Source: Octopus sinensis (Eukaryota). Taken from it: a DNA stretch of 64,000 nt. The notes beneath the pieces are model-generated. The model was not told the DNA's origin and searched no databases. It saw only the letters and a program-made list of their open reading frames with translations. Where the stretch lies: positions 37,448,001 to 37,512,000 of the forward strand of contig NC_043000.1 in NCBI RefSeq assembly GCF_006345805.1. Direction: 5' to 3'. Position 1 is the first letter of the stretch, and each line of letters begins with the position of its first letter. Both the position numbers and the translations under genes were made by a program. This document shows, piece after piece, positions 1 through 64,000 of this stretch.

Positions 1-1460
1 CCTATACCATCTTTTGCTGTTGTTATTCCATAGTGCTGACATATCTTCCAGTGTATATAAGTCCCAACTCTGTCATGTCTGTGAACATATTCTTTCTTAG
101 CCAGGAATGGGTAGCCAGAGACAATATAATTTATTGTTTCTTCTCCATCACCACATATTCTACATATTTCTTTTCATTATGTGTTTTTGGTGATTTTTAG
201 TGGGAAGGTTTTCATCTTGTGCTGCAATTAAAAATCCTTCAGTTTCTGCTTTGAGTCCTGAGTTTCTCAGCCACTGTTGAGATTTTGCTTTGTCTATTTC
301 TTTTCTGTTTAGTTTAACCCAGTATTTGCCATGTAGGGGCTTTTCTTGCCAAAATTAGTATTATTTTATGTTTGACTTTTACTTTGCATTTGTACAAGCT
401 GGCTCCAAGTCTCACCCAGAGACCTCAACAGACAACAAGTTAGAAGTGCATGTTGGTGTTATACCTAGGGAGCCATATATTTGGTTTTGTACATAGTGCT
501 GTTCTAGAGAATGTTTAAGAAACCATAAGAAAATTAGTCACACAGTATCCAATATTGTGATGTTGTAAATTGAAGATATTGTGTGTATCAGGGGTTTGTA
601 CTACCAGTCAAGTCACAAAGACCTCAGACAGATAGTAGTTTACACAGTATGCATGCAGTTCCAAGTGAAACTGATTTTTGCAATACATCAAGACTCTAAA
701 GTATCCAAATGTTTTTTCAGGTTGGGTGGTATTGAACCCGATGTTCCAGTGACAACAGAAACAGCATTTATGTTTGACTCTCACAGCTGTCACATCTTGG
801 CAATCTTAATTCTCAGGTTTCCATATTTGTTAACCTTTTCTTTTTTCTTTCATGATAATATGTTGATCTCCTAGCACTTCCACATTGATTATTAGGCACT
901 ATATCCAGCCTTCGGTACTCTAACACCATGTCTGTCAGGAAGGATTTTTGCCTTCCCATTTTCATCCATTACTTTTTGTAGTGTATATTGGTACCTAGCA
1001 CCTGTTACTTCATATCCATAGTAGTGAGTGAGGGTTTGGGGATAAAATTGAAGTGGATCTAATCAAGTCTCTTGTTTCTGATAGATCTTTTGTTGGAATG
1101 TACTTCAAGATTCCATCAACCTTTTGGGTCACGCATTTCACACTGTCACAATTGAAGTATCTCAAATTACTGGCTTGGTCTCTGCTCTTGTAATAATTAT
1201 TTTCTCAAGTTTTATCAGTAGGTCTCTCAGTTCTTCAGTCATATCAGGGTCCTCCACATTATATTGATTCTTTCCCATTCCTCCCCAAAACTCTCTCTCC
1301 TCTACTACATCATCACCTTGCCTATTTATTCACTGATCTTCACCTATATCATCCTCCTTGAGGTTATCACCACTATGGAGGCTTTTTCTGATTTTCTGAA
1401 TTTTGGTTTCATTAAGAAAGCTTCTATTCCAAATCATTCTTATCTGATTAATATTATTAT
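1..1460 (-). mobile_element. Stacked, decayed R4/Dong-like (RLE-encoding) non-LTR retrotransposon fragments
   Basis: Minus strand 365-1 reads WQEKPLHGKY...TEGFLIAAQDENLPT...CRICGDGEETINYIVSG...RHDRVG..IHWKIC (zinc-knuckle region); 1040-600 reads QKVMDENGKAKIL...CLII.V...KEKKEKVNKYGNL (RLE region); frameshifts and stops. Confidence 0.8.
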
Positions 1461-1878
1461 TATTATTTTAACTGTGTATAACTTGTAGTAAAAATGATAA
1501 TATTTTCACTACAAGTTATAGCTTGTAGTGAAAGCATCTATAATCGTGGGAATGAAAGAAGAGGTGTGGTGCAAAGAAAGTTCACTCCCATAACGAATAG
1601 GTTTTACATTACTGGAGCTTTACTAAATGTATAAACTCATTTGTTCATTAATTAAAACAAGTAGAAGAATAAAAGAAACTAAACATAATAAATCAATTGA
1701 TTAAGTTATGCACATTAATGAAGAGATGAATAGAATAAAAAGAATTATAAATGTAAAGAAAGAAACTAACAAATTATAAATGAATTGCTGTATGAATAAA
1801 GATATAATTAAAAAGTCAATTAATAAGTAAATAGAGCATGTATCAATGTGTGTATGGAAATATGTGACGAAAACAAGT

Positions 1879-2050
1879 TCAGACATATACACATGATAGG
1901 AGGAGAGAGGGGAGAAGAGAGAAAGGGGAGGGATAGAAGGGAGAGAGAGAGGAGGAAGAGAGAAATGGGAGGGATAAAGAGTGAGAGAGGAGGAAGAGAG
2001 AAAGGTGAAGGATAGAGGGGAGAGAGAGAGGGGGAGAGAGAGAGAGAGAT
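1879..2050. repeat. Purine-rich (GA) low-complexity tract
   Basis: Degenerate gagagagaggaggaagag repeats. Confidence 0.9.
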
Positions 2051-3248
2051 GCAGAAAAATAAATAGATAGCTGGAAATGTAAATGTTTAGGAAAATTAAT
2101 CACCAGAAATATTTAGAAAAGAAAACATAAATAAACAAAAAAATGAGGATGGCTGAAATTATATATACACCACTCGTATATTCATACCTGTTGTAAAGTT
2201 GAGATAAGTAGACTTCACCAACAACTAGTGGCAGTGGAAATTAAATAAAAGATCTTTAAAATAATTAATATTGATTTCTTACATAGGCACAACACTAGAG
2301 ATTTTGTAGAAAGGGAACTATCAAGTATATTTCAGCCCCTCACCATCAGTACTTGACTGGAGTTTTATTTTATCAACACCAAAAGAATGAAAAACAAAGA
2401 CAACCTTGCCAAGATTAAAAGTTAAAAATAAGGAAGTTAAAATAAATACTGGTATACTTTTTGTCCAACCCAGCCAAACCATCACCATTTTTAAATGTAA
2501 TATCAACCATACATGTAGTAACAGGATGGATGAAAAGATCAATATAATTTGGTTATTTAGAGACAGGATGTCTGCTAGTTAGTTTTAGAGTGAAAAGAAT
2601 ATACATAGCTAAAATGTTAAATCCATTGCAATACTCAAGGCCTCCATATGGTCAGTGCTCCACAAATCTAGATTTTGTAGTGCAATAACAGACTGAAGAC
2701 AAATTGTATTGCACTGGTAAAATGACAATATCCCATCAATAGCTTTTCCTGTAGGAGGAATTTACATGAATTCAATAATTTGGAGCATGACAATGAAATA
2801 TGCTGCTGTCCAGGACTATCATAGCATATAACAGTGGATTACACCAGTCAGTGTAACTTTTTAGATGGAGTGAAATTGATTGGTTAAAAGCAAAATATTC
2901 TGGCTATGAACAAAATATAACACTGGTGATAAGGATACAAGTTGCCAACACGTGATATTTACTCATTCAATCTCCAATAAAGGACCCTGCCTGCAATATC
3001 AGACAGACTTCCCTCTAATGGACTATTTGTATTTTCACAAACCATTTTATCAGACTCTACTTTGATATCAATTGCAAAAACTACCAAATTATTACTGTTT
3101 TCACTAATTCTATTCATTTGGTCTTATACAGAGTCCAACCTATTTTAAAAAGAAAATGAAGTTGAACATGAAATTCAAACCCTTCATCTTCATTATAAAT
3201 GCAAAATTATAAATGTTCCTGGGGCTTACTTTAGTTTTATTTAGTTGA

Positions 3249-3327
3249 AAATGTAAATCTTAACTTTATGAGAAACTGTAAAAACTTAACTTTATGAGAA
3301 AATGTAAAAACTTAATTTTATGAGAAA
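3249..3327. repeat. Minisatellite, 3 copies of a ~26-bp unit
   Basis: unit aaatgtaaaaacttaactttatgaga. Confidence 0.85.
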
Positions 3328-3548
3328 AATAACATATCTCAGAGATGCTTAAATAACTATCCTACATTATATTCTCAACAAAGCTACAGAGTACACTTCC
3401 TCACTTTCTTTTTTACTTGCTGCTGTACACTTATCATGAGTCTCAGAAAGTGAGTAGAAGGGAAACAGGGCCAAAGCTGCATGACAGTATTGTAATGTGG
3501 GAAAACTACTTGCCAATTTACAGGTGAACTGAGATATATATATATGCA

Positions 3549-3768
3549 TTCTTTTATTCTTTTATCCGTTTCAGTCATTTGACTGCGGCCATGCTGGAGT
3601 ACTGCCTTTTAGTCAAACAAATCAAACCCAGTACTTATTCTTTGTAAGCCTAGTATTTATTCTATCAGTCTCTTTTGCCGAACTGCTAAGTTATGGGGAC
3701 ATAAAAACACCAGCATCGGTTGTCAAGCGATGTTGGGGGAACAAACACAGACACACAAACATATACAT

Positions 3769-3821
<53 letters not shown>

Positions 3822-3844
3822 CATATATATATATACATATATAT

Positions 3845-3893
<49 letters not shown>

Positions 3894-4053
3894 AGGCTTC
3901 TTTCAGTTTCCATCTACCAAATCCACTCACAAGGCTTTGGTTGGCTCAAGGCTATAGTAGAAGATATTTGCTCATGGTGCCACGTGGTGGGACTGAATCC
4001 AGAACCATGTGGTTGGTAAAAAAGCTACTTACCATACAGCCACTCCTGCGCCT
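3549..4053 (-). mobile_element. tRNA-derived SINE with internal (TA)n expansion
   Basis: Minus strand head aggcgcaggagtggctgtatggtaag...ggattcagtcccacc (A/B-box-like); 3' tail ...cagcatggccgcagtcaaatgactgaaac. Confidence 0.85.
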
Positions 4054-4377
4054 GTTAGTTTACATTATAGAAAATATCCAGAGACATATTACGCTTCTTG
4101 GAAATGGAGAATTTGATAGCAATTCTTAAAAAATAAAGCTTAATCACACAAATTTAGTAATCTTGGAGCTTATGACATCAATGTTCTTATCTCTTTGATT
4201 AAAATTTTACTGTTTGGTGGATGATGAATTGTAAAATCCCAGGCTTTAAGGATTGGCATTGTTATTCATTTCTCTTGTTGCTATCTATAAACACACACAC
4301 ATGCACGCAGTGCATGCACAGAGGTATTGGCTGTGTGGTTAAGAAGTTCGCTTCCTGATCATGTGATTTTGGGTAGA

Positions 4378-5815
4378 CCTCCAGGTAGTATCAGAGGAAC
4401 TCAAGGCAGGATTCCCCTAGGAGCTCCTCTATGCTGATGACCTTGCTCTAATAGCCGAGTCACTATCAGAACTAGAGAAGTTTCAGTTATAGAAGCAAGG
4501 TCTAGAATCAAAGGGCCTTAGAGTAAATCTAGCTAAAACCAAAGTCTTAGTAAGTAGGAAGGCAGACAAATCACAAATTCCTTCAGGTAGATGGCCCTGC
4601 TTGATCTGTACAAAAGGTGTAGGTAGAAACTCCATAAGCTTTAGACACATAAGAGGGGCAGTAATATCAAAGGAAGGCTAACTGGGAAGATAGTTTTTGT
4701 GTGTGGCAAATGCACAGGGGCAATAAACACTGAAAATGTGCAGAAAACAGCTTCCATCACATGCCAGGGGAAAAAAACTAAAAGCAAATGATAGCTTCTG
4801 TTTCCTAGGTGACCAAGCTGAGAATGTAGCTTCTAGAATAAATAGCCTGAGCAAAGTTCAGAGAGCTCCTACCTCTGCTGGTAACAAAGGACCTCTTGCT
4901 CAGAATGAAAGGTAGACTGTATGACACATATGTGAACAGCCATGCTACACAACAGTGAAACATGGGCTGTGACTGCTGAGGATGCAAGAAATGAGGCTAG
5001 TATGTTCTGAGGAATGTGTAATGTCAGCGCATATACACGATATGGGTGTAACTGCCCTGAGAGAAAAGTTGGACATAAGAAGCATCAGATGTGGTGTGCA
5101 AGAGAGACAACTGCACTGGTATGGTCATGTATTGAGTATGGATGAGGACAGCTGTATGAAAAAGTATCACACCCTAACAGTGGAGGGAACCTGTAGAAGA
5201 GGTAGACCCAGGAAGACTTGGGATGAGGTGGTGAAGCATAACTTTCGAACACTGGGCATCATGGAGGTAATGACAAGTGACTGAGACCTTTGGAGATATG
5301 CTGTGCTTGAGAAGGCTCAGCAAGCCAAGTGAGACCGTAACTGGGGCTTATGCCAGTGTTGCATAACTGGCCCATTTAAGAGTATGCCTCAATCATTGGG
5401 CAATAAACTATGCTTGAGAAGACCTGTTGAGTCATGTGAAATCATTGTCATGGCTGATGCCACTACTGCTTGACTGGCACCCGTGCCTGTGGCATGTAAA
5501 ACGCACCATTCAAACATGGCCAATGCCAGTACCGCCCAACTGGCTCTCGTGCCAGTGGCATGTAAAAAGTATCATTCGAACGTGGTTGATGCCAGTTCTA
5601 CCCGACTGGCCCTCATGCCAGTGGCATGTAAAAAGCACCCACCACACTCTTGGAGTGGCTGGTGCCAGGAAGAGCATTCAGCTGCAGAAATCCTGCAAGA
5701 TCAGACAAGAGCCTGGTGCAGCCTTCTGGCTTGCCAGTCCCCAGTCAAACTGTCCAACCCATGCCTGCATGGAAAGTGGATGCCAAGCAACGACAATGAT
5801 GATATATATATATGT
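4378..5815 (+). mobile_element. 5'-truncated RTE-clade LINE (RT C-terminus + repetitive 3'UTR)
   Basis: ELLYADDLALIAESLSELEK...GLESKGLRVNLAKTKV; ORF 4982-5284 ...RLHWYGHVL...RGRPRKTWDEVV; ends ccaacccatgcctgcatggaa...(gat)n. Confidence 0.9.
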
Positions 5816-6999
5816 AAAATAAAAGTTAAATGATGATGATGATGACATGGAAGGGAGACACCCACACCATCATTCATTTCTGATCTTCCATGAAAGCCTG
5901 TTTGGCTATGAAGAAATATTAACTTATTTGGAAATAAGTAAGGATTGGTAACAGGAAGGGCATCCAACCATAAAAAATTGGCCTCAATTAATTCTATCTA
6001 AACCATGCAAGCATAGAAAAATTTTAATTAAAATAATGATGTTGATGAGGTGTGTGTGTATGTGTGTGTGTGTGTGATGATGGTACACACACTATAAAGC
6101 AATGAATAATGAAAAAAGGGACAACACAGGAGAAACGAAAATTGACAAATAAGGTAGAAGATGTATAACAGCAAGATGAAGTGACTTAACCTTTCAGACA
6201 TAAGCCCTTCATCAGAAGAAAGAAAGAAACAGAGGGAGTGAGGAGAGAGAGTCAGTGAAAAAAAAAGAAGTAAAATCAGGCAAAATGGGAATGAAAATAC
6301 TGTTCTCATGAGAGGGGGTGATTTAAAAAAGGAGGAGTTAAAAGCAGAAGCATAGTTGCAAGAATGAGTATCTGTGGCTGGAAGTAGGTATAAGTAGGTT
6401 TTAGGGTGTGTATGTGTGGGCGGGCATACATCACTGTAGTGTTGCATGTGTATCAAGGTGTGCAAGTGTGACAGTATAGTGACAATGGTTATTGTGGGTA
6501 GAGGGTGTTGGTGAGTGTGTGTAATCTTTAAGTAGGTAGAGTGAAAGTAATCTTTAAGTGGGTGTGTGGTGATGTGAGAGTGAATGTGAGAGTGAGGGAA
6601 TAAACGATATTGATGAAAATTATTTAATTAATAAATTATATCAACAATAATTGGATGGGGAAGCCAAAAATAATTGCTACAAACATTGTCAAGACTTTTA
6701 GTCTCAAACAAGAGAAAACAATTCAAAACCAAGATGCTTATTATTCTGCAGTGGTCACTGAACAAAACATTGTAAATACTTAATGATTTGTACTTTAAAA
6801 TAGGCCATAATTTTCTACACTTATTCACCATTTATCTGTGTGTTTGATATTTTGTGTATATGTTACGTATGTTAGCGTGACTGTATGTATACAATTTGAA
6901 TATGTTGTTTGAATAGGTTTGTCTGTGTGCTCATACTTTGGTGTATGGAAATATCATCACAGCATAAAGGCATACAATGAATTATAATTATATGTAAGA

Positions 7000-7640
7000 T
7001 ACACACACTAAATCTGCAATAAATATTTTAAAATGAATTATTTAGCATGAAGAGGGTAATGCACATAACTTTTGCAGACCCACCTAGACAGAAGAAGGTG
7101 GTTGAAGCTGGATGTCTGGAAGGAAAATGTAGGCAAAGAAAGAATTACAGTGAATTTTATTTTTGGGAAGGATTGAGCTAGGCATTTAGTGAGGAGTTTG
7201 TAGACTGAAACAGTGTAGAGGTAATGAAAGGAGGAGCAGTGGGTGAATCAGATAGTGCACAGCTTACTAGTTCAAAGACGCCATACAATTGTGGCCTAGA
7301 AGAGCAGGAACCATCATAGTAACAATAAAAAACAGGAGAATGCAGAGCTTTAGTGGACTTGTAGCTGTAGCATGTTGGTGAATGAAGGTATTCCAGTCAT
7401 ACAGATATACAAATAGCACTACTTTTTGTAACTGAGTTGATCACCACTCCTATAAGTAAAAGATTCTGAGAGCTTCTTCTAGCACTTAAACATGCTATAG
7501 ATTTCATTTTTGGATTTGGTTTGCAAGATTCTTTATGTAAGTTCATGTGTTGAAGCATATTCTGCTGTGTCTGGGGAGTGCCATTCTCTTTTAGTACCTT
7601 ATAATTTAACACACTCACCAGTAAAATATGCACTTATTTC
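7000..7640 (-). mobile_element. Old CR1/L2-like LINE 3' remnant
   Basis: Minus strand LLFFYCYYDGSCSS resembling the SLFYRYYNGxCS C-terminal motif; heavily degenerate. Confidence 0.45.
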
Positions 7641-9458
7641 TTTTTCATTTTTCTAAAATTTTCATTGCATCTTGCAACCGTTTCAATAGTTTTGAAGTCA
7701 AAACTAAAAGAGAATGACTCTCCCTAGACACAACAGAATATGCTATAGATTAAAAATCCGCTTATCAAGAACTAAAGTTGTTGAGAAAAATTAGGGAACC
7801 ATCATGTTACACAAAAATAACAATTTTTAGTTTTACATAGTCATCTATATAAGAATAAACATCATTAAAAAGGGACATAAGACCCTTATTGCCAAATAGA
7901 AGTAAATCACAGAAATTAAGAAGCAAGAAGTAAACAATGCTGTGTGAGTGAGAAAAATGAAGATATTGGTAATTTAAGTAATGACCATTCAGAATAATGC
8001 TAAAGTAAAGAGAATGAACATACAGCTACTTCAAATCAATAAATTCTCAAACCAAGATCATATAAGTTCTTGTATCTAAGACAGAAACCATTAATTTAGT
8101 CATGTTAAATGCATACACCAGCTACTGTAGTGCAAAAGATGGAAAATTCTGCAATTCCAGACATTTCAAATATTTGTAGGCATACAAATTTAATATCAGT
8201 CTATTCTTAAAACTCAGTTTGTATAAGTGGGAAATCTATCTATTCTTAGCTAGTTTGAATATGGAAAAAAGGGTGATATCTTTACCATAAAGTAGAGGAA
8301 GAACAGAATATCAATGTTGTTTTCAATTTCACCATTCAGTAACAAATGGTTCTATAAATAAGCAAAATTCATTAAATGAAGTAATAATAAAATTTTAAAA
8401 GACTTGAAAAGAAAACTATAAATATAAAGTAAAATTCAAGGGGTACATTTTATTCCTATTTAAAAATATGGAATCTACTTTCTTTTCACCCAATTAACAA
8501 TCAATATTAATTTTCTGTCCCTATTCTTTTCTCAAAGTTGATTAATAGATAATGCTATTTCATGAATGCCCCATTACAGGTTTTTGATTGATCTCCATGG
8601 CAGAAAGGCATACAAACTGATGTTTGATTCTTATTGAAACTTCAGAGCTAGCTCTATTAACAATCAATTCTGAAAATGGTTACTAATCACAGTGTTATAC
8701 TAGAATCTGTCAGGTGAAACATATAATTATCCCCTTACGTAACAAGATTATGCATTAATTATTGGCAGTAATTTCCTTGAACACAAGTTTCCTTGCTGAT
8801 TCTGCACAGCTCTCTGTTAGTTACTGAATAGTTAAATGACCATCACTTTTTAGTTGATGTTAGGACTTTTAAATACCCACTTGGAAAGTGTGTAAGTCAG
8901 GCTTTTTTATGTCAGGGCTACTGTGTGTGTACATGTAAGTGTGAGGATCTTTGTGTCAATGTTGTGGTATGTAAGCATTGTATGAGATCCTTTATGTCCT
9001 TTGTGTCAAAACTGCTTAGTAGTAGTAGTAGTAGTAGTAGTAGTATGGTATATGTGGATGAGTGAGGGAGAGAACAAAACATTGAAGGCAGTGCTCCAGA
9101 ATGACTTGCTTTGATGACAAAAATAAACTCAAGAACTGCAGGACAACTTAGCATGAGTCTTTTCAGTGTAAACTGTCCAAATACTACTTCAATCACAAAG
9201 ACAACAGGTCTGACAGATGGTCAGATAAGAATATTAATGAAATAAGGGTCTATAAAATATGTAACAGGCTTCAAGCTATAACTATAGCTAAGCTGTTCTG
9301 TAGCTCCTGGCTGCACAAAATTGTGAAAGAGTTTTTAATACATGCAGAAGACATTATTTGTTTGAATCTGAATATTTAGATCATCACTACTTAGAGTTTC
9401 TTACCTTTTCACCAAAATATTCATTATTCATATGTCTTGTTTTTATTTTTAATTTCAG

Positions 9459-9641
9459 AAAGCACGATTGGCTCGTATCCGCATGGCTAAAAACGCGAGC
9501 GGCGCAGCCTTTATCACTAGCAAGAAACGAACTGAGGAGGTCGTACTTGCTAGAGAAAGTGGTCTTGAAGTAGATGACTACAAAGAAGACATATTCGAGT
9601 TACAGCATCATCATCTCTTAACCTGTCTAGAAAAAACTACT
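9459..9641 (+). CDS. Shal: Shal/Kv4 voltage-gated K+ channel, internal coding exon (proximal C-terminus), phase 0-0, 61 codons
   Basis: tttcag|AAA...ACT|gtaagt; translates KARLARIRMAKNASGAAFITSKKRTEEVVLARESGLEVDDYKEDIFELQHHHLLTCLEKTT, matching the Kv4-diagnostic KARLARIR and FELQHHHLLxCLEKTT motifs. Confidence 0.97.
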
Positions 9642-9946
9642 GTAAGTACCATCATGTATTTAAATATTGTGCCATTTAATTTCATATTTATTCACACACA
9701 AACACACACACACATACATTGTAGGACATGATTGATTATACAGTTTGAAAATTTATGATGAGCAGTTTCATAATAGAAGGTAACTAGTGAAGCTTGATAG
9801 AGACTATGTAAAAGGGGTAAAATAGCCCTGAATTACTGCAAAACTTAAATGAATATTTGCAGTACAGAAGCAAAGCTGTAGAAGCAAAAATAAGGAAATA
9901 TTTTAATTCATAAAAGATAATCAATTCTGCCTCTACCATGCAACAA

Positions 9947-9991
<45 letters not shown>

Positions 9992-11307
9992 ATATTTTAA
10001 CAAGTACATTTTTTAATGGTCTCCTATGATATCATATCATTTCCAAAGCATACCAATTGTCTTACAGAATCATTTGAATTTTTTTTTTTTTTCAATGTTT
10101 TACTAATGAATATTCCTTAATAGCACACAGGTAGTATGTCAACACTTCAAATAGAAGGATTCACAATTTGGGTGAGAATCTTGTCTAGTGCAAATTCTAT
10201 ATTTTGTTATTTTCAAAAGTGACAGCTGGTACACATTTATTGTTCTGGTAAGAATTCAAGAACATGTTGAACTATTTGTACTATGTTATTTCATACATCA
10301 GTATCTCACTTATTTGTTTTCTCTTTCACCACTATATATTTAATTAGATAAAATGTCTGAAGATGTTAATGCTTAAACGTGGTTAAATGTAATCATAATT
10401 CCAAATAAACAAATATGAAATGAAAAAAAGCAACAGATGTTTAAGATGTAATGGTGTTAACCTACTGGCTGAGTGGTGGCTGGTGCATTATGATTCCCAG
10501 TAAAGACGCTTAAATTTCAGAAGTCAAATCTAATTAACTATATATAAGTACCATGATAAAGTACATTTCCTTCTGTAAACATTAAGGGAAGAGAAAACAG
10601 AAGATCAAAAAATATCACATGGTCTATTCAAGAGTAGATGGACACTTCCAGTAAAATTATAGGCATGTACTTTAAAGAAGAAAATGATCCTTAATAATGC
10701 AATTCTGTAACTATGCTTTCATAATCAGATGCATGGTCATTTTCCATCACTTTAGAAATCATAGGCTTCATATCTACAAATTACATTGATACCTGTGGTA
10801 GATTTTAAACTCTTACCCACGAGCCTATAGTTCAGTTCAGTTAAAAGACATCTCCCAAGAATATGATAGAAACACTAATTTATGACAGTGTTTACAAACA
10901 GGTGAGAATATCTTGAAGTTGTGATTTTAATTCACAATTTCAGAGAAAAGCTAAATATAAGTGTAAATTTTCTTGCTACCACTTCTATTCATCATGCAGA
11001 ATACTTCCTTCAGTTTTTTTTAAATTTTAATTCTCTTTTATTGAGTCTAAAAATCAGAGTGAGCAAATGTAGATTTTACCTTTAATTGCTTAGCCATATG
11101 GTTACTATGCCACAAAATATAAATATGGACTAGGTGACAGAGTCTACATGTATAAACTTATACCTGTACTGAATAGATATATGAACCCATGGGGGATACA
11201 CAAATTTTATAATCATATATCCTTTGATGTGTCTTTAATGTTTAATGCAAAATCATTTTCATTTTGTCTTTTAAACGTGCATATATTATTGTTGTATCAT
11301 GCTGTAG

Positions 11308-11424
11308 GGTTTAAATATGGTGCTGCCAGAAGAGTTTGGGAAACAAATATTAGGTCCAGAAGCTGTATTGGACTGGCAGGTGTACTCTTATCCTGCAGAA
11401 AGCTCGGTTGAGGAAGAAAAAACG
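11308..11424 (+). CDS. Shal: Candidate Shal alternative cassette exon A (39 aa)
   Basis: gctgtag|GGT...ACG|gtgaga, 117 nt, phase 0-0, no stops: GLNMVLPEEFGKQILGPEAVLDWQVYSYPAESSVEEEKT; paralogous to 24214-24333. Confidence 0.75.
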
Positions 11425-11954
11425 GTGAGAGTAAAGTGGCACCCTAGATAATCTCCAGTTTTAGTTATCCAACATAGAGACACAAACTACTGCACAATGA
11501 AGTTTTAATTACATCAACCTATAGAAACTTGCTTTGTCTGAGAGCATAAATGATCATTGGAAAAAAGCCGCATGGAAAAGAAACATGAAATCATACATAC
11601 AGCCCTTTGCTATGCATACGAATTATATATATATTTGTATATATGTATATACACACATATATATATATTACTTGTGTGTGTATGTGTGTATGTATATACA
11701 CACATAAATATGCATGCATACATACATCATAGATTTACATTCACGTATACACACACATGAACTATGTTATCCTCATCATTTCTATGTCTCCTTTTTCCAT
11801 ACTGGCACGGTTTGGAAGAGAGATACTGAGGTTTGATACTATCTTTCCTTTGTTTTTCAAGGCAGATATTTTTTCTTGTACTGGTCTTCAACAACAATGA
11901 AAACTATTGAGCTATGAGACATAAAAATGTCAATGACAATGTATAGACACCTAG

Positions 11955-11996
<42 letters not shown>

Positions 11997-12167
11997 ACAA
12001 ACACACACATAAATACAATACACTTTCATTCATTTTCTATTTATCAAATTTAACTTACAAAGTATTGGTTAGCCTGAAACTATGGTAGAAGATGCTTGCT
12101 CAAGGTGCCATGCATGTGGTTCTGAAGTAAACTTGTTTAGCTATTCGACCATACTTACACTTACATC

Positions 12168-12203
<36 letters not shown>

Positions 12204-12259
12204 TCAGTTGAAATATGCTTGTGGAATGTCTGGACTGATAAACAAGCCAGTCACTGTGT

Positions 12260-12731
12260 TTTGTCATGGAGAAACTTTCTCGCTGTTGACAATGGTGTAA
12301 ATACACGTAGATCAGTTTGCAGTAGCCACTTTCCAGACTGTTAGATGCAACATTTTGGAGTAGTTATCTCCTCTTCAGTCACAGACACTGCACAAAGGGT
12401 GATGCGAACTGATGAAAGAGAGTTATTCTCTGATACTATTTCAGTCATTGTACGATGACTGACAGCACTACATATTACTGCTTATTGCTGCTACTTTGTA
12501 ATTTACTTATGGTGAGCTGCTGTGTAGTGTTATCAGTCAATGTACAATGAATGAAATAGTATAAGAGAATCACTCTCATTAGTGTGCCACACCATCTGCC
12601 CAGTGTCTGTGACTGAAGAGGAGATAACTACTCTGAAATACTGCATCTCACAGTCTGGAAAGGGGATGCTGCAAACTGATCTACATGTATTTACACCATT
12701 GTCAACAGCAAGACATTTTCTCCATAACAAA
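12260..12731. mobile_element. Fold-back MITE-like palindromic element
   Basis: ~220-bp diverged inverted arms (tttgtcatggagaaa... / ...tttctccataacaaa) around a ~30-bp spacer. Confidence 0.8.
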
Positions 12732-14530
12732 TCTTAATGAATGGCTTGTTTATCAGTCCAAACATTCCACAAGCATATTTGAACTGGTAATAACATTGCA
12801 TTTATGCATGTCACTGCTTAACGCTCCAATTTCATAATATATACCTATAGATATATATATGCATACATACGGATGGACAGACAGATAGACGAACAGACAG
12901 ACAAATAGACAGATATATATTGAAGATCCAAAAGATCCATTTTCCAATGCATGGGTCACATGGAATTTGTTGTAGATTTTCTACAGTCAGATATCCTTTT
13001 TGTTGCGAACCTTTATCAGTTTTCAAGCAACATAATACTTCCTCAAGATTGGATATGCTTCAAAGAAGATTGCTAATGAAGGACTGTTTTGATGTCTTTG
13101 TATGATGGTGACACTTGTTTACAAGTATCGTGTAATGTCAGGACCAGGAAGCACAAACATATCCTCACACACAGATGTACGATAGGCTTCTTTAAGTTTC
13201 CACTTTCCATATCCTTTCACAAAGCCTAAGGCAGCTGGGTTCTTTAGAAGCAAACACTTGCACAATGTGTTTCCCAGTGTGATAGAATCTGAAACCACAT
13301 AATTGGGAAGTGAACTTCTGAACTATGAAGCCAAGCTTGCACTTTGACCATCCTCTGTTGCTAACATACATTCTAATTATGCAGTGAGGAGGAAAAAGGA
13401 CAATAGCTGAATGACTAATGTTATTTTTAATAATTTCCGCAAGTACAAGAGATGACTAGCTGCAATCAGTTCTTGGCCTGGCCATGAGTGAATAAATTCT
13501 AACTATGGAAACCCTCAAAATGAAGGTGTTGCTTAGGCACATCTTTATTTGTCATTGGCCATCAACTGGACAGGTGTGCTACATATGAAGTGGACATCAG
13601 CTATAGGCCATACTTTATGTTAAGCTATTATTTGCATCATGCTCGCTGAGACAATGCATACACTTCGTTACAAAGCCGTATTGAAATATGACCCTAATGT
13701 CTAGGACATTAACCACACGGAGAAGAAGAGTATTGATGTGAAGAGATAAATCTTGGAGCCTGACACTCTGATATGGAAGATAAACGTCTACAAAAGAATA
13801 TATAAAAGCTTAACAAACAAATAAATGTAAACATAAACTTCATTTATATACACAAGAGTGTGTGTATGATTGTGTGCATGTGTGTGTATGTTGTGTATGT
13901 GTGTGCATGTGTAGCGTATATGCATGTATTTGAATAAGAGATCAATGAAAGAAATATTTATTGTAAAGTTCATGCTGCATGCTCTAGTTATCTCTTATTC
14001 AATCTATAAAAACAACAAATATGTTTAAAAAAATATATACATAATTCAATGTACAATGAGCTCCTGACCAGTTATAAATATACTGGTGGATGGTTGTGAC
14101 AGATAAGTACATATGCCATGTTCTTATATGTATATACATTGATAATAAATTCACAATGCCTCAAAACATCAATATAAACTTAGAAATATACTAATAGAAA
14201 ACACAAAGCAATAAGTTTAAGAACTCACAACAGAATATAGGAAACTAAATATAAAATGTCTAAAAATAGTGCAAAACTGTCTTTTTTAATAAGATATGCA
14301 TTAGTCCCCACATCTTGTACAACACAAACACATGCACTTTATGTGGGTGTGCAGGTGTGTGTGTCTGTGTGTATATGTATATACATGTGCATGTATGTAC
14401 ATACATATATGTACATATAAATATGTGTGTATATGTAAATATAATATATATGCATACACATATATTTTATTTTGTGGTACAAAAACATAAAAGAACTCAA
14501 TACAACATTATGTTGGAAGTTAGTAGAGTC

Positions 14531-14593
<63 letters not shown>

Positions 14594-14983
14594 CATTTAC
14601 ACACACATACACACACACAATTCCTTATCAGCCTACAGACATACAACCATTAACCAATGAATGGGCTGACTAATCAAAACCATGATTCAAGTGTAAAATC
14701 TCTGTTTATGTCACATAAGTTAACATATATTCTGTTTGACATACAACAACTCTATCCCAACTGTGCTAGAACGACCATCGCCATCTTTTGAAATACTAAT
14801 TTTCAGAAAAAATTACATTCAGGAGTCATAGCTTTCTCATCAGAATATGAGAAAATGTTCTTGCTTCAAGTAACTGTGTCAGCTCACAACATAGCCCAAA
14901 TATACTTCAATATGAAATGCTCTTATCATAGATGTGAATGATCATTTCTTTTAACTTCAGACATCTAGGACTGATAATAGAGT

Positions 14984-15246
14984 TTTATATTTAAGAGATG
15001 AGGAATTATGTACATTATTTACATTTGATGGATATTTGTCCTCATCTTGTTTGTTGTTAACACAACATTTCGGCTGATATACCCTCCAGCCTTCATCAGG
15101 TGTCTTGGAGAAATTTTGAACCTGGATTCTCATTCCTAAGGTATTTTTTCGATGTTATTATTATTATTATTCAGGTCACTGCTTGGAATCGAACTCGGAA
15201 TCTTGGGGTTAGTAGCCTGCGCTCTTAGCCACTAAGCCATATGCCC
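14984..15246 (-). mobile_element. tRNA-headed SINE with Penelope-type tail carrying a hammerhead motif
   Basis: Minus strand: A box tggcttagtgg, B box gagttcgattcc, (aat)n, then gacacCTGATGAaggctg..cagccGAAAtgttgtgtt. Confidence 0.8.
15059..15104 (-). ncRNA. Minimal type-I hammerhead ribozyme motif
   Basis: GACAC-CUGAUGA-A-GGCUG(gagggUAUAU)CAGCC-GAAA-U-GUU-GUGUU: stem I GACAC/GUGUU, stem II 5 bp, short stem III. Confidence 0.6.
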
Positions 15247-15247
15247 G

Positions 15248-15447
15248 GGCTACTAACCCCAAGATTCCAAGTTCGATTCCAAGCAGTGACCTGAATAATA
15301 ATAATAAAATTGAAAAATACCTTAGGAATGAGAACCCAGGTTCAAAATTTCCCCAAGACACCTGATGAAGGCTGTGGGGTATATCAGTCAAAATGTGTTA
15401 ACAACAAACAAGATGAGGACAAATATCCATCAAAAGTAAATAATGTA
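15248..15447 (+). mobile_element. Second, 5'-truncated copy of the same SINE, head-to-head with the first
   Basis: Reverse complement of 15011-15217 with scattered substitutions; hammerhead GAAA degenerate (cagtcaaaatg). Confidence 0.85.
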
Positions 15448-16445
15448 TCTAGAACTGAATTCAGAAGATTATCTATTACTGAGAATATTCTATCCCTGCC
15501 TTCCTTTCAAACTGTATTACTTCTGATTTTTTTAATGTAACAAGCTCTGCTCTTTAAATTTGTCTCTCCACATTCTCATCACTACACACATCAGCCTCCT
15601 CGCTTCTTCGATACTTGCACTCCACACCAAACAATATATGCTGCTTCTCATTATAGTCTTTGCCGGTCAATGATACTATTTCACCACAATTACATTAACC
15701 CCCAACCTTCGTATTTAATAAGGCATTGCTATACCAGTTCCCTTGAATACATATGAATACAGAAACACGTATGTGCAAATATTAACACACACGTGTGTGT
15801 GTGTGTCTATTACTGAAGTGGAGCAGCTAGTGTAACCAAAGACTACTTTATAAAATCAGTTAGAACACAAATACAAAGAATATATGAAAGAGAATTAAAA
15901 GAGAGTACTCAGTACTCTTAATTATCTCTCATATCCTTTGTATTTGAATGCACACTGATCATATACAGATATTCTCCATTCAAACCAAGTTTAATCTTCA
16001 AGAATTTAATGTAATTGCACAAACAAAAATCCCCTGCCTCTCTCTATATCTCTTTCCTCTCTCTCTCTCTCTCCCACACACAAACACATACAAGCACTTG
16101 AGTACACACTTACAAATGGGACTACATCAATGTTTAATCAATGAGAAAGGTTAAATTACGTATTTAAGAAACTTCCGTTTAAAAGAATGTAACTATATTT
16201 CATTTCAAATCTATAGAATGAAAATAAAATAATAGAATAAAAAGCAAAAAATGCAATCAGCCAAATAATTAAAATTAATTGTTTTTTTTTAATCCTCAAA
16301 GATTATGAGATTATTTACTTTCTGTTTCTAAAAGCTTTAGATTATATTTGGATTTAATTCAGTTTGAAAATTTAGAGTTGACAAGCAGTTGTAAGCCCTT
16401 ATCTCTCTTCACTGTGTTCCTTGATGTACCTGTCTATCAATTCAG

Positions 16446-16511
16446 GGTTTCTCCACCAGGGGTTCAGATGATTTTACCATTTCTAATCATTTCCAAATGG
16501 CTATATTCCAG
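16446..16511 (+). CDS. Shal: Candidate Shal alternative cassette exon C (22 aa)
   Basis: pyrimidine-rich acceptor ...caattcag|GGT...CAG|gtgagt (consensus donor), 66 nt, phase 0-0: GFSTRGSDDFTISNHFQMAIFQ. Confidence 0.6.
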
Positions 16512-16805
16512 GTGAGTTATCTTATGCAAATAGCTACAGTTGAAAACCAATAAACAAATAAATGAAATGAAAATAGAAAATATATGATAGAAAGGAGAAA
16601 AAAAAAACCCTCTATTTAAACATGACTACAGCACTATATCAATAATGCAATGAATATTTAATACTTAAACAATCCATCCCAACTGGCATATAATGCTTTT
16701 CAAGTACGAATACAGAGAAAGCAATTTTACCTCAAGATAATTACAGACGAAATACTAGCATTTGTATGTACTCACTCACACACACACATGCTCTCTCTCT
16801 TTATA

Positions 16806-17465
16806 TATACAGGGTGTGCTAGGTAACTGGAAACTAAACAAAACAAAAGGAGAAACAAAAACAAACCAACATTCTCCTAGAAAAACAGCATACATCTTCA
16901 ACTAGATACACAAAGAAAGTGACCAATCAACAAAACCAACCTCAGTCCTTATGACAGCTTTGATGCAGTGATTGAAATGACTATGCCAGGATAGCTCACC
17001 TCTCCCCATGCCACTCCTGGCTGGTTCCCTTACTCAATAATACCACAGATATAACAGTCCAGTAGTCAAATCATGAGTGCTAAGAGATAACTTATCACAC
17101 AGATCTCCAGAGTTTTGCTGGACATGAACTGCCCACTTGTCGTCATGTAAGACATCCTCACACACCACATATCTGCTTTGCAATAGTTTGCATTGATATG
17201 CTGGTATAGTTGTTGATGATGTTCTGCACATGCTGGATAAACTCAACCATCTTGACATCTGACCACTGAATAGGTTTCTTTCTCTTGGTCACAGATGGCA
17301 TGTTCTGGCCTGAGGCCTCAAGCTTTTTCCTGACCATTAACTCAAAGAATCCAGCTATGTTCAAGAAGGTGGCAATCCCCAACTAAAGTCACAAACACAA
17401 TACACTTTTTCATCTATATAAGACTGGAATTTGGCATACTGATGCTATTGATACACCCAGGTGTA
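16806..17465 (-). mobile_element. Internally deleted maT/DD37D-like Tc1/mariner element
   Basis: Terminus tacagggtgt at 16806, degenerate acaccc terminus ~17460; minus ORF IATFLNIA...VRKKLEAS...KRKK...SD...EFIQHVQNII...SMQTIAKQ and LLDCYICGIIE. Confidence 0.6.
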
Positions 17466-17584
17466 TCAATGCAAAAAATTAAATGAAAAAATAAAAATTT
17501 GCTACATAACACAAAACAAAAATTATGTTAAGTCGTCTTTCATTTACAGCCTACTAAAGTTTACTCATAAACACTCAGAACACC

Positions 17585-17637
<53 letters not shown>

Positions 17638-18219
17638 CGTGTGCATGTGTGTGATGATTATCACTAACATCTTCATTGCCATTGTGTCAGTTTATAATAA
17701 TTGACTATTTACTAAAGTTCTTTTCAAATTTTGTTATTTGTAAATTTTAACCATTTAAAAATCATATGTCATAAAGATGTATAAGTACACACCTTAATTT
17801 TTTATGAATAAACTAATGAAAAAACTTAGGATCAATAAATTTATCAATAGAATATTTTCACTGACATAACTAAATTATGATTAGTAATAGTGGTGTAAGT
17901 GATAGATAGAGAGAATGAATGGTTGAAAGTTTTTAGAGTAACTAGAAAGACTTTTAAAAACTACCAAGGCATGCCTGCTGGATGGAGACTCAGAAGTAAA
18001 GAGAGCACTAGAATGTTTCATGTAGTAAACCAAGATATTTTAATTAAAATTATACCTTAATCAAGAGAGCAATTATTACCTAAATAAATTATTTAATTTA
18101 GTCAAAAAGAGAAGACAACTGTGAAATTAATATCGGTTTCAAATTTTGGCACAAGGTCCATTTGATTTTGATTTGAATCAAATCAAATGAAATCACAATC
18201 AGATGGAAATTGTAATTGT

Positions 18220-18560
18220 GGCAGATGCCAGTGCTGCTTGACTGGCTCCCATGCTGGTGGCATGCAATAAGTACCATTCATGTGTGGGTCGTTGCCAGTG
18301 CCACCTGACTGGCTCCCCTTGCCAGTAGCATGTAAAAAGCACCATCTGAACATGGCCAATGCCAGTGCTGCCAGACTGGTTCACATGCCAGTGGCACATA
18401 AAAAGCACCCAATACACTTTCAGAGTAGTTGGCATTACGAAGCTGTACAAACATTGCCAGATCAGAGTGGGGCCTGGTGCAGCCGTCTGGCTTGCCAGTC
18501 CCCAGTCAAACTGCCAGCATGGAAAACAGACGTTAAACGATGATGATGTTGATGATGTCA
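18220..18560 (+). mobile_element. RTE LINE 3'-end fragment
   Basis: Same repeated gccagtgccacctgactggc units and (gat)n tail as 5345-5815. Confidence 0.8.
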
Positions 18561-19382
18561 GCTGGTTTGAAGAAGAGACTAAGTTGATTACATCAAACCC
18601 AATGTATAACTGGTACCTATTTTATTGACCTCCAGAAGGATGAAAAAAGCAAGTTGACCCTATGAAATTTGAACTCAGAATGTAAAACAGATGAGATGCC
18701 ACAAAGCACTTGGTCCAGAGTGCTAACTATTCAGCCAGCTTGCCACCTTAACCCTGAAATTAATATTAACATTAATTAGATATGGAATGCAGTGGAGAGT
18801 GAGTCTGGTCTTCAACAGACAATGATAACCCTAGTTGTGTTTCAGTCTTATGAGAATTCCCCAGCAAGACATTGCCTAATTACTGCAGATCTTAGATTAC
18901 AAGAGAATTTGAAATTATTATTTTTTTTTTATTGTTAATCATCACAGATTGGCATTGTATCTTAAAAGAATGATTGGGGGGAAATATCTTGGGATGCTGG
19001 CTGCATGAAAGACAAATTATAAGAAGGTTACTAACTTACTTGATGCAGTAAGCCAAGAAATTTCAATTAGAATTACACATTTAATGATGAGAATTTTATT
19101 TTACAAATGAAAGTGAGACAACCCTGAAATATAATTACTGTATTTGATGACATATAATGCAGACTTTTTGATATTAATAATTGGTTTTATAAACTGCCCT
19201 ATGCACTATACATGGATACAAGATAATTTTCTTACTTTGTGGTGACATCAATCCTTTTAAGAGTTGCTATAAAATTTTAGACCATTATTTCTAATATCTT
19301 TGACATTTGTATTTTGCAAGAAATCATTTCTTCAAATCAAAAGTGGACATTAAACACCATGAAGTATGATAAATACTACTAA

Positions 19383-19795
19383 CAGGAGTGGGGCAGTGTG
19401 GTAAGAAGTTTGCTTCACAACCACATGGTTCTGGCTTCAATCCTACTGCATGGCACATTGGGCAAGTGTCTTCTACTATAACCTTGGGCCAACCAAAGAC
19501 TCATGAGTGGATTTGTTAGACGGAAACTGAAAGAAGCCTGTCATCTACATATATATATACACGTGTGTGTGTGTATGTGTCTTTCTGTTTGTGTTTGCCC
19601 TCTGCCATCACTTAACAATTGGTGCTGGTGTGTTTACATTCCCAAAACTTAGCTGTAAGGCAAAAAAAATCAATTGAAGAAGTACCAGATTTTAAAAAGA
19701 TAAAAAAAATATAGGGGTTGATTCATTTGACTAAAATTCATCAAGATAGTGCCCCAGCATGGTCGCAGTCTAATGACTGAAACAAGTGAAATATA
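19383..19795 (+). mobile_element. tRNA-derived SINE
   Basis: Head ggagtggggcagtgtggtaagaag...ggcttcaatcc; tail gtgccccagcatggtcgcagtctaatgactgaaac. Confidence 0.8.
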
Positions 19796-20234
19796 TTAAA
19801 GAGCCGGCCATCACCAACAAATAAGTATGCTTGGCTACATGTACAATCATTATCACCATCCAAACATGATCGAAAACAGGACCCCATGACAGGTTCCCTT
19901 TGTTGATTATTTCAGATACCTATGTAGTCACAAGCAAACACAGACACCCTCTTCTCATACCCTTTCATCCAGTGGCACATTCTGGATGTGACAGCTAGAA
20001 GGGGAGAGAAATCTACACCAGCACTTGTCTGGTGCTCATGTTCAGTTGAATAGATTGGAAGAATGTGAAATGAAGTGCCTTGCTCATGGTCAAAACATGC
20101 CACCCAAAACATTATGATTGAAAGCCCAATAACTTAACCATAAGACCATGCACCAGCACATGTTTAACATGCTATTAGTAATAGAGTGAAAACATTTGTC
20201 CAAAACTATAATGACTCTTCCAATAATAATAATA

Positions 20235-20613
20235 ACAAGAGCATTCAGAGAGCGCAAACCTCCGCCAGGGGCAACACCAACATCCTCTCAACAATTAGCC
20301 AGAGATGATTTTTAAAATGAGAATATCTGAAATAAACTTGACTGCTCTCACAAACATAAATACTAAAAATGAACCTGATTGCTGTCAAAATTTAAGTAAA
20401 AAAAAAAAAAACAGAAAAATAAAAATAATCCAGAATCCTTGTCTGGTACCAGATCAATCCCAAAATCTAATCAGTTTGTGCCAGTCACAAGGCCAAACAT
20501 CCTCGAAAGTTTCATCCAAATCCATCCAGCGGTTCTTGAGATATCATATTCATGGACAAACAAACAAACATGACTGAAAACAATACATCCGCCTTCGCTA
20601 AGGCGAAGGTAAT
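20235..20613 (+). mobile_element. Non-autonomous Helentron/HINE-like element
   Basis: 5' acctccgcc and 3' ggcgaaggt sub-terminal inverted repeats plus 3' hairpin cgccttcgctaaggcg; inserted in (taa)n; second copy at 30177-30972. Confidence 0.55.
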
Positions 20614-21020
20614 AATGGTTTCAAATTTTGGCACAAGGCCAGCAATTTTAGGTGGATGGTATAAGTTATTTACATCAACCCCAGTACTTGACTAGTATTT
20701 TATCAATTGTAAAAGGATGAAAGGCAAATTTGACCTCAGTGGGATATGAACTCAGAAAGTAAATAGGTGGAAGAAATGCTGCTAAACATTTTATCCGATA
20801 TGTTAATAATTTTGCTAGTTTACCACCTTAAAAACGATAACAACAGCAATAATAATCTTTCTCACTCAAGGTACAAGGCTTGAAATTTCGAGGAGGAAGC
20901 TGATCTATAATGTCAATCTCAGCTGAATTTGAATTCAGAACATAATGACTCAAAGCATTTTGCTGGGCATGCTAACAATTCTGCCAGCTCACGACCATAA
21001 TAATAATAATAATAATAATA
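20614..21020 (-). mobile_element. Two tandem degenerate SINE copies in (taa)n context
   Basis: ggcacaaggcc...ggatgaaaggcaaa...gaactcagaa...ctgccagctc family. Confidence 0.7.
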
Positions 21021-24000
21021 ATAAGGTAGTGATTTACATACATGAGACATCTTTGTCACACTGCATGATGATTCTGCCTTAAGAATACATTAAGGGTATA
21101 TAAGCCTGTGAAATATTAGTCTGCAGACACTGTAATTCATTGAATATGTAATTCTGTTGATCAAACAATTGGAATAACTGTCAAAAACCAATGCAGAATC
21201 CATTCACTATTCTATAATACAATAAAACAAGTGCTAGTTCACTTGCGTCCAGTAAATCACAAGTATTTATTTCATCAACTCTGGATGGATTAAAAGCCGA
21301 GTTAAACTTACTAGAATTTAAACATAGAAATATAAAATCCAAAATCAACACTGACAGGTTGTCAGTAAATCATTATAATTATTAGATTTATATTTTATTT
21401 CAAGTCAAGGATTATATTCTGCTTTAAATTCTTCACTAAAGATGTCAAGTAGTCTTAGAGTTACAACTGGCTGCTGAGTCATTAGGATCTGAAAGATCGA
21501 TGGCTCCTATCCTGTCACTAGTACTAAACCATATTCTTGATAAGAAACATTCAACTATTTCTGGCTTGTTTCTCTTAGCTGTAAATCAATATTATGTGAG
21601 ACTGAGCTCAGTGTTATAACCGAGATGCATTTTATTGGCTTGCAGAGCAAATTTCACATCCACCCATGGGCTCCTGCAGAGGATGTAGATATCAACAGTA
21701 ATCTATTGTCCAACACAGGTCAAACTGCAGTGCCTAACAATTTTCTTTATCCTCAACCTGGTGAATGTCATCTATTAGAGTTTGTTCATCTGTCTTTTAC
21801 AGTACATTCTAGGCAAAAAGTAAAGCCATAAAGTGCTCCTCTACATTACATATCAAATGAACAATAGAAAATATTTTCTAAAATGAAATTTTTACATTAA
21901 AAATTCACTGTATTCTTTTCTTTAGGAATATTTCAGTTTACCAACGTGTAGTTTGTTTCTGAGGTGACATTTTAGGATATCAAATAATAGTGCTGAAAAC
22001 ATTTTAATTTTAATTTATGTTTGGATTTATATAAAGAGACTGAAGATTGACATTATCAATGTCACTGATATCAATAATAGTGTGTTAGCAGAAATTAAAG
22101 ATCACGTGACCAAATGCCTAACATTATTTGATTTGTCACTATACTTTCAGTGTTATTCTCACTGATGCCCAAATAGATTTCCCTCAAAAAATTTGGCATT
22201 GTACACAGGCAAAATTTTTCAATACTGTCACCATTAGTTTAGTGTATTTCCATGCTGGTTTGATATGAATTTGCACTGTAGTGTAGTTTCAACTGTTCAT
22301 ATTCTGCTTTAATGCACATACATTTCTCAACATCGTTAAACTGAATTTAATTTGAGCAAAGCTTTGTTAAACCTTCCTTCTTTCACTTTAACTCAGTCAT
22401 ACGTTAAATAATTTTCAGTATTACCTGAGCACATTTTCACTAATCTCATGATTGAACCTCACATTCTTACTTGTCAACTAACCACAAAACCTTGAAATTT
22501 CTTTCAAATGGGGTTTTAAAAATGGGGTCATATATTACATTTTGAACCATATAATTTTTGAATGAATGCATTATTTAATTGGTTAAATGCATATCATAGG
22601 TGATTATGGTTATCAACATAACTATGAAATATGGCACAATTACCTGTATAAAAAAACTATCAGAAGATACCAACAGAAAAATTTGTACAAATGAAAGTAA
22701 ATAGACGAATAAATAACTTACAAAATGTTGAAAGACTCCAAGTTAAGAAATTCGGATTGTGAACACCAAACAAAATTATGCGAGTAATGGATAAAATGAG
22801 AAAAACAATATGTATTTCTTTTTAATATTATACTTGCTAAAATAACAACAATGCAAAATAGCAAAAATAAATTAACTTTTAGATACTTCAGTTCTGTAAA
22901 TATCATCTCATTTCTCTTTGCCCTATGAGATGAAATTTTTCCTGAGGAGAAATATTTATTTTACATTAAAATCAAAGGAAATGGAATTATAGACATTATA
23001 TACAGAAAAATGTTTAACAATCGAAAACAAGTCACTAATTGGGATATATGCATGCGTATTCTTATGCTCATGCATCTGTAAAGATTTCATATAGCCAATA
23101 CTGGTAAACACGACTTAGCTTTGTGAATAAACATACACACATACATATAGATATATATACATACACACACAAGCACACACATAAAAACACAAAAATGTGT
23201 ATTACTGAGTAATCGGAAGTTATACTCTCCAATCTATAATTGGTGTATTGTTGGCATTAGTCAGGGTATTTGGCTATATAACTGTAAGAGGCAGAGTAGG
23301 GGGAAAAAAAAGAAATTAAATACTTAAAGTAAGCAATAGTATTTACCACAAACATAAAAATCCTTTACTTGAAAGTAAAACCCACAATGGACTGGAAAGT
23401 TTCATGCCAATAGATTAGAGCTGGAGATGAGCCATACATAAACTATTCTGACCCATATACACATGCCAGAAGAGCAAAAACTAAAATTACATTTAAATGC
23501 ATGTGTATCTCTGTATACACAGTAATAAATTCATACATTTATATTCACACACTCTGAGAGTTTAAAAGAAAATAATGAAATGGTATCAAAGGAGACATCA
23601 TTGCTTATCATTATCTCACAAGGGAAATAACCATTATGTACATTAAAATGGAAGTACTCTTTCAACCTATATATTTAAAAACTGTTGCCAAACACCATTT
23701 TTAAATCATAATGTCCATGATTTTTTTATATTCTGAACTAACCAAAAATTCAATCTCAATTTTAATTCTATTGTTTTTATTCTCATATTTACTACAACTT
23801 TCTGTTTTCATTACCCCTCACCCCACTGTAGTCTTCTCCATTTTCCATAATTAGTTATATAAATATTTAACATATTCATTTTACATCACAAACATTTTTA
23901 CTCAGAACTAGTATATTTGAAACAACTGCATCAAACTGAAATTAGGGTTGTTTTCAATTTAAACACATAATCCTTTGCATTTCAATGAAATTTCAATATA

Positions 24001-24213
24001 TACAGTGAGAGAATTATTTCCATCATTACATGGCTGAATTTGAACTACCAAAAATAAATGATTACTAAACATTTATCCCCTTTATACATTACTGAGGTAC
24101 CCTCTAGGGTTATAAGATATCAATCTGCTATTAGTTTCACCCACTTGATCCTATATTTTTTAAATATAAGTTTAAGATTTCAATGTGTCTACTTAGTGTG
24201 CTATATTCTTTAG

Positions 24214-24333
24214 GGGTTGAATTCTACTACACGCTTACCATCAAGTATGGAACAAGAAATGCAGTCAATAGAACGTGTCTTAACATGGAACTATTACAAC
24301 TATACAAGTGAAGAGCCTGCTGAACACAAACCG
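24214..24333 (+). CDS. Shal: Candidate Shal alternative cassette exon B (40 aa), paralog of exon A
   Basis: tattctttag|GGG...CCG|gtgaga, 120 nt, phase 0-0: GLNSTTRLPSSMEQEMQSIERVLTWNYYNYTSEEPAEHKP. Confidence 0.75.
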
Positions 24334-25419
24334 GTGAGAAAAGCATACACGATTGCAGTAAGAGCCTTGGCACTGACACTTCATTCAAATTTATGCTGTT
24401 GAAACAGTCAATTTTCCTTCAATGTTCCTGGCTTACCAATCCTATATTTAGAGTATTACTAATTCCAAGTTCTTGTAGCACTTCGCTTCTAGAAATTACA
24501 TGACTCCAGCATTTCCCTTATCCACTTCCTGTTTGAGTATTTTTGAAAACTCTAAATTGTTGTTGTTTCCGCTAATGTTATTCTGTTTCAGACAAGTATA
24601 TATATATTCATTATGTCTCTTTGCAAAATCTTTCCTTCCACCCACTTTCTCTCATATTGTGCTTTTAAACGAATATATTGCTCAATATAAACAAAACTCA
24701 ATACACACACACACACACACACACATCATATATCTACAATACTTTAATATATTATAACAGAAGCCTGATGAACTGGCATACAGAATAGGATACCAGATTT
24801 CATGATGGGTGATATTTAGATCTATTAAGTTTTCATTTCACAGCTTAGTAGAGTTCAGTTCACCTATCATTCATTGAGGAGATTATAAAATAAATCCTTT
24901 AATGCCTTGAAGTTGATTTAACCCTTTTGTAACCATATTTTTAAAGAAATATACTACCCTCACTTCAATTAGTTTTGAAAATAATGAAGATTTTAGTAAA
25001 AAAAAAACAAAACTTTGTCATTATTAGGCTTAAATCATAAAATTTTGATGGAAGATTTTAATTTTGACCACTTTAAAACATGGAAGTTTTCTCAGAGAAC
25101 TGGTCTCAGGTAGTTGGTATCAAAATGGTTAACTGACCCTATTTCCCGACTTGGTGGCCTAAATATGCACTGTATATTTCTCACTATACTAACATAGACA
25201 TCTATGCTATATTTCAACATATTCCAAATCCCAACAAAGATATTTACAATATTTCTCATGCTATATTCCTTATGAATATCAACAACATCTATCAATAAGC
25301 TGCTACTCATGTATTCATTAAATAAGGATATTTTCAACGATCGTTACTTTTACTTAACATCTTGTACAAGGTTCATGTTAATTTGCAAACAATTCTAGCA
25401 TATTTTAAAAATTAATTCA

Positions 25420-25680
25420 TCATCATCCGCTTTCCATGCTGGCATGGGTTGGACGGTTTGACTGAGGACTGGTGAGCCAGAAGGCTGCACCAGACTCAAT
25501 CTGATCAGGCAAAGTTTCTACAGCTAGATGCCCTTCCTAACGCCAACCACTCCGAGAGCGTAGTGGGTGCTTTTACGTGCTACCAGCATGAGGGCCAGTC
25601 AGGCGGTTCTGGCAATGACCATGCTCAAACGGTGTTTTTCACCTGCTACTTGCACTGGCAACGACCACAATCGAAAGTTG
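25420..25680 (-). mobile_element. RTE LINE 3'-end fragment
   Basis: catcatcatccgctttccatgctggcatgggttgg... reverse complement of RTE tail. Confidence 0.8.
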
Positions 25681-26829
25681 TTTTATTCAGGAAAATTAAC
25701 TACTGTATAATGCAGGTCCCATAAGCATCTACTTTCAAGAGCAAGTTTGTCGTCAGCTGTACCTGTCATCCCATGAGGGGAATAAAATAAAACCAGTTAT
25801 ACAATAGATGCCAATGTGCTATTGTATGCTGGATTACCTTACAACATTTTCTCACATCAAAATTGAGATCAATATCAAAGGTACCAGCAGTATATCCAAT
25901 TTACTATATCCTGTAGTGTTGTACGCATGTTAGACGTATAGAGTCTTATTGATTATAGCTGAAATAAGCTTTCCTCACAACCACGTGCATGGCACTTTGA
26001 GCATGCCTCTTCTACTAATAGCATCGAAGATGAAATTTGAAATCTGTTTCAATTTCAATAGAAACCAGTCCATTCCCCCTGCACCATAACTCAGTTCGGT
26101 GAAAACATGAGCATCACAAAATAAATTTCGCTTTTACCTTAGGTTTAGTTAAATTGACGATTACTACGTTCAACAAACAAGGGACACTACTCTTAGAAAA
26201 AGTCTTTAATATTGACGTCCCTTTATATTGAAGCCTATTTTAAACGATTTTTACAAAAATTTAGACATTCTACAGTTTGAAACTTGAAATATGTAGTTCA
26301 TTGCCTTTATCAACCATAATTACAAAAAATGCATAAATGAATAAATAAAATAAATATGTTGCACTGTAATTTGAGTTACATTCGCTCTGTAATATAAAAA
26401 AATTTAAATTTAAATTTCACTGGATAAACAAATCTCAATTGGAAATTTAAGTGATTTTTAAGTGAGAAACAAACCTCATTTTTAAACAAAAATGACGTGC
26501 AATTTAATGGCCACAATTTGACATATCCGGGAGTGGCTTTTCTGTTGTGGAACTACCTGCTAGATATACCAACGAAAAAGCACTCTATCATTAATAACAT
26601 AGCTGTAATAAGGGCTGGCTAATTCGAGATCTGTTCATTCAGAATACGAGAGTGAATTGTTTGGTGTCGGGTAGTTGTTGTGCTTGAGCCCCCTCCCCCG
26701 CACGACGCTCAGTCACGAGGAAAGCGATGCTCATTCTTCCATATTATGTTAACACTGGTAGAATCAGAATAATGTTTTGTGGACTTCAATTAGAATATAT
26801 GATTATACATTAATATTAGAATATCTGTT

Positions 26830-27040
26830 GACGTGGCGAGCTGGCAGAATCGTTACGGCGCCGAGCATAGCGGCATTTCGTTCGTCTTCACGTTCTCAGC
26901 TCAAATTCTACCCAGATCGGCTTTGTCTTTCATCGTTTCCGGGTCGAGAAAATAAGTACCAGTTGATAACTGGGATAGATATGATCGACTTATCTCTCCC
27001 TCGAAATAGCTAGCTTTGTGCCAAAATTTGTAACTAATAT
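26830..27040 (+). mobile_element. tRNA-derived SINE
   Basis: gtggcgagctggcagaatcgtta...ctttcatc...gtgccaaaattt. Confidence 0.75.
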
Positions 27041-27310
27041 TAAAACATTTAGTCTAATAGATTCAAATCTACCCAGTAACCCATCAGAAAGATCTGTGTA
27101 CAATGCCAACTAAATCTCTCGAATAAATTACACGCTTTATTTATTTATTTATTACAATAAATCACTTGTCTCACAAATTAAAATTTTGCAAATTCATTTT
27201 ATTTATTACCGAAGTATCGAACAATTTGAAAAAGTTTATATAACAAATTTTTTTCTAAATATGCATTTGATAGTTTAATTCCTCGCTTAGTCAAGCGATT
27301 ATCGATTCTT

Positions 27311-27431
27311 GACGAAAGTAAAGAATATGTACACCCGGTGTTTAGGGTTACGGTTAGGGGTCATGGTATAGGGTTAGGGTTAGGGTTTTTGTTACGCCGA
27401 AAATGGGTGGTACGTATTTTTTACCTCCGTC
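27311..27431. mobile_element. TIR-bounded element with internal TTAGGG-like repeats (short copy)
   Basis: gacgaaagtaaagaatatgtacacc ... ggtggtacgtattttttacctccgtc flanking ttaggg units. Confidence 0.65.
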
Positions 27432-29294
27432 CAGTTCTTTTCGATTCCCAACACAATGAATGTCACGCTAAATGTATTTGTATTAATACACACCAATGGC
27501 TTTTTCAATTTTTTTTAATGATTACACACACACCCATCCGATATGCCCCAATAACACACGCTACCAAAGAACTTGCACCACACTTAAAACAAAACAAAGT
27601 CAATAGGACAGTAACAGAGACCAGATAGAGACATTAACGTGTGAATAAAACCATATTTAACATGAACGAGGAAGTTCCCTAGTCAGCTGTCTACCGAGAA
27701 GTGTGCACTGTATTACGTTGATAAGAAATGCACATATGCACCGGTGTGGGAGTGGTGCATAAACACTGAAGCTTTCTAAATATCGTGGTATTTTCTGACT
27801 CGCCCCAGTCCGTGCAGCAAACACGAAACAGCGGTGGAAAAGGCCTGATCTACAGGATTTTAATTATTGTAACCTGATTAATCATTCACAGTAACACAGA
27901 GTCAAATATAGAACCAACACTTTGCATGTAAGGGAGACAACTCTCTGCAATTTAAAAGTATCAAGAATATTTATGAAGCAGTCATTTGTTTATTTCTGGC
28001 AGTTGATCGGATTAGTACTTTATCTTTACACAAATTTAAAACTGTTTTGAGTTCTGAAGACTTAAAATATAATAAACCAAATTCGGAATTAATCATTTCA
28101 CCACATAACGCGTTTAAACAATTCAAATACAACCCCTTTTTTCTATCTGGAGTTAGAAACTATGGAATTACGTTATTTAGGCACTTACGTTAAAAGAACT
28201 AAGTAAATATCAAATACATTAGCAGCGTGATTTATTCTTATCACTGACAATAACTTTCCTGGCTGTAAAGGAATGTTAAGTCCAGTGGTAGCTGAAATAA
28301 CAGGTTTTCTCTTAGGTGAACAGGCCGTGCTCATGTCACTTTACAGCTTCTTTGACTCTGACAGGTAGAATGAAGGAAGGTATCTTCAAATTTGGGTGCC
28401 AGGCTCGATTACTTGCAATAGAGTGAACTTCGCTTAAGGGATCCAAATTGCTAGATGGTGATGTTAAACCGAGTGACAGATTAAGTCTAGCCCTCAAGTA
28501 AACCCTACCCGGATTTGAACTCGGATCAGAGGGAGCCGGAGCAATTAGCTCAAGGCACCCGGTCCAACGTTTATTACAGTTCCGCCAATTCACTTTTCTG
28601 GATTGGCATTTCATTCACCGAGTCCAAAAGGATGAAAGGCAAAGTTGAGTCTCAAATGTATGTACGTGTCTTTGTGTGTGTGTGTCTGTTTGTGTGCATG
28701 CATGCACGTACGGATGCATGTATGTAATTTCAAGGTCGCTCGCGCCTGTTAAGGGGAAAATTTATACAAAATATGTAATTAATTTATTCCCTTTTAAATA
28801 CATTTATTATATTAAGGGCATTACTATACGTAAATCCCTCGCTGTTGGTACACTGTATATTTATCAAGGTAGTTTTCACTTTAAGAGTCCCTTATAATAT
28901 GTAGAAATGCCCTTAACATATATATATATATATTGGCATCCTTTCTGTCTCGGGAGACAATGGAGTTGCGCATGTTTTTTTTGTAGTCTAGTCCGGCTTT
29001 TATATTTCATGTCCTGATACATTTCCAGCTGTGGCTGTGTAGTCCTATCCTGGACAAACACTCCCTCTGGCAGGTACCGCAAATGTAGCGAAGACTGTTC
29101 CTGGCTGGTTGTAGTGCCATAGTCTCTTGTTTACGTCTCTTCCTTTCTTTCCATTTCTCCTCTCTCTGTCACTCTTTTGTATTCCCTCTTTTACTGTACG
29201 TCGCCGTTCTCCACGGTTGCCGGCAACTGCCTCCCAACCGCTAATATTGATGTATATATATATATCTTATGTATTTTGTAATTTTCTATTCTAG

Positions 29295-29333
29295 CTTAGT
29301 CGAATTACTTATTCTTCTGTTCTACCTTCGGGA
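29295..29333 (+). CDS. Shal: Candidate Shal microexon (13 aa)
   Basis: ttttctattctag|CTT...GGA|gtgagt, 39 nt, phase 0-0: LSRITYSSVLPSG; splice signals only, no homology. Confidence 0.4.
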
Positions 29334-30176
29334 GTGAGTAGACAGGGCTGTGTAAAACCTGGAAATCTATTTCTCAGACGTTCGACACATTCTTGTCATA
29401 TTTGCCACTCTTACATAAATACTTGTGGGTTTATAGTAACATAGCAAAATATATGATTGAATCATGTAATAAAAATACTGGAATTACTAAAATTTAAGAG
29501 ATGAAAATTTCAGGTTTATTTTTTTTTGCAATTAATTTGTTTTTCCATATTTTTCATCAATGTTATTTCAAACTACAAATTTACAAACAATATTGAATTC
29601 CACATTAAAAATAGAAATATATGAACAGAAAGAATTACAATTTTTCTAAATATTTTTGAAATGTTCTTTTTCTTTTTATTAAAAACAGAATAGTTGTCAA
29701 AATTGGTCAATATTAAGAACTGTGGCTGCTAATAACTGTCAGCCAACAGCAGACGTGCTCTTCTTTGTGAGCGCTCAATTTGCAAGAAGTAGCAGCCAAA
29801 CATCCATTCAAAACATGCTTTACAATCTTTAAAAAAATTGCATTTTAAATAATGTAGCCAAAGTATACTAAGCCTGATCAAAAATAAAAAAGAAAAAAAG
29901 AAAGAAAAAGAGCTGCTAGTCATTGTTGAAATGTCTTTGATCCTGTTAAGCTTGACCTTGGGCTAAACAACAATGTCGTCTGCTCGAATTTCTATAATGA
30001 AACCAAGAAAGCAAATATTTCAACCAAACAGGTTTAAGTGGGAGGGTTACCGTTAATTAAATTATCTCGGTAATTAATAATTACTATATATAGTAATAGT
30101 CAAGAAGAAAAGAAAGCTACAATTATTAGTCCAAATGATATCATATAGGGCGAATGAAAGCCAGCAAATAATAATA

Positions 30177-30972
30177 ACAAGAGCACCCAGATAGTGCAAG
30201 CCTCCGCCATGGCAACACCAACGTCCTCTCAACGATTAGCTGGAGATGGTTTTTGAAATGAGAATATCTGAAATAAACTCGACTGCTCTCATAAACGAGA
30301 ATACTAAAAATGAACCTGGTCGCTATCAAAAATTAAGTTTAAAAAACAAATTAGAAAAAAATCGAAAAAATAATCCAGAATTGTTGTCCAGAATCGGATC
30401 GATCCCAAAATCTAATCAGTTCTTGGCAGTCACGAGGCCAAGCATCCCTGAAAGTTTCATCCGAATCCATCCAGCGGTCCTTGAGATATCTCATCCACGG
30501 ACAAATAAACACGACTGAAAACAATACCTCCACCTTCGTTTAGTAGGACGTCATAATCTTTTCTACTTTAGGCACAAGGCCTGAAGTTTTGGGAAGGGGA
30601 GGGCCAGTCGACTAGATCGAACCTAGTACGCAACTGGTACTTAATTTATCGACCCCGAACGGATGAAAGGCAAAGTCGACTTCGGCAGAATTTGAACTCA
30701 GAACGTAGCGGCAGACGAAATACCTATTTCTTTACTACCCACAAGGGGCTAAACACAGAGGGGACAAACAAGGACAGACAAACGGATTAAGTCGATTATA
30801 TTGACCCCAGTGCGTAACTGGTACTTAATTTAATCGACCCCGAAAGAATGAAAGGTAAAGTCGACCTCGGCGGAATTTGAACTCAGAACGTAGCGGCAGA
30901 CGAAATACCGCTCAGCATTTCGCCCGACATGCTAACGGTTCTGCCAGCTCACCACCTTAAGGCGGAGGTAAT
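30177..30972 (+). mobile_element. Helentron/HINE-like element with a SINE dimer (30556-30958) nested in its 3' end
   Basis: Homologous to 20235-20613; 3' part resumes as ttaaggcggaggtaat at 30957-30972. Confidence 0.6.
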
Positions 30973-31480
30973 AATGACGCAAGGAAAGACATGTTTTTAT
31001 TTTCAAGACATTTAACAATATAAACACATGGAAATCAGAAATGGTTTATCACTTCCTTGTCTCATATACTCTTATCATAAGACACATGTAGGTTTAGGAT
31101 TGGTAAAAACCATAAATTTTCAAGAATATTTTTTTTAAATAATATAAGTTTATTATATTAATGAGAAGAAAATAGTGATATGCTAGAAATAACAGCCAAA
31201 ACTATCTTTATTTTTTAACGAAAAGGCTTCTCCTATAATTTTTGAGAAGTGGTAGGCAGGGGGGAGGATTTTTCGAAAATTTCCATTTTCCTAAAATGCT
31301 GCTCCAGATCATCCCCAAGGACACAGCGAAAAAAAAAAACTAAATCTGAAAAATCCCCGTCAAAACGGAGAAACTCCCACTTGCTTGGGCCACCTATCGC
31401 TGATGTCTGCCCAAATATATTGCGAGGGTTACCACGTTTTTTTTTCCAGTGAAATACTAAAAAGATGTTAGCTTCTCATC

Positions 31481-31738
31481 GACGCAAATGGGTAAAGAAT
31501 ACGTACACCTGGTATTTAGGGTTGCGGTTAGGGTTTAGGGCCAGGATTAGGATTAGGGTTAGGATTAGTGTTAGGTTTAGGGTTAGGATTCGGGTGAGGA
31601 TTAGGGTTCGGGTTAGGTTGAGGATTGGGGTTAGGGTTTAGGGTTAGTATTAGGGTTGAAGTTTAGGGTTACGATTAGGGTTAGGATTAGGGTTTTTGTT
31701 GCGCCGAAAACGGCTGGTGTCCTATTCTTTACCGCCGC
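31481..31738. mobile_element. TIR-bounded element with ~25-30 degenerate TTAGGG/TTAGGA repeats (long copy)
   Basis: ggtaaagaatacgtacacc ... ggtgtcctattctttacc; same flanks as 27311-27431. Confidence 0.7.
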
Positions 31739-34494
31739 TATTATCATTTATGTATACAAAAAGAAAATGGAGAAATCGATAGATAGACAACAATTTTTGT
31801 GTGTGTGTGTCCATATAAGTATGTATATGTGAGAGGATGCTGAAAAGTTCCTGGTTTGGGGGGACAGAAAATACAAGAGGATCAGTTGATTATGATTTTA
31901 CGTACACACAATTATTGCAGCAGTCCTTCAATTTTTCTAATCCCTGAAAAAGAACACACACACACATTCCTATAAAGAGCTGCATTATCTGATGTCTCCT
32001 TTCGGTTCTTCTTAAGACACTGGGGTATGAATTGAGGAAGATTTGACTGCTATTTTCGCAAGCTGCAGGATTAAGTACAGGCCCCGATATTTGCCGCCAA
32101 CCTAAATTTACTTATTCAATTTTGCAATATTTCCCAGTAAATATATTGACATTTCTTCGTTTTTAGGTCCCAATGAACTAAAAAGTATTTAGAGCTTGAA
32201 AGATAAAAGAAAATAAATGGAAAATGCTTTGAGCTTCACTTTTTGTCTAATGGTGGTGATGAGGATTAAGAAGCAAGGCTAAGTTTTGGAACAGCTACCT
32301 CAAGGAATTGGGTGCTTTTTACCTTCATCTTTTAGTACTTCTATCTTGCAGACAACGGCAATTACCATTCTCAAACATTTCTTTTCCCCAAAACTTGAAA
32401 ATCTTTTACATTTGTTGCCCTCAGCAATTCCTTGCCATTTTCCCTCCAGGTGAACTCAGGAACCATTGTTTCCTGGTAATTTGTCTTTTTCACTGTTGTT
32501 TCAAACCAATAAAGGAATTTTGTATAGGAAGAAGAAACAGTCAAAGATGACTGTCTCTCTGGAGAAGAAATATTCACAATCATTACCGTTTATCTCAATC
32601 ACCATAATGTCATTTAAGAATAATTATTAAAAAAATAATTACCACATGGCCATGACCATGTCTGGTTCAAAATCTGTTTCCAAGGATTTTATTGTTGTAA
32701 TAAGATTTGCATAGAAATCTCCCAACAAACTTGCATGTTAAATCTATATTCCAATCACCAGATTGATAATGATAAAGTTACTTTACTACACTCTTCATTA
32801 TTTTCAAAATTAATTAAAAATAAGAGCAGAATATTATTTCAACAGAATTATTCCAACAAAATGAATGTTGTGCAACTCTTTTAATGTCAGTCAGTTTTCA
32901 TTTATTTCTAGTCATGTCCAAATATATCGTATTAAATTATATACGTTAAATTATTTCAAATCAGTAGAGAGTAATTAAACTCTAAAAGTTTTTATACTTA
33001 ATGAAAATTAGGATTAAACAATAAAGATATTTATGAAGATGGGGATCCAGTCATTTGGCTGTCAGCTTCTTTGCGATTTGCTAGAGCTAAATAAAAATAT
33101 ATTCTTTAATTAATTCTTCAGCTTAAAATACGAATACTCATTAGTAAAACTTTTGTTTTTGTTTTGTTTTGCAGTTATTGGTTCAGCTATAAAAAGCATA
33201 TTTCACTTTTTTAATCATTAAAAAAAACATCATCGCAAAATGTCAATATATAAATTTGGTTTCAGATTCTGAAGATAAAATTATCATTAATCTTGAAGAC
33301 TATTTTTTCAATTATTGGCATATTTAATAACAAAATATCAATTTCGAAACATTAAAAAAAGAAAAATCAATGAATTATTATTATTATTTATTATTTATTT
33401 TTTTGTTTTTAATTAAAGAAACACAAAGTAATTAATTCGTGTTTAAACAGAAAATGGTGAAAAGAAAAACAATAGCATTAGGGTCACTTCAGTGGTTAAT
33501 TATAAATATTTAATGTTAATTAGTGAAGAATTAAAAGTAATTTTGAAGTACTTACATAAATTATAAACATCTTTCTTCTTTTCATTCGAATACAAACATA
33601 AAGATAAGACTATTTCAGCAGTAAATCATCCGGTTTTGTGGAGTTCGGTGAAGTTGCACGGTTTCAATGGGAGAAATACAGGAAGCCTTTAACCTGGTCC
33701 TACATAATGCTAGAAATAGCAGCAAGATGTCCTTTTAATCATACTATACTTTGAGAAAATAATAAAAAAATACAAGGACATAATTCGATAATGTAGTTAA
33801 AATGATGAAAAAGTCATGATTTTAGAGTTTCATACAGAGATTTTACATAAAACGATTTCAATGTATTAAGGGCCATAATTAATAATCTATTTAACCACTG
33901 CTCATTAAAAGCTCAATATTCATGAAATAAACATGAGATATTTGTAATAAAACACTTGATTTACGACAATTTTTCATACATGAACAATCTTCAATCAATT
34001 ATATTTGCAACAAATACTGGATATAATTACAAAAATATTAAATATTTTTCAATTTCTCTAACTACAAAAAAAATACAATTTTCAAGGGAAATAACTTTAC
34101 TTAAAACATAGTTAAAACTCGGTTTTTATCTCCCCATGGCAAAATGGAATAAAGGACTCTTTTCCAATATCGTTGTCGTTTATGATATAACGCATGCGCA
34201 TTAATGCGAATAATTGTCGTCTGCTCAGCGAAGAAGACGAGAAAAATGAACGCGTTTCGGTTCATGATGTCCTTTTAAAATCTTTAAATTTTGGTTGAAA
34301 TTTAGTATTTTATTAGTTTAAACTGACAAATCCATTGAGGATATACGAGTGCCAGAAAAAATAACATATGAATTTCTTTCCGACATAGTAGTGACCCTGC
34401 CAATTCACCACTCATGAAATAAGTAAGCAAACTGCTTTTTTTTTTTAACCTTCTAATGGCAGACCTACAAAAGTGAACCCAAAACGACTTCGTT

Positions 34495-35010
34495 TTCTCA
34501 TAGCTTCCAGAAAAATTGATATTTTTTTATGCAATTTTCCTAAAAAAATATGTTTCAGATGTTGTAGATTCTGATCATATCGGAATTTGTTGTGAAAAAA
34601 TGTTTTCCGAAGGGAAGAACAGGAGTTTCCGAAAATGATCGGCTCCCACCCCAATACTGACACACATCACAATTTTTACCAAAATTTCAAGTTACTTTTT
34701 TTGATGTGAGTCAGTTTGTATGTGTGAGAGCCTAGCAATTTCTTTCTTTCTTTTTTTTTTTTTTTCACAATAAATTCCGATATAATCATAATAAACACCA
34801 CCTGAAAGGTATCTATAGAAAATTTCACAAAAAATATCCATTCTTGGGAAAGTTATGCGGAAATAAAGGCAACTCCAGTGAATTTTACAAAACTTCTCTC
34901 CTCACTCTCAGAAAAGCTTTTGCTGAACAAAAGTTCTGATATAATCGTAATTTACACTATCTGAAAGATTTCTGGGAAAAATTTCATCAAAAATGGCCAT
35001 TTTTCTGGAA
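34495..35010. repeat. Three ~105-110-bp modules (one inverted, two direct), probable non-autonomous DNA element
   Basis: 34495-34600 is the reverse complement of ~34760-34860, which is repeated at ~34915-35010. Confidence 0.55.
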
Positions 35011-35366
35011 GTTATAAGGAAACAAAGCCATGGCGGGGGGGGGGCACAATTGTGTAGGTATGCTGCTTCTAACAAACCATTTTCGAATTTATCAAGTATC
35101 ATTTTTATTATTGAGTGAGAGCACAGCACATACCATCCCAATTTTGACCCTCCATAAATCCCAAATTTTATTTTGGTATTTATGGGAGCAACTGTCTTCG
35201 ATAACTCATATTGTCGCTGAATGCTCGAAATGGGGAGAAGATAGACAGCAGACAAGTGATGAAGGGTCGTTTTTTGTGTTACTTGTCTTGTTTTCCACTT
35301 TCTTTCTCTCGTTATTTATGTATTTAAATCATTTATTTTCATATTTCATGTTGCTTACTGTTGGTG

Positions 35367-35446
<80 letters not shown>

Positions 35447-35453
35447 CAAAAAA

Positions 35454-36209
35454 AAGACTCCGCCGGTTACGACGACGAGGGTCCCAGCTGATACGATCAA
35501 CGGAACAGCTTGCTCGTGAAATTAACGTGCAAATGGCTGAGCATTCCACAGACACGTGTACCCTTAACGTAGTTCTCGGGGATAATCAGCGTGACACAGA
35601 GAGTGACAAGGCTGACCCTTTGAAATACAAGTACAACTCATTTTTGCCAGCTGAGTGGACTGGAGCAACGTGAAATAAAGTGTCTTGCTCAAGGACACAA
35701 CGCGTCGCCGGAATCGAACTCACAACCTTATGATCATGAGCCGAATGCCCTAACCACTAAGCCACGCGCCCTCACATATAAAATATATATATATATTAAA
35801 TATATATATATATATATTATATTATATTATATTATATTATATATATATATATATTATATTATATTATATTTTTTTTTTTTTTTTAAAAGACTCCGCCGGT
35901 TACGACGACGAGGGTCCCAGCTGATACGATCAACGGAACAACTTGCTCGTGAAATTAACGTGCAAATGGCTGAGCATTCCACAGACACGTGTACCCTTAA
36001 CGTAGTTCTCGGGGATAATCAGCGTGACACAGAGAGTGACAAGGCTGACCCTTTGAAATACAAGTACAACTCATTTTTGCCAGCTGAGTGGACTGGAGCA
36101 ACGTGAAATAAAGTGTCTTGCTCAAGGACACAACGCGTCGCCGGGAATCGAACTCACAACCTTATGATCATGAGCCGAATGCCCTAACCACTAAGCCACG
36201 CGCCCTCAC
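35454..36209 (-). mobile_element. Two near-identical tandem tRNA-derived SINE copies (period 433 bp)
   Basis: 35454-35775 and 35885-36209 differ by one substitution and one 1-bp indel; separated and flanked by (TA)n. Confidence 0.9.
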
Positions 36210-36257
36210 ATATAAAATATATATATATATATAATATATATATATATTAAATATATA

Positions 36258-36331
<74 letters not shown>

Positions 36332-36360
36332 TATATATTATATTATATATATATATATAT

Positions 36361-36580
36361 TGCCAGTACCGCCTGACTGGCCCCCATGCCGGTGGCACGT
36401 AAAAAGCACCCACTACACTCTCGGAGTGGTTGGTGTTAGAAAGGGCATCCAGCTGTAGAAACTCTGCCAGATCAAGATTGGAGAGCCTGGTGCAGACATC
36501 TGGTTCGCCAGCCCTCAGTCAAAACCGCCCAACCCATGCTAGCATGGAAAGCAAATGTTAAACGATGATGATGATGATGA
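36361..36580 (+). mobile_element. RTE 3'-end fragment
   Basis: ...ccaacccatgctagcatggaaagcaaatgttaaacgatgatgatg. Confidence 0.8.
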
Positions 36581-36613
36581 TATATATGTATATATATATA
36601 TATAATATATATA

Positions 36614-36644
<31 letters not shown>

Positions 36645-36658
36645 CATACATACATACA

Positions 36659-36689
<31 letters not shown>

Positions 36690-37257
36690 CCTCATCATCA
36701 TACTCAGTAATATCATATGACAATAGTTGTTTAAGATAATTTGAATTTCAGATACATTGGCATTAATGAGGTTTATCATATAAATTAAAATGAATACCTT
36801 CTAGATGTTAATCATGCTCTCTTTTCATCACAAAATGTTTTTGTTTGTTGCCCTGTTTTTTACTGCTATTTCTCCCCTGTACCAAACAGGAAGAGAAACA
36901 GATATAATGCATTATAATACATAACATGTTGTCATTTAAACAAAGGTCAACCCTGAATAAACAGCCAAATTTATGACCAAAATATCCATGACTTGACCAC
37001 TCTATCTTATTTTTCAGTCACAGCATATCTAGAATTACATTAATTAATGTGCCTTTTCCATTTCTAGAGAGTAGGGTGAAGGGGATTTGATTGTTATTTC
37101 TAGGAAATCAAGCAACCAGATGCTGGCTCACTTGTTATACGTTTAATAAAAAGGGGAAGGGATACTGACATACTATAGTGAAGTATGACATTGTTTGAAT
37201 GCTGATAAGCCTGATATTTCTTTTTACTGATGTTAGTCTTTTATTCCTATCTTTCAG

Positions 37258-37416
37258 GACAGGGAATTTACAGAGATGGATATGACTTTTAGTATACCTC
37301 CTAATAAGCCTTCGGAGACACCTCCACCTTCACCTGATCCATCATTGGCATCTTTAGAGCGAAGGAGGATGACAGGATGCTGTACTTGTAGGTTTTCTCC
37401 ACAACGCCGGTTCCTG
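37258..37416 (+). CDS. Shal: Shal/Kv4 coding exon following KTT, phase 0-0, 53 codons
   Basis: ctttcag|GAC...CTG|gtgagt; DREFTEMDMTFSIPPNKPSETPPPSPDPSLASLERRRMTGCCTCRFSPQRRFL resembles invertebrate Shal DREFxE...P.SP...CC segment; phase compatible with 9459-9641. Confidence 0.92.
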
Positions 37417-38701
37417 GTGAGTATATAAAAAAATTAAAAACAAAATAATAAAGTATCTTCCATTGAAATAGGTTACTGTTGTCTAGTAATAACATGATTT
37501 TATATATCTTGCAGGCATATGTTCTATGTATACATGCCAGTTTATGTTCAATGTTGTGTATATGTTTGAATACATCGTTAACTGTTTGCTCATATGGATA
37601 TAGACTCAATGATTTTATAGTAAGTGTGAGTGTTTTCTCAGGATAAATTTCTGAATGTGCATCTTCATAGATGTGTGTATATATTTGGTAGAATTGATAC
37701 ACTTAGTTATGATGAACATGCTGTACGGCACATGAGTGAAGAGATTAAGGTTTGTCATGTTCAACATTTTAATGTATGGATGATACTTATAAACGAACAA
37801 ACTTATAACTATAAATTTTAGTTAGGGAGAGATTATACTTTATAATGTATAAATGCATCAAAGTTTTTGTAAAACATACACACACACAAACACATACAAA
37901 CACATATACACTCATGCATATACATATATTTATGATCGTTACTCTATATCCATATAAAGAGTGATCAGGACTACAAATATTAAATAATTAGACAACAGTG
38001 TTAAAACAATACATTTGCACTCCATCTTCACTCCATCTATCTGTATCACCTTCTTTATATGACAAGAGGAAGTCTAATGTGTGATAGTCAATTAACATAA
38101 TTTTTGAAGATAAGCCTGTACATGAAAACCTTTTGGTCCACTGACAAAGAGATAAAAACTTTTAGGAGATCTAGATTAACAATCATCATGAGAAAACTTA
38201 ACTGACTGAGGGCTAAAATATCAGTCAGATTGCTCACTAGACATCAGGTAAGCTTTAGAACAGAAGCAAGTAATTGAACTATAAATAATTAAAGCGAGGG
38301 CAAATGGAGTTTTGAGGAAACAAATAAAACACCTATTGCAGACAAAGAATTTAGCAATATGAGGTAAATGTGAGAAATGTAAAAAATTAGCAATGAAACA
38401 TGAACAAACAATCAGTATGATAGAAATAGTCAGATGTATGCAGAAGGGACAACTTATGGTAATGTAGATACGACATGTAAATAAGAAATGCTTATGACTA
38501 AAAAAGTCAAGTGCATTGGAGGTTAAAAATGTAGATTATCACATAGAAAGAAACTGGAAATAGTGACAATATATCTGGGAAGATTCTGGTTAGAAATATA
38601 GAAATTTGGCCAGCGCATCCAACCTATGCCAGTATGGAAAGTACATGTTTAAATGATAGCAATGACACAAATGGTTGTGATTATATATATATATACATAC
38701 A

Positions 38702-38753
<52 letters not shown>

Positions 38754-38762
38754 GTGTGTGTG

Positions 38763-38799
<37 letters not shown>

Positions 38800-38869
38800 G
38801 GAAGCAAGCAAGTAGAATTGTTAGTATGCCAGACAAAATGCTTAGTGGCATTTTGTTCATCTTTATATT

Positions 38870-39115
38870 CTGAGTTCAAATTGTACCAAGGTTGACTTTG
38901 CCTTTCATCCCTTTGAGGTTGATGAAATATGTACCAGTTCAGAACTGGGGTCGATGTAATCAACCATATATATATGTATGTATGTATATATAATCCTTTC
39001 TATAATAGGCACGAGGCCTGAAATTTTAGAGGAGGGGGTTAGTTGATTACATCGACCCCAGTTCTGAACTGGTACATATTTCATCAACCTCAAAGGGATG
39101 AAAGGCAAAGTCAAC
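38870..39115. repeat. Rearranged SINE forming a perfect 74-bp inverted repeat
   Basis: 38891-38964 is the exact reverse complement of 39042-39115. Confidence 0.9.
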
Positions 39116-39299
39116 ATACATACACACACACACACACTCACATATATATATATATATATATATATATTTCTGAATTTGTGTGAATGTGTATAGAATAATA
39201 TATCTGTTGAATAAAGTTAAAACATGGTCTGGTTTTCATATTTTCTTATTATGGTATTTTAACATTAAAAAATTATTTTGTAATGTTCATAAAGTTCAG

Positions 39300-40715
39300 T
39301 TAGTGCTTTCATACTTTGGTAGCAATCATCAGATTTCAAAATGTATTTAACTGACAGTTGAGTTCTTGTCAACTGTAATACCTCTTAGAACACTCCAGCA
39401 AGCTGAATTTTTCGAATGCAGTTTCGACCAATCTGCATGCAGCTTAAACATCATCACATACCGATATCCTGTACTTTGTTTATATTCATAAGTTAAAGAT
39501 ATTTTTTAATCCACATCATTAACTGGTTGTTATATTATTGTTGTTATTTCCATTCAGAACAGGTTTGAACATTTTTATAAACCGTTTTACTTTCATCTTT
39601 CTTCCAATCTCACTTGTGTCATGTAGTTTGTAGAAAGGAAAAATTAGAAACATTTTCTGACCACATGTTTCTGTATGTTCGTTCAATGGAATTTGGCGAA
39701 CATTAGTATTCCAGATTTGTTGTCTGTGGACATGTGAGTGTTCTGATACTGCATTCCCTGTCTTGCCTATATATAGTTCCTCGCGATTCAGGCATTTAAT
39801 GCAATAGATCAAATTTCTGCTTTTGCAGTTTACATCTGCATTTGCGAAAATATGTCCATTTTTTGTTCTAATGTATCTACCAGTATGCATGTAGTAACAT
39901 ATTCCACATCTGTTATTATTATGCTTGTATACTGTGAATGTTTTAGCCTGTTTGTTCATGTTGAATTTTGCCTTTGTTAATAGTTTCTTCAGGTTATGTG
40001 GTTGCCTTTTGCTTAGGATAAGCGTTTGATTAGTTATGTTTTTTTTTTAAATTTTTCACTTTGTTTATGATTGGTAAATTTGTTTTGAAGATGTTCAAAA
40101 TGTTTTGGTTATGTGGATTGTGTGTTACTAAAAATGGTATTGTGTTCCGTTGATGGGTTTGTCTCTTTCGTGTTGCCCTAAGTTGTCCTATAGTTATCTC
40201 TTTTGCTTGTTGTATGTTATTTTCTATAAGTAGGGGAGGGTGTTTTTGCTTGAGCAGAAATCCTTTGAATTTTATGAGTCATGTGGTTCTTATATTTGGA
40301 CCATCTACTATAGTACAAATTTTCATGGCTAGACAGTACAGGATGTTGCATTTAATGTGTTGGGTGGCATGATTTGAAATTTAAGTACTGGTCTGCATCT
40401 GTGCTTTTGTAATAAATATCACTTGTGATTATGGTGTTGTTTTAATTACCATTATGTTAAGAAATGGTAATTGTGAGTTGCTCATTTCTCTTGTGAATTT
40501 GAGACTAGGGTGTAGATTGTTGAGGAGGGTGCTGAATTCTTCCAGATTTTCTTGGGATTTGGTCCAAATTAGGAAGCAGTCTTTGAGGTATCTTTTCCAT
40601 GTGTCCTCTACATGTCTTTTAAAGGTCATGTCGTAGTTCTCTTCAATTTTTTTATTTAGGTTTTGTTCTAAGTATTCCAATACTGAGTTCACGAAAATGC
40701 CGCAATAAAAAACAT
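39300..40715 (-). mobile_element. Decayed Penelope-like element (RT fragment + GIY-YIG endonuclease)
   Basis: 40429-40692: WKRYLKDCFLIW...LNNLHPSLKFTRE...LPFLNI; 39519-39959: RCGIC...NCKSRNLIYCIKC...LYIGKT...FKPVLN. Confidence 0.9.
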
Positions 40716-40750
40716 GAAAATCAGTCTATGTTTTAACTTTATTCAACTGC

Positions 40751-40754
<4 letters not shown>

Positions 40755-40786
<32 letters not shown>

Positions 40787-40915
40787 TGTATGTATGTATG
40801 TATGTATGTATGTATGCATGTATGTATGCATGCATGCATGTATGCATGTATGTATGTATGTATGTATGTATGTATGTATGTATGTATGTATGTATGTATG
40901 TATGTATGTATGTAT
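40755..40915. repeat. (TATG)n microsatellite
   Basis: Direct inspection. Confidence 0.95.
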
Positions 40916-41725
40916 ACAAACTGTGTAGGCTAAATTTGACTGTTTGCATAAAAGGAAAAGAAAATACAGTATCATATTCAAAAATAAAGTATTTCAAAAA
41001 ATCAAAATGTATCAACTAAATTATGACTGGTAGCATAATCAAGGTAGATGCCCTTGGCTTCCACCATAGCCGACTGCTCTGGAATCTTGAACACCTTGAT
41101 CTTGGCAGCCAGCTTGGCCTTGGTTTTCTCAAGCAGAGCAGTTGGTGTCTTTCTCAACTGCACCCCACACATAGTAATCCATAGGATTGCAATTAGGGAA
41201 GTTAGGAGGGTTGCAGGGGAAGTCATAAAAATTCTCCAAAAACTACTTCTGAGATATAGCAAGGAGCTGAACCCTGCTGTCACATACATGACCTTCCAGC
41301 AGCAACCCTCTCAAGTTAAATATTGACCAGACTCCAGCAACTTAACATAATCATCTGATTTGAGCCTAAGGCCCTGTTCAAAGATGTGGGGTAAAATCAT
41401 GTTACCCTCACTGAAGACACAAATACAAGCTGTGTCCCCTCTCCTGCTTCATAGACACCATTGTAGCTTTACAGCGTTCATAGAACATTGAGCTGCAGTC
41501 ATGATGTCAATGTTTTGATACCCGGTGTGAATCATTATGATACAAGTAATACATTTTTAATATTCAGATAACTTCCAGTCCTCCATGTCAGCTAACTTTT
41601 CCACAACTGTGACTTTAATCTTTATGCTATCCAATGCTGTTGACTGTTCACCAATACATCAAACTATTCTTAAAACAAGAAAGGGGACATAAAAGTAGTC
41701 AAATTTTGCTCAAACACCCTGTATA
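40913..41725 (-). mobile_element. maT/DD37D-like Tc1/mariner deletion derivative
   Basis: Right TIR aaattttgctcaaacaccctgta (41701-41723), degenerate left TIR tacaaactgtgtaggctaaatttgact; minus strand PNFPNCNPMDYYVWGAVEKDTN catalytic motif. Confidence 0.75.
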
Positions 41726-41756
41726 TATAATATATATCTCTATTTGTTTATTTATG

Positions 41757-42800
41757 TTTTGGGACCACTACTGTTCATAATGGCCCTCTCAGACATGCCC
41801 TCAGCCACGCAGAGAGCCACGATCACAAGTTATGCAGATGATACAAAAGTTTCACAGGCAATACAGAACCCTGAAGATATTAAGCACCTGCAATGTGAGC
41901 TGGACAAAATATACAAGTGGGCTGAAAAGAATAGCATGCAGTTCAATGCTGAAAAGTTTCAAGCTCTATGCTGTCAGCACACAAAACAAAATGCAATACC
42001 CAATAAATACACTGGACCTGGAGGGACTGCAATCCCAGAGGCACAATCAGTGTGAGACCTGGGTATTTACATGAGTGATGATACAACCTTTCATGTGCAT
42101 GTTGCTAAATTGGCAATGAAATGTAGGCGGCTGACCGGATGGATTCTTAGAACCTTCAGAACAAGAGACCAGGAAACCATGATGGTCCTTTGGAGGACAC
42201 TTGTCCTAAGCCACTTTGAGTATTGCTCTCAGCTAAGGTCACCATCCAGTGTCAAGTTAATCACAGAACTTGAGGCGATCCAACGAAGCTACACGAAGAA
42301 GATAGCCTCTGTGCAGCATATAAGCTATTGGGAAAGATTGAGACTCTATTCCTTAGAGTGTAGGCGAGAAAGATATGCCATAATATACATCTGGAAGATC
42401 CTAGAAGGACTTGTCCCAAACTTTGGCATTGAGAGTTACACAAATGCCAGAACTGGGCGCCACTGCATAGTGCCAAGGACTCCAAATTTGCCATCAAGAT
42501 GTAGGACAAGATACTGTGATAGCCTGGGCTTCCGAGGCCCACAGCTCTTCAATATCCTCCCGAAGAACCTAAGAGACCTGCATGGGGTTGACGCAGATGT
42601 CTTTAAAATGAAACTGGATCTCTTCTTGTCAGGTATCCCAGATGAACCAACTTCACGGCAGGAGGTGCAAATGAGGGCAGCTGCATCGAACTCTCTCATG
42701 CACCAAATGGCAATTGCTAAAAAGCATTCATGAAGTAAAATCATGTAGCAACACCAAATGGCGGTGCCCCAGCATGGCCACAGCTTGTGAGCTGAAACTA
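41757..42800 (+). mobile_element. 5'-truncated CR1-like LINE
   Basis: VLGPLLFI...SYADDTKV...QFNAEKF; ORF 42071-42733 GWILRTF...LVLSHFEYCSQL...LEAIQR...RRER...RGPQLFNILP; short 3'UTR. Confidence 0.9.
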
Positions 42801-42819
42801 GATAAATAAATTTTTAAAA

Positions 42820-42867
<48 letters not shown>

Positions 42868-43049
42868 CAAGAGAGAGAGAGCAATATATAGGGACAGAGT
42901 GACAAGTATAATTAAAGACTTGTTATTTTGTGTTATATAAAAGACCAAATTGTTTTCACTTATCACTACATTGAGACCATTTTGCAAATTATATTTAATT
43001 TTATATCATGCTGACAGGCATCACAGTGAATATTTTCTGACATGAGAGG

Positions 43050-43700
43050 ATTAGTAAAATTGTTTATTTGTATGTTGTATGTTTAGACTTGTACATAACT
43101 GAACAACATGGTCAACCTTGAATGATATTAGTTGTAAATGTGACTTTGTATTGGAGGATTTTTTCAGGGAGTTGGTACATATCTGGCATGTGATGTCTCT
43201 AGGTTTCATGTGGAAGTTTAAGAAGGAACGTGAATAGGAGTGAAAGTTGTTGGAAATGATAGCAAGTTGGCCATTCATGTATAGCTGGATAGGTGTGAGA
43301 GACAAAACTGAACATTGAGGTGCACTACATTTGATAGAGTGTGTGTCTGAGAGAGTTCCATCAGCACACTCCATAATAGTATGATCTATCAAGAAACCAC
43401 CTAGTTAAGAGACAAAAGTTAGATGGAGCTCATAATCAAAAAAGAAAAAGTTAGATGGAGCTCATTGGAGAGCATAGTTTTACTATTTATTAGGAGACTT
43501 CCATGCTAAACACAGTCAATAGCTTTACTGATGTTGATTGCAGTGACGCAATTTCCACCAAATTTCACAAGGATGTGATGATTGCTGAGAAGCACAAGTC
43601 AGATATGGTTGAAATTTTTGATGATTTTGAGTGAAACAACATAGTTTTGCCAAAATTTCTTGACAAGTTCACTGGTGTGTTACAGTGTCATAGAAAATGG
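43050..43700 (-). mobile_element. Old CR1/L2-like RT remnant
   Basis: IKCSAPQCSVLSLTPIQLYMN...NNFHSYS resembles GVPQGSVLSP..F.LYIND...HSYADD. Confidence 0.5.
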
Positions 43701-45639
43701 CCAGAGTTCAGGAGATAGGAGTGCTTTCAGGTTGTGTGATGCACCGAGTTATCATTTGGATTAGCTGAAATGGTTTCACAGGAGTTGTAGGTCAAAGCTA
43801 TCCAGTTTGTAAGATGGGATGGTTTCCACCAAGTAGGTCATATATTTTGCTTAAAATGCTGTGGTGCAATTATAAATAAAGCATTTGTGCATAGGAGGTT
43901 ATTAGTTTAGGTCTATGTGCAGTATCATACCTAACACAACATACCTAAGAAGGTTTCAGTTACCTACCTATCTGCTTCTGATGAATCTCGAATAAAACAC
44001 ATTCTGCCAGAAATAGTTAACATACAACTGGCAGAAGAACAACCATATAGCTGACTTGGAGTATCCTAGAGGCCAGAAAGAGGCTAGCATTGTCTTGTAT
44101 ATAGATGGGTAGTGGGTAGTCATGGTAAGGTAGTTCCCAAATGAATTAAAGAAAGGAGCATAGATAAACATTATTCAAGATAAGTAATAATTGTCATGTA
44201 TATATATTCTTAGCAATGTATATACATTCTTACATATTGTGAAGTAGGTATGAAACTCCAGCAAGGAAATTGAAAAGTCAAATATATCTATATTGGATCT
44301 ATACTCCCATTATGCTCCTGTTAAGTCCCTATCATTATTCTTTCACCTATCACTCACCTTTTCTCCTATCCACTTCACCTGTGTAATGAAGAATGACATT
44401 TGATCTGTCCATGTTCAACCCCTCTATAACCACTATTTAAAAACTCTGTAATAAAGAGTAGTTAAAGGATAATAACACAATTATTACTTATTTTGAATAA
44501 CACGCATCTATGCTCCTCTCCTCAACTCATTTGGGAACCATCTTATCACGAACACCCACCACCCATCTACATACTACACAATACCAACCCCTTTCTGGTC
44601 TCTATGGTACTTCAACTCAGATACATGGTTGGATCTCTGCCAATTTGCATACTAACTAGGGTAATAAAGTAACAATAATTTCACTATACATTTGACCAGT
44701 AGACTTAATATATGAGTAGGATTAGTTGTTACAGCTTCCTATAGAGCAAAGAGCAAAAAACAGTCATCATCATCATCATCATCATCATTATCATCATTTT
44801 ATATCTGCTATCCATGCTGGCACTAGTTTGAAAGAAGTCACAGTTTATGTTAGTTATTATTCAGAGTTACCACCCTCCTAGATGGGTAATGAAGAATGAC
44901 ATTCCTAAAGTGGATAGGAAAAAAGTGATAGATGAGAGGAGATTGATAGGGAATTAACAAGAGCATAATGGGGGAGAGACCTAATACAGATATATTTTAC
45001 TTTCCAGTTTCCTTCACCGTCACTATTTAAGGATCACTGTCAAGCTTGCTTAGGTACACAGGTTTTCTTTGGCACTGCATATTGCCAGCTATCATGGTTC
45101 TTTATCACCTCTTACATAAGGTTCAGCTTCCTGAGATCACTGTTCATCATTGCACACCCATGTCTTCCAAGATTTTCGTCTTTCAGAGGTTCCAACCATT
45201 TTTAGTGCTCAACACTTCTTTATCCAATTGACAACCTTCATACATATCATATTCCAAGTAGTAGATTCTAATAGCCATGTTTGCAACTATCAGGATGCAC
45301 CAATTAGATGACCTATGGGGAGAGAACAAAGCTATTTGATGCATATAAATTCACCATTTGTAACACAAACATCATTCACAAAGTCAGATCACAAATAGCC
45401 ACCTATCAGTCAAATATGTTTGAAATCCAAATTATCAAAGAAATAATTGTGAACATATATATTTATGAAAGAGCATGATATTGGGAACACATAAGCATTT
45501 GATGAAGTCAACCAGCTGCAAATCACTGATCATTTTCTGTGAGTTGAACATTAAACAATACATACCATCAGCTAAATTAACAAAGTGTAGCATCAATTTC
45601 AAAATAGTGAGTGAATCAATTAATAGCTTCAAGACAGAG

Positions 45640-46250
45640 AAAATCTGAAATTCCCCAACCTTAATTTATTAAGACAGTATGCTGTATCTGAGGGAATTTA
45701 ACTTTACATGGTAAAGCTTTCCTCATTGGCATCATGTATATGTTTCAGCATGTAAGTGTAGACCTCTTTGATCCCCAGGATTTGGTTTTTGTCTCTTGCA
45801 CTCTTTATTTTCAATACCAGTGATCTTACTGTTCTTCCAAGTCAACTAAATCCTTCACAAACTTTACAAATTCTTGACTATGAACCCTTCCCCATCTCCC
45901 ACAATGTAAATTCTTTACTTTTCTGGCTGTTCACAATAATGTGTAATGTCAGTTACTGGGACTGAAAACTGTTCTAGCTAACAAGTTTTGTAAAATTTTT
46001 AATGGTTTTTAATAAAGTGGCTCAGAACATTAATTAGGTCATTGCTGTAGAGAGGGCAGAATGTGAGGGACATACCTAAATCCTGAAGCACACTAGAGTT
46101 AATAGTACATGGGTCAGAGAGGCCTCTGCTGACATTATTGAGAAGTCTGGTAGGTAATTTACAATATAAGAGATCAGTGTTTGGAGTCCTTAGATGCAGA
46201 TCTATGATGGATAGTGTAAAATATATTTCTGATGAATCATAGCAAGAAAT
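45640..46250 (+). mobile_element. Old CR1/L2-like RT remnant
   Basis: ccccaggatttgg...LSLALFIFNTSDL resembles PQGSVLSP.LF.LFINDL. Confidence 0.35.
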
Positions 46251-47065
46251 ATATTAAAAAAATCAATAAAGTCTATCTTACTGAAGAATTACTAGAGGTA
46301 AAAAGTACTGTTTCAAGATAATAATTTTCATAGAACTTAGCAACAGATTTAGTGTACATATTAACATCCACTACAGTTGTAGTTCTTATTTAGTTACCTT
46401 TTTCATAATTCCTAACCAACAAATTTCAATCCTTAACCCATTGCTGAGTTTCATCATTTTTTTCTTTTCTCTTTACAACTACACCATCAATATTTCTTAC
46501 TCCTTACTCTCCACAAATTTTCTCTCTCTCACTATGCTTAAGATATATACAGTTCTGTATATTTAAACATTATTTCACTTTAGCACTTTCTTCTTGTACA
46601 TTCCTTCTAATTACAATTTTTGCTCTTTAAATAAAACTTGAACTGAAGTAAGTTTCCAGAAGTATATTTCTTTTCAATTTAGAAAAGCTTCAATAGGGGA
46701 CAAGGCAAAACTTCCGTGGCACAGGATTAATAATATGCCCTTGTTCTCAGAGGCCTACTAATTTACTAGGCTGCCCATTAATTGTATTGATCCTTTTGAG
46801 GTTCAACATAATTTTCAAACTGATCCTATATTTTTCAATTGCTTATCAATGATTTAGTGAATATTATATTTTTCTCTTTACATACAAACAGTTTAACACT
46901 TGCATAATTGTATTAGAATTCATGTATTTGTATGTAAGTATAAATGTGTAACTGATTGAATACATTCATTCTCTTTTAATTTCTTTCACTCTCTCTCTCT
47001 CTCTCTCTCTCTCTTTACACACACACACACACACACACACAACACACACACACACACACACACAC

Positions 47066-50061
47066 GGACTCTTACATAAAATGTGGCGTCACAAGAAAAG
47101 CAAAAATCAAGATCCTAAAACTAATTTGAAGCTTCCACAGAAATAGTTATAAAAAAAGTAAGAAGCTTAAGACCAAGCCCAACAGCCTCTGCATGTTGTA
47201 CAGTATCCTTCAGTCAGCATCTGCTGACGACAGTAACCAAAACAAATACAACAATCAAGTACACAAAAGTGAAAAGAGCTCTATGGATCAGTATTGAACT
47301 TCTCAAGGAGTACTCTTCCTGATGGCTTTCCATGCTACCCCAGAATTGATGAACTACTGTACCTCAACAGCTAGAGGAGAAACACTCTGGAAATACTGTC
47401 AAGGTTAGGCATGAATATGCCTTCCAATAAACTTAGGAATGAATTTAACATTAACAGGACAACAGAAAATCAAAGCGTCTCTTAGATTTATGGCTGTTAC
47501 ATTTCAAAGGCTATGCTTTTCCAAGCTAAGCACAAGAGAAATCTACAAAATTCCAAATTAGACAGTGAAGGCCTTAAAGCCCCAGACACAAACAAAAGTG
47601 TTGATTATGTTATAAATGTGTGGAAAATATTGCAAATGTTGTCAGCAGCTCCCCCAAGATGTCATTAAGTTGCAATATAGCATTGTTATTGAAAATATAT
47701 ACACTGCCATTCTGAGGGAAGATTGTCCTTGGTTAAATATAGAGAAGATATCCACACATATCAACATAAGGAATACATGTGGAACATTCTTATCAAAACT
47801 TATATCAAGTGCAAATATAACAGATTTGATAAAGTTTTGGTTAGAATAAAAAAAAATGTGCAATCACAGTGGTTATATACTTTGTACAGTATTTGCACAA
47901 TATTTTTTTCAAAGTCGTTGATGAAAAGAATGTTTGCAGAGAACTACTTTGAAATTTTCAGTTTTTTTACTTAAATCATAAATTCACATTTATACCTGCA
48001 CTCAGTTATGTTAATAAATGTCTCAGTGACAATTAAATTAAGAATTCCAGCAATGAAGCATTATTTCTTTGTTAGAACCCAGCTTCTTCCATAGAAGAAG
48101 AATTTAAATTAAATTAAATGAAAAATAACATATATGCATGCATACAGACATACAATCATGCCAAATGCATAACAGAACTACAGTGTAAAATAAAGGATAG
48201 TGGTGGAAAATTCTAATAAAAACAGCAACGCAGTGTAAGCACATTTGGCCAAATTCTGCTCAATGAGACAAAGTGCTAAAGCCATGCACTGTTGTAGAGA
48301 ACAGTTACCCAGCTGATGTGAATATCATAAAAAATTTAGGAAAAAGAACATTTATGGAGAACTAATGAGAAACTTTGCGAAATATTAATTACCAATAAGA
48401 AAATATCAAAAAAATCCTTAATAAAAAAGATCAAACTTGAATGCAGTCTTGTTTCTTATATAATACATTTCAAAGTGTACATCATACACACACACACAAA
48501 CAAACACAAACACTCTCTCTCTCTCACACACACACACCACACACACACACACACATACACAACACACACACACGGACTCTTACATAAAATGTGGCGTCAC
48601 AAGAAAAGCAAAAATCAAGATCCTAAAACTAATTTGAAGCTTCCACAGAAATAGTTATAAAAAAAGTAAGAAGCTTAAGACCAAGCCCAACAGCCTCTGC
48701 ATGTTGTACAGTATCCTTCAGTCAGCATCTGCTGACGACAGTAACCAAAACAAATACAACAATCAAGTACACAAAAGTGAAAAGAGCTCTATGGATCAGT
48801 ATTGAACTTCTCAAGGAGTACTCTTCCTGATGGCTTTCCATGCTACCCCAGAATTGATGAACTACTGTACCTCAACAGCTAGAGGAGAAACACTCTGGAA
48901 ATACTGTCAAGGTTAGGCATGAATATGCCTTCCAATAAACTTAGGAATGAATTTAACATTAACAGGACAACAGAAAATCAAAGCGTCTCTTAGATTTATG
49001 GCTGTTACATTTCAAAGGCTATGCTTTTCCAAGCTAAGCACAAGAGAAATCTACAAAATTCCAAATTAGACAGTGAAGGCCTTAAAGCCCCAGACACAAA
49101 CAAAAGTGTTGATTATGTTATAAATGTGTGGAAAATATTGCAAATGTTGTCAGCAGCTCCCCCAAGATGTCATTAGTTGCAATATAGCATTGTTATTGAA
49201 AATATATACACTGCCATTCTGAGGGAAGATTGTCCTTGGTTAAATATAGAGAAGATATCCACACATATCAACATAAGGAATACATGTGGAACATTCTTAT
49301 CAAAACTTATATCAAGTGCAAATATAACAGATTTGATAAAGTTTTGGTTAGAATAAAAAAAAATGTGCAATCACAGTGGTTATATACTTTGTACAGTATT
49401 TGCACAATATTTTTTTCAAAGTCGTTGATGAAAAGAATGTTTGCAGAGAACTACTTTGAAATTTTCAGTTTTTTTACTTAAATCATAAATTCACATTTAT
49501 ACCTGCACTCAGTTATGTTAATAAATGTCTCAGTGACAATTAAATTAAGAATTCCAGCAATGAAGCATTATTGCTTTGTTAGAACCCAGCTTCTTCCATA
49601 GAAGAAGAATTTAAATTAAATTAAATGAAAAATAACATATATGCATGCATACAGACATACAATCATGCCAAATGCATAACAGAACTACAGTGTAAAATAA
49701 AGGATAGTGGTGGAAAATTCTAATAAAAACAGCAACGCAGTGTAAGCACATTTGGCCAAATTCTGCTCAATGAGACAAAGTGCTAAAGCCATGCACTGTT
49801 GTAGAGAACAGTTACCCAGCTGATGTGAATATCATAAAAATTAGGAAAAAGAACATTTATGGAGAACTAATGAGAAACTTTGCGAAATATTAATTACCAA
49901 TAAGAAAATATCAAAAAAATCCTTAATAAAAAAGATCAAACTTGAATGCAGTCTTGTTTCTTATATAATACATTTCAAAGTGTACATCATACACACACAC
50001 ACACAAACAAACACAAACACTCTCTCTCTCTCACACACACACACAACACACACACACACAC
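47066..50061. repeat. Near-identical tandem duplication, period 1508 bp
   Basis: 47066-48573 vs 48574-50061; (CT)n(CA)n microsatellites at all three junctions; only a few differences seen, mostly 1-bp indels. Confidence 0.95.
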
Positions 50062-52109
50062 ATGCATGAACAGATGATAAGCTTCCCCATAGCTTCTGTG
50101 TACCTATTTTTTACTTATGCATTGGTCAACCTCAACTTATGGTTGAAGACACTTGCTCAAAGTAGCATGTAGTAAATCCAGACAGCATGGCTGAGAAGCC
50201 AACTTTCTTACTTTCTATGTATAGTAGAGAAAAGCAGCAGATTACTTGTGGGTTGGAAGTGAACTGAGAGCAGACATTCATTGAAAGTTGCCCATGGACA
50301 TTCATTTCAGCATTAGAGTGTCTATAAAGAACTAGAGACTTTAAAATCAAGCTGGAATATATATAAAGATGATACAAACAAGGCTGCATTTATTTCGGAT
50401 ATCAACTCTGAATTGGCGTATGCTATAGGTTTATGACAAAAATCATAAGCTTTAGTCTTTCGACAATAGAGCAAAGTTTATATTGGTTAATGATGGTTAT
50501 ACTTATGAAATAATTTAAACATACATTCTTCACATCACCATTATCATTTTTATGTCCACATTTCCATGCTGGTATGTGTTAGAAGGGATTTTTTTTATGG
50601 CTGGATGCGCTTCTTGACACCAACTCTTTTAGTTATCTCTTACACTACCCAGGGATATGGTTTACCTATTCTAAAATCTGGAATTATATAGGGTATTAAA
50701 AAGATTTCTCTCTAAAATACGTAACTGTTTTATTTTGCATAGGTCTTCACTTTTGCAAAGAATCATCACTTTTGCTTAATCAAAAGTGCCTTGGAAGTTA
50801 GTCAATTGGCCACAAACAAAGGAGTGAAACAAGTTCTGCATTTGTACATCATTTCTCAATAATGAAATATGTTGTTGCTGCTTTTTATTTTTTTCAATGC
50901 AGCTAAATGAAACTTGTGCATTAATATATAGAGAAAAATAGAAGTCTGTGCTGAGAAATGATATCCTTGCTAATCCCCTTTGTTTTAATAAGTTTTATAT
51001 ATTAGATCTAGCCATTTTGCCTGCAGCCATTTTGGTAAAGACAAATTGCAATTTTATGAATACATTGTGGAAACTTATTAACTGTCCTCCACAAATGCGA
51101 GTGCATGTATTTGTATTGCACATAGATGTATTTATGTGTCTGTATTTGTTTATGAATGTTTTTGAATATGTGTCTATGCCTATGAGCCAATATTCAGCCA
51201 TTTGGGTAAAATTATTGTTACACTTGCATATATACAAATGTAGAGATATGAATGCATCTTATGTATGCCTGCAGATGTCTTTTCTAGGAAGATCTATTTC
51301 TGTATTTGAAGTTAGTTAGAATGATGCATTACTCACCCCATGCTCTCTCTCTCTCTTTCTTCCTCACTCTCTCTTTCTCATGTGTGTTCCATCTGTGTGT
51401 GTGTGTGTGTGTGTGTGTTTAAAAGAAGCTTTGCATATGGTTTAAAAAATATGTGTATTTATTTGTTGGATAGTCTGAGTATATAAATATGTTGAACTAC
51501 ACTACATTGGAAAGTTGTCATTACACAAAATTATGCACTGTAAGATTCATTATATTAAAGCTCTCCAGAAATACAACACAGTAGTAATAATATGTGGTAT
51601 GGTATTATATGTGTATGTGACTAACAGATGTTAAAAGGGGTATATGCATATAAGCCATATTGAAATAGAATATCACATAATTATGTAGTGACAGATATCA
51701 GATACACTATGCTTTTTTATAAGACAAGACCCCTATATATATTACAGATTATCCACAGGATTGAAGAATTTTGGAGTGTTCATGAATTATAAAAATTTTC
51801 ATACCCCATTACCAATTTGATCAACTATATCATTCTTTGAAAATATCACAACAAAAATTAACAAATGTATATGTATTAACTAATATTTTTGCCTTCAGTG
51901 AAGATTTGAACGAAAACATCTAAACTAAAAGCTTTGAGCTCTTACATACTTTGCCACATTCCAACTTTCACATAAAGGAATTCACACACACACACATGCA
52001 CAGATACACACACACACAGATACACAAATACATATATACATACACACATATATATGTGTGTGTGTGTATGTGTGTGTATGTATGTTTATATATACACACA
52101 CACACACAT

Positions 52110-52368
<259 letters not shown>

Positions 52369-53729
52369 TATGAGGAATTAAATTAAAATCATATACATAC
52401 ATCACCATGCACATTCACACACATATACTTCAATATGCCTCTGTGCATTAGTATATGTGTGCATTGTGTGTTTGTGTATATATGCATGAATGTACAGACA
52501 ATGAACATATACTGATACATTTATGCTTTCAGGTTCTGCTACATACACACATGCACACATACACACTCACAAATACATGAATAAATGTGCTTGCATTTGT
52601 TTGTGTGACTGTGTTTATATATGTGTATATATTTATTTAAATAATATATGTATATTTAATTACAAACACACATGCATATACAGCTCTGCATGTACACATA
52701 AACCTAATTCTGTTTTTACTCTAAATTTTAATACAAAATGGATGCACAGAGATAAATGAATTTCTTAAAAATCATTCCAATTTGTTATACATTATATTAT
52801 ATAATTCCTTCTTCATTGCAAAGCAACATTACCATTGTCTATGAAGCCTCAGCAGAGTTTCTGCCATGCTGGCACCAATCAAGACTCTTGTGGCTATTCC
52901 TCTCTTGTATTCTTTTTACTGCTCCGAGGAGGGAAGGGGCTTTACAGAAAACAAAGTGTAAGTAATGGGCTGAACCTTTCATGTTGAGCTGTATAGCTTC
53001 GTCAATGCCTACAGTACAGTCCATGGGTGTCTTCATGCTTGTTGTACATAGGCCTTATATTTATATATATATATATTCTTGGCAGTAGCAAACCTATGGA
53101 ATATAAATATGTTTTTGTCATGTTTGGGCTGACATTTGTTTTGTATATGTATACTTACACACACAGACAAACACTTGAAAACATACAGACATGTGTCCAT
53201 TTTACTAATGTTGAAAGATATGCTAATTGCACTCCACCCGTATAATTATGAATATTGACATCAATTTTAATGATTTACCTAAGTTTAATGACATTGATGA
53301 ATTTACAATGTAAAAGTATATTCATATATACACTCATATATATACACTAAACCACATATCATTAACTTTCATTATGCTTGCATGTTAAGTGAGATATATG
53401 TTTGCAGGCATGTGAGTCTGTATATATGCACATCTACTAACATATAAACTAGCTTATGCACTTTGCCTATCTAACTTCTTAGCAACATTTCACTCTATCT
53501 ATTTACACACTAACATACTTATCTCAAATTTATAATCATTTCCATATTTAATTATATTTGTAATGACTTTCCTGCTTGTCCATTTGCCTGCTTAGATATG
53601 TGCCAATCAGTTTGCCTTCTTAAGTATTATCCTATCCACTTGCTTATTATTCCAATGTAAAATGTAATGTATCCCATTCTTATATTCATATATGTGCAAA
53701 ACCACACAGATACATACACACACACATAC

Positions 53730-53769
<40 letters not shown>

Positions 53770-53880
53770 AGAGAGAGAAATATATAGATAGAGAGAGAGA
53801 GAGGGAGAGAGAGAGAGATACATATATCGAATGCCATATGACATAGATTCTTGATTTATTAAAATTATCTCTGCCTCTAG

Positions 53881-53913
53881 AAGGTGGATTATAACTACCA
53901 AACAGGAATTAAG
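53881..53913 (+). CDS. Shal: Candidate Shal downstream microexon (11 aa)
   Basis: ttatctctgcctctag|AAG...AAG|gtaagg, 33 nt, phase 0-0: KVDYNYQTGIK; strong splice signals, no homology recognised. Confidence 0.45.
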
Positions 53914-54785
53914 GTAAGGAGGGGAGACAATCTCAAGGATCAAAAATTCTCCAAATTTGACATACCAATAAAGAAAACGACAGGCTTATTGTCTGGAGAT
54001 AAGAGAACAATCATGGACATATATTTCTGAATTGATAGCTGTTAGCATGATAGTTATCCAACTATATTTCCAATATTCAAAGAACTTACAAGATAAGAAG
54101 GAGACAAAAAAAGAGTAGAAAACGTTTATAGCTAAGGTAATTTACTTGCTTAATTTTAAACCAAAATGAGCTTAGAGAAATTACAAAATTCATATAAACA
54201 CACACACACACTTGATACTTACCTATAAACACTTACATAGACACATATAAATTATACACACACACGCATGCAGACACACATACATATATACATATAACTA
54301 TAAGCATACATATCCTCATTTTCATTTTATATCTGCTTTCCACGCTGGCATGGTTTGGACAAATCATCTTATTTTGATTCATTTTTGCTATTGGAAGCCA
54401 CTCTTCTCATACAGTGGTGTATTTTTGGCTTTATTATACTGTTGAACACAACTTCTATTGCAAACCATTTTACAGAAAACACTGGGTGCATTTTCTCGTG
54501 CTACCAAAACTAGAGGGTCTTTGAACAGTCCTTTTATAAGACAAAAGCATAAACACATGTGCACACACACATGTTTGAAGAAAGATTTTTGTAAAAGTTA
54601 TTAAATGTTTTAAAAAATCTTAGAAAATCAGAATGGTTCAAAGGCCCGCAACATTTTAGTTCATTACCAAAAAGTGTTAACATTCTATTTCCTATGATTT
54701 TAAAAAAAAGTTATGACAAATTAGTCTTTCTTCCTGTATTGTGATTGTATCAAGTATTTTTTGCAAAATCTTTAAGCATACACAG

Positions 54786-54817
<32 letters not shown>

Positions 54818-55029
54818 GATGATATCTATCTATCTGTCTATATATATATATATATATATATATGTACATTTGATTGTGTGTATATATGGATGGATGTGTA
54901 AAACACATGCATACATTATTGTATTATTCACTATCATTTTCTATCGATGATAGAACAATATGGTAATATTACATGTATGGATGGCACCATTAACACTAGT
55001 ATTTATCTGATTTATTTTAGACTCACTTC

Positions 55030-55925
55030 CTAGTCATGTATCTAGAATCAGTTATGATAGAGCAGTATCATGCACACCACATCTGATGCCTCTTATACCC
55101 AACTTTTTTCTCAAGATGTTTACTCTCTGTCGCTGCATAACCAGCAAAGCATACTAGCTTCACTTCTTTCAAGCCTTTGCATGTCCTCAGCAGTCACAGC
55201 CCATGTTTCAGTCATGTAGCATGGCTGTTCACACACAGGCATCATACAATCTACCTTCCACTCTGAGGGAGAGGCCCTTAGTTACCAACAGCAGTAGGAG
55301 CTCTCTGAACTTTGCCCAGCCTCTTCTTATTCTAGCAGCTATGCTCTCAGAACATACATCTCCACTACTGACTTGGCCACCTAGATAACAGAAGCTATCA
55401 ACTACTTCTATCTGTTCCCACCTGGCATTTGATGGAGTCTATTTACTGTACATTTTTAGTATTTATTGTATCTGTGCGCCTTCCACACACAAAAACTATT
55501 TTCCCTCTTAACCTTCCTCTGATCTGTCCATAGCACCTTTTATGTGTCCATAGCTTACACTGTTTACTTCTTATGGAGCTTCTATGCCTTTTCTACAGAT
55601 TGAGCAGGTTCATATACCTGAAGGGGTTTGTGATTTGTCTGCTTTCCTACTTACTAAGACTTTGGTTTTTACAAGATTAAATCTATGGCCCTTTGATTCT
55701 AGACCTTGCTTCCACACCTGATATTTCTTCTCTAGTTCTGGTGGTGATTTGGCTATAAAAGCCAAGTTATCAGTGTAGAGGAGCTCCTGGGAGCACCCCA
55801 ACTTAAATTCCTCTGTTATTGCCTGGTGGATTATGATGAACATGAGAAGGCTGGAGACTGATCCTTGATGAAACCCTACTTGTACCCTGAATTCATCATT
55901 ACACCCATTGCTAATCTTCACTTGA
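55030..55925 (-). mobile_element. RTE-clade LINE RT fragment
   Basis: EFRVQVGFHQGSVSSLLMFII...ELLYTDNLAFIA...GLESKG. Confidence 0.9.
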
Positions 55926-57229
55926 TATATATAACAAATGATGGATAGGTATCAATTCATTACAACTGTTTCCAACAAATTTTTTAATTGATTAATGGGT
56001 GCATTATCTCATTATAAAAAAACGTTATCTTCAGACGAATACATGAACTACATTATTAAGAACATTTTAAAACATTTAAAATCCATGGTATGTGCATATT
56101 TTGTGATTTCATAATCTTTGTTGATCACAGAATGAGATTGCCAAATCAAAACAAATTAAATGGTGGTTTTATAGCAGAGGAGAGCACTGTGTCATATGTG
56201 GGTAGGGTGTATTTAAGATTTATAGTCTTGAAGGTGGTTAGTCAGCATGGTTAGTGGTGGTGGTGGTGGTGGTGGGAGGGGGAATGGACAGCTGGGTGTC
56301 TCCTCACCACAATGAAGAAAGAATGAATCTTATATATATATATATATATAATCTTAGGTTCTTGTAGTGTATAAGTATCCTCATTATTATTTGATTCATG
56401 GGCAATTGTCAGAGTTAGTTTTTATCCTTTCTGTTATTGTTGGTTAACATCATCTAGTGGTCAAATAAATTTTCACACTTCAAACGAAATTTGGTACCAG
56501 TGGCGTGGTTGTACTGACTGACTACTATCTAGATAAGACAATTTGCTATATATGGCCCTACCTAACTTATTAACGTTATCTTCTTCTTCTTCTTCTTCTA
56601 TATCCCCCATCCCACATGATCTCTATGTTACTCATCCGATTACCACACTTTTGTTTACTTTTTATTTCCCCCTGATATAAGCTCCCCCCCCCCCCAAAAA
56701 AAAAAAACAGTGTCAGAAGGCACACAATGTGACAGCACTCCTTTGATGAAAGTCTGAGGAAGTGCCATTCTAATGTTTAAAACTGCAAACATTACATAGA
56801 TTTTCTCTTTGAAATTTTGCATAAACTGGCATTGCAAGCAGAGTTGGTACAAAAACACTTGTAATGAATCATTAAAGATATGTTAAAGAATTTCTTTGTC
56901 TTATTATTTGGATTGTGTGTGTGTGTGTGCACGGTAGCATATACACAAACGTACACAGTTACATGACATATAATATATATTACGTTAAAATTCTTATAAG
57001 CCAATACAATGGGGATTGAAATAAAGGAGTAAAAACTATTGTAACAAAGACAGGACAACAGTTTACACTTTACTTATATGTCAGTATTTTGAGTGCGAAT
57101 ACGATTTTGCCTGAATAATATCTAGGATGGTGTTGAGTTGGTACTTTGTGATATATACACAGGCCTGGCTATGTGGTAAGAAGCTTGCTTCCCAACCACA
57201 TGGTTTCAGGTTCAGTCCCACAGCTACAA

Positions 57230-60000
57230 TTTCCATTTGATTTTCATTTTGATGTTGATGTACTTAACACAATAGGTCTCCTCAAGTACAGCAGGTTGCC
57301 CTACGATCCAAGGTATTTTTGAATGGGCTGGGGCTGGTTATGTGAAACTGGTGTAGGATAAAGCTGTGAACTCACTTTATTTGCTGGGTCTTCGCAGTCA
57401 CAGCATATCTCCAGAGGTCTTGGTCTTTTGTCATTGCCTCTGTGAGGCCCAACGTTCAAGGGTCATGCTTGACCACCTCATCCCATGTCTTCCTACATCT
57501 ACATCTACTCTGGATTCCTTCAACTGTTTGGGAGTGGCGCTTCTTCACACATCCCTCCTCATCCATCCATAGTACATGACCATACCAGTGCAAACGCCTC
57601 TCTTGCATGCCACATCCTTTGCTTCTTATGTCCAACTTTTCTCTCAGGGCGCTTACACTCTGTTGTGTGTGCACACTGACATTACACATCCAGCGGATCA
57701 TGCTAGCTTCATTTCTTTCAAGCCTTCGCATGTCCTCCACAGTCACTGCCCATGTTTCACTACCGTGAAGCATAGCAGGTTGCACATATGCTTCGCACAA
57801 TCTACCTTTCACTCTGAGCGAGAGGCTCTTTGTCACCAGTAGAGGTAGAAGCTTTCTAAAGTTTGCCCAGGCTATTCTTATTCTAGTGGTAACACACTCT
57901 GAGCATCCACCCCAACTATTAACTTGGTCACCTAGGTAGTGGAAGGTATCAACTACTTCTAGTTTCTTCCCCTGGAGTGTGATGGAATCTGTTTTCTGAG
58001 CATCTGTGGTGTTTATTGCTCCTGTGCATCTGCCACACACAGAAGCTATCTTCTTGGTTAATCTTTCTTTGATGTGTCCATAGCTTACACTAGGTACATC
58101 TTATGGAGTTTCTACCTACACCAGGTCTACACATCGAGCAGGGCCACCTACCTGAGTGGGTATGTGATGTGTTCGCCTTCTTACTTACTAGAACTTTGGT
58201 CTTTGCTACATTGATTCTAAGGCCTTTTGATTCTAAACATTGCTTCCACACCCGAAATGTCTTTTTCTAGTTCTGGTAGTGATTCTGCTACGAGGGCCAG
58301 GTCATCAGCATAGAGGAGCTCCCAGGGGCAACCCAGCTTGAATTCCTCTGTTATTGCCTGGAGGACTATGATAAATAAAAGGGGCTGAGGGCTGAACCTT
58401 GGTGGACCCCTACTTCTACCCAGAATTCTTCACTATACTAATTTCCAATCCTAACCTTACTAAGGGCCTCTCTGTATAGGGCCTGTACAGCCCGTATTAA
58501 CCATTTATCAATCCCCAGTTTCTGCATTGCCCACCAGATAAGGGATCAGGGGATCCTGTCAAAGGCTTTATCCAAGTCCACAAAAGCTAAATATAAGGGT
58601 TTATCTTTAGCTAGATATTTCTCCTGCAGTTGTCGAATCAGGAATATGGTATCAGTGGTGCTTCTACCCAGCACATAACCGAACTGCATTTCATCTAAGC
58701 AGACTCTCACCCTATAACCCTCTCCGGGACCTTCATCACCTGATCCAGCAGTTTGATACCCTGTAGTTATTTCTATCTGGAGCATCACCTTTACCCTTGT
58801 AGCAGTTGACTATGGTGCTGCTACGCCAGTCATTGGGTATGACTCCATCATGAATTACCTGGTTTACAATGCGGGTGACTAGGCCAGAGCCCACACCACC
58901 AGATATTTTAAGCATCCTAGCAGTGATTTCTGATGGGCCGGGGGCTTTTCCTGGCTTCATACCCTTAATTTGCTTTATCTACAAGGGAGCTGTCTATTTG
59001 GATAGCTGGTCCTTCTACTGGGTCAAGATTTAGCAGGATCTCCTTCCATTCATTGTCCATGTTCAGCCTTATCAAAATGCCTTATTCAAGCCATTTTCTT
59101 TTCCGAATGATTAAAAGCAAGTGCACCATCATCCATGCGGTCACATTTCTCTCCTGTGACATCACAATTTTCTCTCACACACTGTCTTGTAATCCAAAAT
59201 ACCTCAGTTCTTTGGTTCTCACGTTGCTGGACATTGGCAAACTTCTTTTCTGCTTTGCCCGTGGTTATGTATACCTGCCACCCAGCCTCCTTCTTTTTTG
59301 GATTGGTCTACTTCTTGGTATCCTTCTGGCTTCGAGCCTAAAGTCACTAATAACTAGCCTATGCTGAAGGGTCCATTCTCCATTCAGGAGGGTTTTTGTA
59401 TCTAAGAGCAACCCTGTATCCTGCTGTGTGGTGAGGATGAAATCAATCTGGCTAGCAGAGTCACCTGATTGATAGGTTATCAGGTGGCTGTCTGGTTTCC
59501 TGAAATTAGTGTTGTAGATTAAAAGGTTACATGCATCACAGAACTCCAGTAGCCTAGTTCCCTTGTCATTTCTGGAACCAATACCATGGCCCCCATGTAC
59601 ACCAGTGAAGATACCGGATTGCCACCCAATATGCCCATTAAAATCTGCAGCTGCAAAGATGAGGTCATTACCACTCGTCTTTGAGGTAGCCTGTAGAAGG
59701 GTTTCATAAAAATGGTCCTTCTCATCATTTGGTAGGCCTGCTTGTTGGGTGTAGGCAGAGATAATTGTAGCTGTGCTGTTCTGCAGGACCAGCCTAAGCC
59801 TAAGCACACTGTCACATACTCTGACAACCTCTATGACTTTATCTACCCATTTCTCCGCAAGGGGTATGCCTACACCCCCCATTCCATCTGTGTTACCTTG
59901 CCAGAAGATTTTGTATTTATGTGCCTTGCCTGTGAGGACCCTAGCTGAAGCTCCTCTCTATCTTACCTCATGTATGCATTACACATTGACATGTCTCCTG
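57230..60000 (-). mobile_element. Near-full-length decayed RTE-clade LINE (APE endonuclease + RT)
   Basis: 59265-59882 GGVGI...IISAYT...DFNGHIG...QIDFIL (APE); 58960-57456 GKAPGPS...QFGYV.GRSTTD...FVDLDKAFDRIP...YADD...TWDEVVKHD. Confidence 0.93.
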
Positions 60001-60221
60001 TGAGAGATAAATGCAATAGGCTGATAGATAACTGCAAATGAACTGATTCCCTTTCTGTAAACTGAAATGATAGGTTTTAATAAGTGTTTCAGAATATGGC
60101 CTCTGGCTAATAGCTTTTCTCCAGAGTTTAGTTAGGACAGATGCAATTTGGTGGTGTCAGTATTCCTTTAGGCCACAAGTAGGGAATCTGCTGTGGCCTA
60201 CAGCTAAATAATGTTTAATTT

Positions 60222-61462
60222 TACCAGCTTGAGTCAACTGTTTTCCATATTTCAAGCTTTAATTAATAGTTTAAACAAATTAAATATGAAAAATGTTTAT
60301 TCATCAAAATATATCCCATCATATTTTATTGTATGTTGCCATCATTGTACCTGAAGCTTAATTCTATGCTTATAACATTTGGCTGGTTTAAAGGCAAAAA
60401 AACTTCCGTGCGCTCATTTTCAACCTCACCTTCATTGTTGAACCTCCATTTGTGCTGTAAATGAATCATGGCTCAGAAAAGGCGTCAATTTGATGGTGCA
60501 AGTCTGAATTGTATGCAGGGTAAATCAGAACTTTCAGGCTCTCAAGTTTGCACTTGGTCACATTGATTGTATGTGCTGCAGTATTATGCTGTAGAGGTGT
60601 GTGTCTTTGATTGACCAATGCCAGGTAGAGAGTTTTCAAAGCATCAAATACTCACTGCACTTGTTGAGCATAAAAACTAGTGTTCACAGCATGAACCATC
60701 TGGGCCTAGCCCAAAGTGCAATACCTTGAAAATCCATCAACCACAACATGACCTTCTGTTCAAACTGCCTTTCTTTGACAATAGGTCCTGAAGCCTGGCC
60801 TGAATGAAATTATTGATTTGTCATATTAGGGTTACGGAAATAGATCCATTTTTCAATCCCAGTTACAATTTAATACCAAAAATGGGTATCTTAAGTATTT
60901 GCCAACAGTTGTTTGTAAAGGTTCACACATTGTTGTCCCAGTTTATTGGTTAATTCATACAGAGCTTCTCAACAGCATTTGTTCACATGGCTGAGCATAT
61001 GGAGTGTGCTTTGCTTTTGTTCAACGATTTCAGGCAAGATCTCATCTTCCACAACAGAAGACCTCCCTGACCTTGCTTTGTCTTCGAGGCTGGTGTCACC
61101 TTCTTTGAAACATCTGAGAAAGTTTTGTTCTTCACGTTTGTTGACAGTTTCTAGGCCTTCCATGTTATAAATTGTTTTCTCTTCTGCCATTGCACTCAGT
61201 CCTTTTCCCATCAGTAGCATAAAATGGCTCTAATTGCAAATTATTCTCCATTCATTATCAAAGCTGTAAAATAGAGAATAAACAATTAAAGCTTACCATG
61301 CTAGCATGGAGAACAAGTGTTCAATGATGATAATGATGATGATGTTATATATGAAAATAGAGAATAAACAATTGAGCAATGATTGGACAAGTTGCATTAA
61401 AGTAATTAAGTTGCCAAAAATCATCAGTGAAAACCAAAAACAAAACTTTTCTCTTCACCTGA
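60222..61462 (-). mobile_element. Decayed mariner transposon
   Basis: 60969-61220 RCFKEGDTSLEDKARSGRSS (HTH region); C-terminal YSPDLAPSD-like and KL..RW...DG.YF-like segments at ~60330-60530; degenerate TIRs with TA ends. Confidence 0.75.
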
Positions 61463-61511
61463 TATTTATTGATGCTATAATGTCAAGGATGCCAAATGTT
61501 ATACAATATAT

Positions 61512-62170
61512 ATTAGTGACAGAGGCAGTATTAATACCTAGAGGTAACATTTATCTCCACTTAAATGTGGATTTTCTGTTAGAATAAAATTTACTGCAGC
61601 AGTGGCTATAATAGAAACTCTCAAATTGGCTTTTCATACAAAATGTATGCTTGTTTATATTGCTAGCAGGGAGGTAACTCCCTGGGATCTCCCACCACCA
61701 AATCCACCAGATCACATGATTTCAACCTTCCTTGGTCTCATCAATAATGGATGTGTGACTCATTTTCCCACCAGCAATATGTAGAAAAACAGTGCCAGAA
61801 CAGTCACTGGTATCACTGGTGCCAGTAAGCTTGTTAAAAAATATACATTAGTGTCAGAGGCAGTATCAATACGGAGAGGTAATATTTATTGCCCTTATGT
61901 ATGGACATTCTGTTAGAATAAACTTTACTGTGGTAGATATCATGAAAGAAACTCCCATATTGGCTTTTCAAGAAAAATGCATGCTTGCTTATATTGCTAG
62001 CAGGGAGATAAATACCTGCCCTCTCCAGTACTAAGGCTACTAAATCACATGACTTCAACCTTCTTTGGTCTTGTTGATGATGGATGTTCAACTGTTAGAA
62101 ATAGCAGTGACTCATCTCCCCACCAGCAATACATAAAAAAAAAACAGAGTCAGGACAAGCATTGGTGCCA
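61512..62170. repeat. Diverged tandem duplication, period ~335 bp
   Basis: attagtgacagaggcagt...ttgctagcagggag...cccaccagcaat repeated from 61847 with many substitutions. Confidence 0.8.
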
Positions 62171-62439
62171 CAGTACATTTTGCACCAAAAGACAATATGA
62201 GAAACTGTTGTAATAGAACATCCACATTTAAGTAGGGGTGAGTATTACCTTTCAGCAAATGTTACATCAGAGATGCTATGCTGGTTGCTGTTTTCATTGA
62301 TACTGCCTAAGTCAACTTCAGTGGAATCATTAAACTAAGCAGTCGTGTTTCTGCAGTATCTCTTCTATTTCTTTTATGTCATTAAAGAAAAATGCTGTTA
62401 TCTTTCAGTAGATCAATGGGTGAAACAGTGATGTTACTT

Positions 62440-63060
62440 TTATTGGCAAATGATTAAAATACTTTTGGTTATTATTTTTATTTTAATGAACCAATCCTCC
62501 TTTGTGGTTATTTGAATGATGTAAATTTTCATAAAGGTTTGTAGATGACATTCTTGCTACTCAAGTGTTCATGTTGCTTTTGTGGGTTCTGTTGGTGGTA
62601 ATAATTTAGTTGATCAATATATTTGTTTTAACATTTGATTTTCCTGATGAGGCTTTTGTGTCCCTTTTTGGAACCTGTATCTGTTTGTGCTGATGAATGG
62701 GAACATGTGTTGCGGACTATGTACATAAACTTTTGACTAGTTGCTTTGATGACAAAGGAAGAGTGGATAATTGATCTGTTAGTAAGCTATAAGATCGAGT
62801 CTAATTGCTTCCCAATCTGTTCTATGCAGAATCATTTTAAATACGTGTGCAAGGCATCCAGTTGACATGAAGTTTTGCACACCTATTTGACAATATATGA
62901 ACCTGCACAAAGTTATTGGTTTAGTTCTGGTATATAAGAGACTAACATTGCAGAGTATCATGTCATAGTTAGAAAGGAAAGTTTTTTCCCATGAGATATT
63001 ATGGATAATACTAGAGTGTTTGGTTATTACTTGACAGAACTGTTATTATAGCACCATTAG
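62440..63060 (+). mobile_element. Very old Penelope-like RT remnant
   Basis: RFVDDILA at ~62536, then PFLE and TMYIN (LPFLD / TLYRK-like) in broken frames. Confidence 0.4.
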
Positions 63061-64000
63061 TTTGGGTGTATGAGTTGTTAATTTAGAGATTTCAAAAGGT
63101 CTTTCAGCAGTTAGCTTTTAATAAAATAGCATACTTGAGTAAAAAAAACAAAACAATACCATCTTTTGGTAGCATTTTAATATTGTGACTAGTGCATTGT
63201 TTGTTCAGCCTTGTAATCCAATCATAAACAGTCCAGCCTAGGGCAAAATTTTGAACAATCTGTCAACTTTTGATATATTAAACTTTAAAAAATTCAATTA
63301 CTGATTTAAGTTTCTTGTCAGTTCTGTATGTATTATTTGGTCATGTATTATAATGAAATGCTTTATTGTTCTTTTTATGTAAGTGATAAATCATTAAAAC
63401 AACATGATAACCTTAAAATAAAGTCATTAAATTATCCTATGTCATGACCTATGTGATATATTTTAAGTAGCAATAATAAAAGAAAATCTTTATAGGCAAA
63501 GCATAGCTGTATTTACTATATCTAACTTTATATAGTAAATATTTTTTGCTTTTAATTTGAAAATGGGAAGTGTTTATAATTTTTTACTTTTATCCTTTAT
63601 TTGTTGTACTTTGAAGTATATACTTCTTAATTTTTAAAATAGATAATTAATCAATCATTAAATACAAAATCTTGCATTAATCTTCATTTACCTTTTTAAA
63701 AAATCAATTTATTATAAGAGGTATTGATTTTTAAAAGAAATCTATAGAAATTTTATGACATTTTGTACAGAAGATTTTTGCAATAGTGGATAAAGAAATA
63801 TCTTAAAAAGTCAAAAGATTAAAAAAAGAAATTTAACGTCTTATGATTTGGAATGTAAAAAATTCAAATAGAATTAATCAAAATTGCAGCAGCCTTATTC
63901 ACAGATGGACTTATACAAAAGTTAAAAATAATTTATCAAAGAATAAAAGAATTTATAAAACTCAATAGCACCATTAATTTTTAATAATTTACTATTCAAG

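What the first reader, a model, noticed from the sequence alone, without database searches (positions are those of the whole stretch)
9459..37416. Array of frame-preserving alternative exons, including a duplicated pair, inside the Kv4/Shal KTT|DREF intron
Seen: the 27.6-kb phase-0 intron holds at least three well-formed phase-0-0, stop-free exon candidates (11308-11424, 16446-16511, 24214-24333) and weaker ones (29029-29073, 29295-29333). Two are homologous to each other. Established: vertebrate Kv4.3 has an alternative 19-aa insert (GLSYLVDDPLLSVRTSTIK, with a PKC site) at exactly this junction after HCLEKTT, and Drosophila Shal isoforms also diverge after KTT. Inference: this lineage has built a modular, possibly mutually exclusive, exon cassette to diversify the A-type channel C-terminus (phospho-regulation, trafficking, auxiliary-subunit interaction). 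I am not aware of such an array being described, but cannot search.
Basis: partly seen in the sequence, partly recalled or inferred. Interest (0 to 1): 0.9.

Follow-up and report, generated by a model that had tools for sequence, protein, structure and literature searches.

The report
Conserved alternative exons in octopus Shal channel
The large intron in the tail-coding part of the octopus A-type potassium channel gene (Shal/Kv4) holds two related, evolutionarily conserved optional coding exons and a third annotated one, inserted where the channel binds its regulatory partner KChIP; this is a real but not unprecedented kind of channel diversification.

Summary
The window is Octopus sinensis Shal/Kv4. 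Exons 9459-9641 (…LEKTT) and 37258-37416 (DREF…) flank a 27.6-kb phase-0 intron.

- **Annotation:** candidates A (11308-11424), B (16446-16511) and C (24214-24333) are exactly the exons that RefSeq model XP_036358514.1 strings in series.
- **A and C are real coding exons.** They are single-copy paralogues (score 57 against shuffles 20±4). In another Octopus species the introns are about 86% identical, but A is 114/117 and C 118/120, and all five changes are synonymous.
- **A is old.** A distant cephalopod, about as far away as a cuttlefish, keeps only this exon: same 117 nt, same splice sites, dN/dS 0.14.
- **The exons are optional.** O. bimaculoides isoform X2 and Sepia esculenta RNA contigs join KTT directly to DREF.
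- **B** has the best splice signals in the intron but no conservation data.
- **Weaker candidates:** 29029-29073 lies in a high-copy repeat. 29295-29333 is unsupported.
- **Mutual exclusivity** is untested. The only inclusion model carries all three.

The junction equals Kv4.2 T489|N490, inside the KChIP-binding segment, and is the site of the vertebrate Kv4.3L 19-residue insert, to which the cassettes show no sequence similarity. This is a new member of a known kind.

The parts
9459..9641 (+). Constitutive Shal exon (183 nt, phase 0-0). It encodes KARLARIR...DIFELQHHHLLTCLEKTT, the helix that serves as both dileucine dendritic-targeting motif and KChIP-binding segment.
   Evidence: 100% match to XP_036358514.1 and to O. 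bimaculoides XP_052822834.1. Corresponds to Kv4.2 S473-T489 (PMC8566240).
9642..37257 (+). Phase-0 intron of 27,616 nt, removed whole in the cassette-free isoform.
   Evidence: The direct KTT|DREF join is seen in O. bimaculoides isoform X2 and in Sepia esculenta RNA contigs. No Rfam family and no nested long ORF.
11308..11424 (+). Cassette A, 117 nt / 39 aa: GLNMVLPEEFGKQILGPEAVLDWQVYSYPAESSVEEEKT. A conserved alternative coding exon.
   Evidence: Present in RefSeq model XP_036358514.1. Single copy in the genome. In species Y it is 114/117 identical with 3 synonymous changes, against about 85% identity in the flanks. In the distant cephalopod contig L006 it has the same length and splice sites, 26/39 aa identical, differences by codon position 6/6/18, and omega 0.14.
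16446..16511 (+). Cassette B, 66 nt / 22 aa: GFSTRGSDDFTISNHFQMAIFQ. An annotated exon whose conservation is untested.
   Evidence: Present in XP_036358514.1. Best combined splice score of 746 candidates. Single copy. No orthologous sequence could be obtained. No paralogue in the window.
24214..24333 (+). Cassette C, 120 nt / 40 aa: GLNSTTRLPSSMEQEMQSIERVLTWNYYNYTSEEPAEHKP. A conserved alternative coding exon and paralogue of A.
   Evidence: Present in XP_036358514.1. Single copy. In species Y it is 118/120 identical with 2 synonymous changes, against about 87% in the flanks. Homology to A.
28950..29253 (.). This is not an exon of the array.
   Evidence: More than 1,796 first-look candidates genome-wide. 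The 40 that were scored are 93-98% identical over about 300 bp.
29295..29333 (+). Unsupported.
   Evidence: Splice score rank 8 of 746. Not in the RefSeq model. No other evidence.
37258..37416 (+). DREF exon (159 nt, phase 0-0). It encodes the KChIP-contact loop (DREF = Kv4.2 N490-F493), an S/P-rich stretch and the CC motif. It is itself skipped in some isoforms of other protostomes.
   Evidence: It is skipped in Haliotis X3, Mytilus, tick and scorpion isoforms. The Kv4.3 CC motif is palmitoylated (bioRxiv 10.64898/2026.07.03.735752).

Best explanation
The KTT|DREF intron of the Octopus sinensis Shal (Kv4) gene contains genuine alternative coding exons.

Cassettes A and C are an old tandem duplicate pair of about 40 codons. 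Both are kept under purifying selection. A dates back at least to the common ancestor of octopus and a cephalopod as distant as a cuttlefish. Cassette B is a third, shorter annotated exon of unproven conservation. All exons in this part of the gene are phase 0-0 and multiples of three (183, 117, 66, 120, 159 nt), so any combination stays in frame. The main isoform skips all three cassettes.

When included, a cassette is inserted at the point equal to human Kv4.2 T489|N490. That point lies between the C-terminal helix (dendritic-targeting and KChIP-binding motif) and the short loop whose H491, F493 and V494 pack against KChIP and the S6 extension. It is also about 40 residues upstream of the conserved CC motif.

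Inferred mechanism: inclusion moves or replaces the KChIP-contact loop and adds an aromatic core (VLxWxxYxY) and an acidic Ser-rich tail (possible CK2-type sites). This would change how KChIP tunes current size and inactivation, and possibly phosphorylation, palmitoylation or trafficking of the tail, as the unrelated 19-residue insert does in vertebrate Kv4.3L.

Shown: exon anatomy, paralogy, conservation and selection, presence in a RefSeq model, and existence of the skipped form in relatives. Inferred: actual inclusion levels, which combinations occur, and every functional effect.
For: - Gene identity: DUF3399 at E=7e-17. 100% match to XP_036358514.1, which contains A+B+C.
- Paralogy of A and C: score 57 against shuffles 20±4, maximum 48 in 20,000. 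No DNA-level similarity remains.
- Single copy in the genome.
- Selection, close species: in genomic contigs from runs SRR11869384-94 the introns are about 85-87% identical, exon A is 114/117 and exon C 118/120. All 5 changes are synonymous, dN=0 and dS about 0.11. Binomial P is about 9e-6 for A and 7e-6 for C.
- Selection, distant species: in contig L006 (ERR3431203) only the exon ±25 nt aligns within 4 kb. Length (117 nt), cag|GG acceptor and |gtgag donor are kept, and omega is 0.14. Its third-position divergence, 0.46, matches that of octopus against Sepia esculenta constitutive exons, 0.42-0.57.
- Skipped isoform: O. bimaculoides X2 and Logan RNA contigs. The one contig traced comes from S. 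esculenta larval RNA-seq.
- Structural position: Kv4.2 S473-T489 helix plus N490-D495 loop bind KChIP1, and the H491A/F493A/V494A mutant alters modulation (PMC8566240).
- Precedent: the Kv4.3L insert after residue 487 changes KChIP2b effects and PKC regulation (PMC5296356) and lowers palmitoylation at C546/547.
Against: - No transcript read or contig showing a spliced cassette was seen. The only inclusion evidence is one Gnomon model with a spurious-looking N-terminus, and its supporting evidence could not be inspected.
- A word-index search with A+B+C found no peptide of 56-177 aa carrying them. Among proteins of about 350-1,100 aa only the RefSeq model did.
- B has no comparative support.
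- The species behind the comparison contigs are not identified.
- All functional statements are by analogy with vertebrate Kv4.
Confidence: 0.8

Rival explanations
1. A and C are strictly mutually exclusive exons, one or the other per transcript, as in many tandem-duplicated exon pairs. B is an independent cassette.
For: A and C meet the usual sequence criteria for predicted mutually exclusive exons: same intron, same phase, nearly the same length (117 against 120 nt) and significant homology. Both are kept under selection.
Against: The only model that includes them carries both plus B in series. Both lengths are multiples of three, so co-inclusion is not penalised by a frameshift. B lies between them. 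No complementary docking or selector elements were found, only microsatellites.
Confidence: 0.3
2. The three exons are annotation artefacts: intronic pseudo-exons picked up by ab initio prediction and never spliced into Shal mRNA.
For: The RefSeq model is truncated and starts with an odd intron-derived N-terminus. All assembled cephalopod transcripts seen skip the cassettes. No cassette-bearing fragment was found. Other intronic segments have comparable splice scores.
Against: A and C show exon-limited conservation with only synonymous changes. A shows omega 0.14 with preserved splice sites in a genome whose introns no longer align. An old duplicate pair that keeps protein similarity, frame and boundaries after the DNA similarity has decayed is not expected of unused sequence. 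For B alone this reading remains possible.
Confidence: 0.06
3. In octopus the cassettes are constitutive: the O. sinensis model is the normal protein, and the cassette-free form is the rare or artefactual one.
For: O. sinensis has a single annotated model, and it contains all three.
Against: O. bimaculoides isoform X2 (630 aa, full length) lacks them. Roughly 75 Logan contigs encoding the 589-aa cassette-free product exist. Every other mollusc Shal joins KTT to DREF or to a later exon.
Confidence: 0.07
4. The conserved blocks at A and C are not Shal exons. They would instead be conserved non-coding elements or exons of another transcript nested in the intron.
For: Conservation alone does not say which transcript uses them.
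Against: Differences concentrate at third codon positions in exactly the Shal frame (6/6/18 for A against L006, and 5 of 5 synonymous in species Y). AG and GT boundaries in Shal phase are conserved. There is no other long ORF and no Rfam hit in the intron.
Confidence: 0.03

Closest known systems
Vertebrate Kv4.3 long isoform (KCND3 19-residue exon, GLSYLVDDPLLSVRTSTIK, residues 488-506)
   Same: An optional phase-0 cassette inserted immediately after ...HCLEKTT, in the KChIP-binding C-terminal segment and upstream of the CC motif. The skipped form is a normal isoform (PMC5296356).
   Different: One exon of 19 aa against two paralogous exons of about 40 aa plus one of 22 aa. There is no sequence similarity beyond chance (P=0.3-0.7). 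Function is measured for Kv4.3L and only inferred here.
Spiny lobster (Panulirus interruptus) shal splice isoforms (Shal 1.a-1.g)
   Same: An invertebrate Shal gene that diversifies its cytoplasmic C-terminus by alternative exons. The UniRef entries 'Shal 1.f' and 'Shal 1.g' differ after the DREF exon. That these isoforms were cloned and studied is my own recollection (Baro and colleagues, about 2001), not read here.
   Different: In the lobster sequences seen, variation lies downstream of the DREF exon, not at KTT|DREF. No duplicated exon pair is evident.
Predicted Shal isoforms of other lophotrochozoans with an insert or skip at the KTT junction
   Same: Mytilus X2/X6 insert IKQIQDCNRKTNTM after KTT. 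Owenia inserts STQFRLGPFMTGVLSNKTQDTIE before EREF. Haliotis, Mytilus and Gigantopelta isoforms skip the DREF exon.
   Different: The inserts are unrelated in sequence. A profile of A and C found no relative outside cephalopod contigs among 1.84 billion representatives.
Tandem-duplicated, mutually exclusive exon pairs in ion-channel genes
   Same: Homologous neighbouring exons of equal phase and near-equal length, both under selection.
   Different: Mutual exclusion is not shown here, and the single model has both. An unrelated exon sits between them.

Membership tests
Kv4/Shal voltage-gated K+ channel gene | Kv4-specific C-terminal domain (Pfam DUF3399) with the FExQHHHLLxCLEKTT motif | tested here: met
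   DUF3399 at E=7e-17 across the spliced junction. Motif DIFELQHHHLLTCLEKTT.
Kv4/Shal voltage-gated K+ channel gene | Orthology to annotated Shal proteins | tested here: met
   100% match to XP_036358514.1 (O. sinensis). Exons identical to XP_052822834.1 (O. bimaculoides Shal X2). 74-86% identity of O. bimaculoides Shal X2 to other mollusc Shal.
Kv4.3L-type alternative cassette at the KTT junction | Cassette lies in the phase-0 intron directly after ...LEKTT | tested here: met
   Kv4.3L insert position after residue 487. Kv4.2 numbering T489|N490.
Kv4.3L-type alternative cassette at the KTT junction | Both skipped and included mRNAs exist | tested here: inconclusive
   Skipped form seen in O. 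bimaculoides X2 and Sepia esculenta contigs. Included form seen only as a RefSeq model. No cassette-bearing transcript fragment was found.
Kv4.3L-type alternative cassette at the KTT junction | Sequence homology to the vertebrate 19-residue exon | tested here: not met
   Local alignment scores of 13-16 are within the shuffle distribution, P=0.28-0.68.
Kv4.3L-type alternative cassette at the KTT junction | Insert alters KChIP modulation or PKC regulation | not testable with these tools
   Needs electrophysiology. Only the structural position supports it.
Functional protein-coding exon (A and C) | Exon-limited conservation with excess of synonymous change, and preserved frame and splice sites across species | tested here: met
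Functional protein-coding exon (B) | Exon-limited conservation across species | not tested
   No orthologous sequence was retrievable.
Mutually exclusive tandem-duplicated exons | Homologous exons of the same phase and similar length in one intron | tested here: met
   117 against 120 nt, phase 0-0, 33-37% identity, score 57 against 20±4.
Mutually exclusive tandem-duplicated exons | Each transcript carries exactly one of the pair | not testable with these tools
   No reads are available. The one model carries both, which argues against strict exclusion if that model is evidence-based.
Transposon-derived pseudo-exon | Candidate lies within a multi-copy interspersed repeat | tested here: met
   True for 29029-29073. 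Not true for A, B and C, which are single copy.

The most novel reading that the evidence does not exclude
A and C are a pair of paralogous exons conserved across coleoid cephalopods and used in a cell-type-specific, largely mutually exclusive way. They would give neurons or muscle alternative Kv4 tails that re-set KChIP coupling, tail phosphorylation or palmitoylation, and dendritic targeting. This would be an invertebrate counterpart of Kv4.3L/S that arose independently at the same junction, pointing to that junction as a recurrent evolutionary 'tuning port' of A-type channels.
Probability: 0.3. Interest if true: 0.6.

Novelty: new member of a known kind. Interest (0 to 1): 0.45.

Why it matters
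A-type (Kv4) currents shape dendritic integration and firing. Their tuning depends heavily on the C-terminal segment that binds KChIP.

The octopus gene keeps selected optional exons at exactly the residue where vertebrate Kv4.3 has its regulatory insert, although the sequences are unrelated. This suggests the helix/loop boundary of the KChIP-binding segment has been used repeatedly in evolution to diversify channel regulation by splicing.

It also gives cephalopod neurobiologists concrete isoforms to clone and compare. And it corrects the picture given by the single, truncated RefSeq model.

Tried and rejected
- **N-terminal exons.** Searching the genome for Shal N-terminal exons (Pfam Shal-type and DUF3399, and a human Kv4.2 T1 query from memory) gave nothing useful. 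O. bimaculoides Shal located the pore exon and the last exon on C4 but not residues 1-358.
- **O. bimaculoides locus.** Isoform X1 never appeared in any search.
- **Short transcript fragments.** The word-index search with A+B+C found nothing. Its sensitivity is imperfect: it also missed the 63-aa orthologue P0182, which shares only three 5-mers.
- **Window ORF look-ups.** Exact look-ups of the window's own ORFs over A, C and B were negative.
- **Third paralogue.** An HMM of A, C and the L006 orthologue searched against all six frames of the window found none.
- **DNA-level A/C similarity.** None was found.
- **RNA pairing between introns.** The search for docking or selector pairing found only microsatellites.
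- **Homology to the Kv4.3L insert.** Rejected.
- **Source species.** SRR23936172 is Sepia esculenta. ERR3431203 is unresolved: its neighbouring accession is a Mytilus coruscus run from a group that, by my recollection, also sequenced Sepia pharaonis. SRR118693xx is also unresolved.
- **Other features in the intron.** No Rfam family and no nested ORF.


Full report
**What is in the window.** The window is G000:C4:37448001-37512000 of a 2.72-Gb, 13,516-contig genome. Its Shal exons match XP_036358514.1 of Octopus sinensis at 100%.
- Exon 9459-9641 reads KARLARIR...DIFELQHHHLLTCLEKTT and ends |gtaagt.
- Exon 37258-37416 starts cag|DREFTEMD... and ends ...RRFL|gtgagt.
- Spliced together they match Pfam DUF3399, the Kv4 C-terminal domain, at E=7e-17.
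- The intron between them is 27,616 nt and phase 0.
- The pore exon lies about 8.2 kb upstream of the window (C4:37439559-37439756).
- The last exon lies about 69 kb downstream of exon 37258-37416 (C4:37554499-37554780).
- Residues 1-358 of the protein were not found anywhere in the assembly.

**Checking the candidates.** A (11308-11424), B (16446-16511) and C (24214-24333) are open, phase 0-0, and have YAG|GG acceptors and |GTGAG donors.
- I enumerated all 746 phase-0/0 stop-free AG..GT segments of 12-80 codons in the intron. With a crude consensus splice score, B, C and A rank 1, 3 and 6. Unrelated segments such as 15100-15207 score similarly. Signals and frame alone would therefore not be convincing.
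- All three cassettes are single copy in the genome.
- Window 28950-29253, which contains candidate 29029-29073, is a repeat with more than 1,796 candidate copies.
- The three cassettes are exactly the exons that RefSeq strings in series in XP_036358514.1. That model is 397 aa with an odd, apparently intron-derived N-terminus.

**A and C are paralogues.** They align end to end at 33-37% identity. The shared pattern is GLN..LP....E.VL.W..Y.Y..E...E..K.
- The BLOSUM62 local score is 57. Shuffles give 20.0±4.1, with a maximum of 48 in 20,000.
- Neither cassette scores above 33 against 267 other intronic ORF segments.
- No DNA-level similarity remains between the two.
- No third copy exists in the window.

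**Cross-species evidence.** A profile of A and C searched against 1.84 billion representative proteins returned three short ORFs called on Logan contigs. Their contigs were retrievable.
- *Close species (runs SRR11869384-94).* Five contigs align to the window over 1.1-1.7 kb at about 86%, and a sixth (cassette C, from SRR11869385) over about 1.0 kb at 88%.
  - Exon A is 114/117 identical and exon C 118/120. All five differences are synonymous.
  - Flanking intron is 85-87% identical. Splice sites are intact.
  - dN=0 and dS is about 0.11. The binomial probability of so few changes at the intronic rate is about 9e-6 for A and 7e-6 for C.
- *Distant species (ERR3431203, contig L006, 4 kb).* Only 160 nt centred on exon A aligns to the window.
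  - The orthologue is again 117 nt, cag|GGT...CCG|gtgagc, and open, with 26/39 residues identical.
  - Differences by codon position are 6/6/18, and omega is 0.14.
  - Its third-position divergence (0.46) is the same as between octopus and Sepia esculenta constitutive Shal exons (0.42-0.57). The source is therefore about as distant as a cuttlefish.
  - Its identity is unverified.
  - The L006 exon is closer to A than to C, so the A/C duplication predates that split.

**Are the cassettes alternative?** O. bimaculoides isoform X2 (630 aa) joins KTT directly to DREF. So do all Logan transcripts encoding the 589-aa product, roughly 75 contigs. The one contig traced comes from Sepia esculenta larval RNA-seq.
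- No protein of about 350-1,100 aa other than the RefSeq model carries the cassettes.
- No protein of 56-177 aa carries them.
- Direct transcript evidence for inclusion is therefore missing here. Inclusion is inferred from purifying selection and from the RefSeq model.
- Nothing bears on mutual exclusivity except that the model has all three. Lengths of 117, 66 and 120 nt mean co-inclusion stays in frame.

**Where the insert lands.** In the human Kv4.2-KChIP1 structure, S473-T489 forms a helix. This helix is both the dendritic-targeting motif and a KChIP-binding site. The loop N490-D495 follows it, and H491, F493 and V494 contact KChIP1 and the S6 extension. Residues 496-630 are disordered. 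Mutating H491/F493/V494 changes KChIP modulation (PMC8566240).
- The octopus junction KTT|DREF is T489|N490. A cassette would therefore separate the helix from its loop.
- In Kv4.3L, the 19-residue exon at the same point weakens KChIP2b augmentation and carries the PKC site T504 (PMC5296356). It also reduces palmitoylation of the downstream CC motif.
- The octopus DREF exon keeps an S/P-rich stretch and GCCTC.
- By inference, the cassettes retune KChIP coupling and tail modification.
- The conserved VLxWxxYxY core and the acidic SSxEEE / SEEPAE tail are candidate interaction and CK2-type sites.
- The cassettes are not homologous to the Kv4.3L insert.

**Context and novelty.** Predicted isoforms of many protostomes diverge at KTT. 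Mytilus and Owenia carry small inserts. Haliotis, Mytilus, ticks and scorpions skip the DREF exon. Lobster Shal 1.f and 1.g differ further downstream.
- No relative of the A/C cassette family was found outside cephalopod contigs.
- I found no paper on cephalopod Shal splicing.
- The finding is real. It is already present in one database model but undescribed in the literature. It is another instance of C-terminal splice diversification of Kv4, with the added points of a selected duplicate pair and deep conservation within cephalopods.

**Verdict.**
- Observation: confirmed.
- Interpretation: partly supported.
- A and C are conserved alternative coding exons, confidence about 0.8-0.9.
- B is probable but unproven.
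- 29029-29073 is rejected, and 29295-29333 is unsupported.
- Mutual exclusivity is open, at about 0.3.

Noticed in passing
G000 C4 upstream of the window; whole genome: The exon or exons encoding Shal residues 1-358 (N-terminus, T1, S1-S5) were not found anywhere in the assembly. The pore exon, the two window exons and the last exon are all on C4. This probably explains why the RefSeq model is only 397 aa and starts with an intron-like MICLKTKSLLLVFVFCTSSKVKPLKSELQLADGIL.
   Followed up: partly
window 9459-37416: Every exon in this part of the gene is phase 0-0 with a length divisible by three (183, 117, 66, 120, 159 nt). Any combination is in frame, and the DREF exon itself is skipped in isoforms of Haliotis, Mytilus, ticks and scorpions.
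   Followed up: partly
window 11308-11337 and 16446-16475: Cassettes A and B, otherwise unrelated, both open with G-hydrophobic-N/S, four residues, then acidic-acidic-Phe (GLNMVLPEEF and GFSTRGSDDF). The Kv4.3L insert opens GLSYLVDD, and the constitutive exon has REF at residues 2-4. This could be a convergent replacement for the E492-F493 KChIP-contact loop, or it could be chance.
   Followed up: no
window 28950-29253: An interspersed repeat of about 300 bp with more than 1,796 candidate copies in the genome at 93-98% identity, so it is young and abundant.
   Followed up: partly
window 5474-5830, 18199-18621, 36403-36558: A second repeated element recurs in the window. It gives similar translated ORFs (…PVPPDWLPLPVACKKHH…LACQSPVKL…).
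   Followed up: no
window 4493-5281: ORFs resembling the C-terminal part of a retrotransposon polyprotein (…RGRPRKTWDEVV…) lie upstream of the Shal exon.
   Followed up: no
window about 46980-50170: A tandem duplication with a period of about 1.5 kb lies in the next intron. Identical 65-aa and near-identical longer ORFs recur at 47125/48633 and 48340/49845.
   Followed up: no
L005 (Sepia esculenta RNA contig) against the window: Cuttlefish and octopus Shal proteins are 97-98% identical, including a tail C-terminal to the DREF exon that is identical over its last 93 residues. Third codon positions differ at 42-57%. This indicates very strong constraint on a region that is unresolved in Kv4.2 structures.
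   Followed up: partly
window 24174-24213: The 40 nt upstream of cassette C are 100% identical in the species with about 13% intronic divergence. This suggests conserved branch-point, polypyrimidine or splicing-regulatory sequence.
   Followed up: no

Follow-up and report, generated by a model that had tools for sequence, protein, structure and literature searches.

Does the long intron in the C-terminal coding region of an octopus Shal/Kv4 channel gene hold a genuine coding exon, and if so, is that exon used in every channel or only in some? The question is raised by a 117-nt segment, here called exon A, which a first-pass annotation had proposed as a cassette exon of a channel gene. The excitability of neurons and muscle is shaped by the fast transient A-type potassium current, which flows through Kv4/Shal channels, and a mammalian optional exon at the same junction alters the control of the channel by auxiliary subunits and kinases. 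If octopus has a conserved and duplicated optional exon at this very position, a regulatory insert would have evolved there more than once, and the isoforms with and without exon A would provide a concrete pair for cephalopod neurophysiology.

The locus and the boundaries of exon A

The window, by which we mean the whole 64,000-nt stretch analysed, contains the 3' portion of Shal/Kv4 (KCND), a potassium-channel gene of Octopus sinensis; neither the pore/S6 exons nor the last coding exon is within it. The exon at 9459-9641, which terminates in CLEKTT (last letters ...HHHLLTCLEKTT), codes for the distal extension of S6 together with the C-terminal helix that binds KChIP. When searched against PDB chains with phmmer, it matched Kv4.2 residues 426-489 (E 9e-8) and Kv4.3 residues 424-487 (E 7e-7), the C-terminal segment typical of Kv4 (KARLARIR...HHHLLxCLEKTT), and it was the sole match in the window to an approximate Kv4.2 query in a tblastn search. 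The next constitutive exon is the counterpart of the vertebrate NHEF...TCCSRR exon and stands directly after CLEKTT in nearly all Shal proteins retrieved. Both exons are 100% identical to the RefSeq protein XP_036358514.1, which has the tail of the Pfam Ion_trans domain and DUF3399, and to the protein P0002, in which all the Pfam domains of the Kv4 type are present (Shal-type N-terminus, BTB/T1, Ion_trans and DUF3399). Judged by these similarities, the gene is the Shal/Kv4 (KCND) gene of O. sinensis. The features considered first are the following, with a slash marking each splice junction:

9459..9641, + strand: constitutive Shal/Kv4 exon (KARLARIRMAKNAS...FELQHHHLLTCLEKTT), 61 codons, phase 0-0, ttcag/AAA and ACT/gtaagt
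11272..11307, + strand: acceptor region of exon A (tattattgttgtatcatgctgtag), conserved above the level of the surrounding intron
11308..11424, + strand: exon A, acidic cassette exon directly after CLEKTT, 117 nt, 39 codons, phase 0-0
11425..11451, + strand: donor gtgagagt and read-through tail VRVKWHPR followed by TAA (11449-11451), intronic
37258..37416, + strand: next constitutive exon (DREFTEMDMTF...SPDPSLASLERRRMTGCCTCRFSPQRRFL), 53 codons, tttcag/GAC and CTG/gtgagt

Exon A lies within the 27.6-kb intron that separates the CLEKTT exon from the DREF exon. It starts at 11308 (tgctgtag/GGT) and ends at 11424 (ACG/gtgagagt), and its stop-free, frame-preserving sequence encodes GLNMVLPEEFGKQILGPEAVLDWQVYSYPAESSVEEEKT, with a net charge of -6. 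Its GC content is 43.6%, compared to 30-33% in its flanks, and matches the level of the two constitutive exons (43.7% and 46.9%). The ag/G and ACG/gtgaga boundaries, the 39 open codons and the acidic, protein-like composition in an AT-rich intron described by the first-pass annotation are all borne out by the sequence, as is its remark that the exon had been missed by the program-made list of open reading frames, which calls a different frame at this position (11148..11411). In a related octopod (L006, below), indels and stop codons disrupt that ORF, which is spurious. None of seven ORFs from the window, including the alternative-frame ORF of 87 aa and the in-frame, M-start ORFs of exon A and of a second exon described below (C), had an exact match in the protein collection.

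Splice signals and an open frame by themselves are weak evidence for exon A, because the same intron contains 474 open AG...GT segments of 20-70 codons in phase 0 that make up a chance background, and because the pyrimidine tract of the exon A acceptor is only moderate. These numbers, together with the fact that no transcript with exon A appeared in the protein searches (lengths 32-241 and 393-1251 aa), would favor the view that exon A is a pseudo-exon, in which an open frame happens to lie between sequences resembling splice sites, was picked by an ab initio predictor and is never used. Exon A is raised above this background by comparison with other species and by the presence of a paralogue, which are considered in turn below.

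The rest of the window contains several further elements. Remains of retrotransposons are located at 55600-59900 (minus strand), 41700-42730 (plus), 39522-39959 (minus) and 4500-5300 (plus), and among them is an endonuclease-reverse transcriptase ORF (PF14529) at 59268-59882 on the minus strand. Others are reverse-transcriptase-like ORFs that carry a YADD motif and weakly match GIY-YIG, and these may indicate a Penelope-like element. At approximately 47050-49500 a unit of 1508 bp is duplicated in tandem, giving two identical ORFs (47723..47974 and 49230..49481); the duplication may be genuine or may result from misassembly.

Selection on the reading frame

When the 47-codon open frame was compared with 1.84 billion representative proteins, two short ORFs were identified on unspliced contigs of other cephalopods, and the DNA of both ORFs' contigs was used for comparison: L006-L010, from a near relative (five sequencing runs), and L011, from a distant one. 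A further match from this search, the protein P0133, is repetitive and unrelated, and it was discarded as fortuitous.

The contigs of the near relative, a related octopod, are colinear with the window from 9964 to 11621. The intron is 86.4% identical between the two species (13.6% diverged) and contains indels, whereas exon A is identical to L006 at 114 of 117 positions and has none (binomial P = 4e-5 for at most three changes over this length). The three changes, GGG>GGA, GAC>GAT and TCG>TCA, are all synonymous (dN 0, dS 0.13), so that the synonymous rate equals the intronic rate, and the probability of observing no non-synonymous change is 1.3e-6. That all three would strike third codon positions of a single frame has a probability of 0.009.

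The contig of the distant species can be aligned to the window at 11284-11443 only. Its orthologue of exon A is again 117 nt long, lies between cag and gtgagc, and encodes GINMILPEEFEKKNSEPEPVLGWQVYTYPAESSADEEKP. Of the 30 differences from exon A, 15 are synonymous (P = 3e-4), with dN 0.18, dS 1.32 and a dN/dS of approximately 0.14. The AG acceptor, the GT donor, a length that is a multiple of three and the lack of an in-frame stop hold in the window, in L006 and in L011. The reading frame of exon A is therefore, as judged from these substitution patterns, under purifying selection in two other species. The first-pass annotation had named synonymous-biased substitution across species as the test of its proposal; the comparison came out in favor of the exon at both distances, and frame-breaking indels were absent.

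For comparison, the upstream exon of the window and that of another cephalopod (L001-L005) share 98% identity in protein and 78.6% in DNA, with synonymous sites saturated, and the KChIP-binding segment is conserved far more strongly than exon A (67% protein identity to L011). The L001-L005 contigs stop about 160 nt past the upstream exon, short of exon A.

The substitution patterns in the near and distant relatives do not fit a pseudo-exon. An unused segment would hardly change solely at synonymous sites in an intron that has diverged by 13.6%, nor form an alignable island in a distant species with the exact length, splice sites and a dN/dS near 0.14, and we regard a pseudo-exon as very improbable. 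The same patterns argue against a purely non-coding element, for instance an RNA, a regulator of splicing or an enhancer within the intron, that would be conserved for reasons other than protein. In support of such an element, the flanking 25-50 nt also show an unusual degree of conservation. In the acceptor region (11272-11307), 32 positions are identical to L006, with 2 mismatches and a 2-nt indel, and the last 25 nt are identical. However, regulated alternative exons typically have such flanks, and a non-coding element does not explain substitutions that fall at the third codon positions of one frame, or a synonymous rate of 0.13, equal to that of the intron, alongside a non-synonymous rate of zero. 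A non-coding element in place of a coding exon is accordingly hard to credit. On the donor side, 46 of 50 compared positions at 11425-11475 are identical in the related octopod, including a perfect run of 23 nt at approximately 11450-11472, a pattern typical of regulated alternative exons.

A third alternative accepts exon A as coding but makes it a terminal exon. The first-pass annotation had noted that translation past the donor yields VRVKWHPR before a stop, 27 nt in all with the stop included, and this is correct; it had gone on to suggest that a truncated channel would result. With intronic polyadenylation, the channel would end after ...EEEKTVRVKWHPR and this short tail. The stop is found 8 codons past the donor in the near relative as well as in the window, as would suit such a product. 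However, the tail varies (P>L and R>K, giving VRVKWHLK and a stop in L006) while the peptide of the exon is unchanged, and in L011 (P0132) the stop comes 27 codons on, after an unrelated tail. The GTGAG donor is kept in all three species, arguing for its use in splicing, and no truncated protein of this kind was found in the representative-protein or word-based protein searches. The suggestion of a truncated channel is left unsupported by a tail that is not conserved, and we consider it highly unlikely; exon A is better read as an internal coding exon.

Probable optional inclusion of exon A

A protein search with padded queries retrieved XP_036358514.1, annotated as 'potassium voltage-gated channel subfamily D member 1 [Octopus sinensis]' (397 aa, GCA_006345805.1). 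It is 100% identical to the window over the upstream exon, exon A, two further candidate exons (B and C, below) and the downstream exon, in that order. Exon A is thus already present, with exact boundaries, in an automated public gene model. The model presents one product, which contains A, B and C, and, in contrast to the present analysis, is silent on their optional use, conservation and paralogy. Its first 40 residues are an unrelated peptide, after which the channel is entered in mid-pore (LYGDMVP, not GYGDMVP), and the O. sinensis gene model, with a gene range of 116.5 kb, is partial or split. Because of this spurious N-terminus, XP_036358514.1 is not fully trustworthy, and its internal exons could be ab initio predictions.

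The other Shal sequences that were retrieved lack exon A. Isoform X2 of O. bimaculoides (XP_052822834.1), about 20 distinct ORFs of 589 aa from assembled transcripts of approximately 2.5 kb in another cephalopod, and further molluscan Shal proteins all join CLEKTT directly to DREF, these exon-skipping forms all coming from species related to O. sinensis. Since the other Shal proteins and transcripts retrieved join CLEKTT to DREF, the inclusion of exon A is probably optional. Skipping is the major form of the mRNA, and inclusion is documented only by the RefSeq model: no other protein with spliced A, B or C was found by word-based searches of a collection of 5.8 billion proteins (lengths 32-241 and 393-1251 aa), which leaves XP_036358514.1, a computational model, as the sole spliced sequence containing exon A. 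Its presence in mRNA is suggested by this model and by selection on its frame.

If the RefSeq model were simply right, O. sinensis would always carry A, B and C, and exon A would be constitutive in this species. XP_036358514.1 is indeed the only O. sinensis product retrieved, and it has all three exons. However, the O. bimaculoides isoform X2 skips all three and is 100% identical in the shared C-terminal part, the transcript ORFs of another cephalopod and the other molluscan proteins retrieved skip them also, and the insert interrupts the conserved DUF3399 domain. There is very little chance, in our estimation, that exon A is constitutive. With selection on its frame, its presence in XP_036358514.1 and its absence from O. 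bimaculoides X2 and the transcript ORFs, the proposal of a cassette exon in a channel gene has held up well, and we consider it quite likely that exon A is a real, selected and optionally included coding exon of Shal/Kv4. For annotation, this would mean that the internal exons of XP_036358514.1 are real but probably not constitutive.

The 589-aa transcript-derived Shal ORFs of the one cephalopod also differ among themselves (P0003 vs. P0006, and others) by I>V, S>G, N>S, E>G and T>A. A-to-I RNA editing, a frequent process in the channel mRNAs of cephalopods, would be expected to produce such changes.

Duplication within the intron

Two further segments of the intron that appear in XP_036358514.1 were compared with exon A:

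16446..16511, + strand: candidate cassette exon B (GFSTRGSDDFTISNHFQMAIFQ), 22 codons, phase 0-0, strong sites ttcag/G and CAG/gtgagt, passes the strict splice filter
24214..24333, + strand: exon C (GLNSTTRLPSSMEQEMQSIERVLTWNYYNYTSEEPAEHKP), 40 codons (120 nt), phase 0-0

Exon B lies between A and C in the model and has no similarity to either by local alignment against shuffled sequences. In contrast, the peptides of A and C align with a BLOSUM62 local score of 57, compared to 19.9 +/- 4.1 for shuffled sequences, none of which reached it in 5000 trials (z approximately 9), and a tblastn search of the window with exon A detected exon C (E 9e-4). The similarity is confined to frame 0/0, with other pairs of frames scoring 24 or less, and identity by codon position is 0.39, 0.58 and 0.37, highest at second positions. 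The DNA flanking A and C cannot be aligned, and no third paralogue was found within the window. The L011 exon shares 67% amino-acid identity with A and 40% with C; since it is closer to A than to C, the duplication that produced A and C predates the split from the L011 species. By these comparisons, A and C are paralogues from an old tandem duplication. Their frame-specific paralogy counts further against a pseudo-exon, and a non-coding element would not be expected to resemble exon C at the amino-acid level only and in one frame. Transposon-derived copying was also considered for A, B and C and was ruled out, there being no DNA-level repeat copies elsewhere in the window.

Paralogous exons that share a phase and hardly differ in length (117 vs. 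120 nt) are the usual signature of mutually exclusive splicing in ion-channel genes. A transcript might accordingly contain A, C or neither, and the A-B-C string of the RefSeq model, which is partly wrong elsewhere, would then be an artefact of merging. However, the reading frame survives the inclusion of both exons, so exclusivity is not enforced, and the two are 12.8 kb apart with exon B between them. The sole spliced model, a computational one, includes both. We regard a mutually exclusive pair as rather unlikely.

A possible regulatory role

If spliced in, exon A would add 39 mostly acidic residues to the cytoplasmic C-terminus of the channel and leave the reading frame unchanged. The insertion would separate the HHHLL.CLEKTT helix from the (N/D)xEF loop that follows it, and Pfam DUF3399, which runs unbroken through residues 466-531 of the skipping isoform, is interrupted at this junction in the model that includes the exon. 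In the structure of Kv4.2 with KChIP1, the segment S472-D495 lies in the crevice of KChIP and F493 takes part in the contact (PMC8566240). F493 belongs to the exon that follows the CLEKTT junction, and because S472-D495 spans this junction, a cassette placed there splits the segment captured by KChIP. Exon A would be expected to tune control by KChIP-like auxiliary subunits, setting the size of the current and its inactivation, as the insert of the mammalian channel Kv4.3L does. We put forward this tuning of KChIP-type regulation as a plausible role, although one whose likelihood falls somewhat short of even. Phosphorylation and palmitoylation downstream might also be affected, and the CC motif is kept in the next exon of octopus (TGCCTCRF). 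The properties of the pore are not expected to be affected. Exon A also contains a conserved acidic cluster with serines, SS(V/A)(E/D)EE, which by consensus alone we take to be a candidate CK2-type phosphorylation site.

More speculatively, exons A and C, and perhaps B, may form a module of optional exons specific to the octopod lineage, placed at the very site of the Kv4.3L insert, which vertebrates would have evolved independently. Such a module would amount to convergent, splice-controlled tuning of the A-type current, alongside the heavy RNA editing of cephalopod channels, and the choice between A and C would perhaps be tissue-specific or mutually exclusive. This wider proposal is tentative, and on present evidence we lean against it. 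A search of the literature found no published work on Shal splicing in cephalopods.

Comparison with known systems

The closest counterpart of exon A is the optional exon of KCND3 that distinguishes Kv4.3L from Kv4.3S. It encodes 19 residues (GLSYLVDDPLLSVRTSTIK, residues 488-506), begins after residue 487 and alters the effects of KChIP2, and the vertebrate optional exon has been described as unique to Kv4.3 (PMC5296356). The insert also affects palmitoylation of C546/547 (bioRxiv 10.64898/2026.07.03.735752). The long and short forms differ in their regulation by KChIP2, KCNE and PKC and in palmitoylation; with the insert, augmentation by KChIP2 is weaker, inactivation is slower, a PKC site is added and the downstream CC motif is less palmitoylated (PMC5296356; bioRxiv 10.64898/2026.07.03.735752). 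Exon A and the Kv4.3L insert share the point of insertion, after HHLLxCLEKTT and before (N/D)xEF. Each is a cassette that lengthens the cytoplasmic C-terminus close to S6 and keeps the reading frame, and each starts with Gly-Leu. However, exon A is twice as long (39 aa), is strongly acidic, and is accompanied in its intron by the paralogue C and the candidate B. The two peptides show no similarity in sequence, as the alignment of exon A with GLSYLVDDPLLSVRTSTIK has a score of 13 that was equalled by 3387 of 5000 shuffles, and B and C are likewise without similarity to the vertebrate insert. It therefore seems that exon A and the Kv4.3L insert probably had independent origins, and that their likeness is positional and functional, probably a case of convergence.

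Extra residues at the CLE(K/R)TT junction are also present in predicted proteins of Owenia fusiformis (23 aa), Macrostomum lignano (17 aa) and Mytilus species (14 aa). These inserts come from gene-model predictions; they occupy the same Shal junction as exon A, but their sequences are unrelated. The Mytilus proteins with the 14-aa insert skip the DREF exon, as does isoform X3 of Haliotis. Taken together, the inserts at this junction suggest that its intron has repeatedly gained optional exons, in several phyla.

Classic pairs of mutually exclusive exons are found in voltage-gated sodium and calcium channel genes. Exons A and C resemble these tandem pairs in being in-frame paralogues of near-equal length within one intron. 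However, the classic pairs encode transmembrane segments and exactly one member is always included, whereas A and C belong to the cytoplasmic tail and the main isoform has neither. What is noteworthy about exon A, in comparison with these systems, is that it occupies the insertion site of Kv4.3L once more and that a duplication gave rise to A and C; in other respects it is an ordinary feature of a channel gene.

What the first reader, a model, noticed from the sequence alone, without database searches (positions are those of the whole stretch)
16446..16511. Cassette exon C (22 aa) with consensus donor and putative PKC motif
Polypyrimidine acceptor and CAG|GTGAGT donor, phase 0-0, starting GFSTR. 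S-T-R fits the S/T-x-R/K PKC pattern, echoing the PKC-site-bearing Kv4.3L insert of similar length at the same junction (inference, convergent or homologous).
Basis: partly seen in the sequence, partly recalled or inferred. Interest (0 to 1): 0.7.

Follow-up and report, generated by a model that had tools for sequence, protein, structure and literature searches.

The report
Small optional exon in octopus Kv4 gene
The 66-base stretch looks like a genuine optional exon of the octopus Shal/Kv4 potassium-channel gene and is already in a public gene model, but the suggested PKC site and the link to the human Kv4.3L insert are no better than chance.

Summary
The sequence is as described. Positions 16446-16511 form an open 66-nt, phase 0-0 segment encoding GFSTRGSDDFTISNHFQMAIFQ. 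It has an AG acceptor behind a 48-nt AG-free pyrimidine-rich zone, and the only perfect CAG|GTGAGT donor in the window.

It lies on the + strand in a 27.6-kb intron of an octopus Shal/Kv4 gene, between the exon ending ...HHHLLTCLEKTT (9459-9641) and the exon starting DREFTEMD (37258-37416). This is the same junction where human Kv4.3L carries its 19-residue insert.

The exon is already annotated. Octopus sinensis RefSeq protein XP_036358514.1 contains it at 100% identity, between two further cassette exons, A (11308-11424) and D (24214-24333). O. bimaculoides isoform X2 skips all three.

A and D are paralogues of each other. Against a second octopus species they show only synonymous changes. 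A/D-level checks could not be made for exon C, because no ortholog DNA and no octopus transcript could be obtained.

The S-T-R "PKC motif" occurs in 22-33% of random 22-mers. Exon C shows no detectable similarity to the Kv4.3L insert.

Verdict: probably a real, ordinary alternative exon (about 0.6), already in a database and functionally uncharacterised. Interest is low.

The parts
9459..9641 (+). Constitutive Shal/Kv4 exon (KARLARIRMAKN...FELQHHHLLTCLEKTT), 183 nt, phase 0-0, donor ACT|gtaagt
   Evidence: tblastn of P0001/P0002, 98-100% identity. Sequence read. Aligns to human Kv4.2 427-489 and Kv4.3 424-487. Start of Pfam DUF3399.
11308..11424 (+). Cassette exon A, 117 nt, 39 aa (GLNMVLPEEFGKQILGPEAVLDWQVYSYPAESSVEEEKT)
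   Evidence: 100% match to P0001 residues 151-189. A second octopus species (L001-L005) has 3 differences in 117 nt, all synonymous, against about 86% identity over the whole aligned intron stretch. A 68%-identical ortholog with intact AG and GT sites exists in a distant species, L006. Paralogous to exon D.
16396..16445 (+). 3' splice region of exon C: AG-free zone, pyrimidine-rich run, possible branch point ttcAc (A at 16411), acceptor cag
   Evidence: Read directly. Acceptor score 4.6 on my crude scale, against 7.3-8.8 for the constitutive exons and 4.1-5.2 for A and D.
16446..16511 (+). Cassette exon C (the finding), 66 nt, 22 aa GFSTRGSDDFTISNHFQMAIFQ, phase 0-0
   Evidence: 100% match to residues 190-211 of XP_036358514.1. 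No other copy in the window. GC 0.39 against 0.27-0.28 in the flanks. Predicted disordered, pLDDT 28-41.
16512..16517 (+). Consensus donor GTGAGT of exon C
   Evidence: Only CAGGTGAGT in the window. Donor score 13.3, the highest of the five exons.
24214..24333 (+). Cassette exon D, 120 nt, 40 aa (GLNSTTRLPSSMEQEMQSIERVLTWNYYNYTSEEPAEHKP), paralogue of A
   Evidence: 100% match to P0001 residues 212-251. L007 from a second octopus species has 2 differences in 120 nt, both synonymous. A-D local alignment score 58, reached by 0 of 2000 shuffles.
37258..37416 (+). Constitutive exon DREFTEMDMTF...CCTCRFSPQRRFL, 159 nt, phase 0-0
   Evidence: 100% match to P0001 and P0002. Donor CTG|gtgagt. Continuation of Pfam DUF3399 in P0002.

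Best explanation
Positions 16446-16511 are a frame-preserving alternative (cassette) exon of an octopus Shal/Kv4 (KCND-type) A-type potassium-channel gene. It sits with two other optional exons, A and D, in the 27.6-kb intron between the ...CLEKTT exon and the DREF... exon.

When included, it inserts 22 residues into the cytoplasmic C-terminal tail. The insertion point is immediately after the conserved proximal helix (EDIFELQHHHLLTCLEKTT) and in the middle of the Pfam DUF3399 region. This is about 40 residues upstream of the conserved CC motif.

Shown here:
- the exon anatomy;
- the junction;
- inclusion in a RefSeq model;
- skipping in another octopus isoform.

Inferred:
- that the exon is really spliced in;
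- that, by analogy with Kv4.3L, the extra disordered segment alters regulation of the channel (KChIP-type auxiliary subunit effects, or phosphorylation/palmitoylation of the tail) rather than the pore.

A PKC role for S3 is possible but carries no evidential weight.
For: Gene identity and junction.

Exon anatomy: open frame, symmetric phase, AG-free zone, and the only perfect donor in the window.

Exon-likeness beyond chance: the only candidate at its score level on either strand, with a Markov expectation of 0.005 per intron. At looser thresholds the + strand of the whole window yields only A, C, D and the DREF exon (the DREF exon with two alternative acceptors).

Public model: XP_036358514.1 (O. 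sinensis) contains E1-A-C-D-DREF with C at 100% identity.

Track record of the model: the other two cassette exons in that same model are independently validated. They show only synonymous changes (3 and 2) against about 86-88% overall contig identity in a second species.

Skipping: O. bimaculoides isoform X2 joins CLEKTT directly to DREF.

Hot spot: the junction is a recurrent alternative-splicing site across bilaterians. There are inserts in Mytilus (14 aa) and Owenia (23 aa), and DREF-exon skipping in Haliotis, Mytilus and ticks.

Functional analogy: the Kv4.3L insert changes KChIP2b/KCNE effects, carries PKC site T504, and lowers palmitoylation of C546/547 (PMC5296356; PMC5585193 abstract; bioRxiv 10.64898/2026.07.03.735752).

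Structure: AlphaFold2 predicts the helix ending at the junction and no structure for exon C.
Against: No read-level or assembled-transcript evidence for exon C was found. Three word-indexed protein searches covering lengths 38-889 aa, plus one exhaustive representative search, found the exon C peptide only in XP_036358514.1.

That model has an aberrant 35-residue N-terminus, so part of it may be ab initio.

A and D are paralogues and might be mutually exclusive. If so, a transcript carrying A+C+D together would be artificial.

No ortholog of exon C from another species could be retrieved, so selection on it is untested.

Its acceptor is weaker than those of the constitutive exons.

All transcript-derived cephalopod Shal proteins in the collection (20 of 589 aa, decapodiform type) skip the whole region.
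Confidence: 0.6

Rival explanations
1. Pseudo-exon. This would be an intronic segment that resembles an exon by chance. It would have been put into XP_036358514.1 by the ab initio part of the annotation pipeline and be rarely or never included in mRNA.
For: The model's N-terminus (MICLKTKSLLLVFVFCTSSKVKPLKSELQLADGIL) does not match Shal, so the model is not fully evidence-based. An ab initio predictor would pick exactly the three best-scoring phase-0 candidates, which is what my own scan returns. No transcript containing exon C was found. The exon is short, so an open frame is cheap: 42 codons stop-to-stop.
Against: A perfect donor, an AG-free zone and a symmetric open frame together are expected about 0.005 times per intron. 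The two sibling exons from the same model are demonstrably under purifying selection. GC rises in the exon as in the real exons.
Confidence: 0.3
2. Exon C is the ancient homologue of the vertebrate Kv4.3L 19-residue exon, inherited from the bilaterian ancestor together with its PKC site.
For: Same phase-0 junction after CLEKTT. Similar length (22 against 19 aa). Both begin G-[LF]-S and both contain a DD pair and an [ST]x[RK] motif (listing).
Against: Local alignment score 13 with shuffle p = 0.41. A leading Gly is expected from the AG|G acceptor preference. Inserts at this junction in Mytilus and Owenia are unrelated to each other and to exon C (p 0.39-0.99). Kv4.1 and Kv4.2 lack the exon (PMC5296356). 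The motif positions differ (S3 against S12/T17).
Confidence: 0.03
3. Exon C is a real exon whose main role is to add a PKC phosphorylation site (S3 in GFSTR) that controls inactivation, as proposed by the first reader.
For: The S-T-R pattern is present. Precedent exists in Kv4.3L T504 (abstract of PMC5585193).
Against: The pattern is found in 22-33% of random 22-mers, and 15 times in the 630-residue octopus Shal itself. The only basic residue near S3 is R at +2. Nothing about phosphorylation was or could be tested here.
Confidence: 0.08

Closest known systems
Human/rodent Kv4.3L (KCND3 long isoform) 19-residue cassette exon, residues 488-506
   Same: Same gene family. Exactly the same phase-0 junction after ...HHHLLHCLEKTT. 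Similar size, optional inclusion, and location in a disordered tail just after the proximal C-terminal helix.
   Different: No detectable sequence similarity. The octopus intron carries three optional exons rather than one. The function of the octopus insert is untested. The PKC site of Kv4.3L (T504) is experimentally supported, while the octopus S-T-R is only a pattern match.
Annotated model XP_036358514.1, 'potassium voltage-gated channel subfamily D member 1' [Octopus sinensis]
   Same: Contains exon C, exon A and exon D at 100% amino-acid identity to the window, in the same order.
   Different: It is a computed model with a non-Shal N-terminus. It shows one combination (A+C+D) and says nothing about how often or where the exon is used.
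Alternative C-terminal exons of invertebrate Shal genes (database isoforms of Mytilus, Haliotis, Owenia, ticks; lobster Panulirus Shal 1.f/1.g)
   Same: The C-terminal tail after CLEKTT is a recurrent site of alternative splicing. Mytilus X2/X6 insert 14 aa and Owenia inserts 23 aa at the same junction. Haliotis X3, Mytilus X3/X8 and tick isoforms skip the DREF exon.
   Different: The inserted sequences are unrelated to exon C. The lobster 1.f/1.g difference lies one junction further downstream, after ...KSYQ. From my own knowledge, lobster shal splicing was described by Baro and colleagues in 2001; this was not checked here.

Membership tests
Shal/Kv4 (KCND) potassium-channel gene | Encodes the conserved post-S6 segment KARLARIR...HHHLL.CLEKTT and the DREF... 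segment (Pfam DUF3399) | tested here: met
   Window exons 9459-9641 and 37258-37416 match octopus Shal proteins at 98-100% and human Kv4.2/Kv4.3 chains at E about 1e-11. DUF3399 is hit in P0001 and P0002. The pore and S1-S6 exons are outside the window.
Cassette (skipped/included) exon | Functional-looking 3' and 5' splice sites and a frame-preserving open reading frame | tested here: met
   cag|G acceptor, 48-nt AG-free zone, CAG|GTGAGT donor, 66 nt, phase 0-0, no stop.
Cassette (skipped/included) exon | Present in at least one transcript and absent from another transcript of the same gene | tested here: inconclusive
   Included in the O. sinensis model XP_036358514.1. Skipped in O. bimaculoides isoform X2 and in all decapodiform transcript-derived proteins. 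These come from different species and are models or assemblies. No reads were available.
Cassette (skipped/included) exon | Conservation of the exon and its splice sites in related species | not testable with these tools
   Ortholog contigs were recovered only for exons A and D. The exon C frame is too short to have been called as a gene on genomic contigs. Exact look-ups of neighbouring window ORFs found nothing.
Kv4.3L-type insert (homologous exon) | Insertion at the junction after CLEKTT | tested here: met
Kv4.3L-type insert (homologous exon) | Sequence similarity to GLSYLVDDPLLSVRTSTIK beyond chance | tested here: not met
   Local BLOSUM62 score 13, shuffle p = 0.41.
PKC phosphorylation site | Consensus [ST]-x-[RK] | tested here: met
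   S3-T4-R5 is present, but the pattern occurs in 22-33% of random 22-mers, so meeting it carries almost no information.
PKC phosphorylation site | Actual phosphorylation by PKC with a functional effect | not testable with these tools
   Needs biochemistry and electrophysiology.

The most novel reading that the evidence does not exclude
Octopods may have built a three-exon alternative module at the ancient CLEKTT|DREF junction of Shal. It would consist of a duplicated, possibly mutually exclusive pair (A/D) plus the unrelated 22-residue exon C. Combinatorial use would give several C-terminal linker variants that tune KChIP-type subunit effects, phosphorylation or palmitoylation of the tail. 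This would be an independent, richer parallel to the single Kv4.3L insert of vertebrates.
Probability: 0.25. Interest if true: 0.45.

Novelty: already known. Interest (0 to 1): 0.22.

Why it matters
If exon C is used, it is one more way for octopus neurons to diversify A-type potassium current. It would act at the same spot in the channel tail where the human heart and brain isoform Kv4.3L differs from Kv4.3S. That would support the idea that this junction is a general regulatory hot spot of Kv4 channels.

In itself it is an ordinary optional exon that a public annotation already contains. It opens no long-standing question. The more informative by-product is the conserved paralogous exon pair A/D around it.

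Tried and rejected
1. I looked for pore and S4 motifs to place the gene. None lies in the window, so only the C-terminal exons are present.

The downstream exons were located only after fetching octopus proteins.

3. I tried to fetch the genomic locus of the O. sinensis model. The gene range is 116.5 kb, so no DNA was returned. O. bimaculoides X2 and cuttlefish KCND2 are not on record for contig look-up.

4. I searched for transcripts or short ORFs containing exon C in three length ranges and in the 1.8-billion representative library. Only genomic ORFs of exons A, D and E1 were found, and none of exon C.

5. Cluster members of the transcript-derived proteins are all 589 aa without cassettes, apart from one 328-aa fragment cut off at its contig end.

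6. Exact look-ups of window ORFs (the exon A ORF and two ORFs flanking exon C), meant to obtain same- or sister-species contigs, found nothing on record.

7. I tested whether exon C lies in a repeat or has a paralogue in the window. It does not.

8. I tested homology of exon C to A, D, the Kv4.3L insert and the Owenia and Mytilus inserts. This was rejected.

9. Pfam scan of the three cassette peptides gave no family. A sub-threshold BRCA-2_helical hit to exon A is taken as chance.

10. I looked for intronic inverted repeats that could act as docking or selector pairs for A/D. Only transposon-like foldbacks and microsatellites turned up, and I did not pursue this.

11. Literature searches for octopus Shal splicing and for the run accessions found nothing relevant.

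12. The AlphaFold2 model of P0001 has low overall confidence (mean pLDDT 53). I use it only to say that exon C is not predicted to be structured.

Full report
**Observation.**
The window is AT-rich eukaryotic DNA (about 34% GC), full of TA/CA microsatellites and retrotransposon fragments.

At 16446-16511 the + strand reads cag|GGTTTCTCCACCAGG...GCTATATTCCAG|gtgagt. This is 66 nt, 22 codons with no stop, encoding GFSTRGSDDFTISNHFQMAIFQ.

The nine-base donor CAGGTGAGT occurs once in the 64 kb, here. Shuffles expect 0.40 on both strands.

Upstream there is no AG between 16396 and 16443. A pyrimidine-rich run and a ttcAc branch-point-like motif lie 35 nt before the acceptor (read).

**Gene context.**
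An exon at 9459-9641 encodes KARLARIRMAKNASGAAF...FELQHHHLLTCLEKTT. This is the post-S6 segment of Shal/Kv4 channels.

A protein search anchored on this exon plus the candidate exon returned octopus, mollusc and arthropod Shal proteins. The best hit, P0001, is XP_036358514.1 of Octopus sinensis. Its sequence reads ...CLEKTT | GLNMV...EEEKT | GFSTRGSDDFTISNHFQMAIFQ | GLNSTT...AEHKP | DREFTEMD....

Mapping it back onto the window gives five + strand exons, all phase 0-0 and all at about 100% identity:

| Exon | Coordinates |
|---|---|
| E1 | 9459-9641 |
| A | 11308-11424 |
| C | 16446-16511 |
| D | 24214-24333 |
| DREF exon | 37258-37416 |

The window is thus the C-terminal part of the Shal gene of O. 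sinensis or a very close relative. The pore exons and the last exon lie outside it.

O. bimaculoides isoform X2 (P0002, XP_052822834.1) joins CLEKTT directly to DREF. So do twenty transcript-derived 589-residue proteins. The latter are of decapodiform type, identical over this region to cuttlefish KCND2.

**Is exon C more than chance?**
I scored donors with a rough consensus matrix and acceptors by pyrimidine content, and required an open phase-0 frame of 45-210 nt.

- At exon C's own score level it is the only candidate in the whole window on either strand.
- First-order Markov simulations of the 27.6-kb intron give 0.005 candidates.
- At looser thresholds the + strand of the window yields exactly A, C, D and the DREF exon (the DREF exon with two alternative acceptors), and the - strand yields two candidates.

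The thresholds were chosen after the fact and the matrices are my own approximations, so this argues for exon-likeness without proving use.

The exon is a local GC rise (0.39 against 0.27-0.28 in the flanks), like the other exons. About a quarter of intronic 66-nt windows are nearly as GC-rich (26% reach GC 0.41 or more).

It is not part of a repeat and has no second copy in the window.

**Independent evidence from the sibling exons.**
An exhaustive search of 1.8 billion representative proteins with A+C+D found three short ORFs called on genomic contigs.

Their contigs were fetched. L001-L005 and L007 are collinear with window 9964-11621 and 23727-24713, at 86% and 88% nucleotide identity. They therefore come from another octopus species.

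- Exon A differs at 3 of 117 positions, all synonymous.
- Exon D differs at 2 of 120 positions, both synonymous.
- Flanking intron identity (first 100 nt on either side, and further out) ranges from about 95% next to exon D down to 64%, against 97-98% in the exons.
- A more distant species (L006) keeps a 39-codon ortholog of A at 68% amino-acid identity, with cag|GGT and CCG|gtgagc sites. Its intron does not align.

A and D are also paralogues of each other (GLN..LP....VL.W..Y.Y; score 58, reached by 0 of 2000 shuffles; tblastn E about 1e-3).

So two of the three optional exons in the O. sinensis model are real and under purifying selection. That raises the prior for the third.

**What could not be shown for exon C.**
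The peptide of exon C was found only in XP_036358514.1. This holds across proteins of 38-889 residues and across representatives of any length.

On genomic contigs the exon C frame is only 42 codons stop-to-stop, with a late ATG. The gene caller behind the collection would therefore not have recorded it.

The caller is selective. It called the exon A and D ORFs but ignored longer random ORFs on the same contigs. Neighbouring ORFs were therefore not a route to the ortholog. Exact look-ups of window ORFs found nothing.

The O. sinensis locus itself is too long to be returned.

No octopus transcript covering this junction is in the collection, so the absence of exon C from assembled transcripts says little.

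The model that contains exon C has a 35-residue N-terminus unrelated to Shal, so part of it may be ab initio. If A and D are mutually exclusive, as duplicated exons often are (general knowledge, not tested), the A+C+D combination may not exist as one mRNA.

**The interpretation.**
The junction claim holds. Human Kv4.3 aligns KARLARIR...CLEKTT to residues 424-487, and the Kv4.3L-specific exon encodes residues 488-506 (PMC5296356).

The homology suggestion does not hold. Exon C against GLSYLVDDPLLSVRTSTIK scores 13 (p = 0.41). Exon C is equally unrelated to the Mytilus and Owenia inserts at this junction.

The PKC motif is uninformative. [ST]x[RK] appears in 33% of random 22-mers of Shal composition, in 22% of shuffles of the peptide itself, and 15 times in the 630-residue channel.

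**Likely mechanism.**
Inclusion would place 22 residues directly after the proximal C-terminal helix. It would split the Pfam DUF3399 match, which is contiguous (residues 466-531) in the skipping isoform and cut off at the junction in P0001.

AlphaFold2, run with a 45-sequence alignment, predicts the following:
- helices up to residue 149 (pLDDT 74-88);
- no structure and pLDDT 28-41 over exon C;
- a possible helix within exon D.

The model is of low overall confidence.

For Kv4.3L, the insert at this position has three reported effects:
- it weakens KChIP2b augmentation and slows inactivation (PMC5296356);
- it carries PKC site T504 (PMC5585193);
- it lowers palmitoylation of the downstream CC motif (bioRxiv 10.64898/2026.07.03.735752).

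The octopus DREF exon keeps a CC motif (TGCCTCRF). By analogy, exon C most likely tunes regulation of the tail. This step is inference only.

**Comparison and novelty.**
The junction after CLEKTT is an alternative-splicing hot spot in many phyla. Exon C is one more unrelated insert there.

It is already present in a public RefSeq model. No paper in the searchable library describes octopus Shal splicing.

I rate it as already known at the annotation level, probably real (about 0.6), functionally uncharacterised, and of low interest. The conserved A/D exon pair is the more notable feature of the locus.

Noticed in passing
window 11308-11424 and 24214-24333; L001-L007: Cassette exons A and D are paralogues (score 58, reached by 0 of 2000 shuffles). 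Both show only synonymous differences against a second octopus species. A has a 68%-identical ortholog in a distant species whose intron does not align. They may be a tandem-duplicated, possibly mutually exclusive exon pair in the Shal C-terminal tail.
   Followed up: partly
proteins P0003-P0009, P0124-P0137 (decapodiform Shal transcripts, not the window): Twenty transcript-derived 589-residue Shal proteins differ at only 7 columns (R/G, I/V, S/G, N/S, E/G, T/A, S/G). All 7 are explainable by a single A-to-G change. This fits the A-to-I RNA recoding known in cephalopods. It was not checked at nucleotide level.
   Followed up: partly
protein P0001 (XP_036358514.1), residues 1-35: The O. sinensis model starts with MICLKTKSLLLVFVFCTSSKVKPLKSELQLADGIL, which has no Shal counterpart. 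It then enters the channel at YGDMVP, so the model is truncated or chimeric at its 5' end. Its gene range is 116.5 kb.
   Followed up: no
proteins (Haliotis, Mytilus, Gigantopelta, ticks, Owenia): The CLEKTT| junction is alternatively spliced in many invertebrates. The DREF exon is skipped in Haliotis X3, Mytilus X3/X8 and tick isoforms. There is a 14-aa insert in Mytilus X2/X6 and a 23-aa insert in Owenia. Several short database 'proteins' simply read through the donor into the intron (V... after CLEKTT).
   Followed up: partly
window 55000-60000 (- strand) and 4500-5300 (+ strand): Degenerate non-LTR retrotransposon copies are present. The endonuclease domain (PF14529) lies at 59268-59957, with reverse-transcriptase fragments (PF00078) at 58549-58809 and 55613-55951.
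   Followed up: partly
window 12205-12786 and 15011-15447: Large foldback inverted repeats lie inside the Shal intron (217-nt arms at 86% complementarity; nested 54-107-nt arms at 85-98%). They are probably transposon-derived and could form long double-stranded RNA in the pre-mRNA.
   Followed up: no
window 17158-17337 (- strand): A 59-codon ORF about 650 nt downstream of exon C looks to me like a transposase helix-turn-helix remnant, but it has no Pfam hit.
   Followed up: partly

Follow-up and report, generated by a model that had tools for sequence, protein, structure and literature searches.

Exons of the Shal/Kv4 channel tail

The window, by which we mean the whole 64-kb stretch of Octopus sinensis DNA analyzed here, contains exons for the C-terminal tail of the octopus Shal/Kv4 (KCND) A-type potassium channel. 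Channels of this family carry the fast transient A-type current, and KChIP subunits as well as kinases act on their cytoplasmic tail. Five exons were located by mapping octopus proteins back to the window, all of which are on the plus strand, in phase 0 and of a length divisible by three. The first is a constitutive exon of 183 nt (9459-9641), which encodes KARLARIRMAKN...DIFELQHHHLLTCLEKTT between the splice sites tttcag/AAAGCA and ACT/gtaagt (the slash marks the exon boundary), and the 3' end of which is the conserved LEKTT splice junction. The last is a constitutive exon of 159 nt (37258-37416), which encodes DREFTEMDMTFSIPPNKPSETPPPSPDPSLASLERRRMTGCCTCRFSPQRRFL (DREFTEMD...GCCTCRF...), carries a conserved CC pair and is bordered by ctttcag/GACAGG and CTG/gtgagt; the exon that follows it lies beyond the end of the window. 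These two exons adjoin, upstream and downstream, a cassette region of 27.6 kb between the exon ending in ...HHHLLTCLEKTT and the exon starting with DREFTEMD, and three cassette exons are situated in this interval: exon A (11308-11424; 117 nt; GLNMVLPEEFGKQILGPEAVLDWQVYSYPAESSVEEEKT), exon C (16446-16511; 66 nt; GFSTRGSDDFTISNHFQMAIFQ; splice sites ttcag/GGTTTC and CAG/gtgagt) and exon B (24214-24333; 120 nt; GLNSTTRLPSSMEQEMQSIERVLTWNYYNYTSEEPAEHKP). All three cassettes are already known, as they are present in the RefSeq model XP_036358514.1, which reads ...CLEKTT-A-C-B-DREFTEMD... and is 100% identical to the window.

The identity of the gene is evident from domain and protein searches. The exon at 9459-9641 matched the Pfam family DUF3399, which is the Kv4 C-terminus, with an E-value of 4.6e-7, and the exon at 37258-37416 gave a weak match to the same family. 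A protein search was performed with the window exons padded to channel length, such that the scored part of the query (residues 426-618) was derived entirely from the window. Both flanking exons were 100% identical to Shal X2 of O. bimaculoides (XP_052822834.1, 630 aa) and to the "subfamily D member 1" model of O. sinensis (XP_036358514.1, 397 aa, partial). The same search also retrieved the Shal proteins of numerous molluscs, annelids and arthropods. Exons of the DREF...GCC... type, homologous to the exon at 37258-37416, occur in molluscs, annelids and arthropods. Likewise, the exon at 9459-9641 was aligned by tblastn to residues 426-489 of human Kv4.2.

Several repeats were also observed in the window. 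A SINE-like repeat of about 200-300 nt is found in four copies, 74-88% identical, in the Shal introns (5451-5816, 18219-18556, 25424-25655 on the minus strand and 36359-36590), one of which is located 1.1 kb downstream of exon B. Decayed retrotransposon fragments were seen at 4374-5333 (+), 39519-41000 (-), 41744-42733 (+) and 55068-60000 (-). Minus-strand open reading frames at 55-60 kb matched the Pfam families Exo_endo_phos_2 (endonuclease-reverse transcriptase) and RVT_1, and the open reading frame at 39519-39959 has a weak GIY-YIG match that suggests a Penelope-like element. In the intron downstream of the DREF exon, the segments 47001-48559 and 48513-50066 form a tandem duplication of about 1.5 kb with 99% identity, which is either recent or an assembly artefact.

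Homology and conservation of exons A and B

A sequence-only reading of this locus had proposed that exon B is an ancient duplicate of exon A. The translation that it gave for 24214-24333 on the plus strand was recovered unchanged, and the splice sites are of the tag/GG and CG/gtgaga type that it described (ctgtag/GGTTTA...AAAACG/gtgagagt for exon A and ctttag/GGGTTG...AAACCG/gtgagaaa for exon B). The sequence CGGTGAGA was located at just two positions in the window, 11423 and 24332, and leads to exon A. Frame 1 alone is open in each of the two exons, as read from the sequence.

With peptides as short as 39-40 aa and an identity of merely 33-37%, it could be argued that the similarity of A and B is due to chance or composition. 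In a local alignment with BLOSUM62, however, the pair scored 57, against a mean of 20.0 (sd 4.1) for shuffled controls, which corresponds to a z of 8.9, and none of 20,000 shuffles reached as high a score; the outcome of a semi-global alignment was the same. When 1,195 stop-free segments from all six frames of the window were compared, A and B were reciprocal best non-self matches (A to B 57, next 40; B to A 57, next 32), and in a tblastn search of the window the pair had an E-value of about 1e-3, with the next match at 0.4 or higher. The two peptides align over their whole length, in register with the splice sites, and are identical in 14 columns (G, L, N, L, P, E, V, L, W, Y, Y, E, E and K), and the similarity was repeated with an independent A-type exon from another taxon. 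The shuffle and six-frame-segment tests reject chance or composition as the source of the similarity, and we give this explanation virtually no weight.

At the DNA level, the codon-aligned identity of A and B is 48%, as compared to 26% expected from composition. Both exons begin with GGNTTRAAT and end with CG/gtgaga; they share phase, strand and intron, and their lengths are nearly the same (117 and 120 nt), while no similarity was detected between their 300-nt flanks. These features bear out the proposed ancient duplication, and we interpret A and B as paralogous exons that originated by an old tandem exon duplication. Exon C is unrelated in sequence to A and B, with z below 0. None of the three cassettes resembles the remainder of the channel protein, and Pfam searches with the A and B peptides alone returned nothing meaningful.

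The independent A-type exon was identified on contig L006 (run ERR3431203), which is from a more distant taxon. Positions 3395-3518 of this contig match positions 11306-11429 of the window with 75.8% identity (E = 2.6e-19), and the exon alone aligns, not the introns. The exon is 117 nt long, has cag/GG and CG/gtgagc splice sites and encodes GINMILPEEFEKKNSEPEPVLGWQVYTYPAESSADEEKP. Exon B is about as similar to this exon (score 60, z = 9.4) as to the octopus exon A (score 57), and at the sites that distinguish the two A-type exons, B shares the state of the distant exon three times and that of the octopus exon once. Since the octopus A is not a closer match to B than its distant counterpart is, and the flanks are randomized, the duplication would, by this indirect argument, predate the split of the two taxa. 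The upstream LEKTT exon was absent within 3.4 kb on L006, and neither protein-profile and short-ORF searches nor the L006 contig yielded a B-type exon of a distant species.

A different origin would be that A and B are two copies of one intronic repeat, such as a transposon, each of which was exonised separately. The richness of the introns in SINE-like and LINE copies is in line with such a process, but a third copy is absent from the 64-kb window. Furthermore, the likeness stops exactly at the splice sites, with unrelated flanks on either side, and A and B have their phase, near-equal length and first and last codons in common. We also compared a joint profile of A and B to 1.84 billion representative proteins. 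The matches were spurious translations of CRISPR repeats and three short genomic open reading frames, each of which is the exon A or the exon B of another species. No full-length protein with A or B was found among these representatives, in which closer relatives are collapsed at 50% identity. As nothing else in this collection is similar beyond the same two exons in other species, A and B do not appear to belong to a dispersed repeat family, and we regard the separate exonisation of two repeat copies as extremely improbable. An old tandem exon duplication thus remains our preferred interpretation.

The conservation of the exons was studied in genomic contigs from a closely related species (Logan runs SRR118693xx), with an identity to the window of 80-90% in the introns. 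Exon A is identical at 114 of 117 positions, as compared to a distal intron divergence of 13.7%, and exon B at 118 of 120 positions, as compared to 9.2%; the deficit of mismatches in the exons relative to the distal introns is significant in both cases (binomial P = 3.8e-5 for A and P = 8e-4 for B). The three changes in A and the two changes in B are all synonymous and at third positions, such that no nonsynonymous change was observed against five synonymous ones. The suggestion of the sequence-only reading that the exons are under purifying selection is thereby upheld, and so is its conserved W/Y motif: A, B and the distant A-type exon all retain the VL.W..Y.Y core, and the longer pattern LP...E.VL.W..Y.Y...E...E.K is invariant across all three.

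Constraint at the protein level is much stronger on the constitutive tail exons than on exon A, to judge from comparisons with two other taxa. On the mRNA contig L008 (run SRR23936172), which represents another cephalopod Shal, positions 1834-2177 are 79-82% identical at the DNA level to the two constitutive exons. The corresponding protein, P0009, shows about 98% identity in the part encoded by the first exon and has DREFM...FNVPP for DREFT...FSIPP in the second. The distant A-type exon, by comparison, is 67% identical to exon A in protein at 76% DNA identity.

It might still be asked whether A and B are expressed as coding exons at all. Their only supporting protein is a Gnomon model, partial and with an unusual N-terminus, that could be an ab initio artefact, and the conservation could then reflect an intronic regulatory element or another gene. 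Against this, the conservation in the distant taxon coincides with the exon edges, with the AG and GT dinucleotides kept and the frame open, and none of the five differences from the closely related species alters an amino acid, all of them being at third codon positions. Moreover, each exon has a single open frame, and the peptides of A and B resemble each other and retain the aromatic core. We therefore consider it very unlikely that A and B are non-coding, and from these patterns of substitution we take them to be real, constrained coding exons.

The regions next to exon B are also more conserved than the distal intron. There are 4 mismatches at 99 sites in the 100 nt upstream of exon B in the comparison with the closely related species, and 1 mismatch in about 32 nt past its donor (24334-24365 on the plus strand), after which the conservation falls. 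Raised conservation of this kind around an exon is typical of regulated alternative exons.

Isoforms and inclusion of the cassettes

Two forms of the tail were identified among gene models and assembled contigs, which constitute our evidence for isoforms, rather than reads. The LEKTT-A-C-B-DREF form is represented by XP_036358514.1, which is the sole database protein with exon A. The LEKTT-DREF form, in which A, C and B are all skipped, is represented by XP_052822834.1, seven Logan mRNA clusters (P0009-P0015) and the mRNA contig L008. In searches of proteins of 22-70, 80-255 and 340-1081 aa, no spliced fragment with A or B was recovered other than XP_036358514.1. Co-inclusion of A, C and B is thus documented by one partial RefSeq (Gnomon) model, which could have strung together junctions that are each supported on their own or could in part be an ab initio prediction, and we consider it probable that A and B are included together in one transcript.

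Because A, C and B are all multiples of three in length and in phase 0, any combination of them keeps the reading frame, and we infer that each cassette can be spliced in or left out independently of the others. The pyrimidine-tract values are 0.65-0.70 for the cassette acceptors and 0.80-0.85 for the constitutive acceptors. Weaker acceptors are as expected for optional exons.

Mutually exclusive exons usually arise by exon duplication, as exemplified by Dscam1 in Drosophila and by exons 5a and 5b of SNAP-25 in vertebrates, both of which are tandem duplications. The earlier reading had suggested that A and B are mutually exclusive, in which case every mRNA would contain either the one or the other. 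Like the exons of Dscam1 and SNAP-25, A and B are homologous, of equal phase and near-equal length and were duplicated within one intron, and the form that includes both is known from a single gene model. However, the two exons are not direct neighbors, since the unrelated exon C intervenes, and they are 12,789 nt apart. Furthermore, the form that skips both is the one commonly assembled, and B is also present in the sole protein that contains A, so that forms with both and with neither exon are seen among the models and contigs.

Nor did we find a mechanism that would enforce exclusion. Both exons are multiples of three, such that double inclusion and double skipping alike keep the frame; steric hindrance is not possible over 12.8 kb; and all splice sites are GT-AG, so there is no U2/U12 incompatibility. 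Docking and selector sequences were searched for with RNAduplex in eight pairs of exon-proximal intron regions (400-600 nt), and the pairing was not above that of dinucleotide shuffles (absolute z at most 1), in what is a crude test on a single species. In their length, spacing, intervening cassette and isoform pattern, the octopus exons differ from the pairs in Dscam1 and SNAP-25. The claim of mutual exclusion is thus not sustained, and we judge it unlikely that A and B are an exclusive pair. We instead favor the interpretation that the cassettes are independently optional.

The sequence-only reading had also pointed to a second donor downstream of exon B, GCA/gtaaga after position 24357, the use of which would add the residues VRKAYTIA. 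This donor is present in the sequence and in frame, but its use was not supported, as XP_036358514.1 joins ...EHKP straight to DREF and thus uses the first donor. The segment of 24 nt between the two donors (24334-24357 on the plus strand) is conserved at 23 positions in the closely related species, and the sole change would be nonsynonymous in the putative frame, replacing K by N. The conservation also continues for a few bases beyond the second donor. The segment is most likely intronic, and its conservation most likely reflects splice control.

The insertion point and the KChIP-binding segment

The LEKTT junction is also a site of alternative splicing in the human Kv4.3 gene. The insert of human Kv4.3-long, GLSYLVDDPLLSVRTSTIK, consists of 19 residues (488-506) placed after residue 487; in its presence the current is augmented less by KChIP2b and inactivates more slowly, and a PKC site lies within it (PMC5296356). 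The insert also lowers the palmitoylation of the downstream cysteines C546/547 (bioRxiv 10.64898/2026.07.03.735752). The long and short forms of KCND3 are alike the octopus forms in that the family is the same and the junction is the same, after ...HHHLLxCLEKTT and before (N/D)(H/R)EF. Furthermore, the human exon is a multiple of three in length, in phase 0, optional and starts with Gly-Leu, and the human form without the insert is fully functional (PMC5296356). The human gene differs in having one cassette of 19 aa, whereas there are three in the octopus (39, 22 and 40 aa), two of which are paralogous. No similarity of A, B or C to GLSYLVDDPLLSVRTSTIK was detectable (z = -0.4, 0.6 and 0.2, respectively), so that the functional analogy is one of position only. 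All three octopus cassettes begin with GGNTT (Gly-Leu/Phe), as does the Kv4.3-long insert with GLS..., and the shared glycine may reflect either a need for a helix-ending Gly after LEKTT or the context of the acceptor.

C-terminal splice variants are also known from other invertebrate Shal genes, among them those of lobster and Drosophila. At the LEKTT junction itself, the DREF exon is skipped in Shal X3 of Haliotis and in X3, X4 and X8 of Mytilus, while an insert of 14 aa is present in X2 and X6 of Mytilus and an insert of 23 aa in Owenia. No relation of A and B to the inserts in Mytilus and Owenia was detected, nor are the inserts detectably related to one another, and an insert resembling A or B is absent from all 118 Shal proteins that were recovered outside Octopus. 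To judge from these comparisons, the LEKTT junction appears to be a splice hot spot in many lineages.

In Kv4.2 with KChIP1, the segment S472-D495 occupies the crevice between KChIP and the channel N-terminus, with contacts made by H479, L482 and F493, and the mutant H491A/F493A/V494A alters the modulation of recovery by KChIP1 (PMC8566240). In an alignment to the human Kv4.2 sequence, the cassette junction is placed between T489 and N490. The insertion point would thus be inside the short C-terminal segment that is captured by KChIP together with the channel N-terminus, and inclusion of a cassette would, because of this position, move the (D/N)xEF loop away from the HHHLL...LEKTT helix that precedes it. 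Inclusion of A, B or both would also add one or two copies of the aromatic VLxWxxYxY motif, each followed by an acidic tail rich in Ser and Thr. The tails SSVEEE and TSEE of A and B fit the casein-kinase-2 pattern S/T-x-x-E when read by eye. A prediction of XP_036358514.1 with AlphaFold without an alignment had a mean pLDDT of 35, too low to be informative on the tail.

Our hypothesis is that A and B are paralogous Shal/Kv4 cassettes derived from an old tandem duplication, which together with the unrelated exon C are each independently optional, such that the common mRNA skips all three and a minor form carries them, and that their inclusion would retune KChIP-dependent gating, by analogy with the insert of 19 residues in the mammalian Kv4.3-long. 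We consider this explanation as a whole to be likely. By the same analogy, the cassettes might perhaps also alter phosphorylation, or the palmitoylation of the downstream CC pair.

A more specific, and rather doubtful, possibility is that A and B represent a lineage-specific binding module, composed of an aromatic VLxWxxYxY strand and a phosphorylatable acidic tail, that is spliced in at 0, 1 or 2 copies within the KChIP-captured segment. This could result in a graded, copy-number-dependent capture of the tail, or in the recruitment of a new partner. If true, it would be a splicing "dosage" device of a type that has not been described before for Kv4 channels.

The retuning of KChIP-dependent gating by optional cassettes remains our preferred hypothesis, and A and B do not reveal a new kind of splicing control. 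Rather, they appear to be a tandem-duplicated, selectively maintained cassette pair at a known Kv4 splice site, and we found no description of their paralogy in the literature searched. In mammals, the optional exon at this junction is remodelled in heart failure. The octopus seems to have a richer version at the same site, with three optional exons of which two are conserved paralogues, which singles out the junction as a recurrent site of channel tuning. The natural variants of the octopus channel may thus offer a simple and testable set for asking how insertions into the KChIP-binding segment change gating.
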